A model generated the notes under the pieces. That model did no database searches. It worked only from the letters and a program-made list of their open reading frames with translations, and was not told where the DNA came from. Positions 1-64,000 of a stretch of DNA of 64,000 nucleotides are shown one piece after another. Location of the stretch: positions 186,001 through 250,000 of the IMG/VR virus record IMGVR_UViG_3300036715_003906; one strand, 5' to 3'. Made by a program: the position numbers and the translations under genes. Numbering within the stretch: the first letter of the stretch is position 1; the number at the start of each line of letters is the position of its first letter.

Positions 1-522
1 GCCGGCATCCGCGCCCCCCTCGGTCGCCATGGTCCGCTCGTCCCCGTACATGGCTCCGGTGCGGATCTCGGCGTCGATGATGGACCGTTGGAGCTTGATC
101 TCGCCCATGGTCGCCGTGAGCTGCTTGTGCTGGTGCCGGACGATCTTGTCGACGTACTTGAGGTCCTGGGCCTCTGTCTTGAGACTCTCGACGGTCTGCC
201 GCCGGGCCGCCAGCATCACGGACACGGTCGACTTGCGGTCCTCGATGTTCGGGAGCCTCCGTACCCGCTCATCGTTCGCGAGCAAGTTGTCGGACTCCAC
301 CTGGTAGGCGACCTCGGCCAGCCGCAAGGCGGACGCGACCCGGTGGTCCTCCCGGTGGATCTCCCGCATGACCCGGTCGAGGTCGTTCAGGTAGTTGCGG
401 CAGGTCGCGATGAGGGTCTGGAGGTAGGTCGTCCCCCGGCTACGGGGGTCGGGGTCTAGCTGGATGACCTTCCTCTCCAGCAGGTCGTAGATCTCGGCGA
501 TCCGTTCGGTGGTCAGGGGCAT
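1..522 (-). CDS. Coiled-coil hypothetical protein (runs off window; possibly UvsY-like)
   Basis: Open frame from ATG 522 (MPLTTERIAEIYDLLE...) with GC3-rich codons, downstream of recD2; not in ORF track because 3' end is outside the window. Confidence 0.6.
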   Translation of the reverse strand, partial: MPLTTERIAEIYDLLERKVIQLDPDPRSRGTTYLQTLIATCRNYLNDLDRVMREIHREDHRVASALRLAEVAYQVESDNLLANDERVRRLPNIEDRKSTVSVMLAARRQTVESLKTEAQDLKYVDKIVRHQHKQLTATMGEIKLQRSIIDAEIRTGAMYGDERTMATEGGADAG

Positions 523-553
523 GGAAGCCTCGGCGATGGGGGAAAAGACAGCG

Positions 554-2755
554 TCATACCGGGTCGACTACACCGGCGAGGGCCCGCGTGAGGGCCCAGC
601 AGAAGCCCGTGTACCGGTAGAACACCCGGTCGTTTTCCACGGCTTTCTGCAAGGCCCCAGGCTCCCCGAGGACCCAGACCTTGTGACGGGCACGCGTGAT
701 GGCCGTGTAGAGCAGGTTGCGCTGGAGCATCCGGCCGTGGGCCCGGACCACGGGGAAGATCACGGTGTCGAACTCCGACCCCTGGCTCTTGTGGACCGTG
801 ATGGCATAGGCCAGCCGGAGCTTCTCCGGAGCCTCGTCCCGGGGGATGTCGACGACCGTGTCCATGCCCCCCTTGGCCCCGTGGATGCGAACCTTGAGGT
901 TCTTGGCGGTGACGTCCACGAGCTTGCCCATGTCCCCGTTGTAGAGCGACAGCTCGTAGTCGTTCTTGATCACCATGATCCGGTCCCCGACCCTCATGTG
1001 CAGGCCCCCCGCCTTCCACGAGGGCTGGTTGCGGTCCGGGTTGAGCGCCTCCCGGAGCCGCTCGTTCAGGTTCGTCACGCCCGTCGTGCCGTCGTACTTC
1101 GGGGAGAGCACCTGGAAGTTGGCGTCCCGCGCCTTGAGCCGAAGGGCCATCTCCACGATGAGATCCGCGATCACGTCCTCACGGGCCGGGACGAACTGGA
1201 AGTCGGACGCCGCCGGCTGGTTCAGGTCGAGGAGCGCCCCCCGGTGAATCTGGTGGGAAGCCCGCACGATGGCGCTGCTCTCGGCCTGCCGGAAGATCTG
1301 CGTCAGACGAACGTGAGGGATGCCCTCGCAGTCCATCAGCTCCCGGAGGACGTTCCCCGGGCCCACGCTAGGGAGCTGGGCGTCGTCCCCGACGAGGACG
1401 AGGAAAGCCCCCGGCGTCAGGGCGTCGAGGAGCCGGTGGAAAAGCTCCATGTCGACCATCGACATCTCGTCCACGATGACCGCCCGGGCCGAGAACTTGT
1501 TGTGGGCGTCGTAAACCCAGGCCGACCCGTCATAGCCGAGGGTCCGATGAATCGTGGCCGCCGCGTGCCCCGTGAGACCCGCCAGACGCTTCGCAGCGAT
1601 GCCCGTCGGGGCCATGAGGCTCACCGGCACCCCGAGGCGCTTGAAGAGGGCACAGAGCGCCCGCACGAGGGTCGTCTTGCCCGTCCCCGGGAGACCCGTG
1701 AGGACCAGGACCCGTCCCTCGATGAGCTTCCGCACCCCGTCCTGCTGGGCCTCGGAAAGCTGGAGCCGGTTCTGCTGCTGGTACGATTCGAGGAACTCCT
1801 CGACGGACACGTCCGCCACGACCTTCTCGGCCTGAATGAACAGCGCCAGGATCCTGGCGCTGTCCCGCTCGAAACGCCAGTACCGGGGCAGGTAGATACC
1901 CGAGACCGGGTCGTGCTTCACGACCCCCGACGCCGTCATCTTGTCGAGCACCTGCTGGACGTCCTCGGCCAGGGTCTCGCCGAAGGGGTCGATCGTCTCC
2001 GACAAGACCAGGTTCTCCAGGGCGAGGGGGATGGTCGGCCGCGGGAGGCACAGGTGCCCCTGCGTCGCGGCCTCGTGAAGCGTGTGCAGGAGGGCACCCT
2101 CGAGCCGCCTCGGATCCCCGCGGTCCACGCCGAGCTGGAGGCCCAGGGTGTCGGCCTGGGCGAAGGGGAAGCCAGGGACCGCCACAAGCCGGTAGGGGTT
2201 CTCCTTGACGACCGCCAGGGCCTCGGACCCGAAGACAGCATAGATCCCACGGATGACCTCGGGCCGTAGACGAAGGTCGATGAGGTACGAAGCCAGATCC
2301 CTCTGGGCCCGCGCCTCTGCCCAGCCCCGGATCAAGCGCCGGAGGGTCTCGTCCTCGTTCGTCCCGGGCTCCGCGAGGGCCAGAACCTCCTCGGGCCGCT
2401 CCGACAGGGCCACGAAGGGGTCCGTGAAGGCCATGGCCACCTTGTTCGCGACCGTATCGGAGATCACCCACGACAGGCAGCGCTGGAGGAAGGACGAGGC
2501 CAGGGCCGTGCTGGGGGCATAGGGCTCCCACCCCTCGATCCGAAGCTGGACGCCGTACTTCGGGTGCGTGATCCAGGACCCCCTCAGGCCCACGCTCACC
2601 CCGGGCGGGAGCTGCCCGAGACCGTAGATGGCCCCGGCCGCCGTCGCGAAGGAAGGGCAAGCCCCGCCTTCGGACCGGTGGACGTGGAGGCGGAGCACCA
2701 CATAGGTGGGCTCGTGAAAGAAGACCCGTTCAACAATCCCTTCGATGTACGGCAC
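554..2755 (-). CDS. recD2: RecD2-like SF1B DNA helicase
   Basis: Walker A GLPGTGKT, VDEMSM, GDDAQLPSVGPG, LAYAITVHKSQGSEF, N-terminal YGVQ and ENPYRL motifs. Confidence 0.95.
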   Translation of the reverse strand: MPYIEGIVERVFFHEPTYVVLRLHVHRSEGGACPSFATAAGAIYGLGQLPPGVSVGLRGSWITHPKYGVQLRIEGWEPYAPSTALASSFLQRCLSWVISDTVANKVAMAFTDPFVALSERPEEVLALAEPGTNEDETLRRLIRGWAEARAQRDLASYLIDLRLRPEVIRGIYAVFGSEALAVVKENPYRLVAVPGFPFAQADTLGLQLGVDRGDPRRLEGALLHTLHEAATQGHLCLPRPTIPLALENLVLSETIDPFGETLAEDVQQVLDKMTASGVVKHDPVSGIYLPRYWRFERDSARILALFIQAEKVVADVSVEEFLESYQQQNRLQLSEAQQDGVRKLIEGRVLVLTGLPGTGKTTLVRALCALFKRLGVPVSLMAPTGIAAKRLAGLTGHAAATIHRTLGYDGSAWVYDAHNKFSARAVIVDEMSMVDMELFHRLLDALTPGAFLVLVGDDAQLPSVGPGNVLRELMDCEGIPHVRLTQIFRQAESSAIVRASHQIHRGALLDLNQPAASDFQFVPAREDVIADLIVEMALRLKARDANFQVLSPKYDGTTGVTNLNERLREALNPDRNQPSWKAGGLHMRVGDRIMVIKNDYELSLYNGDMGKLVDVTAKNLKVRIHGAKGGMDTVVDIPRDEAPEKLRLAYAITVHKSQGSEFDTVIFPVVRAHGRMLQRNLLYTAITRARHKVWVLGEPGALQKAVENDRVFYRYTGFCWALTRALAGVVDPV

Positions 2756-2796
2756 GCCAGAACCTACACCAGAACCCCCCCGGGGTCGACGGCGGG

Positions 2797-4509
2797 CTAC
2801 CCCTCACACGCCGAGCATTCGGCCTTGCTGCGGCTGGCGAGGTCGCCCCGGAGGACGCCCTCCGTCCGCAGGTAGTAGAGGGTCTTGAGACCCTCCTCCC
2901 AGGCCGCCAGGTGGACCTCGTGGATGTACTGGGGCGTCGAGTTGGACGCGAAGAACAGATTGACGCTCTGGGACTGGTCGATCCACCGCTGGCGCTGCCC
3001 CGCCTGCTTCACGATGGCGTGCTGGTTAATCTCACGGGCCGTGAGGAAGATCTGCTTCTCGTCCGCCGACAGGACGTCGAGGTGCTGGACCGACCCGGAG
3101 AACTCGTTGATCGACTTCCAGACGGCGGGCGTGTCCAGGTCCCGGGAGGCGAGGAGCCGCCGGAGCGTGTGGTTCTTGCGGATGAAGGTCCCCTTGGCGC
3201 TCTTGAGGCTGAAGATGTTAGCCGCCAGGGGCTCGATGCCCGCCGACTGCCCCCCGCTGATCGCGGAGTTGCTGACCGTGGGGGCCACGGCGAGCAGGTG
3301 GGTGTGCCGTCGGCCGTGGCCCTGGCACCACGAGGGCTCCCCCAGCTCCCGGGCCATCACCGCGCTCTCCTCCTCGGCCTTCCTGCGGAGGGTACGGAAG
3401 ATCTCGGCGTTCAGGGACATCGCCCCGAACGAGTCGAAGGGGAGCCCGCGCTCCTGGAGCAGCGAGTGCCAGCCGAGGACCCCGATCCCGAGGGCACGGC
3501 CGGCCAGGGCGCTCCGCCGGCTGGCCTCCAGGCCCGTGACGCCCTCGCTCTTGAGGATGTACTCGCTGAGCACGGCGTCGAGGAACCGGACCGTGGTCTC
3601 GACGAGCGTGCTGTCCTTCCACTCCTCCCACCTGACCAGGTTGAGCGAGGAGAGGCAGCACACGAAGGAGTGCTCCGTATCCGTGTAGAGCGTGATTTCC
3701 GTGCAGATGTTCGATGTCTTGATGACCATGCCCCGGTCCCGGTAAGCCGGCGGGTTCGACCGGTTGACCGCGTCCTCGAAGAACAGGTACGGCTCCCCCG
3801 TCTCGACCCGGGCCCGCAGGATCTCGGCCCACATCTTCCGCTTGTGGGCGTCCCCGGCGACGAGGCTCTGCATCCACTTGTCGGAGAGGGTGAACCCGTG
3901 ATGCACGTTGAGGCACCGCCGGTTCAGGTCCCCGATGGGGCGCCGCATCTGGAGGAACTCCTCCGCGTCCGGGTGGGTGACGGGCAGGTAGAGCGCGCAA
4001 GCACCCCGCCGGGTCGTGCCCTGGCTGACCGACGACGTCGTGACGTCGTAGACCTTGCTCCAGGGGATGACGCCCTCGCTCGACCCGTTGCCCCGGATGG
4101 GGGCCCCCCGGTGCCGGACGTCCCCCATGTACACCCCGACGCCGGCCCCGTTCTTCGACAGGATCGCCAGCTCGTGGTTCTTCTGGAAGATCGAGTCGAC
4201 CGAGTCATCGACGTGGATCGAGTTGCACGAGATGGGCAGGCCCCGATCGGTCCCCATGTTCGAGAGCACAGGGGAGGCCGGGCACAGCCAGTTCTTCCAC
4301 ATCGCGTCGAAGAAGCGGGCCTCCCACTGAGCCGCGGCGGTCCCGTAGTAGAGGGACGCAGCCCGGGCGACCCGAAGGTACATCCCCCGGGGGGTCTCGC
4401 CGGGGAGCATGTAGCCCCCCTGCAAGGTCGACAGCCCCTCGTCCCCCATCCAGAGGGGGGCCTCACCGGCGCGCTGGAGCGCCACGAGGTCCAGGTTCGG
4501 GTCAATCAT
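2797..4509 (-). CDS. nrdA: Class Ia ribonucleotide reductase alpha subunit
   Basis: PASPVLSN, PISC, SNICTEI, CCLSSLNL, APTVS, IDQSQSVN, LKTLYY, C-terminal CSACEG; start MIDPNL overlaps the nrdB stop. Confidence 0.95.
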   Translation of the reverse strand: MIDPNLDLVALQRAGEAPLWMGDEGLSTLQGGYMLPGETPRGMYLRVARAASLYYGTAAAQWEARFFDAMWKNWLCPASPVLSNMGTDRGLPISCNSIHVDDSVDSIFQKNHELAILSKNGAGVGVYMGDVRHRGAPIRGNGSSEGVIPWSKVYDVTTSSVSQGTTRRGACALYLPVTHPDAEEFLQMRRPIGDLNRRCLNVHHGFTLSDKWMQSLVAGDAHKRKMWAEILRARVETGEPYLFFEDAVNRSNPPAYRDRGMVIKTSNICTEITLYTDTEHSFVCCLSSLNLVRWEEWKDSTLVETTVRFLDAVLSEYILKSEGVTGLEASRRSALAGRALGIGVLGWHSLLQERGLPFDSFGAMSLNAEIFRTLRRKAEEESAVMARELGEPSWCQGHGRRHTHLLAVAPTVSNSAISGGQSAGIEPLAANIFSLKSAKGTFIRKNHTLRRLLASRDLDTPAVWKSINEFSGSVQHLDVLSADEKQIFLTAREINQHAIVKQAGQRQRWIDQSQSVNLFFASNSTPQYIHEVHLAAWEEGLKTLYYLRTEGVLRGDLASRSKAECSACEG

Positions 4510-5552
4510 TCGGCCGCCTCCGGCATACGCCACGACGCGGAAGCGGGGGCGGGGGTGAGGGTGGGGGTGTCCCACACGTTCGTGAAGTCCATGACGCCCT
4601 TCGAGTAATCGGTGACGCGGGAGGCAAAGAAGTCCGCGTGGGTCACCCCCGCCGAGAGCACGTCGAACCACGCCATGCGCGCCATGGCGCTCCCGTCGAT
4701 GTCCAGCCAGAGCGGGGCGAGCCCGAGGTCGGCGAGCTTCGTGTTGGTCCGGTAGCGGATGAAGGTGCGGAGGTCCTCCTCGGTCAGACCCTGGGTCGAG
4801 CCGACCGAGTACGCCTGATGAATGAAGGCGTCCTCCAGCTCGACCGTGACCCGGGCCGCCTCCGCGATCTCCGCCCGCATCTCGTCGTCGAGCAGGCCGG
4901 GGTTCTCGGCCACCAGCGTGCGGAAGAGCCAGCACCCCGCCTCCGAGTGCAAGGACTCGTCCTTGATCGAGAAGGCGATGATCTGCCCGACCCCCTTCAG
5001 CTTGTTGAAGCGGGAGAAGTTCAGCAGGATCGCGAAGGACGAGAAGAGGTTGACCCCCTCGTTGAAGGCCGAGAAGACCGCCAGGGACCGGGCAATCTCC
5101 CGCAGCGTCGTCCCCTTGGTCGCGACGAGCCGGTCGATCTTCGCCTTGGCCGAGGGGTCCTCCAGGAAGGCGTCGAAGTCCTCCAGGCCGAGGGAGGTGT
5201 TGAGCAGGGCGTAGGAGACCGCGTGGACCGACTCCATGGACGCAAAAGCCGCCCCCATCATCTGCACCTCGGGCTTGCCGAACCACGCCGAGATCTTCTG
5301 GCTCCAGTATTCCTGGATGGAGACCTCCGATTGGACGAAGCCCTTGAGGATGTGCCCGATCAGGTTCTGCTCCCCGCTCGTCAGGAGCATCTTCCAGTCG
5401 TTGACGTCCGACGAGAGATTGATCTCCGAGGGGACCCAGTGCGACTGCTGCTGCTTCTGCCAGTAGGAGTACGCCTCGGGGTACTCGAAGGGGGCGTAGG
5501 TAGCCCGGGGACGGAGGAGAGACTTGGGGGCAGACTTCGGCGACGCTTCCAT
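4506..5552 (-). CDS. nrdB: Class Ia ribonucleotide reductase beta subunit
   Basis: HWVPSEI, ESVHAVSY, EGVNLFSSF, DESLH, DFF..RVTDY. Confidence 0.95.
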   Translation of the reverse strand: MEASPKSAPKSLLRPRATYAPFEYPEAYSYWQKQQQSHWVPSEINLSSDVNDWKMLLTSGEQNLIGHILKGFVQSEVSIQEYWSQKISAWFGKPEVQMMGAAFASMESVHAVSYALLNTSLGLEDFDAFLEDPSAKAKIDRLVATKGTTLREIARSLAVFSAFNEGVNLFSSFAILLNFSRFNKLKGVGQIIAFSIKDESLHSEAGCWLFRTLVAENPGLLDDEMRAEIAEAARVTVELEDAFIHQAYSVGSTQGLTEEDLRTFIRYRTNTKLADLGLAPLWLDIDGSAMARMAWFDVLSAGVTHADFFASRVTDYSKGVMDFTNVWDTPTLTPAPASASWRMPEAAE

Positions 5553-5563
5553 GGATTTTTACC

Positions 5564-6529
5564 TCACCCTGCGATTGCAAGAACGGTCAACTCAACCCGG
5601 GTCCGCTTGGACGTGACGGACCCCTTCACCTCGACATCGAGACGCCGGAGCCGCGCCATGTGGCCGACGAGACTCGCGGTGGTGTGCCGACGGACCATCG
5701 GAAGAAAGTGGGTCCGGCACCGCCACGGGTTCATCCCGACGGCCAGCGCGATCTCCTCCTCCGGGGCCCGGGCGTCGAGCATCTGACGAGCCACCAGGGC
5801 CTTCTCGATCGGCCGCATGAGACCGATGACGATCGGGACGTGGGCCTCGTCCCCCAGGGTCCGGTAGACCAGGGAGAGCTTGTCCATCGCCTTGACCGCC
5901 TGGCGACCGAGCGCGGCCTCCCCGACCTCGAAAGGGGAGGCCGGGAACACGGGGGCGACCACGCGGGTGAGGTCCGCCATCTCGACCTTCTTGCCCCCGG
6001 CGAGACGGACGAGCTTCCCCAGCTCGCTCGCGAGGACGTAGAGGTCATCCCCGATCAGGGAGAAGAGCCGGTCCGCCACACCATCCCCGAGGCTCGCCCC
6101 GAGGCGCACAGCCTCCGTGACCAGCCAACGGACAACCTCGTTGTTGTTGTCCCATGTCTTGAGCTTCCGGTGCTCCGTCACCTTGCCGTGCCGGCCCATC
6201 TTGGCCCACGCCTCGGGGAGCTTCGCCCCCCGTACGATGACCACGAGGACCTCGCCCGCCTTTGCCTCCGCACGCCCCTCGACGTAGGACGGAAGGACCT
6301 TGGCCACCTTGACCTCCTCCGCGTGATCCACGAGGATCAGGCGGCCCTGCCCCTCCAGCGAGACGCTCTGGCAGGCGTCCACGATCTCCGTCTCCGTGAC
6401 CTTGTCCCCGTCGAGCGAAACCACGTCCCGACCCTTCCACGCCAAGATCCGCTGCCGGTCCTGGTCGAGCAAGTAGTCCTCCGCCCCATAGGCGAGCAAA
6501 AAGGGCACGTACCTCTGCGCCTTCGCCAT
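5564..6529 (-). CDS. holA: DNA polymerase III delta (clamp loader) subunit
   Basis: YGAEDYLL N-terminus, GDDLYVLASELGKL, C-terminal LDVEVKG; adjacent to holB. Confidence 0.85.
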   Translation of the reverse strand: MAKAQRYVPFLLAYGAEDYLLDQDRQRILAWKGRDVVSLDGDKVTETEIVDACQSVSLEGQGRLILVDHAEEVKVAKVLPSYVEGRAEAKAGEVLVVIVRGAKLPEAWAKMGRHGKVTEHRKLKTWDNNNEVVRWLVTEAVRLGASLGDGVADRLFSLIGDDLYVLASELGKLVRLAGGKKVEMADLTRVVAPVFPASPFEVGEAALGRQAVKAMDKLSLVYRTLGDEAHVPIVIGLMRPIEKALVARQMLDARAPEEEIALAVGMNPWRCRTHFLPMVRRHTTASLVGHMARLRRLDVEVKGSVTSKRTRVELTVLAIAG

Positions 6530-6532
6530 GGC

Positions 6533-7489
6533 TCAACCCCCGAGGAAGGCTTCGGCGAAGATCGACTTGAGATGAAAGGGAACCTGGATCTTGGTGGCCC
6601 GGCGATCGGCCGCCATCCCCCGCAACATCACCCGCAACGAGTCCCACCCACGCCTCGGCCCCTTGGGCCCCAGCTCGCGCAGGTCCCCCAGGCGGTCTTG
6701 GTTGAGGCAGCGGTCGGGGCAGGTGGGCAGCATGAGGAGGTCGTGAAGCAAGAGGTCGAGGAAGTGGCAACCGAGGTCGATGTCGCGCTCCAGGCTGTCC
6801 ACCAGGGAAAAGGTGGCCTGTAGGTCTCGCCGGGAGGCGGCCTGGAGGAGCGACAGGATCTTGTCACGCAGGACCAGCTTGCCTCCGCCCCAGAACTGGA
6901 GCGCCCGGCCAACCGACCCTTCGCTCAGACGACTGATGACAAGTGCTTTGTCGGTGTCGGGTTCGTGCTGCGAAAGCACCGATTGCACGAAGGCTAGCGG
7001 TAGGGGCAAAAAGAATACCTCCCCACACCTCGACCGGATCGTGGGGATCACGGCGTGAATGTCGTGGGCAAGGAGGAAAAAGCGGGCGAAGGGCGGGGGC
7101 TCTTCGAGGGTCTTGAGGAGGGCCCCCGCGGCGGCGGGGGTCAGGCGATCGACCCCCTCCAGGATGACCACCCTGAAGGCCCCCTGGGACGGGTAATCGA
7201 GGAGCGACGCGAGGACCTCACGGACGGCCTCGACCCCGATGTCCTTCTCCCCCGCCCGCACCTGCACCACGTCCGGGTGAACGTCCTGCCGGATCTGTTC
7301 GCAGTTCAGGCAGGCGCAAGCGTAGGTACGGTCCCCGGTGCAGAGGAGCGTGCGCGTCGTGAACACCGCCCCGGTCCTCCGTCCCGTACCCTCCGGACCA
7401 TGCAGGATCAAGGGGCGCGTCAGCCGGCCACTCACCACCGCGGCGAGGTAACGTGCCGCCGTCTTCTGTCCGACAATCCGATCGAGCAC
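6533..7489 (-). CDS. holB: DNA polymerase III delta-prime subunit
   Basis: IVGQ, GPEGTGR, Zn-finger cysteines, HPDV, ALLKTLEEPP, PTIRSRC; GTG start after GGAGG. Confidence 0.92.
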   Translation of the reverse strand: MLDRIVGQKTAARYLAAVVSGRLTRPLILHGPEGTGRRTGAVFTTRTLLCTGDRTYACACLNCEQIRQDVHPDVVQVRAGEKDIGVEAVREVLASLLDYPSQGAFRVVILEGVDRLTPAAAGALLKTLEEPPPFARFFLLAHDIHAVIPTIRSRCGEVFFLPLPLAFVQSVLSQHEPDTDKALVISRLSEGSVGRALQFWGGGKLVLRDKILSLLQAASRRDLQATFSLVDSLERDIDLGCHFLDLLLHDLLMLPTCPDRCLNQDRLGDLRELGPKGPRRGWDSLRVMLRGMAADRRATKIQVPFHLKSIFAEAFLGG

Positions 7490-7664
7490 CAGGGGCCTCC
7501 GGTCGTTCCATGAGCTGTGGGCGACGGAGGGGGGGAACCGCTTGCAGGTGGAACACGGCCAGGAAGTTCTGACCGCATCCCTGACACACAAACCGGTGGG
7601 GTTCCTGACCACTCGCCGCGAGGAAGGAGCGGCAGGCTGTACACCGCATCATTCCCTCATCCAC
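7449..7664 (-). CDS. Small Zn-ribbon protein (end drawn at in-frame TTA; canonical stop only at 7218)
   Basis: CTAC...CQGC; start overlaps the upstream stop. Confidence 0.55.
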
Positions 7665-8475
7665 GGAGACGCCCCTGCTGTCCGAGGAAGCCCTGGACCT
7701 CGCGGTAGGGGACCAGGTCCGGGAGCTTGTCCCCGAGGGCCTGCTGCGACGTCTCGGCAACCCAGGCGTCGATGCCCGCCTTCCCCCACGCCATGTAGTA
7801 GTACGAGGGGCCCGTGAAGTAGGACGCGATCCCGTCGGCGTACACCTTGGGGACCATGCCAAGGGTCCAGGCCGCCACGGCCAGGTTGACCGTGTAGCCC
7901 CGCTTCTCCCAGAAGGTTCGCCAGGGGGCCGGGAAGGGCGCAAGGGGGGCCAGGGCGAGCAGCAGGAGCAGGCCCTTGACCCAGCCGGTGAAGGCAAAGG
8001 CGAGCCCCACCCCGAGCGCGCCCCAGAGGATGTAGAGCAGGTAGGCGAGAGGGCTCCCCACGTAGACCGCCGCCAGGCCCCCCGTCACGGCACCCGCCAC
8101 GAGGCAGGCCAGGGGCCAGGAGTCCAGGCGAGCCGCCGCCACGTAGGCGAGGAGACCGAAGGGCGCCAGGATCTGGGGGAAGAGGTACGACAGGCTGAAC
8201 CAGAAGGGGTGAGCGGCGTGGTCGAGCAGGTGGACCCACTCGTGAGCGAGGACCGTGATGCTCCCCTTCGGGCTGCTCTCGTAGATCGCCCGGGAGGGGA
8301 AGTAGACCGTCGTCCCGAGCGTGGTCGTAAAACGCGTCATGAAGTCGCGATGGAAGGGCCGCACGAGGCCCCCGAGCACCCTCATCCACCCGACCTCGTC
8401 CTTGAAGGCGACCCGGAACGCCGGGACCGACGCCCGCACCCTGTCCTCGAACGCCCGCAGATCCGTTGTGTCCAT
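7657..8475 (-). CDS. Membrane protein with HEXXH zincin motif
   Basis: AHEWVH, hydrophobic segments, downstream WEKRGY. Confidence 0.7.
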   Translation of the reverse strand: MDTTDLRAFEDRVRASVPAFRVAFKDEVGWMRVLGGLVRPFHRDFMTRFTTTLGTTVYFPSRAIYESSPKGSITVLAHEWVHLLDHAAHPFWFSLSYLFPQILAPFGLLAYVAAARLDSWPLACLVAGAVTGGLAAVYVGSPLAYLLYILWGALGVGLAFAFTGWVKGLLLLLALAPLAPFPAPWRTFWEKRGYTVNLAVAAWTLGMVPKVYADGIASYFTGPSYYYMAWGKAGIDAWVAETSQQALGDKLPDLVPYREVQGFLGQQGRLRG

Positions 8476-8494
8476 CGGCGCCTCCCTCGGGGGG

Positions 8495-8713
8495 TTAGTA
8501 GACGAACTCACCGCCCAGGGCGATGCCCCAGGTGTGGTGGCAGGTGACGCACCGATAGAGGTGCTGGCCCGGCAGCGCCGTGGGGATCTTCAGCTCCTCG
8601 GCCACCACGCTCGTGCAACGAGAGTTCTTGCACCGGATGTTGACGGTCACGGGCTTTTCGGACTCGGCGGGGACAGCCAGGCCGGGAAGCGTTCCTTTGG
8701 GGTCGACGGTCAT
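8495..8713 (-). CDS. Zn-ribbon protein
   Basis: CKNSRC...YRCVTCHHTW. Confidence 0.65.
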   Translation of the reverse strand: MTVDPKGTLPGLAVPAESEKPVTVNIRCKNSRCTSVVAEELKIPTALPGQHLYRCVTCHHTWGIALGGEFVY

Positions 8714-8731
8714 CTCGGGTCTCCTCTGGAT

Positions 8732-9121
8732 CTAGTAGGTGCTGGTCGGGTAGTCGTCCGGGAAGAGCCGGCACAAGGTCCCGTACACGCGGTCGTACAG
8801 GCTGCCGCGCGCCGTGTCCAGAACCGCCACGTCCGCCGGGATGGACGACTCCCCCGCCTGGCCCGCCGGGAAGAGCTGAGGGGAGAAGGACCCGTCCGCC
8901 AGGTAGGGCTGGATCTTGGCCCAGTCCTCCCCGCGAACGTAGACGCCCACCTGACCGTCCTCCCGGTAGACGCGGACCCTATCCTGGTCCTCGATGACCA
9001 GCCGCCAGGACGTCGCCTGGTGGGTGATACGGGCGATGATCGCGTGGGCTACGGCCGGAAGGTCCGTTTGCCGTAGCCGCCCCACGCGGGTCCCTCGCCA
9101 GTAGCTCAGTCGCTCATCCAC
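8732..9121 (-). CDS. Hypothetical protein
   Basis: GC3-biased ORF in operon. Confidence 0.65.
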   Translation of the reverse strand: MDERLSYWRGTRVGRLRQTDLPAVAHAIIARITHQATSWRLVIEDQDRVRVYREDGQVGVYVRGEDWAKIQPYLADGSFSPQLFPAGQAGESSIPADVAVLDTARGSLYDRVYGTLCRLFPDDYPTSTY

Positions 9122-9145
9122 ATCCCCGAAGGGGGGACAAATGAA

Positions 9146-11184
<2,039 letters not shown>

Positions 11185-11219
11185 CCCCGTCTCCTACGGG
11201 AAGAGGCCCGCGGGCGCCA

Positions 11220-11582
11220 TCACTTCCGCCGGGGAATCAGCACCTTGAGCTTGGCCTCCGCCTTCTCGGTCGTCACCTGGCCACCCGACACGAGGGTCGT
11301 GTACCGGATCCGGACCTCACCCGCCCCGAGCGCCCGGGGCAGGGGCTGCTTCTGCTCGGCGAGCTTCACCGCCAGGACCAGGTGACGGGTCTCCTCGGCC
11401 AAGAGAGCCGGAACCCGCAAGGTCCAGGTCTTGTCCATCGGGTCCTTCTCGTGGTCGACGTCGCTCACCACCGCCGTGATGTGGTGCCCGGCGTGGGGCT
11501 CGACCTCGATGACGATGTCCGTCGCGCAGGAACGGTACGGGGACTCAAACCTCACGGTGTAGCCCCACACCCGGCGAGGCAT
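11220..11582 (-). CDS. Hypothetical beta-sandwich protein (resembles domain C-terminal to vWA domains)
   Basis: GGAGG RBS; alternating beta pattern; EETRHLVL motif. Confidence 0.5.
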   Translation of the reverse strand: MPRRVWGYTVRFESPYRSCATDIVIEVEPHAGHHITAVVSDVDHEKDPMDKTWTLRVPALLAEETRHLVLAVKLAEQKQPLPRALGAGEVRIRYTTLVSGGQVTTEKAEAKLKVLIPRRK

Positions 11583-11607
11583 AGCGGACCTCCGGCCAGG
11601 TGGCGAG

Positions 11608-12048
11608 TCAATCCCCGAGGAGGTGGTCGTAGACGGTCTTGGTCGAGACCGGGACGGGGGCCGGGGCCGGCTTCCGCTTCGGGGTCTTGACCCCTTTGCG
11701 CACGGGGGCCGGGGACGGCGCGGCTTCCGCGACACCGTCGTGGTTCTTGAGGAACCGGGGCACGCGGTCCCCCACGCTCGTGATGACCAGGTAGTAGATC
11801 TGGATGGCCGCCTGGATGAGTGAGAGGGGCAGGTGGGCGTAGTCATCACGGGACGCCAGCTCGATGACGAACCCCCGGATGGGATGCACCAGGACATGGC
11901 CCCCCGCGGGGAGGAGTTCTTGAACAGGCCGCAGGACCCCCAGGAGGAGCGTGGCGGTGTTCGCATCCCGGGGGCGGCGCACCGCATCTTCCAGTTGCTG
12001 GACGCGGCGAGTGATCTCGAGTTGGGGGAGAGGCAGGGGGGGAGGCAT
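11608..12048 (-). CDS. Hypothetical protein ending TVYDHLLGD
   Basis: GGTGTA motif 9 nt before ATG. Confidence 0.6.
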   Translation of the reverse strand: MPPPLPLPQLEITRRVQQLEDAVRRPRDANTATLLLGVLRPVQELLPAGGHVLVHPIRGFVIELASRDDYAHLPLSLIQAAIQIYYLVITSVGDRVPRFLKNHDGVAEAAPSPAPVRKGVKTPKRKPAPAPVPVSTKTVYDHLLGD

Positions 12049-12064
12049 CCCCCGGCTTACACCG

Positions 12065-20653: not shown

Positions 20654-20693
20654 GAGTGACCTCGTACTCCCGGACGCTCCATCGAAAGGTTCG

Positions 20694-20764
20694 TGGACCT
20701 GGGGGGAATCGAACCCCCATCATCGGCTTGCAAAGCCGTGATTCTCCCGTTGAACTACAGGCCC
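20694..20764 (-). tRNA. tRNA-Ala(UGC)
   Basis: G3.U70; loop TT TGC AA. Confidence 0.9.
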
Positions 20765-20891
20765 AGAGGGGGCCCAAGGCGACGTGCCAGGGGCCCGGAT
20801 GATCACTAAGGCCGTTATGCGTGTCGTCGCGCCTGCCTTCAGGGACACGTTGGTGAACCGGGGTGAATGCTCATGACCACCCTGTACACCG

Positions 20892-20963
20892 TGGACCGGC
20901 CGGGACTCGAACCCGGACATCTGCCGTGCGAAAGCAGCGTGCTCCCTTTGGCACTACCGGCCC
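20892..20963 (-). tRNA. tRNA-Ala(CGC)
   Basis: G3.U70; CTGCT-TT CGC AC-GGCAG. Confidence 0.88.
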
Positions 20964-20979
20964 TTGCTGACCCGTAAGC

Positions 20980-21052
20980 GGTGGAGCCGGCGGGGATCGA
21001 ACCCGCCCGCGGCCGGGACAGGGTGCCCTTCTGCCGCCCACCATGAAGCCCC
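20980..21052 (-). ncRNA. Stand-alone tmRNA-TLD-like RNA (Ala acceptor; no D stem, anticodon or tag ORF)
   Basis: GGGGCT...GCGGG TTCGATC CCCGC CGGCTCC ACC; GCGGC/GCCGC helix. Confidence 0.6.
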
Positions 21053-21056
21053 AGGC

Positions 21057-21114
21057 GGTCCCCGGTTTCGGAATCGAACCGATTGCCATGGCGACCCTCC
21101 CTGGGCCGGGGACC
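21057..21114 (-). ncRNA. Miniature tRNA-like RNA lacking an anticodon loop
   Basis: GGTCCCCGG/CCGGGGACC; TCGG TTCGATT CCGA; stub GCC AT GGC. Confidence 0.5.
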
Positions 21115-21300
21115 TGGACTCACCCCTACCCGGCCGGGTGGGGGGCTCGCCTGTCGACGTCAGGGACTCGAACCCCTCGCGCCCCCGGGTAGAGAGCGCG
21201 CCTTCCTGGAAGTCGATGAGCCCGGGTTCTCGGCTGCCCCCCAGGGCCTGGGGCTCGAAGCGTCACCCCGCCCGTACCGGCGCGGGGGGCCGAAAGATTT

Positions 21301-21347
21301 GCAACGACAAAGGGAGTTTGAGTGTAGTCCGCGATCGGATTCACTGT
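21301..21347 (-). ncRNA. Minimal Y-RNA-like gene
   Basis: CAGTGAAT..CGGACTACAC..CTTTGTCGTTG. Confidence 0.55.
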
Positions 21348-21350
21348 CCG

Positions 21351-21422
21351 CGCTTCCGCCGGGAGTTGGACCCAGTACATCCGGTTTAGGAAACCAGCGC
21401 CCGCGGCCGGCGGGACGGAAGC
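21351..21422 (-). tRNA. tRNA-Arg(CCU), atypical T and D loops
   Basis: GCTTCCG/CGGAAGC; CTGGT-TT CCT AA-ACCGG; T loop TCCAACT. Confidence 0.7.
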
Positions 21423-21423
21423 A

Positions 21424-21663
21424 TCAGGGCCCGAAGGCCCCGGGGAAGAGGATGCACAAGAGGCCCGAGAAGTAGAGCCCGAGCCCGAGGGCGACCCCCA
21501 GCATGATGACGTTGGTGGCCTGCTCGCTCTCGGCGACCTGGGACTCCCAGGCCGCACGCTCCTCGGGGGTGGCCCGCTCCCACCACGTCCGGTGGAGGCG
21601 CTGGTGCTTCGGGTCCGCCTCACGCTGCCTACGGGCCCTGCTCGACCACCCATCCATGACCAT
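21424..21663 (-). CDS. Small membrane protein
   Basis: C-terminal hydrophobic helix. Confidence 0.55.
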   Translation of the reverse strand: MVMDGWSSRARRQREADPKHQRLHRTWWERATPEERAAWESQVAESEQATNVIMLGVALGLGLYFSGLLCILFPGAFGP

Positions 21664-21675
21664 GAGCCCTTTCAG

Positions 21676-21759
21676 CGGAAGCAGGAGGAGTCGGACCTCT
21701 CCCCCGGAGGGGTCAATCGGGTAGCGACCGACGGGCCCGCCACCGGGCCTTCAGCTTCC
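21676..21759 (-). tRNA. tRNA-Ser(GCU), atypical
   Basis: GGAAGCT/TGCTTCC G73; GTCGG-TC GCT AC-CCGAT; long variable arm. Confidence 0.68.
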
Positions 21760-21767
21760 AAGCGTCG

Positions 21768-21850
21768 CGGAGCGCGGAGGAGTCGAACCCCTGTCACAAG
21801 GGACCCCCGGTTTTCGAGACCGGTGTCCCGCCGCCGGGACGTCACGCTCC
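21768..21850 (-). tRNA. tRNA-Ser(CGA)
   Basis: CCGGT-CT CGA AA-ACCGG; long variable arm; G73. Confidence 0.85.
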
Positions 21851-22030
21851 AGATTCCCGTCGATTGAAGGTGCGAATCCGGTGGCAGTTGGCACACACCA
21901 GCGCACGCTTCGCGATCTCCGCGAGAAGGGTCTCCCGCGACTTGGCCTGGCCCAGCATCCAGGACACGTTGCCCACCTTGTCACCGTGACAAGGGTCGAA
22001 ACTACCTGCTTCGCAGGCAGTAAGCAAGTT
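21842..22030 (-). pseudogene. HNH endonuclease C-terminal remnant
   Basis: FDP.HGDK.GNVS.M...EIAK.ALVCANCHRIRT without an N-terminus. Confidence 0.6.
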
Positions 22031-22039
22031 TCGTAGTCG

Positions 22040-22112
22040 CGCTGTAGGTGGGAATCGAACCCACACAAACTGGTTTCGTAGACCAGTGCCCTGTCCGTTA
22101 GGCGACCACAGC
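22040..22112 (-). tRNA. tRNA-Arg(ACG)
   Basis: CTGGT-CT ACG AA-ACCAG. Confidence 0.9.
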
Positions 22113-22203
22113 AAAACGTCGGGGCTCTTGCAGACCACGAGAGGAGGCTCGGCCCCCTTTGGGCCTCTCTTCCCTCCGGGTGCCTTCCGCAAGTGTACCC
22201 CCG

Positions 22204-22275
22204 TCAGGGTGGCCGGGATCGAACCGGCCGCATCCTGCATCCAAAGCAGGCGCCCCTCCCTGGGGCTTCACCCTG
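22204..22275 (-). tRNA. tRNA-Pro(UGG)
   Basis: CAGGGTG/CACCCTG A73; CCTGC-TT TGG AT-GCAGG. Confidence 0.88.
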
Positions 22276-22573
22276 GTTGTCGAACCAGATCGATCCGGCC
22301 CTGGGGCGTCGCCACCCCCTGCCGCACCTCCGCCACCTCCTCCGCCGTCCACCCCGGACGGCGGACCCGCAGCGAGGCGGGTGTTCACCGCCACGATGCC
22401 GATCCGGGGGACCTCGTTGCCGACCCTGGACCCGATCGGACGGGCCAAGGGGTTGTCCGCGGGGAAGGGCTGCTCCTTGCGAAGCAGCGCCTGCTCCCGG
22501 ACGGTCTGGAGGAGCTGGAAGATGCAGGTGTACTGGGCCATCGTGACCCAGGTGTAGCATGACGATTTTTCTG

Positions 22574-22644
22574 TGTGACGCCTGGGGGTCGAACCCAGCT
22601 CCACTGATTCACAGACAGTCCCCGTCCCGGACGGGTAGCGCCAC
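22574..22644 (-). tRNA. tRNA-His(GUG), A73 and no encoded G-1
   Basis: GTGGCGC/GCGTCAC A; loop CT GTG AA. Confidence 0.82.
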
Positions 22645-22647
22645 AGA

Positions 22648-22781
22648 GGCAACGACAAAGAGTGCCGAGACGTTTTCGTGTGCTGCCCTTACACCACCCC
22701 GGGACACTGGACCCGGGGCCTGGACTCGAACCAGGTCCACGACCTTCGATTGGTGTAATCCCAGCGAGGTCATTCGTTGCC
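22648..22781 (-). ncRNA. yrlA: YrlA-type Y RNA (circularly permuted tRNA-like domain)
   Basis: GGCAACGAAT...TTTGTCGTTGCC; order T arm (CCTGG TTCGAGT CCAGG), loop-closed acceptor (CCCCGGG/CCCGGGG), D arm (GTGT AAGGGCA GCAC). Confidence 0.88.
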
Positions 22782-22782
22782 G

Positions 22783-22854
22783 TCAGCCTGGCGAGAATCG
22801 AACTCGCTGCCTCTTCGTCCCCAACGAAGCGCGCTACCGATGCGCTACAGGCTG
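22783..22854 (-). tRNA. tRNA-Pro(GGG)
   Basis: CAGCCTG/CAGGCTG; CTTCG-TT GGG GA-CGAAG. Confidence 0.92.
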
Positions 22855-22875
22855 TAGGACCCCTTGCGGGGCCTG

Positions 22876-22960
22876 CGGAAGAGGGAGGACTCGAACCCCC
22901 GTCCCTTGCGGGACTCATCTCGTTTCCAACGAGCGCCCCGGCCTCCGGGGTTCCTCTTCC
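22876..22960 (-). tRNA. tRNA-Ser(GGA)
   Basis: GGAAGAG/CTCTTCC G73; loop TT GGA AA; GTCCC GCAA GGGAC arm. Confidence 0.88.
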
Positions 22961-23017
22961 ATTGTTGGTGGGACCGGCGCAAGGCCGACCTCGTTCCCCG
23001 GACAAACCGGCACCCTG

Positions 23018-23091
23018 TGCTCACGGTGGGAGTCGAACCCACAAATCCCCGGGTTTGAGTCGGGTGCCTATGCCGGTTCGGCTACGAGAGC
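23018..23091 (-). tRNA. tRNA-Leu(CAA), short variable loop
   Basis: Leu-type D arm; loop CT CAA AC; A73. Confidence 0.8.
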
Positions 23092-23092
23092 A

Positions 23093-23180
23093 TGGTGCAG
23101 TCGGGGGGACTCGAACCCCCATGGCCACAAGGGCCGCCAGTCTCTCAAACTGGTGCGTCTACCGTCTTCGCCACGACTGC
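23093..23180 (-). tRNA. tRNA-Leu(GAG)
   Basis: CCAGT-TT GAG AG-ACTGG; long arm; encoded CCA. Confidence 0.92.
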
Positions 23181-23237
23181 ATGAAGACCGACCGGACGTG
23201 AAGGGTGCGTCTGCCAAGTCCTCCCCACCTCCGGTCG

Positions 23238-23324
23238 TGGTGCGAACGGGGGGCCTCGAACCCCCACGCCCTCAAGGAGCGCCACGTTCTGAGCGTGGTG
23301 CGTCTACCGTTCCGCCACGTTCGC
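23238..23324 (-). tRNA. tRNA-Leu(CAG)
   Basis: CCACG-CT CAG AA-CGTGG; long arm; encoded CCA. Confidence 0.92.
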
Positions 23325-23387
23325 ATTCGGTCCTTGAAGGTTCTGCCCAGGGCCGTGAGGCAAACAGGGGCAGGCCCAAGGGCCCGG

Positions 23388-23460
23388 TCGGATCGGAGGG
23401 GATCGAACCCTCCCGCACCTGTCTGTCAAACAGGGGGCCCCACCAGGGACCGGCGATCCG
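23388..23460 (-). tRNA. tRNA-Val(GAC)
   Basis: CGGATCG/CGATCCG; CCTGT-TT GAC AG-ACAGG. Confidence 0.82.
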
Positions 23461-23608
23461 TTGAGTGCTTCGAGCAGGCCCTCGGGGCTTAGAGGCCCTT
23501 GGCCACGCCAGGGGAGCGACCCCCAGCCCGACACCCATCCTCCCGGCCCATCAGAGGTTCATGACGCCTCCCGAGCTAGGTCTACGAGCGCCGTACCCTC
23601 ACGCACAG

Positions 23609-23690
23609 TCGGGGTAGCAGGAATCGAACCTGCTGTTGGCTTTCGCCTCTTGGTCCCGAACCAAGCGCCATCCCAATAGGCGATACCCCG
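23609..23690 (-). tRNA. tRNA-Pro(CGG) with long variable arm
   Basis: CGGGGTA/TACCCCG; CTTGG-TT CGG GA-CCAAG; GGC GAAA GCC extra arm. Confidence 0.85.
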
Positions 23691-23830
23691 ATGATGCCTC
23701 CCCGTGGGCCAGGTGCGGGAGGCGGCCACCGTCAACGGCACCCTCGCGGGTGTAGCCCCTCGTACCAGGTCTAGTCCCCCAGCTCGTTGCGGCGGGGGTC
23801 CCTGGCCGAGATTGTCCCCTGCGGGACCCG

Positions 23831-23901
23831 TCGGACTCGTGGGGATCGAACCCACCTGACCTGCGTGTGGGGCAGGCGCCCTCCCAGAAGGCGAGAGTCC
23901 G
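23831..23901 (-). tRNA. tRNA-Val(CAC)
   Basis: CGGACTC/GAGTCCG; CCTGC-CC CAC AC-GCAGG. Confidence 0.82.
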
Positions 23902-23902
23902 G

Positions 23903-23982
23903 TGTAGCGAGTGGGGATCGAACCCACCCCGGCAAAGCCAGCGGTTTTACAGACCACCTGTGCCACCAGGCACCTTCGCTAC
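23903..23982 (-). tRNA. tRNA-Tyr(GUA)
   Basis: GTAGCGA/TCGCTAC; loop CT GTA AA; long variable arm. Confidence 0.85.
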
Positions 23983-24014
23983 GTAGCGCCGACCCCCTCG
24001 CGGAGATCGACTCG

Positions 24015-24086
24015 TGGTACGGGTGGGAGTCGAACCCACCCGATCCGTGTATCAGACGGAGCCCCCCAACCAGGGAGAACAGTACC
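24015..24086 (-). tRNA. tRNA-Ile(GAU)
   Basis: TCCGT-CT GAT AC-ACGGA. Confidence 0.82.
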
Positions 24087-24092
24087 GTGTTG

Positions 24093-24256
24093 CGACGACA
24101 AGGGGCGTAGAAGATCGATAGGGATAAGCCCGACCCTCTCCAGGGTTGGAACACGGCAGGGCGGAGCCCCGCCATCCGCCCCCGACCCGAAGGGCAGGTC
24201 GCGGGCAGGTGGCGCGGGGTCTACTACCATTACCATCCTGCACTCCGTGCATTCGT
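24093..24256 (-). ncRNA. Y-RNA-like gene with large multi-hairpin cargo
   Basis: ACGAATGC...CCCTTGTCGT; GTAGTAGA/TCTTCTAC stem; three internal hairpins. Confidence 0.55.
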
Positions 24257-24330
24257 GGGGCCCCTGGGAATCGAACCCAGACCTTCCCGTCTTCAGCGGG
24301 ACGCTTACGTACCAAGTCAGCTTGGACCCC
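24256..24330 (-). tRNA. tRNA-Phe(GAA)
   Basis: GGGGTCC/GGGCCCC; TCCCG-CT GAA GA-CGGGA. Confidence 0.85.
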
Positions 24331-24335
24331 GAACA

Positions 24336-24396
24336 GACCGACAACCCTGTCGCAAGTGGGCTTTTGGTTGGATGTACACCAGCGACGCATTCAGCC
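24336..24396 (-). ncRNA. Minimal Y-RNA-like gene (A/C-rich loop cargo)
   Basis: GGCTGAATGC GTCGCTGGTG TACA...CACTTGCGAC AGG GTTGTCGGTC. Confidence 0.65.
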
Positions 24397-24471
24397 TGGC
24401 GCTCCCAGGGGGTATCGATCCCCCTTCCCTACGCTGAGAACGTAGTATCCTAGCCACTAGACGATGGGAGC
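24397..24471 (-). tRNA. tRNA-Glu(CUC)
   Basis: CTACG-TT CTC AG-CGTAG; T loop ATCGATA; encoded CCA. Confidence 0.88.
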
Positions 24472-24483
24472 ATGAAGAAAACG

Positions 24484-24610
24484 GCGACAAGGAAGCTGCC
24501 GAGACTTTTTTGGCGTCCTACCCTTAGACGATCCCCAGCTTGCGCCGGAGAGGAGGAATCGAACCCCCATTTCCACATGGGCAATGGAGTCCCTGCAAGG
24601 CATTCACCGC
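24484..24610 (-). ncRNA. yrlA: YrlA-type Y RNA (circularly permuted tRNA-like domain)
   Basis: GCGGTGAATG...CTTGTCGC; T arm GGGGG TTCGATT CCTCC, acceptor TCTCCGGC GCAA GCTGGGGA, D arm GTCT AAGGGTA GGAC. Confidence 0.88.
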
Positions 24611-24682
24611 TGGCACCCCGTGTGGGAATCGAACCCGACCCCGGATTTCAATCCAGTGCTCTACCGATTGAGCTACCCCGGC
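24611..24682 (-). pseudogene. tRNA-Phe(GAA)-like with unpaired acceptor stem
   Basis: Canonical D arm and TTGAAA loop, but GCCGGGG cannot pair with ACGGGGT. Confidence 0.6.
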
Positions 24683-24740
24683 GTCGCCACACTGCATCGC
24701 GTTCACCCCCGCGCAGGGGAAGGGCCTGTGGCAAGCCCCT

Positions 24741-24816
24741 TGGAGCTGGTCGTGGGAGTCGAACCCACCTGATCCGCGTTACGAGTGCGGTGCCCTCCCA
24801 CGAGGACGAGACCAGC
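24741..24816 (-). tRNA. tRNA-Thr(CGU)
   Basis: GCTGGTC/GACCAGC; loop CT CGT AA; encoded CCA. Confidence 0.88.
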
Positions 24817-25119
24817 AGAAGCGACAGGGGGTCGTACTCCCCCCCGTCCAAGACACCCGTGATCCAAACGGGCACCTCTTTCTCCCCGCCACCGCCCCCT
24901 TACAAGGGCGTCCGGGGTCAAGAGCACGGTCAGGGCGTCGAACCCCCAGTGTTCCCCAGGGGGCTGGAACCCCCCGGCACCTTGCGCCTCGCCTCGGGGC
25001 CCTACGACGACCGGGATCCCAGTCCCTGCCGCCAGTACCCTCCGTCGCCGCCACTGCACATAGTGGACCGAGGGCGAACCCCCAGCCCTAGCTCCGGCCC
25101 TCACGGTCCGGAACCGTCG

Positions 25120-25191
25120 CGACTCGCCTGGGAATCGAACCCAGCCTTCACCGGTTAACAGCCTGCCGCCCCACCTTGAGGCCAACGAGTC
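25120..25191 (-). tRNA. tRNA-Asn(GUU)
   Basis: GACTCGT/GCGAGTC G73; loop CT GTT AA. Confidence 0.8.
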
Positions 25192-25246
25192 AAACCCCGG
25201 GATCTTCACTCCGTTTTCAGGAGTGAGAGGACGACCCGGGTACAGG

Positions 25247-25318
25247 TTCCAAGGGCAGGAATCGAACCTGCCTGTGCTGCGCATGAAAACTAGCACACCC
25301 CGCCTCGGGGTCCCTGGA
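25247..25318 (-). ncRNA. tRNA-like RNA with enlarged 13-nt anticodon loop (isotype undetermined)
   Basis: TCCAGGG/CCTTGGA; GTGCT-AGTTTTCATGCGC-AGCAC; GCAGG TTCGATT CCTGC. Confidence 0.55.
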
Positions 25319-25520
25319 ATGGCCCGGCCGATTGCCTCACGGCAGCGTCCGGGCTGTCTTTTCTTAGACGATCAGGAGAGGTCCACTCTACGACGCAGGC
25401 CCGACCGCTGGAGCCCCCGGGAGGGGTCGGTCACGCTTCGGCTGCTACACCCCTCACAGGGTCCGCTTCGTTTCTCTCATCCTGCCAGATTGTCAAGGAT
25501 CAGGCCCCTTGCGGGACCAG

Positions 25521-25588
25521 CACCGGTGGAAGGACTCGAACCCTCGTGACGACGGTCAGAGCGTCGCTGCCCGCCTTGGGGCACCGGA
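25521..25588 (-). tRNA. tRNA-Gln(CUG), short D arm, U1:U72
   Basis: CGACG-CT CTG AC-CGTCG; GAGGG TTCGAGT CCTTC. Confidence 0.75.
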
Positions 25589-25596
25589 ATACGGAG

Positions 25597-25667
25597 TGGA
25601 ACCAGAGGGGATCGAACCCTCTCCTGACCGTTAAGAGCGGCCTGCTCTACCCTCGAGCTAGGGTTCC
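25597..25667 (-). tRNA. tRNA-Lys(CUU)
   Basis: GGCCG-CT CTT AA-CGGTC. Confidence 0.9.
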
Positions 25668-25945
25668 GTTTTCTTGCTACCCTGTTGCTACCGATGCTCT
25701 CCCTTACGCGCCGTCCTCTGCTTCCCTGACGGCCTGGTTCTGCTGCTCCGTGACAAACCCATGCCCGGGCTGCGGATACGCGCGGGTGAGGGTGGCCAAG
25801 GACATGGATGTTGCAATGACACCGCTGATCTGGGCCTGCAACACCTTTCGACAGGGGACGTTCATTTCGGTAGGGGGGTGTAGGGCGCGGCCTGGAGGGT
25901 ACAAAAGGTCTTTGTCGGGGGAGCAAGGAGGTGGACCCCACGCAC

Positions 25946-26533
25946 ATGACCTTCCTCCGTCAAGCCTCCCTGGCCCGGCCGACCCGAACCTTCACCAGCC
26001 AGGTCTTCGGGGGGCCGTGGGACGCCTTCGTCGAGCGCTGGGCCCCGGTGGTCCATGCCTTCGTCGGGGGTGCCCTCGGGCCCTACGGGACGGAGCCCGG
26101 GGAGATCATCCTCCCCCTTGCGGACGTCGACCACGCCTCGGGGGCCACGGCCTCCTTTCAGCCGGGGACGGGCCAGGTCCGCCTCTCGACCGTCACCGCG
26201 GGCCTCCCGGGGATGACCCTGGAGAAGCTCACCCACGAGATGATCCACGGCTCGCTCTCCCAGTTCCCGGAAGGGGACCCCTTCTACGAGGAGGGCTTCG
26301 TCGACTTCTCGACCTGGCTCCTCGCTCACGCGCCCGTCTGGGGGGAGCACCGGCAGGCGATGATCGACGCGGCGGCCTACAACATCGGCCAGCGGCGGGA
26401 CCGGGCCATGAAGGGGGTCTCCGACTACGACCGGAAGCGCTGGGCCGGCGGGACCTACGCCATGCTCGCCCACGGCCCCTGGCTCATCTCCCGCCTCAAG
26501 ATGAAGAAGGCCGAGCTGGACTTCACCTGGTAA
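25946..26533 (+). CDS. Zincin-like metallopeptidase
   Basis: THEMIH plus downstream YEEG. Confidence 0.7.
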   Translation: MTFLRQASLARPTRTFTSQVFGGPWDAFVERWAPVVHAFVGGALGPYGTEPGEIILPLADVDHASGATASFQPGTGQVRLSTVTAGLPGMTLEKLTHEMIHGSLSQFPEGDPFYEEGFVDFSTWLLAHAPVWGEHRQAMIDAAAYNIGQRRDRAMKGVSDYDRKRWAGGTYAMLAHGPWLISRLKMKKAELDFTW

Positions 26534-26785
26534 CTTGGCCGCGGCCTTGGCCTCCTTGCGGATCGCCTTGCCGTGCGTGCCGATGAAGGCCGCCCGGGCT
26601 TCCTCGCTCAGCCACTCGCAGCGCTCGTCCTCCGCCGTCTGCTCGACGACCGACCCGACCGCTGCCCGACCGACCTCCTCGACCACGACGGTGCCCTTGG
26701 GGGACACGGTGCCGTTGATCGTGTACTCGACGGCGCCGACGTGGAAGGAGAGGGCGAAGGTCTTGTTGTTGAGGTAGCTGGCCAT
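26531..26785 (-). CDS. Hypothetical early protein (end drawn at in-frame TTA)
   Basis: ATG 4 nt after a TTGATT-N17-TAGTAG promoter; GC3 bias to ...AKAAAK. Confidence 0.55.
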
Positions 26786-27077
26786 GACACTACTACGCAG
26801 TGCCCCCCCGGGAATCAAAAGCTGGGTCGTGTACATTTTGCAAAATGCCGACGGGCTCCTCTACACGGGGATCACGAACGACCTCCCGCGCCGGGTCGGG
26901 CGACACAATCGGGGCCAGGGGGCCCGGTACACGAAGGGCCGCGGGCCCTGGTCCGTGGCTTACACGGAGCCCGCCGAGGGGCACGGGGCGGCGCTCCGAC
27001 GGGAGCGGGCGATCAAGAAGCTCAGCCGGGCCCAGAAGCGGAGGATGATCACTTCTCCTGGGGGAGCGACGCCATGA
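26784..27077 (+). CDS. GIY-YIG nuclease (YazA/UPF0213-like)
   Basis: VYIL..ADG.LYTGITND..RR...HN.G.GARYTKGRGP, ALRRE.AIKKLSR. Confidence 0.85.
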   Translation: MTLLRSAPPGIKSWVVYILQNADGLLYTGITNDLPRRVGRHNRGQGARYTKGRGPWSVAYTEPAEGHGAALRRERAIKKLSRAQKRRMITSPGGATP

Positions 27078-29544
27078 GGTCGAAGCCCTCCCGCTGGGCC
27101 GCTTCCTCGCGGGCGACCCGGAGGGCGTAGGCCACGCGGGAGGAGGCGATCTGGTGGTAGACGGGGTCACGCTCGATCCCGACGAAGGAGAAGCCCTCCT
27201 CCGTTGCCGCGACCAGGGTGGATCCCGAGCCCGAGAAGGGGTCGAGAACCGTGCCCCCGGGGGGCGTGATGAGCCGGCAGAAGTACCGCATGAGCTTCAC
27301 GGGCTTCGTGGTGGGGTGGTGGTTCTTGCTCTTGCTCCCCTGCGTCTCCTCCCACTCGGGCTCGGGGCAGGTGCAGTGCGGCTGCCCGAACTTGACGTGG
27401 CCGCAGAGCTGACACCGACGGTTGCTCTGGGTCGAGACCGTCTGCTCCACCAGCGTGTGCTGGGCCCTCGCCTCGACGTCCTCCTCGAACCCCTGGTTGC
27501 GCTCCCGGGTCGTGATCTTGCCGCAGTAGAAGAAGGGGACGTCCACCTCGGGCTCGAAGGTCTGGAAAAAGCGGGAGGCGCCGCCCCCATCACCGTAATC
27601 GACACCTGCGTACCCGGGAACGCCGGGGAAGTCCCCCTTGAAGCTACGCTGGGGCTGCGTGCGAGCCAGGGCCCGCGGACCCCCACTGCTCTTTTCCACA
27701 CCGCTCTGCTCGTCGAGGGCGCGGACGGGGCACCCCTCCTCGCACTCGTAGACGTCCACCTGCTCGTACGGCTTCCGCTCGGACGTGTAGGGCTTCCCCT
27801 CCCCGCCGTAGTCGTACCGGAGCTTCCCCTCGTACCGGTTCATGAGGGGCACGGGCGCCACCCGCTCCCCGACCTTCCGGCACGTCGGGCTGTGGGATAG
27901 GACCAGGTGCGCCGGCCAGCGACCCGACGTGGACGTAGGCTGCGCCTGTGCGGGATTCTCGGACCCCTCGCGGTAAGGGGACCAGAGCTTGCCCGACCCG
28001 CCGACCGGGGGCTCCGTCGTGCTGACCCGGCAGGCGTCGATGTGGAGGGCGCCCGTGCCGTGCTCCTTGACGTTCGCCGCCACGGTCCCCCGGAGCGGCT
28101 TTCGGATGAGCCACCAGTCCTCGACCGCCGGCTTGAGGGATGTCCCCCACCCCTCCCACTCCCCGGCCCGCTCGGGCGCCTTCCCCTTCGTGAGCGCCTT
28201 CGCCACGTTCAGGGACTTGGGAAAGCCGCTGTTCCCCGTGATGAAAACCTTGCCCTTGCGACGGGCCACGAAGGCCCCCTTGGGGACGCGGAGGCACCAG
28301 ACGTCCCCGGCATAGAACTCGGGCGGAGAACGGAGGTTGAAGGTCGACAGCGTGGTGTCAGCGTGCCGCGTGACCCCCACGTAACCCCCCTCGCGCGCCG
28401 CCCGGGCTGTGTTGTGCCCGCGCCACCCCACCAGGGAGAGGAGCGTCGTGAACCACTCCCGATCCTCGGGGGACTTCTGCTCCAGGGACATGCTGCCGCC
28501 CCCCCGCTTCAGCGAGGGCTTCGACGTGGTGCCATCTCCCCGGACCGCGGCCCGGAGGAAGGCACGTTTCTCCCCGAGGGTCATGCCCCAGAGCAGCTCA
28601 TAGGTCGGGTGCTTGTCCGGGAGATCCCGACGAATACGCTCCGCCATGTCTCCCGTGAAGGACCAGGTGATCATCTGGTAAGGACGCGGCCCTTCGTGCC
28701 GGGACTCGTAGGTCCGATCGTAGGCGTACCGGCTGTGCTTGCCCCCCGCGTCCCCAAGGAGTGCGTCAATCTCGGCCACCTTGTCCGGGTTGACCGAGGA
28801 CTGGTAGATGCGAACGCCGCGCCCCTTGCGGTCGTACCCACCCTCCGTCCAGACCCACCCGAGCAGAGAAGCGTACTCCTCACCTCCGATCCCAGGGCCC
28901 TCGTGAAGCCCCGCGAGCGGGAGGCGTTTCGGGGACGAACGGGATACCTCGGAGACCTCTGCCACGCGGTACGCGCTCCACCGCTTCCAGAGGGAGGTCC
29001 TGTGCCAGACCCGATGGTTGGGCGTCAGGAGCTGATCGGTGTCGGCGTTGCGCAGGACCACGAGATCACCCTCCCAGGGCGCGCGGAAGGTCTCCTCGAC
29101 AGCCGCGAGAGTGATCGCTTCGGTCCCGGGGTCCCACTGGGCCACCCTGTCCCCCACTCGCACATCCAAACCCTTGATCCACCCCGCAGGGGTCAGCACC
29201 TCGACGTCATCCGTCAGGCACCCGAAGACGTGGCCGATCCGGTCGCGGATCTCGAAGCCCGCGTTCTCCAGGGCGAGAGCCGTCCAGTGCGAGGTCCGAG
29301 GCAGGGCCCAGAACAGGCCATGGGCGCCGGGCTTCAGGATGCGGAAGCACTCCCGGGCGACCTCCTCGAGGAAGGCCACGAACCCCTCCCGGGCCGAGCA
29401 AGAACTGTCCCCGAAGGAGTCCCACTCCTGACCCATGAAGGAGATACCGGCTGGCTATGGGGGATCCGTGACGATGGAGTCCACCGAACCCGTCGGGAGG
29501 CGACGCAGAACGTCGAGGCAATCCCCAAGGATAACCTTGTTCAT
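27049..29544 (-). CDS. N4/N6 DNA methyltransferase with intein; in-frame TAG in motif IV
   Basis: GDCLDVL..L...SVDSIVTDPP*PAGISFMG; HPTTKP..LM; VLDPFSGSGST. Confidence 0.85.
28231..29220 (-). mobile_element. Intein (330 aa) with LAGLIDADG endonuclease
   Basis: CLTDDVEVLT..GW start; LLGWVWTEG and FLRAAVRGDG; VWCLRVP...ITGN/S end. Confidence 0.92.
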
Positions 29545-29591
29545 GTAGGCTTCGATTTGAACGTCGCTCATAGCTGCGGTATAAACCTGGT

Positions 29592-30305
29592 GTGGAAAGA
29601 AGTTGCGATGCGTGCGGGGCCACCTACGTGGCGCACCCCTACCTTATACACCAAGGCCAGGGGTTGACGTGCGGTCGATCGTGCCCCGCCCGCACGAAAA
29701 CACGGCTTGTGTGCGGCGTCTGCGCCACCCCATTCACCCGGAGTCCTTCCCAGCAAAAGTCTCAACACGGTCACGTCTTCTGTTCCAGGGCGTGCCACTA
29801 CAAGGGGCGGAGCCTGGGACTGGTCAAGAGGGTGGTCAAGGCGCCCTATAGCTACACCGCGGAGTCCAAGGCGAGGCTTGTCGCGGCCTCCTCGCGGCCA
29901 AAGGGGCAGCGTGTCTTTCATCCCCTCGTCTGCACCCACTGCCAGCAACCTTTTGACGACCCCAACGACGGGCGGAAACGAAAGAGCGGGCTGCCCTTCT
30001 GCTCCCTCTCGTGCTGCAATCTCTACCGCCGAGGGGAGAACAATCCCTCCTGGCGTGGTGGGCACCCCGACTCCTACGGTCCCACCTGGAGAGCGATCCG
30101 CCGGGATGTACGAAAGCGCGACAAGCGTACCTGTCGCAGGTGCCAGAAGGACATGAGCAAGGGGCGGGCTCCCGACGTTCACCACATCAAAGCCATCGGG
30201 TCTTTCGCGACCACGGAAGAGGCTAACCACCTGGGGAACCTCGTGTGTCTCTGCCACTCCTGCCACATGTACGTCGAGTGGCACGGGATGGACTTCACGC
30301 CCTAA
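29592..30305 (+). CDS. HNH endonuclease with Zn-finger repeats
   Basis: Repeated CxxC/FCSxxC; NPSWRGG; DVHHI...N...NLVCLCHSCH. Confidence 0.88.
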   Translation: MERSCDACGATYVAHPYLIHQGQGLTCGRSCPARTKTRLVCGVCATPFTRSPSQQKSQHGHVFCSRACHYKGRSLGLVKRVVKAPYSYTAESKARLVAASSRPKGQRVFHPLVCTHCQQPFDDPNDGRKRKSGLPFCSLSCCNLYRRGENNPSWRGGHPDSYGPTWRAIRRDVRKRDKRTCRRCQKDMSKGRAPDVHHIKAIGSFATTEEANHLGNLVCLCHSCHMYVEWHGMDFTP

Positions 30306-30351
30306 CGTACCTTTCAAACGACCCTCGTTGATGACCCCGCTCCCTGGCACC

Positions 30352-30460
30352 TGGGTACGGACTACGACCGGAAAAGGTGGGCCGGAGGAGTTCACGCCAT
30401 GTACGCCTATGGCCCCTTCCTTAGTACCCGGTTGCGTAACAAGAAACGAGAGGACCTCTC
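30352..30460 (+). pseudogene. Diverged duplicate of the 3' end of the 25946-26533 peptidase
   Basis: DYDRKRWAGGVHAMYAYGPFLSTRLRNKK vs DYDRKRWAGGTYAMLAHGPWLISRLKMKK. Confidence 0.75.
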
Positions 30461-30561
30461 CCCGGGGGAGCGTGTCACGAAGGGCAGGGGGCGGAGAAGG
30501 GGAACGGGTCATGGGCGGGAGGATACACCACGGCGGGCGTCCTTGTGTCGCAGACGGGGGC

Positions 30562-30789
30562 ATGGACGACGCACGCAGGCCGACGGAGACGGAGGTGATG
30601 AGCCTCCTGGAGCAGATGATCGTGGCGGTCGAGGAGGCCCAGAATGTCATCCAGGACGACAGCCGCATCACGGGCCCGAAGGACCGGGCTGAGATCCAGG
30701 ACCAGATGCGCCACGTCCGGGCCCTCTCCCTCGACGTCGACCGCCTGGTCGCCGAACGGGCCCCGGGGTGGGGACGTACAGGCCCCTGA
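30562..30789 (+). CDS. Hypothetical protein
   Basis: MDDARRPTETEV..., GC3 bias. Confidence 0.55.
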   Translation: MDDARRPTETEVMSLLEQMIVAVEEAQNVIQDDSRITGPKDRAEIQDQMRHVRALSLDVDRLVAERAPGWGRTGP

Positions 30790-30810
30790 CGGGCGGTGTA
30801 GGGGCGGGAC

Positions 30811-31300
30811 ATGCCCCCCATCTCCCCCGAAGCCGAACGTCTCGTCCGGGCCCTCCACACCCCCCTCTGGACGTGGGACCCCTGCCCCTTCGCGGACGAG
30901 GTAGGCGAGGTCTTCGATACCTACTTCCGCCACCTCCACTTCCGGGGGCACGGCGTCACCTTCGCCGGGTCGCGGCACTTCATCGCCGACATCTACCTCC
31001 ACCTCCCCTCGGGGCCGCGGAAGTTCGCCCACGTCTACAGCCCCCACTCGGGGGGGGCTCGTGATCTTCGGACCCCACTGGGCGTACCTGCACGGGACCT
31101 TCCTCCCCTGGATCACGAAGGCCGTCGCGGACAGGGACCGGGAAGAGAAGGAGAAGCGGGACCTGACCATGCGCGAGCAGGGGGCCGCCCTGAAGGACGA
31201 GCTGGAAGCATGGGCCGTGCCCCGCGGGATGAGGAAGCCCCCGCCCGCGCCCCCGGAGACCCTGACCGATACCTGGTCGGACCTCCGCGGGGTCGGATGA
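30811..31300 (+). CDS. Hypothetical protein, frameshifted at G8 run ~31050; paralog of 31311-31814
   Basis: FRHLHFRGHGVTF and GPHWAY...FLP match the paralog. Confidence 0.6.
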
Positions 31301-31310
31301 GAGGCGACGG

Positions 31311-31814
31311 TAACCGAGGGCGCAGGTCCTCCCAGCACTCCTCGATCGGAGGTTCAGGCTCGGGGCTATCGGGCGCGGGGAAGGGCCCCCGGGCCTGAGC
31401 CCAGGACAGGAGAGCCTTCTCCCGGGCCCGCTTCGCCGCCTTCACCGCCCGAGCGCGATCGGACGCCCGCTCGGCCTGCTCGGCCCGGCGGAGGTCGAGG
31501 AGGAGGGGGAGGAAGACGGTCTCGATGTAGGCCCAGTGTGGGCCGTCGGTCCACGTCCCATCCCCGCGGTTCGTCCACTCGTGGTTGCACACCTCCTGCG
31601 GCTCCCCCTCGGGGGGGACGAGCCAGACGCGCCAGACGCCGTCGTCCTTGTGCTCGCCGTGCCCGTCGACCTCGAAGATCAGGCCGTGGTCGGTGAAGTG
31701 GACCCGGCGAAATGTGCCCCCTCCGGGATAGCACTCGCCGGGGGTGTTTGGGGGAAAGGCGACGACCGGGTAGAGACGCCTCAGCAGGGCGAGGATGTGC
31801 TTCGGGATGGACAC
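31311..31814 (-). CDS. Hypothetical protein (end drawn at in-frame TTA)
   Basis: AAGGAG RBS; GPHWAY..FLP; WEDLR aligns with the paralog C-terminus WSDLR. Confidence 0.6.
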
Positions 31815-31943
31815 GGGGGCGCTCCTTGGATGAGGGGAACGCCTCCGGCGAGCTAGCTCCCTTTCGGGGACGTGTCCCCCGACAGAGCGGGGGCCTCAAG
31901 CCTGCAAGGCCCCGGGACCCTAGCACGGGCCCGCGGGGGAAGG

Positions 31944-32804
31944 CTACTGGGCCAGGGCGGGCCCGTCGCCGAGATCCTCTGCCAGCTCCCGGAGCAGCGG
32001 GGCGACCTTCTTCCGCAGCCAGTTGAGCCAGTTGACGTAGCCGTTGCGCGTCTGACCCTCGGGGTAGCCCGGCAGGGTGCGGAGGACCTCCTGGATGCCC
32101 TGGCCGGGGTTGGAGCTGTCGAGGAGCTGGTCGAAGAACTCCGGCATCGACGGGTGGATGCGGGCCAGGGCCGGCTTGACCTTCCGTTCCCACGTCGCGG
32201 GGCTAAAGAGCCGCTCGACCAGCCGGTAGTCGCCCGGGTCGTCGTACCAGTAGGGGTTGCGATCGAAGGTCTTGTCGACGAGGGCCATGTTCTTGCTCTC
32301 GTCCGCCTCCTCCCCGTCCGCGCCCTCGCTCGGGGCATCGATCTTCTGGTTGCGCCGGTTGCGCTGGAGGGTGTCCGCCATCCACCCGACCTGCGTCACG
32401 AAGAAGGACAGGGCCGACTTCAGGGGCGTCGCCTTGATCTTCGTCCCGCCCTCCATGACCTTCAGCAAGGCGTCCTGCACCACGTCCTCGGCGTCCTGGG
32501 GGTTGCCCGTCTTCTTGAGCGCCACCTGGTAGGCCAGGAGCGCCTCCCGCTTCAGGTAGCCGTGCGGCAGGCTGGCCGGGTTGGGCCTCTCCGGGTTCCA
32601 CCGCGGCCCCGGCTCGGGCATCCCCGTGACGCCGGCCATGAGGAAGAAGGTCCCGAGCTGCCGTCCCCAGGCGTCAGCCACAGCGGCGTCCGCCAGGCGA
32701 AGGAAGACGGTGGCGAGACGATACCCCCACGGCAGGGCGGAGCCGAGCCGGGAGGTGAGGCGAGAGGCTCGCCCCGCGAGCGCTGCTTGACGAGGGTCCA
32801 TCAC
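31944..32804 (-). CDS. Sigma70/ECF-like sigma factor
   Basis: Region-2-like AYQVALKKTGNPQDAEDVVQDALLKV...DTLQRNRR. Confidence 0.65.
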   Translation of the reverse strand: MMDPRQAALAGRASRLTSRLGSALPWGYRLATVFLRLADAAVADAWGRQLGTFFLMAGVTGMPEPGPRWNPERPNPASLPHGYLKREALLAYQVALKKTGNPQDAEDVVQDALLKVMEGGTKIKATPLKSALSFFVTQVGWMADTLQRNRRNQKIDAPSEGADGEEADESKNMALVDKTFDRNPYWYDDPGDYRLVERLFSPATWERKVKPALARIHPSMPEFFDQLLDSSNPGQGIQEVLRTLPGYPEGQTRNGYVNWLNWLRKKVAPLLRELAEDLGDGPALAQ

Positions 32805-32827
32805 CCTCCCCCCTGGCCATAAAGACT

Positions 32828-33679
32828 CTACCCGCGGAGCGTGACCCGGAGGCGACCCGAGACCTTCACGTCGAGCTTCTCCAGGGCCTCCATCCCCGTG
32901 TACCCCTGGCCCACGAGGTCGAGGAAGCTCTCCCCCTTGGCCGTCTGCGCCGTGCCCGCCCGCGTCGTGATCCTCTTGAGGTCCACCCGCGCCTCGATGT
33001 CGTCCTCCCCCCAGTGAACCCTCTCCAGATTGTACTCCACCTCGCCCCCCTCCGACCGCTGTCGAAGCTCGGGGAACCGGTCCGCCACCCGCTCCTTATG
33101 ACGCCGCGAGGACGTCCTACAGTAGTTCGCCCAGTGATTGTGGATCGCGGTCTTCAAGTAGCCCCGCCACTGCGCCGCCGAGATCGCCGGACCCGGGCCG
33201 AAGGCCGGGGTGAAGTGAAGGCGCCGAAACCCCTTCTCCTCCGCCAGCCGCTCCACGTCGAGGGTGAGATACCGCGTCCCCCTCCCCGCGTAGCCCTCAT
33301 GGCCCCCCTTGAGCTTCCCCTCCCCGTCCACCGGCTCCGGGGCCCACTTCGCCTTCCAGGGCTTCTCCATCCCTGCCTTCTTCACCCCGAAGCGGAAGGC
33401 GTACTGCCGAGACCGCCACTGAGCGAACTTGATCCCCAGACGCTGACACGCCTCCTCCGCCGTCATCGTGAGCGGAGCCCGTGAGGCCACCATCCTCTGA
33501 AACTTCCCGAGGACGTCCGACTCGATGATCTTCAGGCTGATGTGCTGGAACACATCCTCATACGTCCCCGCACCCCCCTGATTGATCCGAAGGATCGTGC
33601 TGCGGATGAAGGCCGCCTCCGTCCGAAACAGATCCTCGTAGGATGACGGAATGTGCTGAGCACTCATGCTGCCTTTCAT
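32828..33679 (-). CDS. Divergent sigma-like protein with HTH insertion
   Basis: YEDVFQHISLKII and GYLKTAIHNHWANYCR region-2-like halves; leaderless TTGATT-type promoter. Confidence 0.5.
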   Translation of the reverse strand: MKGSMSAQHIPSSYEDLFRTEAAFIRSTILRINQGGAGTYEDVFQHISLKIIESDVLGKFQRMVASRAPLTMTAEEACQRLGIKFAQWRSRQYAFRFGVKKAGMEKPWKAKWAPEPVDGEGKLKGGHEGYAGRGTRYLTLDVERLAEEKGFRRLHFTPAFGPGPAISAAQWRGYLKTAIHNHWANYCRTSSRRHKERVADRFPELRQRSEGGEVEYNLERVHWGEDDIEARVDLKRITTRAGTAQTAKGESFLDLVGQGYTGMEALEKLDVKVSGRLRVTLRG

Positions 33680-33862
33680 GCCCTCTACTACGCCCGAGGA
33701 CCCCGGGAATCAAAGAGCGATCCGAAGATTTCGGACCGCCTCGCCCCCTTCTACCCCCACCACCTTTGGTGTCAACTGGGTAGCAACAAATACGGAGGTC
33801 CTAAGAGGTACGCTCCCGTCCCCTTCACGCGCAAGGAGACCTTCCCTTCCCTCCCCAGAGGA

Positions 33863-34100
33863 AGGGAGCCCCTCCCTGATCCCTCCCAAGGGAGCCCAGA
33901 GGAAGGGAGGGAAGGTCTCCCTTCCTCTGGGGCGGAGGGGGTCCCCTCCTCTCCCCGGAGGAAGAGGGGCTGTGTACCATCCCCCCCCCCTGATCCTCCC
34001 CGGGCCCCTCTCTGACGAGGAGGATCGATCCGGGGAGCCATGGGGGGCCTACAGGGGAGCCCCTCCCTGATCCCTCCCAAGGGAGCCCAGAGGAAGGGGG
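33863..34100. repeat. ~42-bp direct repeat (two copies, ~33863 and ~34055)
   Basis: GGGAGCCCCTCCCTGATCCCTCCCAAGGGAGCCCAGAGGAAGGG twice. Confidence 0.85.
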
Positions 34101-34851
34101 AGCCCTTCGTCACACTACGGTCGCGATCGGTTTTTTTCTAGTTCGGCCTCATGGGGTCCTTCTCTTCCTTGGGTGGGAGCCGTGGGGGGAGTGGGAGCTT
34201 CGCTCTCTCTTCCTCTGGTCTCTCTTGCCGTGGTGGGGTTGGTGGGGTTGGTGGGGTTGGTGGTCTCTCTTGGTTCTCTTGGGGTGTTGGTCTTTATCCT
34301 TGGGGTGTTGGTGTTGGTTCCTTCTCTCGGGGGGAGATGGGTGGTGGTTGTGGTTTCGGGGTTTGGGTTGGGAGTGGGTTCCAGGTTCGGATCACCTGAT
34401 CAAGAAGAGAGAGAGAGAGAGCCAGAGAGGCTCTCTCCTAGTTCTTCTTGATCCAGATCAGATCGACGAGATGGCTCGATCGGATCACGGAGTGACCAAC
34501 AGCATTAGGAAGAGGTGAGAGGAGGCCAAAGCTCTCCCCCTTCCCCCGACTCCCCCTGAACCACGATCGCGACATCCGCGTCGTGAAGGGAGCACGGCAT
34601 GAGAGGCATCCTCCGAGAAGATCTCGAAAGGGGTCCGCCTCTCCCTGGACGATCGATTTTTCGCCCTCACCAATGCGTCGGATGGAACGCAGAGAGGGAC
34701 TGCCCCCCACCGGGAAGGTGGGGGTAGGGAACCTACTAACCTTTGCGCCTGGACCGGGCACAGTGAGCGGGAATACCCCACCTGGGGCAAGGGGCAAGAA
34801 GAAAGAGACCCCCCCTGCCTCAAATCTTTCACTCATGGCCTCGGGGGGGCT

Positions 34852-35163
34852 GTGGAACGAACGACGATCCTCACGGTGGCGGAGGTGGCGGAAGCCACGG
34901 TAAAAATGACCCTCCCTGCTCCTCTGCGGGTGGGGGATCGGCTCACCCTTCGCTTCCGGTTGCGGCGGCAGCACCAGGGGAGAACGGAGGCGCTGGACAT
35001 CCTCGGGGTCTACCGGGTGGTGTCCTCGGCCGTGGGGACCCAGCACCACGCGGTGGAGGTTGAGTCCACGGGGCTCGTTCCTCGCTGGAAGGCCGTGAAG
35101 AAGGAACGCCCCTTCCAGCGCATCCTCGGCCCCACTCACCTCAAGGGAACGGTGGGCGGATGA
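34852..35163 (+). CDS. Hypothetical protein
   Basis: Coding-like; stop overlaps next ATG. Confidence 0.55.
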   Translation: MERTTILTVAEVAEATVKMTLPAPLRVGDRLTLRFRLRRQHQGRTEALDILGVYRVVSSAVGTQHHAVEVESTGLVPRWKAVKKERPFQRILGPTHLKGTVGG

Positions 35164-35468
35164 GCCCCCTGCTCCCCACCGAAGAACACCTCGCCACCCT
35201 GCCTCGGGCGATCTGGATGCAGGACGGGGTGAACCTCGTGATCTACCGCGGCTCCCCCGAGGACATCGTCCGGGGCCTCCTCCGCCAGAAGGGCGTCCCC
35301 GCCCGGGGCCGGCTCCGCCCCGCCCTCGGCGTCCTCAGCGCCCTCCTCGCCCGGGAACGAGGCATCCTCATCGACATGGCCGATCCGGTCCCCGAGGGAG
35401 CCGCCCCCGCCCTCTTCGTTCATGCCCTCCTGGTCACCCGCATGGCCCGCCCCCTCGGGGACGCCTTA
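35160..35468 (+). CDS. Hypothetical protein (end drawn at in-frame TTA after PLGDA)
   Basis: GC3 bias stops at TTA; canonical stop at 35648. Confidence 0.55.
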
Positions 35469-35900
35469 CCCGGAGCCTGGGAGGCCCCTTCCTGGGCCTT
35501 TGGACCCTTCCCCCTTACCCAGGAAGGGGTCGGGGCCTCCGGGGCCTTCCTGGGCCACTCCTCCTCGAGGAAGGCCCGGAGGTCCTCGAGGATGGCGTCG
35601 GCGGCCAGGTCAAGCCGGGCGAAGGGAAAGAGGCGCCGGGCACGGTAGACCTCGTCGGAGAAGTCCGCGACGGTGGGCGGGTTCAGCCCGACCCGCCCCT
35701 GGACCCAGCGGTCGAAGAAGAGGGCGTCACTCCGCCGGTCCTCCCCGAAGACCAGGATGAGGCCCTTGCCGTGAATCCCGTCGCGGCGGACCCGGAGGCC
35801 CACGGCGCGCTCGCGTCCGTTGTAGAAGGGGAAGGTGTCGATCTCGATGTCGTAGCGCGGCTCGTCGTCAAGCCAGGGGGCCCTGGAGGCCAAAGGATGC
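35420..35900 (-). CDS. Hypothetical protein (start uncertain)
   Basis: PFYNGRER...FGEDRRSD coding-like stretch. Confidence 0.5.
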
Positions 35901-35927
35901 GTTACCCCGGCGGTGTAGGCCGGGGAC

Positions 35928-36113
35928 ATGCAAAACCACGATCGGGTCTGGGGTGCGCTCGGGGCGGTCTGCGGGTTCCCGGCGCTCACGACGCCGTTCC
36001 TGCTCAGGGCGGGCCGCCCGCACCTGCCCCTCTGGACGGTCCTCGGGGGCCTCGTGGGCGTCTTCGCTTGCCAGGCGTACGGGAAGCGGGCGGACGCCCG
36101 GGTCCGGGGCTAA
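35928..36113 (+). CDS. Small two-helix membrane protein
   Basis: GGTGTA motif 10 nt before ATG; two hydrophobic segments. Confidence 0.6.
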   Translation: MQNHDRVWGALGAVCGFPALTTPFLLRAGRPHLPLWTVLGGLVGVFACQAYGKRADARVRG

Positions 36114-36692
36114 GAGCAGGCCGCGGGCCTGGCTGATCTTGGTGGCGATGCGCTGGGCGGAGCCACGGCCGGCCGTGGTCTTCACCTGGAAGAGCCCGCG
36201 GACCTCGCAGCGGTCCTGGCCCGCCACGGGGCAGGAGAGGTCGACGCGGATGAGGTGCCCTTCGTTTGCCCCCTTGGCGGCCGTCTCGGTCGCCAAGGGG
36301 CTCGGGCACCAGGTCCGTGCCGCGGACGCCCCACCCCACCCCGGAGCCCTCGATGGGCATCCGGCGGACCCGCTTCTGGAGGTCCGCCACGACGTTCGTC
36401 ACCCTCCGCTGGCCGACCTTGTGGAGCTGGCCCGTGGTGTCGCCCGTCACGGGGTCGACATCGTAGCGCCCGTCGGTCCGCTCGCTATCGCCCTTGACAT
36501 CGTGGTCTCGCCCGCCCGGTGCCGTGGAAGGTCTGGTACGTCACGATCCGGGCGTTGGCCCGGCGGGGCTTGCCCTGGGCATCGGTGCCGAGGACCCCGG
36601 TCTTGGAGATCAACGTCCCCGGGGAGGACTCGGTCCAGGTGAGAGGAGTGTTCGTCCTGTCCCCCCGCTACACCACGGTGTACAGGTCGGCC

Positions 36693-37298
36693 ATGAGCCA
36701 CCCCTCCGCCGACTCCCCCACCCCCGCCCAGCTCGACACCGCCTTCCTCCATCTCTGGACCACCCGCGAGATCCGTAGCTTCGCCCCGCACCCCATCCTC
36801 GATGCCCTCGTGGCCGCGAACCGGGCCGTGGTCGAGGTAGCACCCCCCGCCCTCCGTCCGACCGGTACGACCGAGCGGACGTGGGTCTACCGGCCTCACC
36901 CCTCGGCGGATGTCATGATCGTCCCCTTCCCTGACCCGACGCCCCCGGCCTCCCCGACCCCCGAGGTCGCCGAGGTCCCCTTCGACGTGTACACGCAGGT
37001 CGACCACCGGGTCGGGGTCATCCTCTCGGCCGCCGCCATCCCGAAGAAGAAGAAGCTCCTCGACCTCTCGATCGACCTCGGGGAAGCCACCCCCCGCCGG
37101 ATCATCTCCGGCCTCGCCCTGGCCCGCAAGCCCGAGGAGCTGATCGGTCTCCGCGTCCTGGTCGTCACGAACCTCCCGCCCCGGGACTTCGGCGGGGGCC
37201 TCATCTCGCGCGGGATGATCCTCGCGGCCTCCTACGGGGACGACCTCGCCCTCGTCACCGTCGACCGGCCGGCCCGGGCCGGCACCCGGGCCACCTGA
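36693..37298 (+). CDS. tRNA-binding OB-fold protein (Trbp111/CsaA/MetRS C-terminal type)
   Basis: FDVY..VDHRVGVI, KLL.L.IDLGE..PRRIISGL, VVTNLPPR, SRGMILA; GGTGTA motif 10 nt before ATG. Confidence 0.88.
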   Translation: MSHPSADSPTPAQLDTAFLHLWTTREIRSFAPHPILDALVAANRAVVEVAPPALRPTGTTERTWVYRPHPSADVMIVPFPDPTPPASPTPEVAEVPFDVYTQVDHRVGVILSAAAIPKKKKLLDLSIDLGEATPRRIISGLALARKPEELIGLRVLVVTNLPPRDFGGGLISRGMILAASYGDDLALVTVDRPARAGTRAT

Positions 37299-37808
37299 TG
37301 GCCTCCCCCGCCCCGAAGAAGGCCCCCGACGACATGGCGGCCCTCTGCCTCTCCTGGGCCCTTCGGACGGGCCCTCTGGCGTCGTCCGGGGCCCAGGCTC
37401 TCACCCTGGCGGATACGGACGCGGGCCCGGCCCTGGTGGCGCAGGTCCTCGGGCGCCTCGGGTCCAGCGTGCTCTCGCTTCTCCTCGACACGGACGCCCC
37501 CTTCCCGGAGGCCCTGATCAAGCAGCAGCCCGGGCACGCGGCCTACGTCGAGATCCGGGCGTCCTCCCGGTCCCGGCTGGCCCGCCGGCTCGGGTGGCGC
37601 GGTGGGGACGCCTACCGCGTCTCGGGGGAGTCCCTCGGGTTCCACCTGGCCTTGCACGTCAGGGTCCCCTACGCGGACGCCCTCTGGCTCTGGGGGGCGG
37701 CGCTCTTCTCGGGCACGCCCCCCTCGCTTCACCCCCACCTCACGGTCTCCCGCGCCCCCCTGGGCTACGTGACCCTTCGCCTCCACCTCCACCCCCGGAG
37801 ATCCCCTG

Positions 37809-38171
37809 ATGCCCCCCCTGTCCACCGCGCTCCTGCTCACCGACCTTCCCCCCGGCTGCGAGGACCTCACCCTCCTGCTCTCCTGTGAGGGCGGGATGCG
37901 CGTCGCCCTGGACCTCTTGATCGCCCGGCCCGCGCCCCCCACGGCGGCCGAGGTGCGGATGCTGGTCGACCACTGGTACTCGATGCCGGGGCACGGGGCG
38001 GGGGGCATCCTCCATGTCGCCCTCGACGACGGCAACCTCGACGACGGCAACCTCCGCTGGCTCCGGGACGAGGCGACGGCCGCGGGCAACGTCCTCGGGC
38101 ACCTGCTCGCCACCGTGCTTCTCCGGGTCCCCGAACCGGAGCGAAAGCGCTGCCTGTGGGGTGAGGACTAG
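37809..38171 (+). CDS. Hypothetical protein
   Basis: GGILHVALDDGNLDD; GC3 bias. Confidence 0.6.
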   Translation: MPPLSTALLLTDLPPGCEDLTLLLSCEGGMRVALDLLIARPAPPTAAEVRMLVDHWYSMPGHGAGGILHVALDDGNLDDGNLRWLRDEATAAGNVLGHLLATVLLRVPEPERKRCLWGED

Positions 38172-38497
38172 CCCTCGAAGGGCTGGTCGTGGAGCGCCCC
38201 GGCCAGCACGAGCAGGTGGGTCACCCACCGCTGAACCTCGACCAGATGGTCGCCCCCGACGTCGCTCAGCGTGATGCCCACGGTCGCCTTGACCATCCCC
38301 TCCCGCACCTCCAGCCGGAGCCACAGGCACTGGTCCTCGTCCGGCTCGGGGTTCGGGGCGCCGACCACCGGGGGGCGGAAGGAGACGCGGGTCGCCTGGT
38401 ATGCCCCCCTGAGCCCCTGGAGGTAGCGGAGGGGCGTGTGCAGGAAGGGGCAGAGGGCGGAGGCTTCGATGACCGTGGTGATGTCGGAGAGGAGCAT
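38168..38497 (-). CDS. Hypothetical protein
   Basis: GGAGG and GGTGTA upstream. Confidence 0.55.
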   Translation of the reverse strand: MLLSDITTVIEASALCPFLHTPLRYLQGLRGAYQATRVSFRPPVVGAPNPEPDEDQCLWLRLEVREGMVKATVGITLSDVGGDHLVEVQRWVTHLLVLAGALHDQPFEG

Positions 38498-38514
38498 GGC
38501 CTCCCCGTACACCG

Positions 38515-39342
38515 CTAGAAACAGGAGTCCGAGCAGGGGCGCTCGCCCAGCTCGGCCGCGTTCAGCACCGGGAGAGACCGGCCCTTCTTCGCGACGTACT
38601 CCGTGATGCTCCCGGGGCGGTTCTTCGTCGAGGAGCGCCAGAGGCCCTCGACGTTCGTGAGGCCCGGCTTGGCCAGGCGCTCCATCTCGACGATGCGGGC
38701 GACCAGGTGATCCGGCAGGGCGTCGATCTCGTGAGGCTTCGACGCCGGGCAGAAGAAGCAGGCCGACTTGGCCGGGACCGGCAGGCCCGCGGCGGCAATC
38801 TGCCGGATGCACTCCTCCCGGTCCCAGCCCCACTCCCGCAGGGGATACCAGTAGCGGTACTCCTTGTCGTCGGTCATCCGCCAGGCCCGGCGCCCGTCCG
38901 CCTTGCCGCTGTCGTAGCCGATCGCCTTCGTCACCTTCTCGCCCCGGGCCCAGGCTTCCTGAGCAGGGGCCCACGCCTTCACCCTCTTGTCCTGCGGGGC
39001 CCGCTTCCACTTGAGCGAGCACGACTTGCGGCCAAAGGCGAGGGACGGGAGGGTCTTGTTGGAGATGCAGTTGCCCTCCAGGGTGCTGTACGGCGCGTTC
39101 TTGAACCGCTTGGGCACGTAGCGGACCACCTCGACCGCAGGGAAGCCCACGCTCCTCAGCCATGCCTGGATCACGGGCAGGTAGGCGTAGGTCTCGGGCT
39201 TCTCGCTGCCCGTGTCGGCCGTCAGGATGAGATCGGGGCGAATGCCCCGTTGCCAGAGGCCCACGAGCATGGCGGTCGAATCGACCCCCAGGCCATAGGC
39301 GATCACGAGAGGGGCCACGGGGGGTGCGGAGGGGGTATCCAT
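38515..39342 (-). CDS. PAPS-reductase-like (PP-loop) protein
   Basis: AYGLGVDS, ADTGSE, YPLREWGW, KSACFFCP. Confidence 0.82.
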   Translation of the reverse strand: MDTPSAPPVAPLVIAYGLGVDSTAMLVGLWQRGIRPDLILTADTGSEKPETYAYLPVIQAWLRSVGFPAVEVVRYVPKRFKNAPYSTLEGNCISNKTLPSLAFGRKSCSLKWKRAPQDKRVKAWAPAQEAWARGEKVTKAIGYDSGKADGRRAWRMTDDKEYRYWYPLREWGWDREECIRQIAAAGLPVPAKSACFFCPASKPHEIDALPDHLVARIVEMERLAKPGLTNVEGLWRSSTKNRPGSITEYVAKKGRSLPVLNAAELGERPCSDSCF

Positions 39343-39397
39343 GCGGGTCTCCAGGGGGATAAATGCTTCGGGCCGCTCATCGCGGCCCGGGGGTGAA

Positions 39398-40165
39398 TCA
39401 GCAAGCGATCTCTTCGAGGTAGGTGTCGAGGAGATCCAGCTCGCGTTCGAGGGGGTTGTGCAACGGGGCCATCTGCCAGTCGAGGTGCTCGCGCTCCCCG
39501 ATATCGCAGGGGTTTTCGAGGTCGGGTGACGTGGCGAGGATGTCCGCTTCCATCACCTCACGGACTTCAGCGAGGCGGCCCGCGAAGGGGGCGGGAGCGA
39601 CGAGGGAGGTCTTCATGCCGCTACTACGCAGACCCCCCTCGGGCCCGATCGCGCGGATCGAGCACTTGCTCCCTTCCCGGCCCGTCACACGCCATTTCCG
39701 GCCCCCCGCCGGGTAGCGCGCCCCGCCCCCGGTGACGATGGTCTGGTTCGTCTCGACGACCTTCCCGACCATGTCCTTGGCCCTCTTGAGCTTGCGGTAG
39801 CGCTCCCGGCCCGCCCGGGTCGAGACCCGCTTCGGAGGCGCCGGGGGTGGGCCCTCGTGACGGGGCTGGAGCCACCCTTCGACGAACGCCTCCGCGGGCA
39901 GGAGCAGGGTGGCCCAGGTGGCGTACTTCTCCCGGGTACGGAGGTCGACAAGGAAGGGCTTGTCATCGCCCTTCTGGTAGGCACTCACGTTGAGGATCTC
40001 GCCCCTGAGCTGGCCGACCTCGGCCTGGCACCGGGCAGCCTCCCGGGCGATGACGGCGTCGTGGTCGGGCTCCCGCCGGAGCATGTGTAGGCGGGCCTCG
40101 TGGACGCGCCAGGAGGACTTGTGGAGCCCCGTCACCTCGACGTGGTTCGAGCCCACCTTGGTCAC
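39398..40165 (-). CDS. Hypothetical, probably two genes fused (internal start 39616)
   Basis: Internal GCGTAGTAG -10 box just before MKTSLV. Confidence 0.45.
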   Translation of the reverse strand: MTKVGSNHVEVTGLHKSSWRVHEARLHMLRREPDHDAVIAREAARCQAEVGQLRGEILNVSAYQKGDDKPFLVDLRTREKYATWATLLLPAEAFVEGWLQPRHEGPPPAPPKRVSTRAGRERYRKLKRAKDMVGKVVETNQTIVTGGGARYPAGGRKWRVTGREGSKCSIRAIGPEGGLRSSGMKTSLVAPAPFAGRLAEVREVMEADILATSPDLENPCDIGEREHLDWQMAPLHNPLERELDLLDTYLEEIAC

Positions 40166-40276
40166 GCAGACCAGGCTCTCCCCCTCCTTACGGGTACCCG
40201 TACCACTCTCCGATGTCGGGGGGCGCGTCCCCCTCCAGGACCTCCGCGCTCCCGACCGGGACGATCTCCGTGTCGC

Positions 40277-40693
40277 TCATGGAAGGACCCCCTGGGCCCG
40301 GAGCTTCGCCACGCCCGCCGGGGTGGTCATGGCGTGATGGTTGACCGTGGTGACGTAACCGAGGTCCCGCAGGGTATGCACGATCCCGTAGGCGGACCTG
40401 GGCCCGTTGCTCTTGTCGTCGTAGCGGTAGGCGTAGCCCTGGGGGCTGGCCGCTTTCGTCAGGATGTCGAGGTCCTTGCCCTTGAGGGGCATGGAGCGGC
40501 CGTAGGCTCGCCGGGCCGCCCGCAACTTCTCCGATGCCTTCCGTAACGGGTCCTCCAGCGCCCTCTTCTGAGCATTGGCTTTCTCGAGGACATCCTCGAT
40601 CTCCTCGCGAGCTATCTCGTGGGCTTCCGTCTCCGCTTTGGCTGCGGCAACGGCCGCAGCCAGGCGCACTTCTTCGTCGGTCTTCTTGGCCAT
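40277..40693 (-). CDS. Hypothetical protein (coiled coil plus wHTH-like end)
   Basis: TTGATT-type promoter and AGGAG RBS. Confidence 0.65.
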   Translation of the reverse strand: MAKKTDEEVRLAAAVAAAKAETEAHEIAREEIEDVLEKANAQKRALEDPLRKASEKLRAARRAYGRSMPLKGKDLDILTKAASPQGYAYRYDDKSNGPRSAYGIVHTLRDLGYVTTVNHHAMTTPAGVAKLRAQGVLP

Positions 40694-40736
40694 GGTGGGT
40701 CTCCTGCCCCTCCTACGCGGGGGGGGGTCGTGGGAA

Positions 40737-41225
40737 TCAAAACGGAAGGATCTGCCCGTGCTCGGCGGTGGACGTCACGAGCCCGGCGGCCTTGAGCCCG
40801 TCCATGAGCCGCTCGGCCTCCTCGTCCGGGCCGGGGGCGTCGAGGTCCCAGAGGTTCAGGACGTCCCAGAGGTCCCGATCGGCCCCGATGAGAAAGACGA
40901 TGGTCTGGATGGTGCAGGGCCGGAAGGTGCGCCAGGAGAGGACCCGGGCCTCGGGCTTCGTCAGGGCCGACTCGGGCCCGAGAAGGGCCTCTTCGACCTT
41001 CGCCTCCGCCCGGTGCATGACCTTCCCTCGCTCGATGTCCGGGCAGGCGCTCCGGCGGACATCCCGGCGAATCTCTCCGCTCAGGGTACGCGATCCTCCG
41101 TACCCTGAGCGGTCGCAGACGTCGTACAAGGTCCCGAGTTCGATGTCCGGGCACAGGGACCGGATCTCGCGGACGTATTCGTGGATGGCGCGCAGGCCGG
41201 CGAGGTCGTCGGGGGAGAGGCTCAT
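40737..41225 (-). CDS. Hypothetical protein
   Basis: GC3-biased ORF. Confidence 0.55.
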   Translation of the reverse strand: MSLSPDDLAGLRAIHEYVREIRSLCPDIELGTLYDVCDRSGYGGSRTLSGEIRRDVRRSACPDIERGKVMHRAEAKVEEALLGPESALTKPEARVLSWRTFRPCTIQTIVFLIGADRDLWDVLNLWDLDAPGPDEEAERLMDGLKAAGLVTSTAEHGQILPF

Positions 41226-41241
41226 GCCCCCCGCAACACCA

Positions 41242-41547
41242 TCAGTTCAGCGCGGACTGGAGGGCGAGCTTCTTGAGGGCGCGGACGAGCCGGGCCCCGA
41301 CGCCCACGCTCTCCGTGACCCGCCCCTCGGCCCCGGCCATCTCGGTCTCGATCTTCACGCGGAAGCAGGGGACCAGGGCCGAGAGACCTCCGGTGAGGGT
41401 GAGGACCCAGGTGACGCCCGGCCAGGGTGTGAGGGTGATGTCCGCGGTCTCCCCGCGCCCCACGGGCGCAAGGAGGGGCCCGAGGTCGGTCTGGTGGTAG
41501 GGGCCGAGGTGCTCGGAGAGGGCGAGGGTGAGCTGTTCTAGCCTCAT
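41242..41547 (-). CDS. Hypothetical protein
   Basis: GAGG RBS. Confidence 0.55.
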   Translation of the reverse strand: MRLEQLTLALSEHLGPYHQTDLGPLLAPVGRGETADITLTPWPGVTWVLTLTGGLSALVPCFRVKIETEMAGAEGRVTESVGVGARLVRALKKLALQSALN

Positions 41548-41575
41548 GCCTCACCAGACGCCGAACGGAGGACTC

Positions 41576-41914
41576 TCACGTCGGGTAGACGAGACGGAGG
41601 TCCCGGGCGAGGAGGAAGCGAGCCACGAGGCCGAGGTCACCCTGCCGGCCGCCGCGGAGCTGGCGGTAGTGGCCGAGGGCCGTCCGGGCATCCTCGTTGC
41701 CCTTGCCGTTCCACGGGTCCTCGTCGACCCTCTCCTGGAGCTGGCGGAGGACCGACTCGCCGTCCACGAGGACGACCTCGCCCCGCTTCCTCGGCCCGAT
41801 CCGGGCCGAACCGGTGAAGGCGATCGGGGGCTGTTGACGCCACACCCTGAGGACGGGCCAGGAGGAGACGGGGGAGGAGGGGGTGCGGACCTTGGCGATG
41901 GTCGAGGGGGTCAT
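41576..41914 (-). CDS. Hypothetical early protein
   Basis: Leaderless TTGATT-type promoter. Confidence 0.6.
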   Translation of the reverse strand: MTPSTIAKVRTPSSPVSSWPVLRVWRQQPPIAFTGSARIGPRKRGEVVLVDGESVLRQLQERVDEDPWNGKGNEDARTALGHYRQLRGGRQGDLGLVARFLLARDLRLVYPT

Positions 41915-41957
41915 GAGCCTCCTACGCAGCGCCCTCCCCGGAATCAAAACCGAATCG

Positions 41958-42593
41958 TCACCCGTCAAGCCAGCCCTTCACGTCCGCGTCGAGCATGGGG
42001 GTCCCCCGGCCCCGCAGGGTCATCATGAAGCGGTCCCCCTCGGGCACCGTGGCCCAGATCTCCCGCGCCTTCTCGACGTTCCCCAGGGCGACCAGCTCGG
42101 TCAAGAGACCCGCCTTGTGCTTGAGGGCGACGCGCTCCCGCTCGGGCATCGTGACCGCAAGCCGGCGCCGGGTCTTGCCGGGGGTCAGGGGGCCGGGTTG
42201 GGTGATGTTCTGCTTCGTGAACCGGACCTTGGGCATGGCGGAGTCGTCGGGCGTCACGATCACGCTGACCGCGAACTTGCCGGGGTCCTGGGCCTTGGCC
42301 CAGATGACATGGAGGGTGCCCGGGGGGGCCAGGGGGATGCAGGCGTTGATCGCTTGCTGGACGACCCCCGCGGCCCCCACGAGAGCCGGCCGGACCTGAC
42401 GCATCTTGGGGTCCCGGCGAGTGAACTCCGGAGCACCCCCGAGCCGGGCCGACCACGCCACCTCGGCATCGAAGAGACCCAGGCTTTTGACCTTCTTCGA
42501 TGGGACTGAGCCAGGGGTGAACCGCACCACGCGGCCCTTCGTGTCGGTGTTTGCCTCCGGATCGAGACCCGGGATGGTTTGTGCGATTTTCAT
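41958..42593 (-). CDS. Hypothetical protein
   Basis: GGTGTA motif 10 nt before ATG. Confidence 0.65.
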   Translation of the reverse strand: MKIAQTIPGLDPEANTDTKGRVVRFTPGSVPSKKVKSLGLFDAEVAWSARLGGAPEFTRRDPKMRQVRPALVGAAGVVQQAINACIPLAPPGTLHVIWAKAQDPGKFAVSVIVTPDDSAMPKVRFTKQNITQPGPLTPGKTRRRLAVTMPERERVALKHKAGLLTELVALGNVEKAREIWATVPEGDRFMMTLRGRGTPMLDADVKGWLDG

Positions 42594-42746
42594 GCACTCT
42601 CTTTACACCGGACCGAGTGCTGTCCCTGCTAGTCGAGCCCAGGAGGGGCCCCCCCTCGTAGTACGTAGGCCCCGAGGGCCAGCCCTCTTGTGCGCACTGC
42701 CCCCAGGGGCAATGCCTTAGGATCGGGGGGCCCCTTCCGGGCTCGA

Positions 42747-43712
42747 CTAGAAGCTCACCATCCTCGTGCCCACCGATACGGTGAGCTGCCGGCACCCTTC
42801 GACGTCCGGGACAAGGAAGCGGGGGAACCCGTCCGCCAGCGTCTTGAAGTTCGGCCACACCCGGGGGCGCACGTACACGACCTCGCTGAGCGGTCCCGTG
42901 ACCCAGCGGCCGTCCACGAAGATGATGTACCGGAAGGCGAACACCCCCAGGTAGGGCCCGGAGTTCGTGCTCACGCGCCCGCTGGTCGTCACGCGCTTTT
43001 TGCTGCCGATGTAATAGCGCAGGGTGGTCAGCCTCTCCCCGCGCACGTCCTGGATCGTCACGTAGTCGAACCAGGGCGCGAAGACGTCGGCCACGCTCAG
43101 GGTGAAGTGCCCGCCGAAGGGGAGCCGGTCAAACGGCCCGTCGGGCACCACCGACCACTCCGTGGGCCGCGGGACGTCCCCGACGCGCGGACCCCCGGAC
43201 CCACCCCCGCCCCCGCGCGTACCCCCCAGGCCCTCGCCCCCGAAGGAGGCCCAGGGCGTCGGGTGGTAGAACCCCCGGGGCATCTTCACGTACCCGTCCT
43301 TCGGGGTCTTGCTCCGGTGGGTGGGACGGTAGCGCAGCATCTCCACCCGGGTACGGAGCGTGTCGTCCAGGCGGTACTTCTCCGGTAGCCCTTCGATCGC
43401 CACCTCGACCTGGCCGAAGCACAGCAGCTCCTGGTTCGACCGAGTCTTGCCCGGGGTCTCCGTCGTTACCTTGGCCCTCACGCGGGGCTGAGGAAGCAGC
43501 CAGGACGGCGCCGACACCAGGCGCCCCTCGGCCTGGGTCATCCGCCCGTCGAGGTCCGTCACGGCCCCTTGCAGGGCCGTCACCTGGGGCTCCAGGGCCG
43601 TCACCCGATCGCCCAGCGCCCCGACCTCCGTGGCGATCGGGGTCACCTCCCCGCCCAGGTCGTCGACCTTCTGGAAGAGCGTCCCGAACCCGTCCTTCTG
43701 GAAGTCGCTCAT
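42747..43712 (-). CDS. Coiled-coil/beta protein, likely virion-associated
   Basis: Heptad RVTALE...LDGRMT N-terminus. Confidence 0.6.
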   Translation of the reverse strand: MSDFQKDGFGTLFQKVDDLGGEVTPIATEVGALGDRVTALEPQVTALQGAVTDLDGRMTQAEGRLVSAPSWLLPQPRVRAKVTTETPGKTRSNQELLCFGQVEVAIEGLPEKYRLDDTLRTRVEMLRYRPTHRSKTPKDGYVKMPRGFYHPTPWASFGGEGLGGTRGGGGGSGGPRVGDVPRPTEWSVVPDGPFDRLPFGGHFTLSVADVFAPWFDYVTIQDVRGERLTTLRYYIGSKKRVTTSGRVSTNSGPYLGVFAFRYIIFVDGRWVTGPLSEVVYVRPRVWPNFKTLADGFPRFLVPDVEGCRQLTVSVGTRMVSF

Positions 43713-44152
43713 CCGACCCTCACCAGGAAGCGCTGGGTCGCCGGGGTCGTATTCACCAGCGTCAGCGTGGTAAACGTATCATTCTGCGACATATCGTAGG
43801 TCCCCTGTGCGTCAACCCAGACCCCGTTGCCGCGCTTGAGCACCACCACGGTCGGGGGGTAGTGCAGGTCGTGCTGGATCGTGAGCGTGTTGCCCGGGCC
43901 AGGGAAGGCCGCGAGGTCCGCGAGGTCGTGGAGCTGGACGACCCCCGCGTCACAGAACTTGCGCAAATCCCCGCGTCGGACGCTGCGCAGGACCTCCGTC
44001 GTGTCGGGCAGGTACACGAAGGCTCCCGGGCCGATGTACACGTCCTCCCCACGCCGGCCTTCCGTCTGTGCTTGCGCGACAGTACGCAGGTCCTTCAGGT
44101 AGACCCTCGCCGGTGAAAGATTGGTGACCCGCATACAAGGCTGAGGGTCCAC
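43709..44152 (-). CDS. Probable virion structural protein
   Basis: TIQHDLHYPPTVVV motif typical of tail-associated domains. Confidence 0.55.
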   Translation of the reverse strand: MDPQPCMRVTNLSPARVYLKDLRTVAQAQTEGRRGEDVYIGPGAFVYLPDTTEVLRSVRRGDLRKFCDAGVVQLHDLADLAAFPGPGNTLTIQHDLHYPPTVVVLKRGNGVWVDAQGTYDMSQNDTFTTLTLVNTTPATQRFLVRVG

Positions 44153-44538
44153 AAGTAGATCACAGGAATGCCACGGTCATGTGGCATCCCGTCACAGGGG
44201 ATCGTCGACCAGGGGCCTCCAGCAGAGGGGGCGCAGGGTCCGCTCGAACCGCAGGAGGAGGTCGGCGTACTCCTCGGTCTCCTGCCTCTCCAGGATGAGC
44301 GACGGAAGCTCCCCCGCGAAGCTGCCCCTCCCTCACCAGCAGGGTGACCTTGAGCACGGCCTGCCCCCGGATCTCCAGCTCGAAGGACAGGTCCGCCTCC
44401 CGGAACTCCCGGAGCCCGATCGCCAGGATTTTCTGACACCCCGGGGGGACGAAGGCCCCGAGCGGGGAGTCCGGGGCCTTCGCGGCGAGGAGGGCAGAGA
44501 GGGGGACGGGTTCCATGCCCTCTCTCTACCCCGGGACG

Positions 44539-45375
44539 TCACATGCACCAGCCGCCAATCTTGCCCGAAGGCTGCTCCCCGGCCTCGACGGCCTGCTTGA
44601 TCGTGTAGATCGGCAGGCTCTTTTTGAAGGTGTGCCCGATCTCCGCCTCGACCTCGACGTACTGGTCGAGCAGGGCCCGGTTGTGGTGCCCAGCCAGCAG
44701 CAGGGCGTCCCGGCTGGCCAGGACGCAGAAGCAGCAGGACAGCCGGGGCATCCCGAGGTCGTAGGCCCGGTGGTAGGGGACGCCGCTCGCCTTGATACAG
44801 GCCCACACCTGGGTCGTGGTCCAGCGGAAGATCGGGAACAGGGTGTCGACGCGGCGGCGGCCGTTGGAGGCCATGGCGTCCTCCTGGAAGGGCACCTTCT
44901 GCGCCCGGGCGGGGCTCTCGTCGGCCCGGATGCCCATGCAGTTGAGGATGCGCGCCTGGTAGCCCTTGCCCCGCTGGGCTCGGACCTCGTCGGCAAGCTG
45001 GGTCAGGACCTTGTGGACCTGTCCGCGCTTGTGGTCCGACGTGCAGTAGCGGGCCTCCGACGAGGGCCACATCTTCCGCTGGCGGACGTGGTCGAGGAGG
45101 TCCCCCTGGGGCCGGCTCACTTTGACGAAGCGGAGGCCGTAGTGCTTCGCTTGCTCCTCGGCGAGTTCCGCGGTCCCGGCCCACTCCACCCGGCCGAGGT
45201 CGCAGTGAACCACGACCAGGCGGCTCTCGATCCCGAGGCGGCGGCAGACCTCGACCATCAGGGTCAGCAGGGCCTGCGAATCCTTGCCGGCCGAGCTGTT
45301 CACCACGATCTTGTCGTAGGACCGCAGGTCGCGGGGCAGGATGATCGGGGAGGCAAGGAGGTTGAGCTGGACCAT
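44539..45375 (-). CDS. PAPS-reductase family protein
   Basis: NSSAGKDS, RYCTSDHK, GIRADES.AR, RLSCCFC. Confidence 0.88.
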   Translation of the reverse strand: MVQLNLLASPIILPRDLRSYDKIVVNSSAGKDSQALLTLMVEVCRRLGIESRLVVVHCDLGRVEWAGTAELAEEQAKHYGLRFVKVSRPQGDLLDHVRQRKMWPSSEARYCTSDHKRGQVHKVLTQLADEVRAQRGKGYQARILNCMGIRADESPARAQKVPFQEDAMASNGRRRVDTLFPIFRWTTTQVWACIKASGVPYHRAYDLGMPRLSCCFCVLASRDALLLAGHHNRALLDQYVEVEAEIGHTFKKSLPIYTIKQAVEAGEQPSGKIGGWCM

Positions 45376-45415
45376 GGGGCTACTACGCGCGCCCCCGGCC
45401 CGAATCAAAACTGGC

Positions 45416-45883
45416 TCAGGTCGATTCTTCCGGGAGGGGGGTCATGGTCCAGAGGGGCTCGACGACCAGGCACCCCTCGACGACCCGGACCCGGTCCATC
45501 AGCTCCAGGGGGTCCGCGATCGGCCAGGGGTCCGCCATCGTGACCTGGTGGGTGCTGAGCCAGATGACTGCCCCCAGGTTCGCCGCCCGGACCCGCTTCT
45601 CCACTTCGTCCGTGGGGAGGGCCGGGTCGAAGATGGCGAGGACGATGCAGCTCGCCAGCAGCGCCCCCTCGACCCGGTAGACCCGGGCGACCCAGCCCGC
45701 CCGCGAGGCGTCCTTCTCGTCCACCAGGTAGAAGCCCTGCTCCGTCATGTCGGCGCTCTCCTCGCCCGCGGGCCAGGGTAGCCGCGGGACCGCCATGGGC
45801 GGCTCCTCCAGCGTCATCAGGACGCCCTCGACCCTCTCCACCTCGATCGGGACACCCTGCGAGCCTGTGTAGGGTCGTTTCAT
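45416..45883 (-). CDS. Hypothetical protein
   Basis: GGTGTA motif 10 nt before ATG. Confidence 0.6.
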   Translation of the reverse strand: MKRPYTGSQGVPIEVERVEGVLMTLEEPPMAVPRLPWPAGEESADMTEQGFYLVDEKDASRAGWVARVYRVEGALLASCIVLAIFDPALPTDEVEKRVRAANLGAVIWLSTHQVTMADPWPIADPLELMDRVRVVEGCLVVEPLWTMTPLPEEST

Positions 45884-46339
45884 GGGCGGGACGTACACCG
45901 TTCGGCGATCGAGAGCGGGCCCTCCCAGTACGCGATCTGCTTGGTCATGCCCCGCAGGGGGCACCCGATCGGGTGATCCCCCGCGACGGAAAGCGAAGGG
46001 TCCTGGATTCCGCAGTGCAGGCAGGCCCGGTAGGGGTTGGTCCCCGGAGGGCGCCATCGCGCCTCCTCGATCCGCCTCCGGGGGCGGTAGATTCTTCGCT
46101 GAATCCTCTCGTCCCGGGGAATGTGGTTCGAGCGCATGGGGCTACCCGGCGCACAGGGCCCGGCTGCGCCGGCGGTCAGCCCGGCGGGTGACCTTCTTGG
46201 CCCACCGGCGGTTCTGGGGGGTGGGGCTCGTGAAGGGCTCGAAGAAGTCGTGCCCGCGGAAGGAGCGGCACGCCTGGCAGGCCCGGAGGGCCTGGTTCAG
46301 TGCTTTCATGGGAGGGTTCCTGGTAGGGGGGTAGGGGGA

Positions 46340-46594
46340 TCAGAAGCTGGCCAGGAAAGCGGCCCACTCGGGGGGCGTGTCGTGGACCTCGGCCTGGCGG
46401 ACCGCGTCGAGCGCCACCTCGATGTCCCAGAAGCGGGCCGAGAGTTGCCCCCGGAGGCGCCAGGCCAGCGGGCCGGTGGCGCCTCGGAGGACTTCCTCCA
46501 TATCCTGGGTCTGGGCCTGCTCCGTCTGGAGCTGGGCGAGGGGGGCGAAGAAGAAGAGGCGGTCGAGGAGGGGGGTGGAGGCGTCAGCGTGCAT
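46340..46594 (-). CDS. Hypothetical early protein
   Basis: Leaderless TTGATT-type promoter. Confidence 0.6.
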   Translation of the reverse strand: MHADASTPLLDRLFFFAPLAQLQTEQAQTQDMEEVLRGATGPLAWRLRGQLSARFWDIEVALDAVRQAEVHDTPPEWAAFLASF

Positions 46595-46601
46595 GGGGGT
46601 A

Positions 46602-47327
46602 CTACGCGGGGGCACCCTGCGAATCAAACGAGGGACCGCACGATTCTTCCACCCGGGCTCCCGGGGTGCGCCAGACGAGGCCGTCGGGAACGCAGGCGTC
46701 GATCAGCTCCTGGCGCCACCGGAGGGCATAATCGAGGCAGTTGTTGCAGTGTTTGTGCCCCCGGGGGCGGCGAGGCCCGGGCAGTTCGTGACCGGGGAGC
46801 GGGGGGTGGTGGGTTGCCGACTCGGACCAGGCGAGGGAGTCCGAGGAGGCCATGACGTCGTAGGCGGCGCGGACCCCGTCCTTCTTGAACCCGAAGCCGT
46901 GGACCTTGAGCCCGTGGACGTCGTGAAGGTTCCGCATCAGCAGCTCGGCGGTGAACATCGCCTGCCGGCGGCAGACCGACCCGACGCCGACCAGGGGGAG
47001 CTTCGCGAGGTGGACGCCGGCCTTCTCGTACATCTCGATGGGGTCGTAGTAGTCCGGCCGGGCCCACCCCTGGAGCGTCGGGACCCATGGGACCTCGGGG
47101 GCGCGGCTCAGCAGCTCGACGTAGCTGAGGACCGATCGGACCTGGTGCTCCTTCACGGACATACCGGTCCGCTCCAGCATGATCGGCTCACACATCCAAT
47201 CCTGAGTCGCGGCCCATCGCAGGTTGCCGATGTCCCTCATGTACCGGCGGACGCGGTCCGCGTAGTCCTGGGGCGGCATGGTCCAGCGGCCGAAGAGCCC
47301 CAGCTCCGTGAAGCCGCACCGGCTCAT
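46602..47327 (-). CDS. TGT-fold (DpdA-like) protein, N-terminus apparently truncated
   Basis: GFTEL, QDWMCEP, PTLQG, GVGSVCRRQ, HGFGFK, SSDSLAWS. Confidence 0.65.
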   Translation of the reverse strand: MSRCGFTELGLFGRWTMPPQDYADRVRRYMRDIGNLRWAATQDWMCEPIMLERTGMSVKEHQVRSVLSYVELLSRAPEVPWVPTLQGWARPDYYDPIEMYEKAGVHLAKLPLVGVGSVCRRQAMFTAELLMRNLHDVHGLKVHGFGFKKDGVRAAYDVMASSDSLAWSESATHHPPLPGHELPGPRRPRGHKHCNNCLDYALRWRQELIDACVPDGLVWRTPGARVEESCGPSFDSQGAPA

Positions 47328-47775
47328 CGACGACTCTCTCTTGACCCAGGCGGCCTACCTGGCTGCCGACAGAGAGTGCGCCCAGGGGGGCGACTACGAG
47401 ACGGTCACAGGGGCCGCGGAGCGGGCCGCCGAGCGCCAGGCGGACCTCTGGGCCGTCTACCTCGAGGACGTCTCCCGGGGCGCGGTGTAGAGTGCGGGCA
47501 TGACCCCTTCCCCGGTGACCGCCATGTGACCCCCAAAGGAGGGGGCTCTCATGGCCCAGGTTGTTACGAAAAGCGCCCGGATGGGCGTTCGGTACGGGTC
47601 CGGTCGTGCCCGTCACATGACCGCCCTCAAGCGCTTCGCCCACCGGGCCGAGCGGCGCGAGCGGCGGACCTGGGTGCGGCTGGTGACGGAGGGCCGGGAG
47701 GACCTCTTGTCGGTCTGCCCCGAGCGGGTCCGGGTGACGAGCTGGGAGACCCGCTAGAGAAAATCGATCGGGGGC

Positions 47776-47806
47776 TTTTGATCCCGAGGGGGGCGCTGCG
47801 TAGTAG
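47776..47806 (+). promoter_or_regulatory. TTGATY-N17-TAGTAG promoter (representative of 13 copies)
   Basis: Also + 48013, 48717, 49266, 49753, 51642, 60131 and - 26790, 33685, 40712, 41919, 45380, 46600. Confidence 0.85.
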
Positions 47807-47810
47807 CTCC

Positions 47811-50800
47811 ATGGCCCGCAAGACCTTCCCCCTCGTCTCCCCCGACCTCTTCCTCTCCGACGACATCGCGACCCACCTCAAGTGGCCCCTCGCGGACGTC
47901 CACAGCCTCTCCCGCGCCTCGCTCCGGGAGCTGGTCACGGACCCGGCGCTCAAGGCCCGGATCACCGCCTGCATGGCCTTCCTCTGCCGCTGAGGAAATC
48001 GACGCCCCGGGGTTTTGATTCCCCCGGCCCCGCCGCGTAGTAGCGCCACCCCCTCTTCCCGAAGGACCCACGATCATGCTCCCTCTTCTCTCGACCCCCT
48101 GTTCCAAGACCACCACCCTCGCCCGCAAGGCCATGGACGCCCTCATCGGGCAAACCTTCACCGTCTGCGTCAAGATGCTGAAGACGAAGGTCGCCGCGTC
48201 GTGAAGGTCGAGGTCCAGAGCATCATGCTCGCCCCGATCTTGCCCGAGGACCCCGGCCCCCGGGCGACCGTGGCCACCTGGGCCGAAGCCGACGCCTTGC
48301 TGGCCACGGCCCCCGTCAAGGTGGCGATCGAGTACCGGGTCCGGTGGCCGGGGGACGAGCACTTCCCCCGGGGGTACGGCGCGTCCGGTTCCCTGTACTA
48401 CCGGACCGAGGAGAGAGAGCCTCTCCTGGCCACCGTACGGCGCCATCGGGAGGAGCTTCTCCCGGCTGGGGGTGACGCGGCCCAGGCCGCGAAAGTGATC
48501 CTCGACCTCTGCCTCGGGGGGCACGAGTGGCCAGCCTGAAGGTGACCGTCACCCTCGACGCCGGGGAATGGTCGACCCTCGTCGCGGCCCTGGAGTCGTA
48601 CATCGGGCTCCTCGAAAGCTCGGATGAGGAGTGGGAAGAGGACCTCATCCCGGCCCGGAGTCTCCTGCCCAAGATCGAGGCGGCCAAGGAGAAAGCGCAG
48701 AAACGCACCCCCCGCGTTTGATTCCAGGGAGGGGGCTGCGTAGTAGTCCCATGAGCACCCCGAACGCTTCCCCCGACTTCGTCTCTCTGGCCGCCCGCAT
48801 CGACGCCTGCATCGCCCGAAGCTCGCTCCTCTGCCTCCCCCCCGCTGCCCCCGAAGGTTGGGTTACCGAGGACGGCAGCGGGGGGGAGGCACACTTCTCC
48901 TTCACCCGCAAGGGCGGCTGGGTCGTCCGGGTCTACCTCGAAACGAAGGACGACGAGCGCTCGGGGTTCTTCACCGGGAAGGGCGCGACCCCCGAGGAGG
49001 CGACCGAGGATCTGGTCGAGGAAATCCGCGCCGCCTACTGAAAGCCACCCCCATGACCCTCGTCGCCGTCTGCAAGAAAACCGGTGAACACCTACGCCCC
49101 GCGACCCCCGAGGAGCGGGCCACCTACCTGGAGAGGAATGCCCACAGGCGGGCCCCCTGCTTCTACGACCGCGTGATCCTGGAGGACGTCACCATCATGG
49201 AAGACAACGGCCCCGGGGGCTGGATCGGGCATTTCGTCTTCGGTTGAAGAAAAGAGCGGGGGGGTTTTTGATTCCTGGGGGGCCCCTGCGTAGTAGTCCC
49301 ATGACCACCGAGACAACCCCAGCCAGCATCCTCGCCACCCTCACGACGGTGAGGAGCGGCACCCACACTCACTTCGCGGCCGGGGGATACTTTATTTGCC
49401 CGACCCACCAGAAGCACAACAAGACGCCGGTGCCCGCCGGCACGGCCGTCACCTGCACACGGTGCCAGAAGCGGCACGCCCAGCTCACGGAGCGGGCCAA
49501 GGTCGCCTGACCCCCCCGGCGACGTGAGAAAAGATCGGGACCTACGCGAGCCGCGGGGGCTTCGGTCCCCGGGGCCAGTTCGTCTCCCGGTACTACGCCC
49601 GGACCCTGCGCGATGGCTCCGGGGGCCTGTGCCTGTACGGCTCCGCCGACCCGACGTGGTCCCTGCCCTCGTCGGCCATGGCCGAGGTGCGGTCCCTTCT
49701 GCGCACCCTCTGATCTCCCGCTCCGGGGCCTGTCGGAAATCGACACGGCCCCTTTTGATTCCGGGGAGGGCGCCGCGTAGTAGCTTCATGAAGACCTCGA
49801 AGCTCCCCACCGCCGCTCAGTTCGTTTTCCTCAAGATCGTGGCCTCCCGCGGAACGGAGCGCCGCTCCCGCCGGATGATCGACGGCGTCACCTGGGGGAC
49901 CCAGGCCGCGGCCGAGAAGGCCGGTTGGGTCACCACCCGCCCGGGCGCCATCGTGACCTGGGAGCAGTGGTACATGATCACGGACGCCGGCAAGGCGGCC
50001 ATCGACGCATACCGCGCCGCCCGCCCCGTCCAGACCCCGGCGGTGACGGCATGAGCCCCGCGGCCCCGGAGCCTACGCTCCATGCCCTCGTCACCCGCGT
50101 CGAGGTGCTCATGTCCTCAGTCGACCGAAGCCCAGCCCGTATCCGGGAAGAGGGGATGGCCCTCGGCAGGCGGATCTTCCGCCATCGCCGCGAGGGGGAC
50201 ATGGGCCCCGTCAGCGTCGAGATGCGCCTCATGGTGAACTTCGCCCGGGAGTGCCTCACTCACATGAATGACACCTGGGAGATCCGCGCCCTGCTCGCCT
50301 GCCCCCTCGTCATGGACCTCTTCCTGTTCGTCACCCGGGACACCCCCGGGCTCGACGGCCGGGCCGAGCTTCTCCAGTACCGGGAGGAGACCCTGGCCCA
50401 GTTCTTCGCCTACCGGGGCCCCCTGGGCGTCCTGGCAGAGACGGACGCCTGGCGGGACCGCGTGACCCCCTGCCCGCCCCCGGCGGTGTAGGAGCGGGGT
50501 CATGAAGCCCACCGTCGTCGACCTCCGCCGCTACGAGCCCCTCCTCACCATCGGGTGAGGCACGGGGGTGGCGTGCCCGGCCCGGACAAGGTCTGGCGCC
50601 CCACCTGCTTCCTGGTGTCGACCCGGGTCCCGACGGGGCCCAGGGAGTGGTCTCTCACCTTCGACATGCCCTGTCCTGTGAAGCCCCCCGCCAAGAGCCC
50701 CAGGAAGACCCCGCCGAAGCCCGCCCCGGCCCCCCTCAAGCCGAAGGACTCCTTCGGTGTCCAGGCGGGGCGGGCCATCGAGGAAGCCCTGGCCGGCATG

Positions 50801-51991
50801 GACTGGGTCTGCGCTCAGTCCCCCGACGAACGCCAGGAGCTGTACGTCGCCCTGGGCACGAAGCGGAAGTCGATCACCCTCGACGTCTCCCCAAAGGGCG
50901 GGGCACCCCACGCCCCGGCCCCCGTGGCCAAGGTCATCCTCTACCTGAGCGCCAGTTCGATGTTCGCGACGATGACCATGAAGGCCGGGGAGCGGAACCC
51001 CGTGACGGCGGCGGATGCCCTCGGGTTCTTCCACGACGTCCTCGCCCTGGTCGACCTCCTCGACACGATCGACTGCTGAGGGTTTTGTCATGGCTGCCCT
51101 CCCTCTTGTTCATCGCGAAAAGCGACCCACTCGCTTCCTCGGCCGTCTCTTCCCCGGCCGGCTGGTCCATGCCTTCACGGTCCGGTGCGAGATGCCAGGC
51201 ACGGACCGCGTCATGGAAGCCCGCTACTTCGTCTACGAGCGGCGGACCGACGTCGAGGTCCGCACGAACGACCCCTCTCCACCCCCGCGACCATCCGCGG
51301 CTTCCTCGTCGTCAACGAAATGCGCTTCTGACCATGAAAACCTACGTCGAGACCTTCCTGCACTTCGTCGCCCTCTACGCCCCTCTCTTCCTCGACCACA
51401 AGGCCGCCATGGCCGAGTACCCCAGCTACGGCCAGTCACGCGAACGGAGCCTCGTGTCCCGCCGCCCCCCGGTGCCGAAGACGGGCCTGTCGGCTGTCAT
51501 GGCCGCCCGGGACTACCTCGACCGCTGCGGTGGGGAGGCCCTGGCCATGGACCCGGAGCCCGCGGCCCGGCTCTACCTGGCTTCGTACTTCGACGTCACC
51601 TTGCCGGCTCCGGAGCCCGCCGCGGAAATGTGAGGTCCTGCTTTTGATTCCCGAGGGGGGTCTGCGTAGTAGTCCCATGACCACCTCGACCAAGACCCCC
51701 GCCCTCAAGACCCTCCGCCCCGCCCGTGACTTCGTGAACACCCTCGCGGGGTTCGCGGAGTTCAAGTTCACCGGCTCGCTCGCCAATAACCGCCTCGAAA
51801 AGAAGATCTCGGCCTTCTTCGCCGAGATGGAGCGCCGCGCCCCCGGGTCCTTCACGAAGGCCCCCCAGGCCCTCTGGGTCTACTGCGCCTACGAGGACAA
51901 GGACTGCTACACGGTCCGGGTGGTCCTGCGGTCAAGCCGGGCGTTCTCGGAGGCGTACACCGCCTTCGACCGCGAGACCCGCGGCTTCTGA
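47811..51991 (+). other. Array of small hypothetical genes (47811-47993, 48076-48204, 48201-48539, 48527-48721, 48751-49041, 49053-49247, 49301-49510, 49788-50054, 50051-50491, 50502-51079, 51090-51331, 51334-51633, 51677-51991)
   Basis: Each unit starts at a conserved promoter or an overlapping stop/start; two carry homopolymer frameshifts. Confidence 0.65.
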
Positions 51992-51995
51992 GGGC

Positions 51996-52436
51996 TCAAC
52001 CCAGCCGGGCCTCAAGCCCGGCTGCGATCAGTTTCAACTCGTCGGGGGTGGCGTTGTGCTTGATCCCGTTGGCCCGATGGCTGATGACCCAGACGTTGCC
52101 CTTGACGTAGCCCAGCTCGGGCCGAAGGCGGTCCAGCGAGGGACTCTCCGGGGTCGGCCCCTTCTTCCCCTTACAGAGCCCCGAGACGAGCGGGATGCCC
52201 AGAAGGGGACATACCTCCGGGATCACGATGTCGGCCAGCTCGATGTCGAAGGGCAGCCCCTGCTTCTTGGCCCGTTCGCGAGCGGAGGCGAGCATCCGAA
52301 GCTCGGGCGTGACCTTCGTCCGCAGGTACTCCAGGGATCGCTGCCGCGCCGCGGCGACCCACTCGGGGTCGGCCCGCTTGCGCTGGTAGTAGTCTCGTGT
52401 GTACTCTATTTGCCGGGCTTTGTCCTTGAAGGCCAT
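51996..52436 (-). CDS. HNH-like endonuclease
   Basis: CPLLG, SPSLDRL.P.LGYVKGNVWVISHRAN..K. Confidence 0.85.
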   Translation of the reverse strand: MAFKDKARQIEYTRDYYQRKRADPEWVAAARQRSLEYLRTKVTPELRMLASARERAKKQGLPFDIELADIVIPEVCPLLGIPLVSGLCKGKKGPTPESPSLDRLRPELGYVKGNVWVISHRANGIKHNATPDELKLIAAGLEARLG

Positions 52437-52467
52437 GCCCGACGAGTATCACACAAGACCAATATAA

Positions 52468-53070
52468 TCAATCCATGGCACAGTAATCGTGATGGTCGAT
52501 CCCCTCGCGGCCGAGGGCCTGGAGGATGTCGTTGTAGGTCATGGACTGGATGGCCCGGGCGTTGTCCTTGACCCAGCGGTAGAACTGCCCGACCGACTTC
52601 TTGCCCCGGGCGATGCAGGTCGGGGCGTTGTTCTCGTCGTTGATGTCCTCGATGCTGTACTGGTCGTAGCCGGCGATCACGGTGACGTGGGCGCCGCGGA
52701 CGATCAGCTCCTTGAAGGCACCCGGCTTGACGTCGACCCCCCGGAGCCAGCTCTCCCGGCCCTGCCAGCCGGTTTCGAGGGCCTCCTTGAACGCCTGCTG
52801 CATCCGGCCGAAGTCGGCGCCCCGCTTGCCGAGCATCATGAACTCGTCGGAGGTGCTCTCGATCGTCGTGCCGCCCGACAGGTAGAAGGTCATGCACTTC
52901 TTCCCCCGCTTGCCGGCGTTTTCGAGCTGCGTGATCTCGATGGCGTCCGCGTACCGGTGGACCCTCCACTTCTCGTTCTCGAAGGTCTCGCCGCGGCCCA
53001 TGGCCACGATGTTGTGCCCAGCTTGCCGATCCAGCGTTCGCTCGATCAGACGGTCCCGAAGCTCGCTCAT
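52468..53070 (-). CDS. Hypothetical protein
   Basis: MSELRDRLIE..., GC3 bias. Confidence 0.7.
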   Translation of the reverse strand: MSELRDRLIERTLDRQAGHNIVAMGRGETFENEKWRVHRYADAIEITQLENAGKRGKKCMTFYLSGGTTIESTSDEFMMLGKRGADFGRMQQAFKEALETGWQGRESWLRGVDVKPGAFKELIVRGAHVTVIAGYDQYSIEDINDENNAPTCIARGKKSVGQFYRWVKDNARAIQSMTYNDILQALGREGIDHHDYCAMD

Positions 53071-53867
53071 CACACGCCTTTCTGCCCGGCCATGGTGTAG
53101 CCGAGCGGAGGGACCCAGAGGTCCCAGGTTTCTTTCCACGTCAGGTAGTCGGGCGAGAACCAGGCAAAGCCCCTCTCACCCCAGCTTGTGCCCCACGAGT
53201 TCTTGACCAGGAAACGGTCCCCGACGCAGCCCACGATCATCATCGCGTGCCCGCCGTCCATCGGCCCCACGGGCCGCGGCAAGGTCCCGCCCCGGTAGCT
53301 ATCGAAGGACGTCGCGAGCATCGTCCCGAAGACCACCGGCTGCTTCCGCCGTAGCGCCGCCCGGATGTCATCGAGGCGGGCGTCCCCCTCGCTGTCGATC
53401 CGGTAGGCCCCGTGAATCCGCCGCCCCCGGGCCTTGCGCTGGGCGAGGAGCGAGGGAGAGACGAAGACCTGGGCCTCGTCGTAGGGCCAGTCGGTCTCCT
53501 CGCAGATCCCGAAGCGGCTGATCGCGTCGAAGCACGAACGGAGGTAGGTCCCGCCGTCCGTCCCGAGGCTCCCGTCGAGGGTCCGGGCCATCCCGTAGAC
53601 GAAGAGCCGGCTGAGCTGCGGCACGGGCCGGGGCTCCCGCCCCTCCTGGGCCGCCTGGGCCTCCTCGGCGATGGCCGTCACGACCTCGATCGAGTCCGCG
53701 GTGGCGTTGCCGGCGCAGGCCCCGAGGTGGAGCTGGTCCGAGGGGGTGCAGTAGGCCCGGAGATCTACGTCCCCCGTCAGCAGGGCCGGCGTGGCCGCCT
53801 TGAGGGCCCCGAACCGCCGATCGGCGTCCCAACCCCCCGGGTCGCGCTGGTAGTAGACCTTGTCCAT
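53070..53867 (-). CDS. Papain-like (C1A) cysteine protease
   Basis: QLHLGACAG, SRLFVY, GGHAM, KNSWGTSWG. Confidence 0.9.
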   Translation of the reverse strand: MDKVYYQRDPGGWDADRRFGALKAATPALLTGDVDLRAYCTPSDQLHLGACAGNATADSIEVVTAIAEEAQAAQEGREPRPVPQLSRLFVYGMARTLDGSLGTDGGTYLRSCFDAISRFGICEETDWPYDEAQVFVSPSLLAQRKARGRRIHGAYRIDSEGDARLDDIRAALRRKQPVVFGTMLATSFDSYRGGTLPRPVGPMDGGHAMMIVGCVGDRFLVKNSWGTSWGERGFAWFSPDYLTWKETWDLWVPPLGYTMAGQKGV

Positions 53868-53917
53868 CGCTCCCCCAGCCCGACAGGAACTTTATCACTT
53901 ATGGCCCGCGGGGAAGC

Positions 53918-54233
53918 GATGCGACTCCTCCTTGTCCTCGCGGTCCTCTGCCTGGGATGCGTCCCGTCCAGGGAGGCCCCCTCCCCGAACCCCCCGGTCC
54001 CGCCCGACACGGAGATGTGTCCAGCGATGTGCGTCCACCTCCGGGAGATGCACTGCGAGGAGGGCCAGCCCTTCTACGACAGCGACCAGCCCGGGCCCCT
54101 CGACGTCCCGAACACGACGTGCGAGGTCTTCTGCCAGACCCAGCAGAAGAATGGCGTCTTCGTCAACCCCCGGTGCGTGATCCTGGCCCCGGCCTGCGGG
54201 GAGATCGAAGCCTGGCGCAAGAAGGTGTGCTGA
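53918..54233 (+). CDS. Cys-rich lipoprotein
   Basis: Signal peptide with LGC lipobox; multiple Cys. Confidence 0.65.
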
Positions 54234-54234
54234 G

Positions 54235-55944
54235 ATGGCCGTCCGTCCCCTCTGCCAGGTCAAGGACGGCGGCGGCTCCTTCGTCGCCACCACGGACGGG
54301 GTGAGCGTCACCGCGGGCCAGACCCTCACAATCCGCCTCGCCGACGTGACCGACGTGGTCGCCTGGTTCCTGGTCCTGACCGGGACCGACGAGACCACGT
54401 TCCCCCCGGCCCTTGCCAGCGTCAACCCGTCCACGAACCAGGTCTCCTCCCCCGGCGCCCAGGTCACCTTCACCTTGCCGGGTGGGGCCGGCCGCGCCCT
54501 GATCTTCGAGTCCACCGTGACGGGCCCCGGAGGCCCCCAGGTGACGACCTTCGCGCTCTACGTACCCACGACCCACGGCTACCGGGTCGGGGCCACGGGG
54601 GAGCAACGGGAGGGCAGCACGTCCTATGGGTGGGTCACGAAGCTGAACCCTCTGATCCGCCAGGGGGCCCCCGTCGTCCGCTACGACGACACCATGGCCT
54701 CCCCCACCCTCGGGGCCTCCACGGTACAGGGTGCCCTCGACGCCCTCAAGGCCCTCACCGGCGGCTTCACGGCCGGGGGCGACCTCTCGGGCTCCTCGTC
54801 GAGCCAGACCGTCATCGGTCTCCGCGGCGTACCGCTCGACTCGACGCCTCCCACCGACGGCCAGGTCATCACGTACAGCAGCAGCCTGGGGCGATGGGTC
54901 TACGGGGCCGTCCCCTCGGGCAGCTTCACGGCGGGTGGGGATCTCTCCGGGTCAACCACCAGCCAGACGGTCAACAAGATCAAGAACCTGGCGATCATCG
55001 GGTTCCCCTCGAACGGGCAGGTCCTCACCTACTCGAACACGGGACCGAACCTCTACTGGTCAACCGTGTCGGGCGGAGGCGGGGGGGTCTTCCCCGCGAT
55101 CTTCGGTACGGGGGCGGACGGTTCCGCGACCGTGTCCGGGACCGTCACCTACACCCGCGACATGCACTTCACGGACCTGACCGTCCATGTCGGTGGCAAG
55201 ATCGTCGTGGCCGGGTTCCGTATCTACGTCCAGAACACGCTCACGATCGATGCGGGGGGCATCCTCACGGCGGACGGCGCCGACGGCGTTGGCCGGACCG
55301 GCGGCGGCACCGCGGGCGGCGGTGGCGACTCGACCATGATTCTGGGCGGAGGGGCCGAGGGGGGCGCGGGTGGCACCGCGGGTCAAGGGGATCAGGGCCA
55401 GACCTTCCGCTCTGCCAAATGGGGCGGTGATGGCGGAGCAGGGGGTCAAGGCTACCGCGACCTATGGCCGGGGGGGGCGCCCTCCCCTGACGTGGGGCTG
55501 CCTGTGGGGAACCCTCCCGATCTGGAGGGACTTCTCGGGGGCTTCTGGCGTACCCGTACAGGCGCCGGTCTCCAGTTTTACCCCTGGGACGGGGGCGGTG
55601 CAGGGGGTGGTGGGGGTGGGGGTGCAGCCGGGGACGGAGGCAAGGGTGGCGGGGGTGGGGGTGTGATCGCCCTCATCGCCAAGAACCTCGTCAACAACGG
55701 GGTCATCTCGGCCAACGGCGGCAACGGCGCGGACGCGGACCCCGCCTGGGCAGGTGGCGGCGGGGGCGGCGGGGGCGGGGGCGTCGTCACCCTCTTCGTC
55801 AAGACCTACACGGGCCTCATCGCCCGGGCCTTTGGCGGAGCGGGCGGGCTCAAAGGAAACGGGAGCCCCGAGGGAGGCTCCTCGGGCAACGTGAACGGGA
55901 GCCCCGGGAGCGACGGGAAGGTCTACGTCTTCGAGGCGAGCTGA
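54235..55944 (+). CDS. Glycine-rich tail/fibre protein
   Basis: Repeated AGGDLSG; GQV.TY motifs; GTGADG and ANGG Gly-rich C-terminus. Confidence 0.78.
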   Translation: MAVRPLCQVKDGGGSFVATTDGVSVTAGQTLTIRLADVTDVVAWFLVLTGTDETTFPPALASVNPSTNQVSSPGAQVTFTLPGGAGRALIFESTVTGPGGPQVTTFALYVPTTHGYRVGATGEQREGSTSYGWVTKLNPLIRQGAPVVRYDDTMASPTLGASTVQGALDALKALTGGFTAGGDLSGSSSSQTVIGLRGVPLDSTPPTDGQVITYSSSLGRWVYGAVPSGSFTAGGDLSGSTTSQTVNKIKNLAIIGFPSNGQVLTYSNTGPNLYWSTVSGGGGGVFPAIFGTGADGSATVSGTVTYTRDMHFTDLTVHVGGKIVVAGFRIYVQNTLTIDAGGILTADGADGVGRTGGGTAGGGGDSTMILGGGAEGGAGGTAGQGDQGQTFRSAKWGGDGGAGGQGYRDLWPGGAPSPDVGLPVGNPPDLEGLLGGFWRTRTGAGLQFYPWDGGGAGGGGGGGAAGDGGKGGGGGGVIALIAKNLVNNGVISANGGNGADADPAWAGGGGGGGGGGVVTLFVKTYTGLIARAFGGAGGLKGNGSPEGGSSGNVNGSPGSDGKVYVFEAS

Positions 55945-55963
55945 AGGTACGGACGTCGCGCCC

Positions 55964-56410
55964 TCACCTCGCCCCGAGCTTGTGGAGGCACGCCACGAAG
56001 CCCGGGTTCCCGATCGACCGCCGCTGCCTCCGCCGCTGGACCCTCCGTACCGCGTCTGCCCCCGAGCACCCGGTACGGAGGTGGAGGGCCAGGGCCGACA
56101 CCAGGCCCGAGCGGTTCCGGCCTTGCCCACAGGTCACGAGGACCCGATGCCCTCCCCCCCCCCCCGTTTCTGCTACCCGCCTGGCGGCGCCGAGCGCCAG
56201 GGCCAGCTCCTCCCGGGTAGGGAGGCGCTCGTAGCTGTCGTCGTTGGGGGCGTGGATGACCTGTAGCCCGGGGAACCTCTCGGCCGGCGGCGGGTACTCG
56301 GCCGCGCAAAGGACAAGCACCCGGAAGCCCACGGCATGAAGCCCGGGGCCGGGGTCGGGCCGGCCCAGCCTCCCTGGTGGAGCGTGTGGTAGAGCAGCGT
56401 CGCGTCGATG
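55964..56410 (-). CDS. Dual-specificity phosphatase (frameshifted 5' part)
   Basis: VLVTCGQGRNRS (CX5R). Confidence 0.75.
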   Translation of the reverse strand, partial: HRRDAALPHAPPGRLGRPDPGPGLHAVGFRVLVLCAAEYPPPAERFPGLQVIHAPNDDSYERLPTREELALALGAARRVAETGGGGGHRVLVTCGQGRNRSGLVSALALHLRTGCSGADAVRRVQRRRQRRSIGNPGFVACLHKLGAR

Positions 56411-56612
56411 GCTGCCAGGGTAAAGCGCCCTGGGGGACGGCCCCTCTCGGGTTCGTCCTACGGACCGGCCGCAGGGCCATGGTCTTCGGGGGCGTTCGGT
56501 CGGGGGCGGAGACCGCTCGGTAGAGCGTGTCGCTGAGGTCCGCCAGCTCCCGAGACGTCTGCTCCAGGGCTGCGTGGGCGGCTTGCTCTTCAGGGGTCAT
56601 TGCTTCCTTGCC

Positions 56613-57194
56613 TCACTTGCGGGGGTCTTTGGAGTCGATGTACCCCAGCGCGGCCATGACGCCCCGCAAAAGGCTGTTCGACTCGGCCATTTGACGCTGG
56701 AGCTTGTTCAGCTCGTCCGCTCGGGCACGGGAGTCCCGCTCGTACTCCTCGCGGGAGACGAGGTCCGAGTTGTCCTGGATGGCCGCCTCGATCTTGGCCT
56801 GGCGATTACGGACCGCCCCCAGGGACTCATTCATGCGTTCTTCAATGGCCAGTAGTTCCCCGAGGCCCGTCACCGACGTCGGCCGGCCACGGGCAATACG
56901 GAGCATCCAGGGCGGCGGGTCCTCGGCCCAGCCATCGAGCATGGTCCGTGTTGCCCGGACCTGCTCTCGGATCTGGTAGACCGTCAAGAAGAGGCCCGTC
57001 CGCGGCGCACCGGTCCGCATGTCCTCGTCCTCCCCGACCTTGTCCTCCAGCGCCTTGATCTTGCCCTTGATATCCCGCCAGCCGCCGAGCATGGTGGTGG
57101 CCGCGGCCCCACTCCCCGTCAGGAGGGCGGTGACGATGTTCTCCGTCAACGACTTCGCGTCCATGTTCTCCGTGGCCTCCCCCTTGACGTCCAT
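56613..57194 (-). CDS. Coiled-coil protein with N-terminal hydrophobic helix
   Basis: IVTALLTGSGAAA segment; coiled-coil C-terminus. Confidence 0.6.
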   Translation of the reverse strand: MDVKGEATENMDAKSLTENIVTALLTGSGAAATTMLGGWRDIKGKIKALEDKVGEDEDMRTGAPRTGLFLTVYQIREQVRATRTMLDGWAEDPPPWMLRIARGRPTSVTGLGELLAIEERMNESLGAVRNRQAKIEAAIQDNSDLVSREEYERDSRARADELNKLQRQMAESNSLLRGVMAALGYIDSKDPRK

Positions 57195-57364
57195 GCAGAA
57201 GGAAAAACGGAGCCGCCACACGGACACACTCCTCCGTGGCAAAGAGCCCCCGCACCGGGTAAATAAGGCCCCGGAAACGCCGAAGGCCCCCGAGGCTTGG
57301 GGAGCCAGGGGGGCCTTCGGGAAGGGGTGGGGCCAGCGGGAAGGGGTGGGGCCAGCGGGACTAG

Positions 57365-57625
57365 TTGATCATGTAGACCTTGCGCGCCTTCCTCCCCGAG
57401 GGACGACAAGAGGTGCAACGTCCGGGTGGCCCCTCGAAAGGGGCCGGGCCGCGGAGTCAGACTTTCTCGTCTTTGGGGCGATAGAATCGCAGGGGTTGGA
57501 TGATCGTGTAGACCTAGCGGGCATCCACCGGGGACGCATTCCCGGGCAGCAAGGTGATTGCTGAGTCAGCTCTCCCCGACGTACCAGAGGCCGCCGGTCT
57601 GACTCAGAGCAGGTCGCCGACCGCG
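57365..57625 (-). ncRNA. Tandem Y-RNA-like units directly downstream of ro60
   Basis: Repeated CTGACTC, CTTG, GGAA(T/G) and AGGTCTACAYGATCA motifs, matching the array Y RNAs. Confidence 0.6.
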
Positions 57626-59340
57626 TTTTCGATCATGGCGGTCCAGGACGTCTCCATCCCGGCCTGGAAGGTCGCCGCCACCTCGAAGACCGTGTCGCTG
57701 AACCCCCCCATGTTCAGGATGTCGTCCCGGCTCGGGGCCTGGGTCGTCGTGTTCGGCGACAAGTCCATGCAGATGAGCTTGGCCTTGGGGTTGCGCACCT
57801 TGACCTTGTCCCACTCGCTCATGGTCGTCGTCTTGCCCCCCGACCGGCTCGCGAAGTAGCTGGCATAGGCCGCGGCCCGCGCCGAGTCCACCCACGACTC
57901 GTTGTCCGAGACGTACCAGACGAGATCCGGCGTGAAGCCCATGCTGTTGATCGTCGCCATCGGGGCCGAGCAGTTCGTCCCCCCGCCCGGGACCTCCTTG
58001 AGCTTCTGGGCGTTCGTCATGATCGAGTCCCGCGGGTTGAACGTGTACCCGACCCGGCTGACCTCGGCGAAGGGCAGGACCATCGCCTCCGGGTTCTTCC
58101 GCAGGATGGACGCCGCCACGAGGGCCGCCACGTCCAGGCACGAAACCTTGGTCGTGTGCGTCTCGACCTTGCCCGTCTTCGGGTTCACCCGCGTCCCCGT
58201 CACCGGCGACGACATGGAGCCCGACACGTCCGGGAAGACCGCGACCTTCCCGTTGATCACCGGGATGTTGTCCGTCGAGATCTCGACCGCGTCCTGGAGG
58301 GCGTTACGGATCGCCTGGGGCACGTCCGTCGCGTTCAGGTACGTGACCAGGAGCTGGTACGGCATGACCCGCGCCTTCTTGATCAGCTCCTTGTCCCCGA
58401 GCTTGTCCGCGATCTTCCGCACCGCCGCGTCGCTCTTGAAGACGCCCTTCTTCTGAAACACGTTCAAGTGCTGCCGGATCTGCTGCCAGGAGGACCCGTT
58501 GGTCGCCAGCTCGATCCACTGGTCCGGCGTGAGCGCCAGGCCCTCCAGCATCTCGAAGGGGGCCTTCGGGAGCGGCTTGCCCTCCGGGCTTGCCCGGAAC
58601 GCCTCGTACTGCTGCACGACTTCGGGGCACACGTCGAGAACCGAGATCTCGCGGCCCCCGAACTTCGCCTTCTCCTTGCCGAGCAGGTAGCCGTAGAGCG
58701 CCGCCGCCTGGGCCGTCTGCGGCGACGGGTGCGCCAGCGACAGGATATCCCCGAGCGACGGGTCATTGCCCACGGACGCGAAGAACAGCCCCTCCGCCGT
58801 CCGGGACGCCATCCACGACGCCACCAGCCGCCTCGGGGCCGACCCGAGCGACGTTCGACCCGCCTGCCCGGACCGGACCACCTGCACGAAGTTCCGCACC
58901 ATCTTCCCGTTGTCGCAGACCTGGGGGAAGGCCGCCGTCAGTAGCCGCGACAGCTTCGTGACCTCGGCGTTGTGCGCCCGGGCCTCGGCCTTCTTGCCCG
59001 CCTTGTGCGCCGCCTCCTCGGCCTTCGCCTCCCGCGCCAGCTCCCCGGCCAGGTGCCCGAGCAAGTAGGCCGGCATGTCCTTCATGAACCCCCGCGTGCG
59101 GCTGTAAACTGCCACCTGGGCCACGAACTCCGGCGGGACCTCGTTCACCAGCTTCTTCACCTGGTCGAGCTGCGCCTGCGCGCTCGCGTAGTAGGTGTGG
59201 TTGAAGCAGCCCGTGGCAGCGATCTGCGCCAGGGCCTCCTTCGAGGAGAGCGCGTATGCCTTTCCCCCCGCCTGGTTCGTCACCCGTCCCGTGCTCACGC
59301 CCGCGCCCTTGTTCGCCCCGAACAACGTCTTCGATGCCAT
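57604..59340 (-). CDS. rsr: Ro60/Rsr (TROVE + vWA) RNA-binding protein
   Basis: NQAGG.AY, TGCFN.TYY, GFMKDMP, MVRNFVQ, PDVSGSM, GGGTNCS, VSDNESW, GGFSD.VF. Confidence 0.95.
   Translation of the reverse strand: MASKTLFGANKGAGVSTGRVTNQAGGKAYALSSKEALAQIAATGCFNHTYYASAQAQLDQVKKLVNEVPPEFVAQVAVYSRTRGFMKDMPAYLLGHLAGELAREAKAEEAAHKAGKKAEARAHNAEVTKLSRLLTAAFPQVCDNGKMVRNFVQVVRSGQAGRTSLGSAPRRLVASWMASRTAEGLFFASVGNDPSLGDILSLAHPSPQTAQAAALYGYLLGKEKAKFGGREISVLDVCPEVVQQYEAFRASPEGKPLPKAPFEMLEGLALTPDQWIELATNGSSWQQIRQHLNVFQKKGVFKSDAAVRKIADKLGDKELIKKARVMPYQLLVTYLNATDVPQAIRNALQDAVEISTDNIPVINGKVAVFPDVSGSMSSPVTGTRVNPKTGKVETHTTKVSCLDVAALVAASILRKNPEAMVLPFAEVSRVGYTFNPRDSIMTNAQKLKEVPGGGTNCSAPMATINSMGFTPDLVWYVSDNESWVDSARAAAYASYFASRSGGKTTTMSEWDKVKVRNPKAKLICMDLSPNTTTQAPSRDDILNMGGFSDTVFEVAATFQAGMETSWTAMIENAVGDLL

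Positions 59341-64000: not shown

Follow-up and report, generated by a model that had tools for sequence, protein, structure and literature searches.

The question raised by this locus is whether TTA, a codon that is almost unused in a GC-rich phage, can mark the end of genes. We analyzed a window of 64,000 nucleotides from a 251-kb, 68% GC jumbo-phage contig (IMG/VR 3300036715_003906); approximately 35% of the genome was looked at. An initial annotation had picked out eight in-frame TTA codons, seven of them at the apparent ends of open reading frames (ORFs) that otherwise run on into neighboring genes, and had proposed that UUA is a stall or stop signal. All eight positions do hold an in-frame TTA. 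The plus strand reads TAA, and the minus strand TTA, at 7449, 13741, 26531, 31311, 36111, 40544 and 56421, and the TTA at 35466 is read on the plus strand. The eight codons are:

7449..7451, minus strand, TTA in a zinc-ribbon-like ORF that lies within the gene 6533-7489 in a different frame
13741..13743, minus strand, TTA at the stop position of an HNH/EndoVII-like gene, complement of the TAA of the plus-strand gene 13117-13743
26531..26533, minus strand, TTA ending the gene 26534-26785, complement of the TAA of the plus-strand gene 25946-26533
31311..31313, minus strand, TTA where the gene 31314-31814 should stop, within the 13 nt that separate it from an inverted plus-strand paralog
35466..35468, plus strand, TTA in the stop-less gene 35160-35465, 46 nt within the 3' end of the opposing gene 35420-35929
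36111..36113, minus strand, TTA that is the complement of the TAA of the plus-strand gene 35928-36113
40544..40546, minus strand, internal TTA (Leu50) of the gene 40277-40693, in a variable linker
56421..56423, minus strand, TTA after a 59-codon ORF (56600-56424), in a phosphatase gene split over three frames

The sequence at these sites was reproduced in other assemblies. A contig from JGI 3300035661 (L007) matches positions 17049-37655 of the window with one mismatch (at 35425) and no gaps, a second contig (L010) is 100% identical to positions 51636-64000, and a Logan assembly (SRR11723145; L011) is 100% identical to positions 54463-60162. Because the sister-sample and Logan assemblies have no indels over five of the sites, random assembly error is an unlikely cause of the stop-less genes. 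The junction at 26531 is identical in L007, L019 and L020, with base-for-base agreement among three to four independent assemblies that differ in sample and assembler. The initial annotation had cautioned that a single indel in an error-prone assembly could account for some of the sites. At 36111, CTAAG exceeds CTAG by one base; the loci at 36111 and 56421 recur in independent assemblies. A wholesale artefact, through assembly or sequencing error or through genes mis-called in GC-rich DNA with open antisense frames, would account for the site at 7449 (one such mis-called case), for the shadow ORFs chosen by the IMG caller (26583-26777 and 35136-35423) and for the frame changes at homopolymers; it is contradicted by the agreement of the assemblies, by strand and frame being fixed by homology at 13741 and 31311, by position-specific GC and codon scores that favor the stop-less strand at 26531 and 35160, and by the intactness of all long conserved genes, and we consider it very improbable. 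Uniform sequencing error was rejected, as the frame breaks spare every long conserved gene.

Searches for further relatives returned little. In the phage collection, megablast for close relatives gave no matches and tblastn with GroEL gave distant matches only (≤47%). Scans of IMG/VR with Ro60, a 283-aa neighbor, Pth2 and an alignment of the 31311 family recovered the source contig and three low-GC phages (44-49% GC), with no synteny. Scans of metagenomes and genomes for relatives or a host gave no matches, and the products of the run-on ORFs were not found in other lineages.

Three of the eight sites fall outside the set of apparent gene ends. The site at 7449 was rejected as a member; its ORF has a non-coding composition (GC3 0.65, codon score -0.44) and overlaps the start of a clamp-loader-like gene (DNA polymerase III delta-prime family, 6533-7489). 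The internal TTA at 40544, which the initial annotation had itself held against a terminating role, stands as a counterexample: in a relative (P0008/L018), one 139-aa ORF encodes the protein, at 64% identity along the whole length, and reads TAC (Tyr) at this codon. Given that continuous ORF, the alignment indicates that the TTA at 40544 is a true sense codon and must be readable as such.

The third site, 56421, is followed by coding-like, GC3-rich codons in the -1 frame and then by a DSP-phosphatase frame (55964-56332), and IMG calls the entire 225-aa run-on. The 40-aa segment in the -1 frame has no detectable homology, so there is none across the gap, and the Pfam DSPc match is limited to the last frame and lies below the gathering score. 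UUA-triggered recoding, by bypassing or frameshifting, has been proposed for the Hau3 terminase (PMC10732093), and at 56421, the only site to which it would apply, it might proceed by takeoff of peptidyl-tRNA(Ala) at the GCU before UUA and landing on a GCA 8 nt downstream, with translation continuing in the -1 frame toward the phosphatase domain. Consistent with such an event, the coding-like codons lie directly past the TTA, the -1 frame segment lacks a separate start codon, and GCU and GCA bracket the 8-nt gap within a small hairpin. We nevertheless think recoding quite improbable, since a second frame change near 56340 occurs without a TTA, the homology and Pfam results give it no help, and no same-strand coding sequence lies downstream of the other TTA sites. 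The pattern of UUA followed by a new frame was not seen at 13741, 26531, 31311, 35466 or 36111, where only antisense sequence follows.

These last five sites belong to credible small accessory genes that have no canonical stop and that remain open for 60-223 more codons. In each, the TTA is at or near the expected gene end, as relatives confirm for two of them; of the other two sites, 7449 is in a non-coding ORF, and at 56421 coding-like sequence continues beyond the TTA. The run-ons, given in the initial annotation as 180-670 nt, measured 180-669 nt, and the TTAs at 13741, 26531 and 36111 are, as it stated, exact complements of the TAA stops of convergent genes. The TTA-ended genes, with the one paralog needed for comparison, are:

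13744..14250, minus strand, stop-less HNH/endonuclease VII-like gene (putative start), matching phrog_3322 (E=6e-20), just downstream of the tmRNA
26534..26785, minus strand, 84-aa ORFan, stop-less for 223 more codons, with gene-like GC content at codon positions 1/2/3 (0.63/0.46/0.96)
31314..31814, minus strand, stop-less 167-aa gene with the GPHWxY motif of a small phage family, run-on of 66 codons
30811..31300, plus strand, inverted tail-to-tail paralog of 31314-31814, ending in TGA and interrupted at a G8 run (31050-31057) by a +1 change of frame
35160..35465, plus strand, 102-aa ORFan, open as far as a stop at 35646; IMG has the antisense ORF 35136-35423 in its place
36114..36507, minus strand, small stop-less gene read first in one frame (36507-36301) and, past a C4 run, in another (36293-36114)

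Homologs were informative at 13741 and 31311, where the TTA falls within 0-3 residues of the ends of a paralog, a PHROG profile or outside homologs. The match of the HNH gene to the phrog_3322 endonuclease profile stops 3 residues short of the TTA; the intact paralog at 51996-52436 extends 4 residues past the same profile position, so that its stop lies within one codon of the TTA. The HNH gene has a run-on of 213 codons antisense to 13117-13743, is omitted from the IMG annotation and, on inspection of the alignment, has Val opposite the His in the SHRAN motif of the paralog. At 31311, the TTA is within one codon of the stop of the plus-strand paralog, in agreement with the earlier observation. 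One homolog (P0003), whose gene has TAG as its stop, terminates exactly at the residue preceding the TTA, the terminus of another (P0004) differs from its position by one residue, and a homolog in a relative (L017) ends CGG CGG TAG.

The proteins ending at 26531 and 35466 had no homologs and nothing in Pfam or PHROGs. The junction at 26531 is kept identical in a lineage that has diverged by ~5% (ENA ERZ27263685; Logan SRR9199084), and this close relative has the same stop-less state. The gene 26534-26785, in place of which IMG calls the plus-strand shadow ORF 26583-26777, differs from that of the relative by 11 non-synonymous and 2 synonymous changes and an in-frame 15-nt indel, which are small numbers. 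With pN at 0.061 and pS at 0.036, the ratio is 1.7, compared to 0.16 and 0.03 in the flanks. On these small numbers, the gene appears to evolve without purifying selection, which fits neutrality or diversifying selection. A single-sequence AF2 model of moderate confidence (pLDDT 62) predicts a beta-sheet and a C-terminal helix that extends to residue 83. The frame with the TTA at 35466 has wobble positions in common with the opposing gene, and its final ~25 residues are modeled as poorly folded (AlphaFold, single sequence, moderate confidence); for both reasons, the TTA is an uncertain, putative C-terminus of 35160-35465.

The gene ending at 36111 has two lesions, a frame change and a missing stop, and its two-frame structure recurs in L007. 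The TTA is followed by G (CTC TTA G), which places a TAG in the +1 frame, and the resulting CTAAG has one base more than the shared-stop type of junction at 38168-38171. Nothing was found in Pfam or PHROGs for the pieces at 36111 and 56421. At these loci the gene callers omitted the gene, called the shadow strand or called the run-on.

TTA is otherwise very rare. It occurs in frame once in 14,986 codons among the 76 genes with canonical stops and once in 7,058 codons of replication genes; this single case, in a sigma-like gene (L016), lies 7 codons ahead of the TGA and is probably read as sense. In the in-frame codons past normal stops, TTA occurs once in 760. TAA is used as a stop by 7 of the 76 genes, and three of these seven are the codon-aligned convergent partners. 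Five of the 12 convergent junctions account for all the stop-less genes, and the spacers there measure -46 to +13 nt. At 9 of the 12 the spacer is between -46 and +19 nt, which leaves no room for terminators, and no terminator-like sites were found at the junctions. Among ordinary genes, 58% would likewise yield run-ons of ≥30 codons if their stops were lost, so a general TTA terminator would be expected at co-directional junctions too. In an unbiased scan, there were no stop-less genes running through an opposing TGA or TAG. A true shared-stop CTAG, at 38168-38171, is also present in the window.

Folding z-scores at the sites ranged from -1.3 to +1.2, with no significant RNA structure and no processing hairpins. 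TTACC as a common motif was rejected, as it occurs at 5 of the 8 sites but also at 18% of all TTAs (TTAC at 49%). A frameshift to a nearby stop was rejected as a general rule, as 31311 and 35466 have no stop within 20 codons in any frame.

Gene decay is a serious explanation for the missing stops, although we hold it to be rather less than probable. The accessory region at 13-57 kb would be gathering lesions, and the TTA-ended ORFs would be dead or dying genes in which a substitution, a small indel (such as CTAG becoming CTAAG at 36111) or a deletion joining convergent gene ends had removed the stop. TTA would be partly forced, as the complement of a partner's TAA, and partly coincidence, and stop-less genes would persist at convergent junctions because run-on there harms no downstream gene. 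The unbiased scan found approximately seven further run-on genes without a TTA, due to frame changes at short G/C runs, and those within 17-37.6 kb recur in the sister sample. One of them, near 44316, carries an extra T (1 nt) when compared with the intact 107-aa ortholog in L018. Approximately 34 kb of replication genes contain no disrupted genes. Within the set, pN is at least equal to pS at 26531, the gene at 36111 has two lesions, the HNH gene lacks the His that its paralog keeps, and a normal TAG ends the homolog of the 31311 gene in another phage; outside it, the 56421 locus is spread over three frames. What decay accounts for poorly is the number and uniformity of the lost stops. A target of 3 nt per gene predicts far fewer than five stop losses alongside approximately seven indels, TTA is the boundary codon in all five genes when about 1/8 would be expected per free event, and all three codon-aligned partners use the infrequent TAA. 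The stop-less junction at 26531 has also outlasted the divergence of two lineages, with the 15-nt indel there in frame, and the TTA-ended ORFs still rank near the top of the window in codon bias. If decay is the correct explanation, it would be unusually heavy and recent, with about a dozen lesions in 45 kb.

Genes for decoding and rescue are also present in the phage:

61711..62070, plus strand, Pth2-like ORF, domain ending at ~62032
62035..62110, plus strand, tRNA with anticodon UAA (47 bits)
14302..14654, minus strand, phage tmRNA (116.8 bits), tag ANDNVALVALAA
16571..17185, plus strand, phage ClpP protease gene

The tRNA(UAA) is of class I, with a short variable arm, G73 and three Watson-Crick pairs in the anticodon stem. 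The sole in-frame stop of the Pth2-like ORF is the TAA that forms the anticodon of this tRNA. The exact tmRNA tag was not found in 185,579 genomes. Nothing beyond co-occurrence was found to tie the TTA sites to the Pth2-tRNA locus. A tRNA with a four-base anticodon (18853) was rejected as a +1 suppressor, as there is no in-register CCGA at the junctions.

The presence of tRNA(UAA) bears on two further explanations. Under ordinary decoding, TTA would be read as Leu by a host or phage tRNA(UAA), and either the proteins would carry long antisense tails or the mRNAs would end near the junction, convergent transcription or duplex processing making them non-stop substrates for reasons other than TTA. 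The tRNA itself, the sense TTA at 40544 and probably that in the sigma-like gene, the lack of room for terminators, and the precedent of ArfA (PMC10107115) are all compatible with this explanation. It leaves the constant TTA boundary and the all-TAA partner stops unexplained, requires tails of 60-223 residues that, being antisense to other genes, cannot evolve freely, and, in its short-mRNA version, lacks processing hairpins at the sites; overall we think it improbable. A true reassignment of TTA to stop in the phage-host system would give tidy ends at five junctions, and TAA/TTA would then be the sole triplet to stop both strands. TTA is a stop in NCBI genetic code table 23 (Thraustochytrium mitochondria), an organellar code with no cognate tRNA. 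The phage resembles that case in having TTA at gene ends and differs from it in having a tRNA(UAA) and one TTA that is clearly sense, in a protein conserved as a single ORF. No release-factor-like gene was seen in ~90 kb, and we know of no bacterial release factor that reads U at the second position. Reassignment is accordingly the least credible explanation, and extremely improbable.

Where the position can be tested, the sequence data support the statement that TTA occurs at the expected gene end. The further proposal, that UUA is a stall or stop signal tied to the Pth2-tRNA(UAA) locus and tmRNA, is partly contradicted and would at most describe a candidate role, since the sense TTA at 40544 and the phage's own tRNA(UAA) weaken any reading of it as an obligate stop. 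We tentatively favor, at somewhat less than even likelihood, a model in which ribosomes on stop-less genes at tight convergent junctions stall at a hungry UUA and are then rescued; by sequence alone, this model and gene decay are nearly equal. A ribosome at UUA would meet a scarce tRNA and stall, and the stalled complex would be resolved by rescue and not by a release factor. Rescue might occur through trans-translation, with tmRNA from the host or the phage and subsequent proteolysis by Clp, or through release-factor-independent hydrolysis or peptidyl-tRNA drop-off with Pth. TTA-ended genes would then act like non-stop genes, with output set by tRNA(UAA) and rescue capacity, and plentiful tRNA(UAA) would permit run-on through the 60-223 antisense codons.

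Stalling and rescue are favored by the reproduced sequence, the proximity of TTA to homolog ends and its rarity; by the codon-aligned partners among the TAA genes and the absence of read-through of an opposing TGA or TAG; by the code table, from which a random stop-loss substitution would give TTA only about 1/8 of the time; by the encoding of a tmRNA, ClpP, a Pth2 homolog and an atypical tRNA(UAA) by the phage; and by precedents in the literature (PMC2635970, PMC10732093). They are weakened by the convergent-only placement, the degenerate look of the genes, the lack of structure, terminator or motif, and the fact that tmRNA tagging normally destroys the product. The arrangement may be selected or merely tolerated.

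Several known systems share some of these properties. Ribosomes that stall at rare codons attract tagging by tmRNA, and it has been suggested that tmRNA and the bldA tRNA compete at UUA (PMC2635970). As in bldA-type control in GC-rich Streptomyces (PMC2635970, PMC10732093), the phage is GC-rich, nearly avoids TTA, has a dedicated tRNA with a UAA anticodon and places its few TTAs in accessory or regulatory-looking genes and linkers (40544). In Streptomyces, however, the UUA is within the ORF, often near the 5' end, and is read as Leu once the tRNA matures, whereas most phage TTAs occupy the stop position of genes without a stop. The phage supplies this tRNA itself, and the A73 and long variable arm usual in leucine tRNAs are missing from it. 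For Streptomyces and the phages that infect it, proposals of UUA-triggered recoding and of a UUA-G/A shift to stop have been put forward (PMC10732093), among them bypassing in the Hau3 terminase and the shift to stop in the adpA uORF. The resemblance is that UUA would trigger a non-standard event in a GC-rich phage, with a Hau3-like UUA, short gap and frame change at 56421 and an adpA-like UUA-G with a +1 UAG at 36111. In Hau3, it has been demonstrated that coding picks up again after 7-10 nt, and the protein so joined is conserved, whereas there is no same-strand continuation at four of the five stop-less sites.

ArfA is a known non-stop gene regulated by trans-translation (PMC10107115); the message has no in-frame stop and its product is set by rescue capacity, as might be the case here, with the tmRNA encoded by the phage. 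The arfA mRNA becomes non-stop through RNase III cleavage at a hairpin, and no comparable structure was found at our sites. In tmRNA tagging at rare codons, a scarce tRNA leads to a stall and a tag and the chain ends there; unlike at the phage sites, this process (cited in PMC2635970 and PMC3834316) is known from quality control at internal codons of over-expressed genes and not from the regular ends of natural genes, and the product is degraded. CTAG convergent stops show a similar extreme tail-to-tail compaction, but TAA/TTA gives a canonical stop to one gene only.

A stronger version of the stalling model is that UUA is a programmed, tRNA-dependent signal for the end of a gene. In closely packed tail-to-tail pairs, the TAA/TTA triplet would end both genes, one strand presenting a canonical stop and the opposite strand a hungry codon at which ribosomes stall; the phage toolkit of tmRNA, ClpP and Pth2 with tRNA(UAA) would carry out the rescue; and in the course of infection the level of the tRNA would switch accessory proteins between normal-length and run-on or degraded forms. 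We consider this version doubtful.

Under either stalling and rescue or gene decay, standard gene callers mis-annotate these loci. If UUA does act through stalling and rescue, no earlier example would exist of a bacterial virus whose natural genes end in this way at a sense codon, and tail-to-tail genes could share a single triplet that terminates translation in both directions. The tmRNAs of giant phages and their tRNAs for barely used codons, which to our knowledge are poorly explained, would then gain a possible purpose.

Genes without a canonical stop form a real and non-random pattern in this window, and in every one that can be checked TTA occupies the place of the stop. The initial annotation had named in-frame TTA codons at 7449, 13741, 26531, 31311, 35466, 36111, 40544 and 56421, all but 40544 at apparent gene ends, and had suggested that UUA may act as a stall or stop signal. 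Seven of these coordinates are TAA on the plus strand, hence in-frame TTA on the minus strand, and 35466 is TTA on the plus strand. The frames that run on past the TTA are 180-669 nt long, as described, and at three sites (13741, 26531 and 36111) the TTA coincides exactly with the TAA of a convergent gene.

The window spans positions 186,001-250,000 of IMGVR_UViG_3300036715_003906 (JGI Ga0373634_0000035, 251,474 bp) and has a GC content of 66-71%. Jumbo-phage functions represented among its genes are a RecD2-like helicase, ribonucleotide reductase, clamp-loader proteins, GroEL, a DNA methylase and a Ro60 homologue. There was no close relative in the phage, IMG/VR, JGI metagenome and GTDB collections searched. 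Three features recur below.

Features of the window
13741, minus strand: HNH/endonuclease VII-like gene (phrog_3322, E 6e-20), credible, uncalled by IMG
14.3-25.7 kb: block of about 33 tRNA genes and the tmRNA gene
62035-62110: tRNA with anticodon UAA, apart from the block

ARAGORN predicted 33 tRNA genes; all but one are inside the block, and only 20 of those 32 reached the Rfam tRNA threshold. Two predictions have odd anticodons, one of four bases (tcgg, 18853-18929) and one of two (ga, 24611-24684). A coding-like ORF of 61 codons (22374-22556, minus strand) lies between tRNA-His and tRNA-Pro and has no stop until past the tRNA-Pro gene. The Ro60 homologue (vWA_Ro60, phrog_850) is at 57604-59340; no family resembling Y RNA reached the Rfam threshold anywhere in the window. 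Two genes, a DpdA homologue (46602-47279) and a member of the PAPS-reductase family (44539-45375), suggest that the phage DNA is modified with 7-deazaguanine. The PAPS-reductase gene is missing from a relative's contig (L018), where a deletion joins the neighbouring ORFs.

Not every site belongs to a credible gene. The zinc-ribbon-like ORF at 7449 was rejected: its composition is non-coding (GC3 0.65, codon score -0.44), and its TTA lies out of frame inside a clamp-loader-like gene of the DNA polymerase III delta-prime family (6533-7489). The minus-strand ORF at 26531 is a credible gene, with typical composition (GC1/2/3 0.63/0.46/0.96) and the best codon score of the set; the plus-strand ORF called there by IMG has a shadow-frame signature (0.43/0.65/0.95). 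The gene at 31311 is also credible; its product belongs to a small family, and a paralogue in inverted orientation lies beside it. The gene at 35466 is credible by composition only. Its true end is uncertain because its frame shares the opposing gene's wobble positions and its last ~25 residues model poorly. The 36111 gene also switches frame, at a C4 run near 36297. Site 56421 is part of a disrupted locus, in which the TTA follows a 59-codon ORF and is itself followed by GC3-rich codons in the -1 frame and, later, by a second shift into the frame of a dual-specificity-phosphatase-like domain. The G run at 56154-56165, within the phosphatase-like ORF, encodes a run of Gly and is one of two 12-base G/C homopolymers (the other is at 63961-63972).

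Errors in assembly had been considered a possible cause of these junctions. This is unlikely, since assemblies from a sister sample, from Logan and from a diverged lineage agree. A contig from sister sample 3300035661 spans 17049-37655 with one substitution (35425) and no gaps, a second contig is identical over 51636-64000, and an independent Logan assembly of SRR11723145 is identical over 54463-60162. The TGG TAA CTT junction at 26531 recurs in a related lineage of 94-97% identity, which other groups assembled (ENA ERZ27263685, Logan SRR9199084). Across 20.6 kb the two JGI samples differ at 35425 alone. Two genes overlap there, and the substitution is non-synonymous in each: Ala/Thr in the final codon of 35420-35929, and Ala/Val in 35160-35465.

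In-frame TTA is very rare in this phage. The 76 genes that end canonically (14,986 codons) contain one, at 40544. Replication genes reached by walking along the contig add 7,058 codons and one TTA, in a sigma-like gene seven codons before its stop. After normal stops, TTA accounts for 1 of 760 in-frame codons. The 76 genes end in TGA (53), TAG (16) or TAA (7), and among the seven with TAA are the three codon-aligned partners of sites 13741, 26531 and 36111. A composition-based scan that was blind to TTA recovered all five stop-less genes (13741, 26531, 31311, 35466 and 36111), and found none reading through an opposing TGA or TAG. The rarity of TTA, the bias toward TAA partners and the scan together indicate that the association is non-random. 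By the code table, random loss of a stop through a single base change would give TTA in roughly one-eighth of cases.

The proposal that TTA falls where genes should end held at the two sites where it could be tested. At 13741, homology to phrog_3322 stops three residues short of the TTA, and an intact paralogue (51996-52436) ends four residues beyond that same profile position; no homology was found for the 213-codon run-on. For 31311, 1.8 billion representatives were searched in full with HMMER. The search recovered P0003, a 160-aa homologue with 42% identity, whose last residue aligns directly before the TTA. The gene for P0003, on a contig of 69.5% GC, terminates CGG CGG TAG. The end of a second homologue, P0004, is offset by one residue, and the plus-strand paralogue ends one codon later, as the initial annotation had noted. 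No homologues of the 26531 and 35466 proteins were found. Residues 46-93 of the 31311-family protein match ten repeats within another protein, P0002 (2,054 aa).

UUA does not appear to be a stop codon in general. The gene containing TTA at 40544 has an orthologue in L018 (P0008, 64% identical) that is a continuous ORF of 139 aa, conserved on either side of this codon and with TAC (Tyr) in its place, so the TTA at 40544 has to be read as a sense codon. A tRNA with anticodon UAA is encoded by the phage. For a leucine tRNA it is unusual: it has G73, its variable arm is short, and only three pairs of its anticodon stem are Watson-Crick. ARAGORN labels this tRNA and the CAA tRNA (23017-23091) as Leu, yet they have class I lengths (76 and 75 nt), and their amino-acid identity is doubtful; the anticodon stem of the UAA tRNA has mismatches at both ends. 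True reassignment of UUA and ordinary read-through at it, together with artefact and site-specific recoding at 56421, form a group of explanations that we consider unlikely even jointly.

The setting of the sites also bears on a general terminator, which should be found between co-directional genes too. The window has 12 convergent junctions, and five of these hold all the stop-less genes; from the junction counts, the probability of five in five is ~0.0015. A run-on of at least 30 codons is expected for 58% of ordinary genes if the stop is ignored. Spacers at 9 of the 12 convergent junctions are -46 to +19 nt, leaving no room for terminators. At one junction, CTAG (38168-38171) is common to the convergent genes 37809-38171 and 38168-38497 and provides a TAG stop on both strands.

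Plain gene decay, in which the stops were lost from dispensable genes, is a distinct possibility, and ranks a close second among our readings. Gene disruption is unusually heavy for a phage. In the composition-based scan, about seven further small genes jump frame at short G/C runs.

Frame-changing small accessory genes and positions of the jump
17498-18008: near 17796
30811-31300: near 31050 (G8 run)
36114-36507: near 36297
37298-37809: near 37800
44192-44522: near 44316
51090-51329: near 51280
55964-56600: near 56340

Compared with L018, whose locus is 97% identical and has the orthologue intact at 107 aa, the gene broken near 44316 has one extra T. Every long conserved gene and all 24 replication genes outside the window are unbroken, so uniform sequencing error is not the cause of the frame breaks, which are genuine lesions of dispensable genes. 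Relative to the lineage sharing its junction (L019), the gene at 26531 differs by 11 non-synonymous and 2 synonymous substitutions and by an in-frame 15-nt indel (pN/pS 1.7); pN/pS is 0.16 and 0.03 in the flanking genes. The HNH gene at 13741 has Val at the position of the paralogue's nuclease-motif His, which may have a functional consequence. The sequence at 36111 is CTAAG, one base longer than the shared CTAG stop that is intact at 38168-38171, so a single A/T insertion explains this site. The window has one GIY-YIG and three HNH-type endonuclease genes (26784-27077, 12494-13021, 13744-14250 and 51996-52436), and two TTA sites fall in or beside such genes. L019 has an extra 271-aa gene, missing from the window, between the GIY-YIG and methylase genes.

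The TTA sites are marked by neither a terminator-like sequence nor a significant RNA fold nor a specific motif, and there is no nearby out-of-frame stop at 31311 or 35466. A general model of frameshifting to a stop, or of processing, therefore fails. For Streptomyces, tmRNA and the bldA tRNA have been proposed to compete at UUA (PMC2635970). Other proposals are that UUA triggers bypassing in the terminase of a Streptomyces phage, and that UUA-G/A causes a shift to a stop (PMC10732093). Among the products of the phage described here are a tmRNA with the tag ANDNVALVALAA, a ClpP and a homologue of Pth2. The Pth2-like ORF (61711-62070) meets just one in-frame stop, the TAA that forms the anticodon of the adjoining tRNA(UAA). 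Since the ORF has no stop ahead of this tRNA, cleavage at the 5' end of the tRNA would yield a Pth2 mRNA lacking a stop. The tmRNA, ClpP, Pth2 and tRNA(UAA) co-occur with the TTA sites, and any functional link is conjectural.

We tentatively favor stalling and rescue at a hungry UUA, whether selected or merely tolerated. A ribosome would meet a nearly unused UUA, and what follows would be set by how much tRNA(UAA) is available. With this tRNA scarce, the ribosome would stall and then be rescued; with plenty of it, translation would enter antisense sequence.

Follow-up and report, generated by a model that had tools for sequence, protein, structure and literature searches.

A tRNA-like unit of alanine identity in a jumbo-phage tRNA array is probably a tRNA-Ala(GGC) relic, and TLD-only RNAs appear common in phages

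Mycobacterium phage DS6A is listed in PMC4131195 and PMC11915505 as carrying a 'TLD only' tmRNA, in which TLD denotes the tRNA-like domain. According to the same sources, a similar TLD-only molecule strongly inhibits tmRNA in E. coli, 'perhaps acting by titrating SmpB'. We located the DS6A element at positions 28478-28560 of JN698994, where it is laid out as an acceptor stem, CAAUGGUGGUCGAC, a P2a helix, GCAC and a T-arm.

RNAs resembling the DS6A element are found in many viral contigs. A loose pattern that fits both DS6A and the unit discussed below matched at least 119 viral loci. When a pairing filter was applied and canonical tRNAs were removed, at least 74 matches remained, including at least 60 unique ones with perfect stems. 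More than 50 unique DS6A-like elements of ~76-83 nucleotides occur in IMG/VR viral contigs (loci L143-L259), and this count is a lower bound. Most of the matches listed have the layout acceptor, (G)AAUGG-UUUCGAC, P2a, an A-rich segment, a small CC..GG hairpin, P2a', GGAC and T-arm. In a seed of 24 sequences, 98.6% of cells pair, and every one of the six P2a pairs, none of which the filter had required, has changed in a compensatory way. The resulting covariation score of 0.82 compares with 0.17 for shuffled and ~0.1 for slid controls. Most family elements are stand-alone, and some are within tRNA clusters (L232, L147, L160 and L223). ARAGORN either misses these elements or mis-extends them into long spurious tmRNAs, as in L156 and L168. 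TLD-only RNAs being known in concept from DS6A, their wide occurrence in uncultivated phages appears to be what is added here: they appear more widespread than is indicated by the available text of PMC4131195 and PMC11915505, which names only DS6A. If DS6A-like TLD-only RNAs are common, phage interference with host ribosome rescue becomes testable in many systems, which is more consequential than the single unit to which we now turn.

This unit lies in a window of 64,000 nucleotides, the whole stretch of DNA that was analyzed, which is part of a GC-rich, metagenomic IMG/VR viral contig of 251 kb. We assign the contig to a GC-rich jumbo phage because, at this length, it is rated only ~53% complete by CheckV. 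A minus-strand array at ~14.3-25.7 kb of the window holds 32 tRNAs called by ARAGORN and a full tmRNA (Table 1), and all tRNA-model matches of the entire contig fall inside the window. The full tmRNA had been reported in the original prediction, and it is real. Patterns of sigma-70-type promoters and intrinsic terminators were not found within 20600-21800, which would be consistent with read-through transcription of the array.

Table 1. Positions of the tRNA-like unit, of its parts and of other features, numbered within the window except for the TLD-only loci
Feature	Position	Strand	Description or support
tRNA-like unit, 73 nt	21052->20980	-	Acceptor stem, stemless G-rich loop, GC hairpin, T-arm, A-C-C end
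5' acceptor strand GGGGCUU (nt 1-7)	21046..21052	-	6 of 7 positions pair with nt 64-70
Stemless loop CAUGGUGG(G) (nt 8-16)	21037..21045	-	Occupies the site of the tRNA D-arm or of the D-loop analogue of a TLD
Irregular GC-rich hairpin (nt 12-44) with CAC cap	21009..21041	-	Replaces the anticodon arm; MFE folds
T-arm (nt 46-64)	20989..21007	-	Stem GCGGG/CCCGC, loop UUCGAUC, optional sixth G-C pair
3' acceptor strand CGGCUCC, discriminator A and encoded CC	20980..20989	-	
Full-length phage tmRNA	14303..14654	-	RF00023 116.8 bits; tag ANDNVALVALAA
tRNA with 6-nt anticodon loop, called '(ga)'	24611-24684	-	
tRNA-Ser(GCT), apparently genuine, missed at default	21675-21759	-	ARAGORN -ps; tRNA-Sec model 28.9 bits
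tRNA-Arg(CCT), genuine, missed at default	21350..21422	-	ARAGORN -ps; RF00005 28.0 bits
Degenerate tRNA-like unit, Asp slot	21153..21224	-	ARAGORN call only at 80% threshold
Degenerate tRNA-like unit, Trp(CCA) slot	21057..21144	-	ARAGORN call only at 90% threshold
tRNA-Ala(CGC)	20891..20963	-	ARAGORN; RF00005 54.3 bits; 16 nt downstream of the 73-nt unit
tRNA-Ala(TGC)	20693..20764	-	ARAGORN; RF00005 64 bits
Papain-family (C1) cysteine protease gene	19685-20653	-	Embedded in the tRNA array
tRNA with 8-nt anticodon loop (4-base anticodon UCGG)	18853-18929	-	RF00005 45.3 bits
HNH endonuclease-like ORF inside the tRNA array	18346-18825	-	Weak Pfam matches: HNH_3 22.9 bits, below cut-off
Pth2-type peptidyl-tRNA hydrolase homolog	~61723-62004	+	PF01981 28.4 bits
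TLD-only example, L155	7631-7712	-	Alignments A7, A8; model R1
TLD-only example, L253	6686-6766	+	Alignments A7, A8; model R1
TLD-only example, L147	3031-3110	+	Alignments A7, A8; model R1

The original prediction described the unit as having ends of the form GGGGCT.../...GGCTCC-ACC with G3.U70 and no D stem, and pairing analysis confirms this description on the minus strand. The acceptor stem has six base pairs between nucleotides 1-6 and 65-70 (G1-C, G2-C, G3.U70, G4-C, C5-G and U6.G), followed by a U.C mismatch at position 7. On its intact acceptor and T-arm, the unit has the full set of alanine identity elements, namely G3.U70, A73, G1-C72 and G2-C71. No cloverleaf layout provides a D stem, there is no anticodon arm, and the best layout forms 6 of the 9 pairs of the D and anticodon stems. 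ARAGORN calls the unit only at its 80% threshold, with a forced 4-nucleotide anticodon and an 8-nucleotide loop, and RF00005 gives only a local match to the T-arm (10.7 bits). A short capped helix had also been proposed in the interior. A GC hairpin with a CAC cap can indeed form there, but its folding energy is no better than that of shuffled sequence (z = 0.05; thermodynamic folding overall, z = 0.05 to 1.2).

The unit is not a chance match, because it is in register with the closely packed tRNAs of the array and has identical boundaries in a ~92%-identical relative. It starts 4 nucleotides past the end of the upstream unit and ends 16 nucleotides before tRNA-Ala(CGC). The Rfam tmRNA model places the 5' start at 21062, a start that we rejected because a G65A change in the relative breaks pairing in that frame and improves the frame starting at 21052. 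Nucleotides 21057-21062 are the 3' end of the upstream unit, and our own covariance model of the TLD-only family, R1, aligns the unit end to end in the 21052 frame. Megablast of the region against isolated phages returned no match, the exact 5' 20-mer of the unit had no match among viral contigs, and blastn of the unit with its flank against four related phage records returned matches to the T-arm only.

One indication of where the unit comes from is its position. Two related jumbo phages, G002 and G003, were reached via the papain-like protease gene embedded in the array. Their tRNA arrays follow the same order as that of the window, and neither contains a homolog of the unit. The order in G003 is Arg(CCT)-Asp-Asp-Trp-Ala(CGC)-Ala(GGC)-Gln-Ala(TGC)-Thr(GGT)-Thr(TGT)-Gly(TCC)-Gly(GCC), and the alanine genes of G002 run Ala(GGC)-Ala(GGC)-Ala(CGC). 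The window has Arg(CCT), a degenerate unit, a degenerate Trp-like unit, the 73-nucleotide unit, Ala(CGC), Ala(TGC), the protease, and then Thr(GGT)-Thr(TGT)-Gly(TCC)-Gly(GCC). The unit thus occupies the Ala(GGC) slot, and the window is otherwise without tRNA-Ala(GGC). A decayed tRNA-Ala is the outcome that the original prediction had named beforehand as speaking against it, and it is the one to which this syntenic position points. The unit is also the last of three consecutive non-cloverleaf units, and no Asp, Trp or Ala(GGC) tRNA was detected in the phage. The degenerate unit in the Asp slot aligns weakly to the tRNA-Asp genes of the relatives.

The synteny is anchored by tRNA-Arg(CCT), whose anticodon loop is conserved with G002 and G003. 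This tRNA has an odd T-loop, UCCAACU; its counterpart in a closer relative (run X5, see below) has a canonical T-loop and is called there at the ARAGORN default. Homologs of the protease at <=64% identity number more than 330, many of them on contigs of 300-490 kb, and the gene is hence useful for marking this group of huge phages. An isolated phage carries one distant homolog, with an endolysin annotation. A protein search for intermediate relatives found nothing between 64% and 100% identity. Protease-anchored synteny across viral and metagenome contigs did recover relatives, most of them without a tRNA array beside the protease.

The two ends of the unit point to the same gene as its position. 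Among the aligned alanine tRNA genes, both the 5' hexamer GGGGCT and the exact T-loop TTCGATC of the unit recur specifically in tRNA-Ala(GGC) of G003. The interior has no detectable similarity to ten tRNA-Ala interiors (z from -1.9 to 0.2), so the case for a tRNA origin rests on position, length and the two ends.

We therefore regard the unit as probably a non-decoding relic of the array's third alanine tRNA gene, that of the GGC isoacceptor. Its upper half is intact, with the G3.U70 acceptor stem, A73 and the T-arm, and its lower half, comprising the D and anticodon arms, would have been replaced by an irregular GC-rich hairpin of similar length, leaving it unable to read codons. The acceptor and T-arm form the recognition unit for tRNA-end processing, and acceptor/T-arm minihelices with G3.U70 are known substrates of AlaRS. 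With the alanine-identity acceptor and T-arm intact, processing and charging are still probable: the relic would be transcribed together with the rest of the minus-strand array, excised by tRNA-end processing enzymes that recognize these arms, completed to CCA and, by analogy with the minihelices, probably charged with alanine.

A relic of tRNA-Ala(GGC) is suggested by the synteny, by the GGGGCT and T-loop sequences common with G003, by tRNA length, by the setting among three non-cloverleaf units in a phage without Asp, Trp and Ala(GGC) tRNAs, and by the failed TLD tests described below; the lack of a significant constraint signal and a C at the psi55 position of the close relative point in the same direction. 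Several observations count against it. Simple neutral decay does not predict a near-perfect acceptor and T-arm around an unrecognizable interior. The interior is TLD-like, with a stemless loop carrying AUGG at nucleotides 9-12, a helix in the place of P2a and similarity to DS6A. Changes in the close relative preserve pairs and include no indels, while the adjacent Trp-like unit diverges by 20% with indels. Moreover, genuine TLD-only elements also sit in phage tRNA clusters, and location is not exclusive evidence.

The original prediction took the unit to be a stand-alone TLD without a tag reading frame. In its present form, this explanation holds that the unit is a divergent TLD, an RNA of ~76 nucleotides that would be alanylated and would compete with host tmRNA for SmpB or at stalled ribosomes. 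We consider it unlikely, even though the concept itself is real, as DS6A and more than 50 covarying elements in viral contigs attest, some of these within tRNA clusters like the unit. The precedent of DS6A and the inhibition of tmRNA in E. coli, as given in PMC4131195 and PMC11915505, make such a role conceivable, and the unit has the topology given in PMC3968760: an Ala-type acceptor, a T-arm, a stemless loop with GG and one helix before the T-arm. The GG shortly past the acceptor strand, which that source gives for the stemless D-loop, is present in CAUGGUGG. AUGG starts at nucleotide 9 in the unit and at nucleotide 10 in DS6A, and only 2 of the 147 canonical tRNAs in these arrays have a TGG starting at nucleotides 9-12, whereas DS6A and every tmRNA have one. 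An alanine-identity acceptor and a canonical T stem-loop are likewise features of a TLD, but they are common to tRNA-Ala and to tRNAs.

Every quantitative test of family membership failed for the unit. With its interior deleted, RF00023 scores the unit at 21.8 bits (gathering score 47). It scores the window's own tRNA-Ala(TGC) at 29.5 bits, the tRNA-Ala genes of related phages at 30-33, and 11 of 16 TLD-only loci, which pass the gathering score, at 49.8-74.5. R1, which was built without the unit, gives the unit 26.7 bits, compared with 49.5-79 for non-seed members, 29-41 for tRNA-Ala and 26-31 for other tRNAs; the window's tRNA-Ala(TGC), at 37.4 bits, is again above the unit. RF02544 has no match anywhere in the genome at E <= 10. 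The motifs UUCGAC, at the junction of the loop and P2a, and GGAC, before the T stem, which are the best conserved of a TLD and nearly invariant, are absent from the unit, which has GCGGC and GCGG in these places. Both are present in the Rfam consensus, in 6-7 of the 8 distinct tmRNAs tabulated and in the family consensus, with DS6A having UCGAC and GCAC. The conserved inner hairpin of the family is missing as well. In the position of P2a, which closes the interior one nucleotide before the T stem, a GC helix of 5 base pairs could form, with 5 of 6 pairs aligned by R1; there is a single relative, in which those pairs are unchanged.

What resemblance there is concerns DS6A alone. DS6A is the best blastn match of the unit among 50,697 phage genomes (E = 0.01), and the interiors of the two are similar at p = 0.009-0.014 when full interiors are compared against real genomic 39-mers, and at 0.0004-0.0012 when spliced. 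A motif common to both, CA(A)TGGNGG ..., matches DS6A alone in IMG/VR. Against 51 family members, however, the median z of the interior is -0.37, versus 2.27 for a control member. As far as these comparisons go, the unit is outside the known TLD-only kind, and its likeness to DS6A stands alone. Its location in the Ala(GGC) slot next to two decayed tRNAs, the mismatched seventh acceptor pair and the C at the psi55 position of the relative also weigh against a TLD, as does the phage's full tmRNA, which would itself be antagonized by a tmRNA inhibitor. If a TLD or decoy were nevertheless the correct explanation, it would mean that a tag-less trans-translation decoy can arise in phages from a tRNA-Ala gene.

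An origin of the unit from the phage's own tmRNA by internal deletion was rejected, since the acceptor and T-stem sequences differ, and the sole 'significant' spliced alignment of the two was a spurious end-gap match. Recycling by Pth2 had been suggested in the original prediction. A Pth2 homolog does exist, but it is encoded 40 kb away from the unit. The homolog is directly upstream of tRNA-Leu(TAA) (62035-62110), the only plus-strand tRNA. An SmpB gene was not found in the 251 kb examined, which belong to an incomplete genome.

The 3' end of the unit, which was originally called tmRNA-like, does not discriminate a tmRNA from tRNA-Ala(GGC). Its exact 3' 25-mer is found at 66 genome loci. It does end tmRNAs in Burkholderiales, and is a tmRNA end in Pandoraea, Polynucleobacter, Cupriavidus and Alcanivorax, but it is equally the ordinary end of tRNA-Ala(GGC) in Terriglobia, other Acidobacteriota and one Micrarchaeia MAG; the 3' 27 nucleotides of the unit are identical to acidobacterial tRNA-Ala(GGC). 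A G3.U70 acceptor and a 'tmRNA-like' 3' end are therefore insufficient for annotating a tmRNA domain, because tRNA-Ala(GGC) can share this 3' end and the Rfam tmRNA model scores tRNA-Ala higher.

Two prophage-type IMG/VR records contain partial tmRNA 3' ends with the same 25-mer (L008:798-837 and L009:6985-7082), adjoining a conserved 'GGTTACCTCGGTTACC' repeat. These ends are probably remnants of the attachment sites of islands that had integrated at ssrA. They and the occurrence of the 25-mer twice in several Pandoraea genomes, a pattern of ssrA-integrating islands, would be the grounds for taking the unit as a piece of a bacterial tmRNA or tRNA-Ala gene that the phage carries as an attP core, which we regard as very improbable, given that such a core would carry only the 3' part of its target whereas the unit has a matching 5' acceptor strand at exact tRNA distance, that the unit is in register within an array whose order relatives conserve, and that G002, a 448-kb phage with direct terminal repeats, does not show the pattern of an integrating element.

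A close relative of the phage gives some indication of how the unit has evolved. It is represented by Logan contigs, ~92% identical to the window, from independent freshwater and lake metagenomes (runs X5 and X6). Contigs from six DNA runs yielded this one divergent lineage only, and hence provide no covariation power. The unit of the relative differs by four substitutions and no indels, has the same 73-nucleotide boundaries and is still non-cloverleaf. G65A converts U6.G65 to U6-A65 in the acceptor stem, and A24U converts an A.G mismatch to a U.G pair in the hairpin. C58U lies inside the T-loop, and U53C is at the psi55 position of that loop. The psi55 position is universally conserved. Together the four changes break no pair in the 21052 frame and improve two, which would suit a functional RNA, including a TLD; 12-14% of random sets of four substitutions are equally structure-friendly, which is not significant. 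Similarly, the unit diverges by 5.5% compared with 8.3% for the region (P = 0.27), and the constraint signal on the unit is not significant.

The upstream Trp-like unit differs from that of the relative by 15 substitutions and 3 indels, which at 20% is fast (P = 0.0003), and its called identity changes in the relative. Two other comparisons with X5 stand out nearby. The 125-nucleotide spacer between the degenerate block and tRNA-Arg(CCT), at 21225-21349, is exceptionally well conserved, with 3 changes, or 2.4% compared with 8.3% regionally (P = 0.006); neither an Rfam match nor a promoter pattern was found in it. At 20722-20869, X5 has 293 other nucleotides in place of the 146 between tRNA-Ala(TGC) and tRNA-Ala(CGC), marking an indel hotspot.

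That the unit remains free of indels while its neighbor decays fast could mean that the phage retains it as a non-decoding tRNA-like element whose role lies outside trans-translation, which we think quite unlikely. Such an element might act as processing 'punctuation' that lets RNase P and 3' nucleases release tRNA-Ala(CGC) from a polycistronic transcript, or possibly as a decoy whose acceptor stem attracts host factors acting on the 3' ends of tRNAs. The tight spacing on both sides fits such a role, as does the selective integrity of the acceptor and T-arm, the very parts recognized in tRNA-end processing, around an unrecognizable interior. Yet conservation is not significantly above background, plain spacers separate other tRNAs of the array, and G002 and G003 lack a homolog.

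About equally improbable, in our estimate, is a functional combination of these ideas, in which the unit would be an alanine-accepting mini tRNA-like RNA that is derived from tRNA-Ala, has converged on the TLD layout and is used by the phage to divert SmpB, EF-Tu, AlaRS or a host factor attacking the 3' ends of tRNAs, as a decoy. If true, phages would have evolved a second class of mini-TLD, separately from the DS6A-type family.

Set beside known systems, the unit shares features with several of them. DS6A likewise has a G3.U70 acceptor, an identical 3' strand, CGGCUCCAC, and CA(A)UGGUGG right after the acceptor strand, and DS6A and the TLD-only family have, like the unit, a GC helix closing a segment of ~20 nucleotides before the T-arm and no tag reading frame. 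Unlike DS6A-type elements, the unit is without UUCGAC, GGAC and the A-rich/CC..GG inner hairpin, and it is 10 nucleotides shorter. The jakobid mitochondrial tmRNA (RF02544) is similar in concept, being an alanine-identity TLD without a tag reading frame (PMC3590771), but RF02544 does not match here and most jakobid forms are two-piece and permuted. AlaRS minihelices share with the unit a coaxial acceptor/T helix of 12-13 base pairs with G3.U70 and A73; those are synthetic, whereas the unit is natural and its charging is predicted by this likeness. The pseudo-tRNA genes of phages resemble the unit in syntenic position and orientation, tRNA length, an alanine acceptor, a canonical T-arm and, here, two degraded neighbors. 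Compared with them, the upper half of the unit is nearly perfect and its lower half fully unrecognizable, and its interior, with a stemless GG loop and a single helix, looks more like a TLD than like a cloverleaf with random mutations.

What the first reader, a model, noticed from the sequence alone, without database searches (positions are those of the whole stretch)
22648..24610. Two YrlA-type circularly permuted tRNA mimics
Seen: at 22648-22781 and 24484-24610 the T arm comes before a loop-closed acceptor stem (one capped by GCAA), followed by the D arm. Both return through AAAA-GTCTCGGCA to the terminal helix. Established: this is the YrlA architecture. They anchor the assignment of the other scaffold-sharing loci and would be miscalled as pseudo-tRNAs.
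Basis: partly seen in the sequence, partly recalled or inferred. Interest (0 to 1): 0.68.

Follow-up and report, generated by a model that had tools for sequence, protein, structure and literature searches.

The report
Two phage YrlA-type Y RNAs
Two small RNA genes in the tRNA gene cluster of a very large phage are real members of the known YrlA class of tRNA-mimicking Y RNAs, and the phage also carries the gene for their partner protein Ro60/Rsr, so this is a new example of a known system with an unusual gene layout.

Summary
Both 22646-22781 (el1) and 24478-24610 (el2) run terminal helix P1, internal loop, helix P2, variable region, T arm, loop-closed acceptor stem (GCAA cap in el2), D arm, A-rich linker, GUCUCGGCA, P1.

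Rfam YrlA matches both end to end but below its gathering score (29.7 and 18.9 bits against 69). The accepted Bxz1 YrlA and many rsr-adjacent bacterial copies also fall below it.

Three further tests support YrlA membership:
- A model built only from el1 and el2 retrieves bona fide rsr-adjacent YrlAs at 50-74 bits.
- A model built from 48 such YrlAs, window excluded, scores el1 97.4 bits (E 1e-26) and el2 80.4 bits (E 1e-21).
- All five helices covary.

The phage encodes a full-length Rsr at 57604-59340 on the same strand. The Pfam TROVE scan had missed it.

Three or four more RNAs in the array share the P1/P2 scaffold. All six fill inter-tRNA spacers exactly. Other Rsr-encoding jumbo phages carry homologues; a complete Rsr-less relative carries none.

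Verdict: new members of a known kind. The unusual points are the position in a tRNA array 33-35 kb from rsr and the paralogue family. Expression and Rsr binding are untested.

The parts
22646..22781 (-). el1: YrlA-type Y RNA gene. Order: P1, CGAAUG loop, P2, variable region beginning UUAC, T arm, closed acceptor stem whose loop reads UCCAGUGU, D arm, A-rich linker, GUCUCGGCA, UUUGUCG, P1'.
   Evidence: Rfam YrlA 29.7 bits over 1-114. R2 97.4 bits, E 1.3e-26. Helices checked.
24478..24610 (-). el2: second YrlA-type Y RNA gene. Same order as el1; acceptor stem of 8 bp capped by GCAA; UGAAUG in place of CGAAUG; variable region begins CUCC.
   Evidence: Rfam YrlA 18.9 bits over 1-114. R2 80.4 bits, E 1.4e-21..
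57604..59340 (-). Phage rsr gene: Ro60/Rsr orthologue of 578 aa, the presumed protein partner of the Y RNAs.
   Evidence: Pfam vWA_Ro60 50.7 bits (cut-off 27.7); TROVE only 15.8 bits. HMM of 74 Rsr (73 from YrlA loci plus Bxz1 gp220): E 3e-193 over 515 of 527 positions. PDB 2NVO D. radiodurans Rsr E 5.7e-14. 45-47% identity end to end to bacterial Rsr.
22782..22854 (-). tRNA-Pro(ggg) directly upstream of el1 (0-nt gap). Its 3' processing would define the el1 5' end.
22573..22644 (-). tRNA-His directly downstream of el1 (1-nt gap). RNase P cleavage here would define the el1 3' end.
24611..24684 (-). Aberrant tRNA (ARAGORN gives a 2-nt anticodon) directly upstream of el2 (0-nt gap).
24397..24471 (-). 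tRNA-Glu downstream of el2 (6-nt gap).
19282..19385 (-). Scaffold-sharing paralogue. P1/GAAUGAC/P2/GGACUCCA and AAAACGUCU...CUCCUUGUUG are kept; the cargo is two hairpins (one T-like, one GCAA-capped) and there is no D arm.
   Evidence: R2 32.1 bits, E 2.6e-7. R1 22.3 bits..
18118..18242 (-). Scaffold-sharing paralogue whose P2 encloses a non-permuted tRNA-Ile(gat)-like cloverleaf (18147-18218).
   Evidence: R2 31.4 bits, E 4.2e-7. ARAGORN and Rfam tRNA 34.3 bits..
19140..19207 (-). Short scaffold-only paralogue (YrlB-like): P1, AAAUG, P2 ending GGACUACA, CCCCUUGUCG.
   Evidence: R2 26.0 bits, E 1.7e-5. Fold z-score -3.4..
24331..24396 (-). Possible short paralogue: GGCUGAAUG ... GGGUUGUCGGUC with an inner helix. 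It lacks the GGACUMCA motif.
   Evidence: Motif scan only and cofold. Not reported by R2 at E<=1.

Best explanation
el1 and el2 are genes for YrlA-class bacterial-type Y RNAs. Each has a terminal two-helix stem (P1, P2) around a conserved internal loop (5' YGAAUG, 3' YUUGUCG), which is the Ro60/Rsr-binding module. That stem carries a circularly permuted tRNA-like domain: variable arm, T arm, loop-closed acceptor stem, D arm.

They belong to a family of five or six paralogues with the same scaffold and different cargo. All sit as exact spacers between tRNA genes in the tRNA/tmRNA array of a huge phage (a 251-kb record that CheckV rates 53% complete).

Proposed mechanism, inferred rather than shown. 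The array is transcribed as long precursors. RNase P and the tRNA 3'-end nucleases that trim the flanking tRNAs release each Y RNA with defined ends. The stem then binds the phage's own Rsr ring (gene at 57604-59340), while the tRNA-like domain stabilises the RNA and/or recruits tRNA-binding factors. By analogy with D. radiodurans, S. Typhimurium and Thermus phage phiLo, the RNP tethers host PNPase to remodel RNA decay during infection.

Shown here: the architecture, homology to YrlA, covariation, the Rsr gene, and co-occurrence of the two across phages. Not shown: expression, processing, Rsr binding, and any effect on the host.
For: - Architecture: present in both elements.
- Rfam YrlA: end-to-end alignment of both, keeping the conserved AUG, CUA-type and U.G..G positions.
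- Reciprocity: model R1, built from el1 and el2 only, finds 34 further full-length matches at E<=1e-4 in other loci, including Rfam-passing YrlAs at 50-74 bits.
- Independent model: R2, built from 48 YrlAs of rsr loci with the window excluded, gives 97.4 and 80.4 bits. tRNA-tRNA junctions reach at most 23.5 bits, and only locally.
- Covariation on 36 sequences: 98% of cells paired; 29 of 32 pairs changed on both sides; slid controls 38-58% paired; 0 of 500 shuffles reach the observed values.
- Motif link to rsr: the pattern CGAAUG..GGUUCGANNCC..CUUGUCG hits at least 120 bacterial loci, and 81 of the 120 fetched hold a TROVE-like ORF within 8 kb.
- Phage Rsr.
- Co-occurrence: three other jumbo-phage records with a 42-45% identical Rsr all carry R1/R2 matches. 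In G006/G007 these lie about 1 kb from rsr. G005 has two short scaffold RNAs just upstream of rsr and two YrlA-type copies in a tRNA array about 19 kb away.
- Negative control: relatives found through another protein, including a complete 447,761-bp genome, have neither Rsr nor full-length matches.
- Position: each of the six window paralogues fills a tRNA-tRNA spacer with gaps of 0-6 nt.
- Published precedent: Rsr-YrlA partnership, tRNA-type modification and RNase P cleavage (Chen et al. 2014, PMC4201824); a phage Ro60 binding phage Y-like RNAs and host PNPase (PMC12135203).
Against: - Rfam scores (29.7 and 18.9 bits) are far below the gathering score of 69. Sub-threshold YrlA hits ring in 13 of 14 control genomes through their tRNA-like part.
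- The elements lie 33-35 kb from rsr, not within the 4 kb used by Chen et al.
- The 5' motif is inexact. el1 has AACGAAUG. el2 has GGUGAAUG, the only U-G at a pair that is C-G in 34 of 36 sequences.
- el1 lacks a Levitt-type 15:48 pair (A with A).
- R2's training set was selected and aligned by R1, so the two models are not fully independent.
- No near-identical orthologue was found in the viral or metagenome collections.
Confidence: 0.82

Rival explanations
1. They are decayed tRNA-tRNA junctions: the 3' half of one tRNA plus the 5' half of the next. On this reading they are pseudo-tRNA debris of a fast-evolving array with no function of their own.
For: Adjacent tRNAs do mimic the T arm - acceptor - D arm order. 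R1 and R2 give local hits of this kind in the window and in G002. Chen et al. warn about dimeric tRNAs. The el1 acceptor loop still reads UCCA, and the family consensus loop reads ACCA, as expected of such an origin.
Against: - Junction hits are local only (model positions 44-100, at most 23.5 bits in the window), whereas el1 and el2 match globally at 80-97 bits.
- The flanks form P1/P2 with the conserved Rsr-type loop rather than D, anticodon or T arms.
- ARAGORN calls no tRNA there.
- The same scaffold recurs in 3-4 paralogues, in other Rsr-encoding phages at 40-46% GC, and in bacterial rsr loci, with compensatory changes.
Confidence: 0.03
2. The P1/P2 scaffold is a processing or stability stem for spacer RNAs of the tRNA operon, for example an RNase III-type site. 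On this reading it is unrelated to Rsr, and the resemblance to YrlA is convergent.
For: All six elements are exact inter-tRNA spacers. One scaffold encloses an ordinary-looking tRNA, as leader-trailer stems do. The distance to rsr is 33-41 kb.
Against: The internal-loop sequences (GAAUG, GGACUMCA, GUCU, CYUUGUCG) match the consensus of rsr-linked YrlAs position by position. The scaffold occurs in all four Rsr-encoding phage records examined (G000, G005, G006, G007) and not in the Rsr-less relatives.
Confidence: 0.05
3. They are genuine Y RNAs that act mainly on host components: host Rsr, or tRNA-modifying, tRNA-processing or tRNA-targeting defence enzymes. They would serve as decoys or sponges rather than through the phage Rsr.
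For: The tRNA-like domain keeps U8, A14, G18-G19, U54-U55-C56, A58 and A21. [quoted passage not shown] The position in a tRNA array suggests a link with tRNA biology. Jumbo phages carry RNA-repair sets against host RNases.
Against: The phage carries its own full-length Rsr, and Rsr and scaffold RNAs co-occur across phages. There is no anticodon loop to decoy anticodon nucleases. The host is unknown, so host Rsr could not be examined.
Confidence: 0.08
4. They are circularly permuted tRNA genes that are cut and rejoined, or cut in the acceptor loop, to give a working tRNA.
For: The domain order is permuted. The el1 acceptor loop reads UCCA, so RNase P cleavage could expose a CCA-like end. M. smegmatis YrlA is cut by RNase P and receives CCA.
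Against: There is no anticodon stem-loop. The position is taken by the long P2/P1 helix with the conserved loop. el2 has a tight GCAA cap and no CCA.
Confidence: 0.02

Closest known systems
YrlA (Rfam RF02553) of S. Typhimurium, M. smegmatis and more than 250 other bacteria (Chen et al. 2014, PMC4201824)
   Same: - Terminal stem with a 5' CGAAUG-type motif and a 3' CUUGUCG.
- YUAY at the start of the variable arm (el1).
- Order T arm, closed acceptor stem, D arm, with tRNA-invariant nucleotides.
- An Rsr gene in the same genome on the same strand.
- Tandem paralogues, as in many bacterial rsr loci.
   Different: - Below the Rfam gathering score.
- 33-35 kb from rsr instead of within 4 kb.
- Embedded as spacers in a tRNA array.
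- Longer variable arm (20-22 nt).
- el2 has UGAA for CGAA and CUCC for YUAY.
Mycobacteriophage Bxz1/ET08 YrlA with Ro-like gp220
   Same: A phage-encoded Ro60 orthologue together with a YrlA-type RNA. Its Rfam score is also sub-threshold (32.5 bits, local).
   Different: In Bxz1 the RNA lies about 200 nt upstream of the Ro gene, outside the tRNA array. Its stem motif (GCCGAGAG) is further from the consensus than that of el1.
Thermus phage phiLo Ro60 with Yrl1 and Yrl2 (PMC12135203)
   Same: A phage Ro60 that binds phage-encoded Y-like RNAs with a CGAA-containing loop and assembles with host PNPase. This is the functional model adopted here.
   Different: Yrl1 and Yrl2 lie directly upstream of the Ro60 gene. 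They are described as stem-bulge-stem RNAs, with no tRNA-like domain or tRNA-array context reported.
S. Typhimurium YrlB and D. radiodurans Yrn1
   Same: YrlB is a short Rsr-bound RNA that shares the 5' motif, like the scaffold-only paralogues 19140-19207 and 24331-24396. Yrn1 has a T-arm-like hairpin.
   Different: Yrn1 has a different arm order and a separate origin. These RNAs compare with the other paralogues, not with el1 and el2.
Dimeric tRNAs and tRNA-tRNA junctions
   Same: The local order is the same: T arm, paired acceptor strands, D arm.
   Different: They have no P1/P2 scaffold, and the acceptor strands are joined by a CCA-spacer rather than a short closed loop. They score only locally with R2.

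Membership tests
YrlA-class Y RNA (RF02553; Chen et al. 2014) | tRNA-like module in permuted order: variable arm, T arm, loop-closed acceptor stem, D arm, with tRNA-invariant nucleotides (UUCGA T loop; GG and flanking A's in the D loop; U8) | tested here: met
   Both elements have it. All five helices covary across 36 sequences. The 15:48 pair is A:U in el2 but A:A in el1.
YrlA-class Y RNA (RF02553; Chen et al. 2014) | 5' GNCGAAN0-1G motif (putative Rsr contact) in a terminal stem formed with the 3' end | tested here: inconclusive
   el1 reads AACGAAUG: the first G becomes A, and the pair is kept as A-U. el2 reads GGUGAAUG: C becomes U, and the pair is kept as U-G. The 3' partner UUGUCG is exact in both. 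Homologues in other Rsr phages show the same UGAA and CAAA variants.
YrlA-class Y RNA (RF02553; Chen et al. 2014) | YUAY at the start of the variable arm | tested here: inconclusive
   el1 has UUAC, which fits. el2 has CUCC, with A replaced by C.
YrlA-class Y RNA (RF02553; Chen et al. 2014) | Operational criterion: score at or above the Rfam gathering score (69 bits) | tested here: not met
   el1 scores 29.7 and el2 18.9 bits, both over model positions 1-114. I treat this as a detection threshold, not a defining property. The accepted Bxz1 YrlA scores 32.5 bits, and rsr-adjacent bacterial paralogues score 30-68 bits.
YrlA-class Y RNA (RF02553; Chen et al. 2014) | Reciprocal covariance-model homology with rsr-adjacent YrlAs | tested here: met
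   R1 (el1 and el2 only) finds Rfam-passing YrlAs at 50-74 bits. R2 (48 rsr-linked YrlAs, window excluded) scores el1 97.4 and el2 80.4 bits.
YrlA-class Y RNA (RF02553; Chen et al. 2014) | Operational criterion: encoded within about 4 kb of rsr on the same strand | tested here: not met
   Same strand, but 33.0 kb (el2) and 34.8 kb (el1) from rsr at 57604-59340. No R2 hit lies within 4 kb of rsr. In the related Rsr phage G005 the YrlA-type copies are also about 19 kb from rsr, in a tRNA array.
YrlA-class Y RNA (RF02553; Chen et al. 2014) | A Ro60/Rsr orthologue encoded by the same genome | tested here: met
   The 578-aa ORF 57604-59340 (-): vWA_Ro60 50.7 bits, custom Rsr HMM E 3e-193, PDB 2NVO E 5.7e-14.
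YrlA-class Y RNA (RF02553; Chen et al. 2014) | Expressed as a stable small RNA, bound by Rsr, carrying pseudouridine and dihydrouridine | not testable with these tools
No wet-lab data exist.
Canonical tRNA or pseudo-tRNA | Cloverleaf in standard order with an anticodon arm and an open acceptor stem | tested here: not met
   ARAGORN makes no call. The Rfam tRNA model gives only a chimeric 28.8-bit hit spanning el2 and its neighbour.

The most novel reading that the evidence does not exclude
The phage uses the Rsr-binding stem as a modular handle. A tRNA-punctuated array yields a set of five or six Rsr-loadable RNAs with different cargo: two permuted tRNA mimics, one scaffold enclosing an ordinary-order tRNA-Ile-like cloverleaf, and hairpin-only forms. 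The phage Rsr RNP, and through it host PNPase, could then be directed at or gated by several tRNA-related partners. Alternatively, maturation of an embedded tRNA could be coupled to Rsr. This layout (Y RNAs interleaved with tRNAs, far from rsr) recurs in at least one other Rsr-encoding jumbo phage and in two Pyrinomonadaceae MAG contigs. It may therefore be an undescribed phage-type organisation of the Ro/Y system.
Probability: 0.2. Interest if true: 0.7.

Novelty: new member of a known kind. Interest (0 to 1): 0.45.

Why it matters
Ro60/Rsr with Y RNAs is a conserved RNA-surveillance system whose role in phages is barely explored. Only one phage RNP has been characterised, that of phiLo.

This locus offers four things:
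- It adds a very large phage carrying both Rsr and a whole family of Y RNAs.
- It shows that standard scans miss both partners: Pfam TROVE for the protein and the Rfam gathering score for the RNAs.
- It shows that Y RNA genes can sit inside tRNA arrays, tens of kilobases from rsr, where the '4 kb from rsr' search rule would never find them.
- It supplies natural scaffold and cargo variants for testing what the tRNA-like domain does.

For annotation, these spacers should be labelled Y RNA (YrlA-like), not pseudo-tRNA or intergenic.

Tried and rejected
- Pfam TROVE six-frame search of the 251-kb record and of relatives gave no match. For the window's own genome this was a false negative: the gene scores only 15.8 bits on TROVE. 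I first took it to mean 'no Rsr' and withdrew that reading.
- RtcB (PF01139) is absent from the record at the tool's sensitivity.
- The genome search with RF02553 on the window's own genome truncated the two elements to partial hits. It was less useful than cmscan on the window.
- The viral-contig pattern GTCTCGGCA..TTGTCG gave 118 or more unspecific hits, which I did not follow.
- The T-loop/D-loop/GTCTCGG pattern gave one chance hit in viral contigs, a pair of adjacent tRNAs. It gave 13 chance hits in metagenome contigs, none matching R1. So no near-identical orthologues are held.
- ORF 15312-16520 has no viral relatives.
- Relatives found through the papain-like protease ORF (G001-G004) lack both Rsr and scaffold RNAs. 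A putative full-length R2 hit in G002 resolved to a tRNA junction.
- phages-collection megablast: no match.
- No supplementary files are held for Chen et al., and two reviews are not held.
- The promoter/terminator scan of the array is uninformative: 0 promoters, and terminator-like sites at or below expectation.
- Host assignment was not achieved.
Full report
**Setting.** The window is bases 186001-250000 of a 251,474-bp IMG/VR virus record that CheckV rates 53% complete. Its GC content is 0.66-0.71. Between 14.3 and 25.7 kb, on the minus strand, it carries a tmRNA gene and 32 tRNA genes; a 33rd tRNA lies on the plus strand at 62035-62110. A relative found through a shared protease ORF is a complete 447,761-bp genome with terminal repeats. 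The source is therefore probably a phage of the 450-kb class; that is an inference.

**Observation.** Both elements lie on the minus strand.
- An outer helix P1 of 7-8 bp.
- An internal loop with 5' GAAUG and 3' UUGUCG.
- A 20-22-nt variable region.
- A T arm of 5 bp with loop UUCGAGU (el1) or UUCGAUU (el2).
- An acceptor-like stem closed by a loop: 7 bp with an 8-nt loop in el1, 8 bp with GCAA in el2.
- U8, then a 4-bp D arm with loop AAGGGCA (el1) or AAGGGUA (el2).
- An A-rich 8-nt linker back to P2.

The two copies differ by compensatory changes in every helix. The 9-mer alone is not unusual in this GC-rich DNA, but the ensemble is, as shown below. Each element fills the spacer between two tRNA genes: Pro and His for el1, an aberrant tRNA and Glu for el2, with gaps of 0-6 nt.

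**Is it YrlA?** Rfam's YrlA model aligns both elements over all 114 positions, but at 29.7 and 18.9 bits against a gathering score of 69. Weak YrlA hits also occur in 13 of 14 control genomes through their tRNA-like part. That result alone does not decide, so I ran three further tests.

1. *Calibration of the Rfam score.* The accepted YrlA of mycobacteriophage Bxz1 lies about 200 nt upstream of the Ro-like gp220. It scores only 32.5 bits, and only locally. Rsr-adjacent bacterial paralogues score anywhere from 30 to 75 bits.
2. *Reciprocity.*
   - The exact motif set CGAAUG..GGUUCGANNCC..CUUGUCG hits at least 120 bacterial loci, often two or three times in tandem.
   - 81 of the 120 fetched hold a TROVE-like ORF within the 8-kb locus, and many pass the Rfam threshold at 70-86 bits.
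   - Model R1, built from el1 and el2 alone, retrieves these bona fide YrlAs full length at 50-74 bits.
3. *An outside model.* R2 was built from 48 YrlAs of rsr loci in bacteria and other phages, without the window.
   - It scores el1 97.4 bits (E 1.3e-26) and el2 80.4 bits (E 1.4e-21) in the 64-kb window.
   - tRNA-tRNA junctions, the known false positive, reach at most 23.5 bits, and only over model positions 44-100.
   - R2's members were picked and aligned by R1, so it is not fully independent. The members are, however, independently validated by Rfam and by rsr adjacency.

On the 36-sequence alignment, 98% of cells pair and 29 of 32 pairs change on both sides. Sliding the partners drops pairing to 38-58%.

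**The partner protein.** The Pfam TROVE search of the record had found nothing. A profile built from 74 Rsr proteins (73 from the YrlA loci plus Bxz1 gp220) then matched a minus-strand ORF at 57604-59340 with E 3e-193, over 515 of 527 positions.
- Pfam confirms vWA_Ro60 at 50.7 bits (cut-off 27.7). TROVE reaches only 15.8 bits (cut-off 23), which explains the miss.
- The protein matches D. radiodurans Rsr (PDB 2NVO) at E 5.7e-14 over residues 19-501.
- It is 45-47% identical end to end to bacterial Rsr proteins.

So the phage encodes Rsr on the same strand, 33.0 kb from el2 and 34.8 kb from el1. No R2 match lies within 4 kb of it.

**Co-occurrence.** Three other jumbo-phage records (320, 195 and 253 kb; GC about 0.40-0.46 at the RNA loci) encode Rsr proteins 42-45% identical to this one. 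All of them carry homologues of el1 and el2.
- G006 and G007 have a YrlA-type RNA and short scaffold RNAs about 1 kb downstream of rsr on the same strand.
- G005 has two short scaffold RNAs 33-150 nt upstream of rsr.
- G005 also has two YrlA-type copies (80-89 bits with R2) about 19 kb away inside a tRNA array. One is an exact spacer between tRNA-Phe and tRNA-Cys, and one has a GCAA-capped acceptor stem like el2.
- Relatives reached through the protease ORF, including the complete 447-kb genome, have neither Rsr nor full-length matches, only tRNA-junction hits.

**The wider family in the window.** A scan of the whole 251-kb record for RAAUG...UUGUYG with paired flanks finds five loci. All are on the minus strand in the array; shuffles give a mean of 0.4. 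R2 independently reports three more loci:
- 19282-19385 at 32.1 bits;
- 18118-18242 at 31.4 bits;
- 19140-19207 at 26.0 bits.

All keep P1, GAAUG(A)C, P2 ending in GGAC, UMCA, then GUCY...CYCYUUGUCG. They differ in cargo: two hairpins; a non-permuted tRNA-Ile-like cloverleaf; almost nothing, as in YrlB. A sixth locus, 24331-24396, is a weaker candidate. All six are exact inter-tRNA spacers.

**Mechanism.**
- *Shown:* architecture, homology, covariation, the Rsr gene, co-occurrence, and the spacer position.
- *Inferred from published work on the family:* Rsr binds the stem, mainly its 5' strand. Y RNA tethers Rsr to PNPase. YrlA is modified by TruB and DusA and can be cut by RNase P (PMC4201824). 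A phage Ro60 binds phage Y-like RNAs and host PNPase (PMC12135203).
- *Inferred from position:* RNase P and the tRNA 3'-end nucleases acting on the flanking tRNAs would release each Y RNA with defined ends. No promoter-like site and no excess of terminator-like sites lie inside the array; that is weak evidence.
- The el1 acceptor loop reads UCCA and the family consensus reads ACCA. This fits an origin from a tRNA-tRNA junction and possible RNase P/CCA processing, as in M. smegmatis.

**Departures from the textbook YrlA.**
- Scores below the Rfam gathering score.
- A distance of 33-35 kb from rsr.
- An inexact 5' motif: AACGAAUG in el1 and GGUGAAUG in el2, with both changes keeping the base pair.
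- CUCC in place of YUAY in el2.
- No 15:48 pair in el1.

I treat the Rfam threshold and the 4-kb rule as detection criteria, since accepted members fail the first and phage G005 fails the second.

**Novelty.** Phage-encoded Ro60 with Y-like RNAs is already known in mycobacteriophages, CcrColossus, phage G and phiLo. TROVE proteins with a tRNA-like partner have also been noted in a few jumbo phages. These two RNAs are therefore new members of a known kind. I did not find described, in the papers held, the placement of Y RNA genes as spacers in tRNA arrays far from rsr, or a paralogue family with varied cargo. The same layout occurs in G005 and in two Pyrinomonadaceae MAG contigs that combine a tRNA array, interleaved YrlAs and rsr.

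**Limits.** The host is unknown. About 47% of the genome is missing. No close orthologues of el1 or el2 are held.

Noticed in passing
window 57604-59340 (-): A full-length Rsr/Ro60 orthologue that the Pfam TROVE six-frame scan missed (15.8 bits, cut-off 23). It is caught by vWA_Ro60 and by a bacterial Rsr profile (E 3e-193). TROVE-based surveys probably undercount phage Rsr.
   Followed up: yes
window 18118-18242 (-): A Y-RNA scaffold (P1, GAAUGAC, 8-bp P2) encloses a tRNA-Ile(gat)-like cloverleaf in ordinary order, with a short D loop and one A-C mismatch in the acceptor stem. If RNase P and RNase Z excised the tRNA, a two-piece scaffold duplex would remain.
   Followed up: partly
window 19282-19385, 19140-19207, 24331-24396 (-): Three more inter-tRNA spacers share the Rsr-type scaffold with non-tRNA cargo: two hairpins, including a GCAA-capped one, or almost none (YrlB-like).
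   Followed up: partly
window 22704-22711 (-), acceptor loop of el1: The loop closing the acceptor-like stem reads UCCAGUGU, that is discriminator, CCA and a 4-nt 'leader'. The consensus loop of 48 rsr-linked YrlAs is ACCAA. This is a footprint of a tRNA-tRNA junction origin and a possible RNase P site.
   Followed up: partly
window 24087-24254 (-): A 168-nt spacer that starts with GAAUG directly after a tRNA and ends with CCCCUUGUCGUCGC. It may be a seventh scaffold RNA with a large GC-rich insert. P1 pairing is poor, and neither model reports it.
   Followed up: no
window 18930-19064, 19458-19581, 20765-20890, 23691-23829, 23325-23607 (-): Other 125-285-nt inter-tRNA spacers fold into GC-rich multi-hairpin structures with no family match. 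23388-23461 gives a sub-threshold tRNA-Sec-like hit (32.9 bits) that ARAGORN does not call.
   Followed up: no
window 18853-18929 and 24611-24684 (-): Two aberrant tRNAs by ARAGORN: one with a 4-nt 'anticodon' (tcgg, 8-nt loop) and one with a 2-nt 'anticodon' (6-nt loop, Phe-like GAA context). They may be frameshift-type or decayed tRNAs.
   Followed up: no
window 14303-14654 (-): A phage-encoded tmRNA (116.8 bits) with tag peptide ANDNVALVALAA. It might help assign the host.
   Followed up: no
window 18346-18825 (-) and 19685-20653 (-): Protein genes interrupt the tRNA array: a weak HNH endonuclease match and a papain-family cysteine protease (Peptidase_C1, E 2.8e-13). The protease is conserved at 45-64% identity in four other large viral contigs and at 36-37% in two more.
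   Followed up: partly
L158 and L159 (Pyrinomonadaceae MAG contigs DASRCS010000171.1, JBGSWW010000032.1): Dense tRNA arrays (11-16 tRNAs by ARAGORN) are directly followed by, or interleaved with, YrlA genes and an rsr gene. L159 has a YrlA as an exact spacer between tRNA-Met and tRNA-Asn. These look like phage-derived regions with the same layout as the window.
   Followed up: partly
L127:1501-1664 (G003, 78-kb viral contig related through the protease ORF): A 164-nt element with two outer helices, T arm, closed acceptor stem and a D-like arm, but without the GAAUG/UUGUCG motifs and with no Rsr in the fragment (R1 30.2 bits). It may be a different permuted tRNA mimic.
   Followed up: no
window 62304-63425 (+) and 27049-29436 (-): A DUF4419 protein (E 1.8e-56) lies near rsr. 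A 795-aa protein has a C-terminal N6/N4 DNA methylase domain.
   Followed up: no

What the first reader, a model, noticed from the sequence alone, without database searches (positions are those of the whole stretch)
57365..57625. Tandem Y-like units behind ro60, the first overlapping its stop codon
Seen: CTGAGTCAG (containing the ro60 TGA) pairs perfectly with CTGACTCAG ~30 nt downstream and is followed by CTTGCTGC. Two further copies of GGAA...AGGTCTACAYGATCA and a second GACTC...CTTGTCG follow. They fold either as head-to-tail Y RNAs or as circular permutations with the terminal helix capped by a loop. A 19-nt tandem duplication (TCCCGCTGGCCCCACCCCT) and a GC hairpin lie downstream. Inference: a Ro60 site in its own mRNA 3' end (autoregulation) and/or permuted Y RNAs.
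Basis: partly seen in the sequence, partly recalled or inferred. Interest (0 to 1): 0.7.

Follow-up and report, generated by a model that had tools for sequence, protein, structure and literature searches.

The report
Permuted Y-RNA modules behind phage ro60
The 340 bases after a giant phage's Ro60 gene encode two small structured RNAs that carry the Ro60-binding core of bacterial Y RNAs with its strands joined in the opposite order, a new variant of a known RNA-protein partnership.

Summary
The window is part of a 251-kb phage record. Its ro60 gene (57604-59340, minus strand) is followed by a 9-bp hairpin whose 5' arm contains the TGA stop. After that come two related 57-67-nt units, a 19-nt tandem duplication, a GC hairpin and a terminator-like site.

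The units are not chance repeats. The same unit recurs 1-4 times after ro60 in seven related phage contigs. A covariance model built from those relatives finds both window units and nothing else significant in the 251-kb record. It finds nothing in 775 kb of control phage DNA.

The conserved pieces are AUGCC, GGUC-UACA, GACU and ACCCCUUG. These are the two strands of the basal, Ro60/Rsr-binding stem of bacterial Y RNAs (Rfam YrlA, RF02553). In more distant Ro60 loci the same pieces flank a tRNA-like domain and pass Rfam's cut-off.

In this clade the order is inverted. The stem that is terminal in every described Y RNA is capped by a short loop, and there is no tRNA-like domain.

So these are Y-RNA-like Ro60 partner modules in circularly permuted form: a new variant of a known kind. 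Ro60 binding, RNA ends and autoregulation could not be tested.

The parts
57604..59340 (-). ro60 (rsr) gene, 578 aa
   Evidence: Pfam vWA_Ro60 1.9e-13. PHROG 850 RNA-binding protein 1.8e-29. D. radiodurans Rsr 2NVO 5.7e-14 and phage phiLo Ro60 9L5Y. 7529 homologues at E<=1e-30.
57561..57607 (-). Stop-codon hairpin. The 5' arm CUGAGUCAG (57607-57599) holds the UGA. The 3' arm CUGACUCAG (57569-57561) is also the first strand (P2b) of unit 1.
   Evidence: (I18): 9/9 complementary. Ensemble probability 0.92 in the full 3' region. The equivalent pairing AGUCA:UGACU is kept in L131 and L133, with compensatory outer pairs. GUCAG lies within 30 nt after the stop in 8 of 9 clade loci.
57504..57570 (-). 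Unit 1, permuted Y module. P2b GACUCAGC 57567-57560; J1 AAUCACCUUG 57559-57550; capped P1 hairpin 57549-57525; J2 AUGCC 57524-57520; P2a GCUAGGUC 57518-57511; UACA 57510-57507.
   Evidence: Model R1, built without window sequences: 30.3 bits, E 3.6e-5 in 0.52 Mb and 1.7e-5 in the whole record. Coordinates. P1 arms pair 5/5 by position.
57464..57503 (-). Linker: small hairpin GCGAU-UCU-AUCGC (57490-57478) and the invariant AAAGACGAGAA (57474-57464).
   Evidence: AAAGACGAGAA is identical in the window, L131 and L133, while the surrounding linker differs. GACGAG can pair with CUUGUC of unit 2.
57426..57463 (-). 5' extension of unit 2: GUCUGACUCCGCGG (57462-57449) and an inserted GC hairpin (57445-57428).
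   Evidence: Colinear with L131, where AAGUCCGCA pairs with UGCGGACUU. GUCUGACUC is also 9/9 complementary to GAGUCAGAC at the stop codon (I17).
57369..57425 (-). Unit 2, permuted Y module. P2b GACGUUGC 57422-57415; J1 ACCUCUUGU 57414-57406; capped P1 hairpin 57405-57391; J2 AAGGCGC 57390-57384 (deviant); P2a GCAAGGUC 57383-57376; UACA 57375-57372.
   Evidence: R1: 27.1 bits, E 2.6e-4. RNAalifold of window/L131/L133 predicts exactly this fold, with 3 compensatory pairs in P2 and 1 in P1. The single-sequence MFE closes P2 correctly. A strain variant reads UGAAUGCUCGC in J2, which is the consensus.
57323..57360 (-). 19-nt tandem duplication (2 full copies plus a partial third down to 57310).
   Evidence: (D3). 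One copy is absent in a ~93% identical strain from run X5, so it is recent and probably not essential. It contains ACCCCUU, which aligns with the J1-like AACCCUU of relatives.
57261..57320 (-). GC hairpin (57320-57280) overlapping a terminator-like stem and T-tract (57296-57261).
   Evidence: (I1). It is the only terminator-like site on this strand in 56500-60300. Equivalent hairpins end the arrays of L131, L132 and L133.
56613..57242 (-). Next gene downstream (unknown function), bounding the non-coding stretch.
   Evidence: 62% identical to the gene after the array in L131. The match starts at residue 28, so the true start is probably later. No Pfam or PHROG hit.

Best explanation
The ~340-nt stretch after the phage's ro60 gene encodes two Y-RNA-like modules. 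They are most likely co-transcribed with ro60 and end at the hairpin/T-tract at 57296-57261.

Each module carries the conserved core of the basal stem of bacterial Y RNAs (YrlA/YrlB), the part held to bind Ro60/Rsr. That core is helix P1, an internal loop made of AUGCC on one strand and ACCCCUUG on the other, and helix P2 ending in GGUC:GACU followed by UACA.

The connectivity is circularly permuted. The order is P2b, J1, P1 hairpin, J2, P2a, UACA. P1 is therefore closed by a 3-9-nt loop, and the free ends lie on the side where canonical Y RNAs carry their effector loop or tRNA-like domain.

Shown by computation:
- the motifs, their order and their conservation;
- their strand-specific link to ro60;
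- covariation in P1 and P2.

Inferred:
- the phage Ro60 binds P1/J2;
- the modules are cut out of the ro60 transcript, after which P2 closes;
- the RNP acts on host RNA decay or RNA quality control, as shown for Thermus phage phiLo Ro60-Yrl with PNPase.

The stop-codon hairpin, and the GACGAG and anti-P2b segments, compete with P2 in the unprocessed transcript.
For: 1. Ro60 identity.

2. Conservation. The same unit follows ro60 in L131, L132, L133, L134, L136, L216 and L389, where Ro60 is 53-70% identical. The 3' regions of the window, L131 and L133 are colinear, and the flanking gene is syntenic.

3. Specificity.
- R1, built from 7 non-window units, gives 61 hits at E<=1 in ~1.0 Mb of Ro60 loci, and all 61 lie on the ro60 strand.
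- It gives 0 hits in 775 kb of control phage contigs that contain the exact 15-mer.
- In the 251-kb record, only the two units match below E 0.01.

4. Homology to Y RNAs.
- The Rfam YrlA consensus is P1, AUGC, P2a, CUAC ... P2b, AcUuG, P1'.
- In L143, L170, L147, L191 and L151 the same motifs flank a tRNA-like domain and pass Rfam's cut-off.
- Three of those YrlA matches overlap R1 hits.
- The motif corresponds to GNCGAAN0-1G and YUAY of Chen et al. 2014 (PMC4201824).

5. Permuted fold.
- 16 units: P2 95.5% paired with 4 of 7 pairs compensatory; P1 has 4 of 5 pairs compensatory; 0/500 shuffles reach the observed covariation score; all slid controls are lower.
- Positional P1 pairing is 97% within units against 70% across units.
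- The MFE of isolated units gives the same architecture in 10 of 13.
- The A-U to U-A swap in the P2 core (GACU:GGUC to GUCU:GGAC) matches within units, not between neighbours, in L136 and L389.

6. G-U pairs in the helices fix the transcribed strand as that of ro60.
Against: - No transcript data exist: none was listed. RNA ends, processing and even expression are therefore unknown.
- Ro60 binding is untested.
- Both window units score well below their relatives (30 and 27 bits against 45-69). Unit 2 has a deviant J2 (AAGGC instead of AAUGC). Neither unit has the full CGAA of the published motif.
- In full-length folds, the P2b strands are sequestered by upstream complementary segments: the stop hairpin has p=0.92, and GACGAG pairs with CUUGUC. 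RNAalifold gives the stop hairpin, not P2, for unit 1.
- P2 is so conserved that within-unit and cross-unit pairing differ little (88% against 81%).
- In the window and L131, the neighbour reading of P1 is possible through G-U-rich pairs (5/5).
- The covariation alignment was fitted to the model.
Confidence: 0.7

Rival explanations
1. Ordinary head-to-tail Y RNAs. The functional RNAs run from J2/P2a of one repeat to P2b/J1 of the next, with P1 formed between the 3' arm of one hairpin and the 5' arm of the next, as in the canonical tandem YrlA/YrlB arrays of bacteria.
For: - Canonical tandem arrays are the rule in more distant Ro60 loci, and R1 hits there simply bridge unit junctions.
- In the window and L131, the neighbour P1 arms can pair 5/5 by position, although 3 of the 5 pairs are G-U. 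Neighbour P2 pairs 6/8.
- In L132 the neighbour P2 is 8/8.
- The first unit of L132, L136, L216 and L389 is canonical.
Against: - Neighbour P1 pairing is only 2-3/5 in L133, L136, L216 and L389, while within-unit pairing is 5/5.
- P1 is closed by tetraloops such as UUCC, UUCG and GUCC.
- The first half-unit has no upstream J2/P2a partner, because the ORF lies there. The last has no downstream P2b partner.
- Rfam YrlA finds nothing here.
Confidence: 0.12
2. A cis-acting 3' UTR device rather than separate small RNAs. Ro60 binds the modules on its own mRNA. The stop-codon hairpin couples translation termination to the fold of unit 1, giving feedback on ro60 expression or co-translational RNP assembly.
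For: - The UGA lies in the 5' arm of a 9-bp hairpin that sequesters P2b of unit 1.
- The equivalent pairing, and GUCAG right after the stop, recur in L131 and L133. GUCAG lies within 30 nt of the stop in 8 of 9 clade loci.
- No promoter-like site separates ro60 from the units.
Against: - Nothing tests binding or regulation.
- In L132, L136, L216 and L389 the GUCAG sits in a hairpin loop 15-25 nt past the stop, so overlap with the stop codon is not a conserved feature.
- Known bacterial Y RNAs are cut from polycistronic precursors (PMC4201824), which explains the layout without feedback.
- This explanation does not exclude the best one.
Confidence: 0.2
3. Decaying or non-functional repeats: remnants of duplicated Y genes, or DNA-level repeats such as protein-binding sites, with no present RNA function in this phage.
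For: - Window units score lower than relatives.
- Unit 2 has lost the AAUGC consensus that a sister strain keeps.
- The nearby 19-nt duplication is strain-specific.
- J1-like vestiges follow the last unit.
Against: - Both units keep P1 and P2 pairing.
- The arrangement is held across contigs whose Ro60 is only 53-70% identical.
- Compensatory changes and G-U pairs argue for selection at the RNA level and on one strand.
- A sister strain differs at 11 positions, yet retains both units.
Confidence: 0.05

Closest known systems
YrlB-type bacterial Y RNAs (Salmonella Typhimurium YrlB, Mycobacterium smegmatis YrlB, D. radiodurans Yrn2; Chen et al. 2014, PMC4201824)
   Same: Small Ro60/Rsr-linked RNAs without a full tRNA-like domain. 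They are encoded next to rsr on the same strand, occur in multiples and are cut from a common precursor. They share the CGAAUG-type motif at the P1/internal-loop junction.
   Different: YrlB is a long hairpin whose 5' and 3' ends form the basal stem. Here the basal stem is capped by a loop and the ends lie at P2. No binding or expression data exist here.
YrlA (Rfam RF02553)
   Same: The basal module is the same: P1, AUGC, P2a, CUAC ... P2b, ACUUG, P1'. Position and strand relative to ro60 also match. In the same phage clade, the first unit of some arrays (L136, L389) is canonical and keeps a T-arm.
   Different: There is no T, acceptor-like or D arms. The strand order is inverted. There is no Rfam match in the region even at E<=10, and none above noise in the 251-kb record.
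Thermus phage phiLo Ro60 with Yrl1/Yrl2 (Hu et al. 2025, PMC12135203)
   Same: A phage-encoded Ro60 with two Y-like RNAs next to the gene. It gives a functional precedent: the RNP binds host PNPase and attenuates it.
   Different: The phiLo Yrls lie upstream of the gene, were defined by a CGAA motif in a bulge of an end-paired stem, and were tested by EMSA and cryo-EM. The window's units lie downstream, are permuted and are untested.
Circularly permuted tRNA genes; YrlA as a 'permuted tRNA' (Wang et al. 2018, bioRxiv 10.1101/312249)
   Same: The same idea: an RNA module whose helices are kept while the position of the chain ends moves.
   Different: In that literature the permutation concerns the tRNA-like domain relative to tRNA. 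Here it is the Ro60-binding stem itself that is permuted relative to all described Y RNAs.

Membership tests
Bacterial Y RNA (YrlA/YrlB class, Chen et al. 2014) | Encoded within about 4 kb of ro60/rsr, on the same strand | tested here: met
   The units start 34 nt after the stop codon, on the same strand. All 61 R1 hits in Ro60 loci are on the ro60 strand.
Bacterial Y RNA (YrlA/YrlB class, Chen et al. 2014) | GNCGAAN0-1G motif (putative Rsr contact) at the junction of basal stem and internal loop | tested here: inconclusive
   The clade consensus is (U/G)GAAUGCC. Window unit 1 has GGAUGCC and unit 2 has GGAAGGC. A sister strain reads UGAAUGC in unit 2. The AUGC core is kept in unit 1, but the full CGAA is in neither.
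Bacterial Y RNA (YrlA/YrlB class, Chen et al. 2014) | Basal stem formed by pairing the RNA's 5' and 3' ends | tested here: not met
   P1 is a hairpin closed by a 3-9-nt loop, and J1 precedes J2. This is the permutation.
Bacterial Y RNA (YrlA/YrlB class, Chen et al. 2014) | Second-strand motif (ACUUG) and YUAY at the start of the apical part | tested here: met
   J1 is UCACCUUG in unit 1 and ACCUCUUG in unit 2. CUAC lies within GGUCUACA in both units. Compare the Rfam consensus.
Bacterial Y RNA (YrlA/YrlB class, Chen et al. 2014) | Bound by Ro60/Rsr in vivo or in vitro | not testable with these tools
   Complex prediction gives no verdict for RNA. No RNA runs were listed.
YrlA (Rfam RF02553) | tRNA-like domain (T arm, closed acceptor-like stem, D arm) | tested here: not met
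   There is no tRNA-like hit in 57000-57800. Only a 13-nt hairpin lies in the linker.
YrlA (Rfam RF02553) | Score at or above the Rfam gathering cut-off (69 bits) | tested here: not met
   There is no YrlA hit at E<=10 in the region. The best hit in the whole record is 16.6 bits, inside the tRNA cluster.
Metazoan-type Y RNA (Rfam RF00019) | Bulged helix GGUCCGA / UUGACU at the paired termini | tested here: not met
   Only GGUC:GACU is shared. There is no Rfam hit.
Small self-cleaving ribozymes (considered because natural circular permutants are typical of them) | Match to the hammerhead, twister, twister-sister, pistol, hatchet or hairpin cores | tested here: not met
   There is no such Rfam match at E<=10, nor in 18 related loci at gathering score.
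Intrinsic terminator | GC-rich stem followed by a T-tract on the transcribed strand | tested here: met
   Stem at 57296-57268, followed by CTTATTT. This is a consensus scan only.

The most novel reading that the evidence does not exclude
This phage clade has a distinct class of Y RNA. The Ro60-binding stem is circularly permuted, so the free 5' and 3' tails replace the effector loop. The modules are held inactive in the ro60 transcript by competing strands: the stop-codon arm GAGUCAG, and GACGAG. They would be released by the terminating ribosome or by processing, which would couple Ro60 synthesis to assembly of its RNP.
Probability: 0.15. Interest if true: 0.75.

Novelty: new variant of a known kind. 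Interest (0 to 1): 0.5.

Why it matters
Y RNAs are defined by a stem made from their two ends, and Ro60 sits on that stem. A natural clade keeps the conserved loop and both helices but moves the chain ends to the other side. This shows which parts of the module are under selection: P1, the AUGCC/ACCCCUUG loop and GGUC:GACU. It also shows that the end-paired topology is dispensable.

These units are compact 55-65-nt Ro60 ligands for structural work. The finding points to free tails, rather than a loop or a tRNA mimic, as the effector side.

It also explains why covariance-model annotation (Rfam YrlA) misses the Y RNAs of these large phages. These phages also carry tRNA arrays, a tmRNA and, in relatives, RlaP-type RNA-repair genes.

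Tried and rejected
- Rfam on the window at gathering score and on 57000-57800 at E<=10 gave no relevant family.
- Rfam YrlA on the whole phage record gave only noise in the tRNA cluster.
- An exact 15-mer scan of viral contigs gave 117+ unrelated chance matches. These were useful only as a control set.
- A strict three-block pattern in viral contigs gave 0 matches.
- The first Ro60 relatives from viral contigs and Myxococcus phage Mx1 were too distant to align downstream of the gene.
- Seven of 12 contig look-ups returned no DNA.
- No RNA sequencing runs were listed.
- Complex prediction was not folded for protein plus RNA and is not evidence either way.
- The GGUC-UACAY-GAUC mini-hairpin was rejected. 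GAUC is not conserved in a sister strain or in relatives.
- A T-arm reading of the linker hairpin was rejected. It has a 3-nt loop or a non-T-loop sequence and is not conserved in L133.
- A ribozyme reading was rejected.
- My helix-probability script is valid only for the unique 9-mers (stop hairpin). The zeros for short strings are artefacts and are not used.

Full report
**Context**

The window is bases 186001-250000 of a 251-kb IMG/VR virus record that CheckV rates 53% complete. It carries a tmRNA and 33 tRNA genes, so it is a large phage.

The ORF at 57604-59340 on the minus strand is a Ro60/Rsr orthologue:
- Pfam vWA_Ro60, 1.9e-13.
- PHROG 850, 1.8e-29.
- D. radiodurans Rsr 2NVO, 5.7e-14, and the Ro60 of Thermus phage phiLo.

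The nearest cellular Ro60 proteins (44-48% identity) are from Planctomycetota, Acidobacteriota and Verrucomicrobiota assemblies. This is only a hint at the host.

**Check of the observation**

- The TGA (57606-57604) lies inside CTGAGTCAG (57607-57599). That 9-mer is 9/9 complementary to CTGACTCAG (57569-57561), with 29 nt between the arms.
- The 15-mer AGGTCTACAYGATCA occurs twice and nowhere else exactly in the 251-kb record.
- The 19-nt repeat has 2.7 copies.
- A GC hairpin and the only terminator-like site on this strand follow.

**Relatives**

Rfam gave nothing for the region, even at E<=10.

The first Ro60 relatives (38-45% identity) were too distant to compare. A protein search then found a clade with 50-70% identity. 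The contigs that could be fetched all have a 250-700-nt gap after ro60.

In L131, L132, L133, L134, L136, L216 and L389 that gap holds 1-4 copies of one unit. The unit reads:
- a strand GACUC-NGC (P2b);
- ACCCCUUG (J1);
- a variable hairpin (P1);
- AUGCC (J2);
- GCN-GGUC (P2a);
- UACA.

The 3' regions of the window, L131 and L133 align end to end. They share the stop-proximal GUCAG, unit 1, an invariant AAAGACGAGAA, unit 2 with a 5' extension hairpin, and a terminator hairpin. The next gene is 62% identical.

**Specificity**

I built covariance model R1 from seven units of other contigs, with no window sequence.
- It finds window unit 1 (57504-57570, 30.3 bits) and unit 2 (57369-57425, 27.1 bits).
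- In the whole 251-kb record these are the only matches below E 0.01.
- Across about 1.0 Mb of Ro60 loci it gives 61 hits at E<=1, all on the ro60 strand.
- In 775 kb of unrelated phage contigs that contain the exact 15-mer, it gives none.
- In 80 cellular Ro60 loci it gives only three weak junction hits.
- Scores above 45 bits are confined to the phage clade: 11 units in 7 contigs.

**What the unit is**

In more distant Ro60 loci the same short motifs appear in the other order. The order there is P1 strand, (C)GAAUGC, P2a ending in GG(U/A)C, UACA, an apical part, P2b, ACCCUUG, and the second P1 strand.
- In L292 and L295 the apical part is a T arm, a closed acceptor-like stem and a D arm. Rfam YrlA matches L292 at 50 bits.
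- In L143, L170, L147, L191 and L151, YrlA passes Rfam's cut-off. Three of these matches overlap R1 hits through J2, P2a and UACA.
- The Rfam consensus reads P1, AUGC, P2a, CUAC ... P2b, AcUuG, P1'.
- AUGC with the preceding CGA is the GNCGAAN0-1G motif proposed as the Rsr contact. CUAC is the conserved YUAY (PMC4201824).

The window's units therefore carry both strands of the basal, Ro60-binding module of bacterial Y RNAs.

**Topology**

In the window's clade, J1 comes before J2 and the two are joined by the P1 hairpin.
- Taking the five bases after J1 and the five before J2 purely by position, 97% of pairs are standard within units, against 70% when arms are swapped between units.
- P1 sequences differ widely, and loops are 3-9 nt, often tetraloops.
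- On the model-guided alignment of 16 units, P2 is 95.5% paired with 4 of 7 pairs showing double changes. P1 has 4 of 5 such pairs. None of 500 shuffles reaches the observed covariation score, and all slid controls are lower. This alignment was fitted to the model, so it leans towards it.
- Each isolated unit folds by MFE into the same nested architecture in 10 of 13 cases. Unit 2 of the window closes P2 correctly; unit 1 does not.
- RNAalifold on the three colinear 3' regions predicts the permuted fold for unit 2, with three compensatory pairs in P2.
- A swap in the P2 core (GACU:GGUC to GUCU:GGAC) in L136 and L389 matches within units and mismatches between neighbours.

The head-to-tail reading is poor in L133, L136, L216 and L389, where neighbour P1 pairs 2-3/5. 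It remains formally possible in the window and L131 through G-U-rich pairing.

Arrays in L132, L136, L216 and L389 begin with a canonical unit and continue with permuted ones, so both topologies coexist.

**Competing structures**

The first strand of unit 1 is the 3' arm of the stop-codon hairpin, which has probability 0.92 in the full-length ensemble. RNAalifold keeps the corresponding pairing in L131 and L133.

Upstream strands complementary to P2b are significant in 3 of 13 units, with a fourth (L131 unit 2) close to that. GACGAG of the invariant linker can pair with CUUGUC of unit 2.

GUCAG lies within 30 nt after the stop in 8 of 9 clade loci. In four of them it sits in a hairpin loop rather than at the stop.

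Whether these strands hold the modules open in the precursor, or are the working fold, cannot be decided without RNA data.

**Strain variation**

Contigs of run X5 carry a relative about 93% identical across the region.
- It lacks one 19-nt copy.
- It reads UGAAUGCUCGC where the window has the deviant AGGAAGGCGCGC.
- It changes the G of GAUC after UACAC.
- It keeps both units.

The duplication is therefore recent.

**Mechanism**

The most likely account runs as follows.
- ro60 and the modules are one transcript ending at 57296-57261. There is no promoter-like site between them, though the scan covers only sigma-70 types.
- The modules bind the phage Ro60 through P1 and J2.
- Processing frees units whose ends pair as P2.
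- The RNP then acts on host RNA turnover or quality control.

There are precedents. Bacterial Y RNAs are cut from polycistronic precursors and tether Rsr to PNPase (PMC4201824). The phiLo Ro60-Yrl complexes bind and attenuate host PNPase (PMC12135203).

Only the sequence-level steps are shown here. Binding, processing and function are inferred.

**Novelty**

Phage Ro60 genes, neighbouring Y RNAs and tandem Y RNAs are known. In the searched literature, 'circularly permuted' is applied only to the tRNA-like domain of YrlA relative to tRNA. A permuted Ro60-binding stem without a tRNA-like domain was not found in that literature, and Rfam does not detect it.

I file this as a new variant of a known kind, with moderate interest.

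Noticed in passing
window 14302-25667 (-) and 62035-62110 (+): A tmRNA (tag ANDNVALVALAA) followed by an array of 32 tRNA genes, two of them with odd anticodon loops, plus a lone tRNA-Leu near ro60. This is typical of very large phages.
   Followed up: no
window 57598-57606; L131 4720-4730; L133 4683-4692; L132, L136, L216, L389 15-25 nt after the stop: GUCAG lies within 30 nt after the ro60 stop codon in 8 of 9 clade loci, either at the stop or in the loop of a strong hairpin. It is complementary to YUGAC at the start of the permuted units. Its role is unknown.
   Followed up: partly
window 57464-57474: AAAGACGAGAA is invariant between unit 1 and unit 2 in the window, L131 and L133, although the rest of the linker differs. 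It is the most A-rich spot of the region and can pair with CUUGUC of unit 2. It could be a processing site or a competing strand.
   Followed up: partly
window 57323-57360, compared with run X5: A sister strain about 93% identical lacks one copy of the 19-nt repeat and has the consensus AAUGC in unit 2, where the window has AAGGC.
   Followed up: yes
L132 4358-5458, L134 4453-5544, L389 5388-6728; L131 5873-6346, L133 5732-6160: In relatives, an RlaP-family nucleotidyltransferase (PF10127) or a DSPc phosphatase gene lies just after the ro60/Y array. This suggests an RNA-repair or RNA-modification neighbourhood. No such Pfam or PHROG hit was found for the six ORFs beside ro60 that were tested (54235-57242 and 59429-61681).
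   Followed up: no
L254 4500-5430: At least six canonical Y-like units in tandem after ro60 in another large phage contig. They are preceded by a 129-nt tRNA-like match.
   Followed up: no
L136 4270-4400 and L389 4270-4395: The first unit of these arrays is canonical and keeps only a T-arm (GGGUUCGACUCC) of the tRNA-like domain. Permuted units follow in the same array. P1 shows a U-A to C-G compensatory change between the two contigs.
   Followed up: partly
window 56154-56165: A run of 12 C on the plus strand, inside overlapping ORFs between 55462 and 56600. It could be a slippage-prone tract or an assembly artefact.
   Followed up: no
L309-L388: The closest cellular Ro60 proteins (44-48% identity) come from Planctomycetota, Pyrinomonadaceae/Blastocatellia and Verrucomicrobiota assemblies. 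This is a weak hint at the phage's host range.
   Followed up: no
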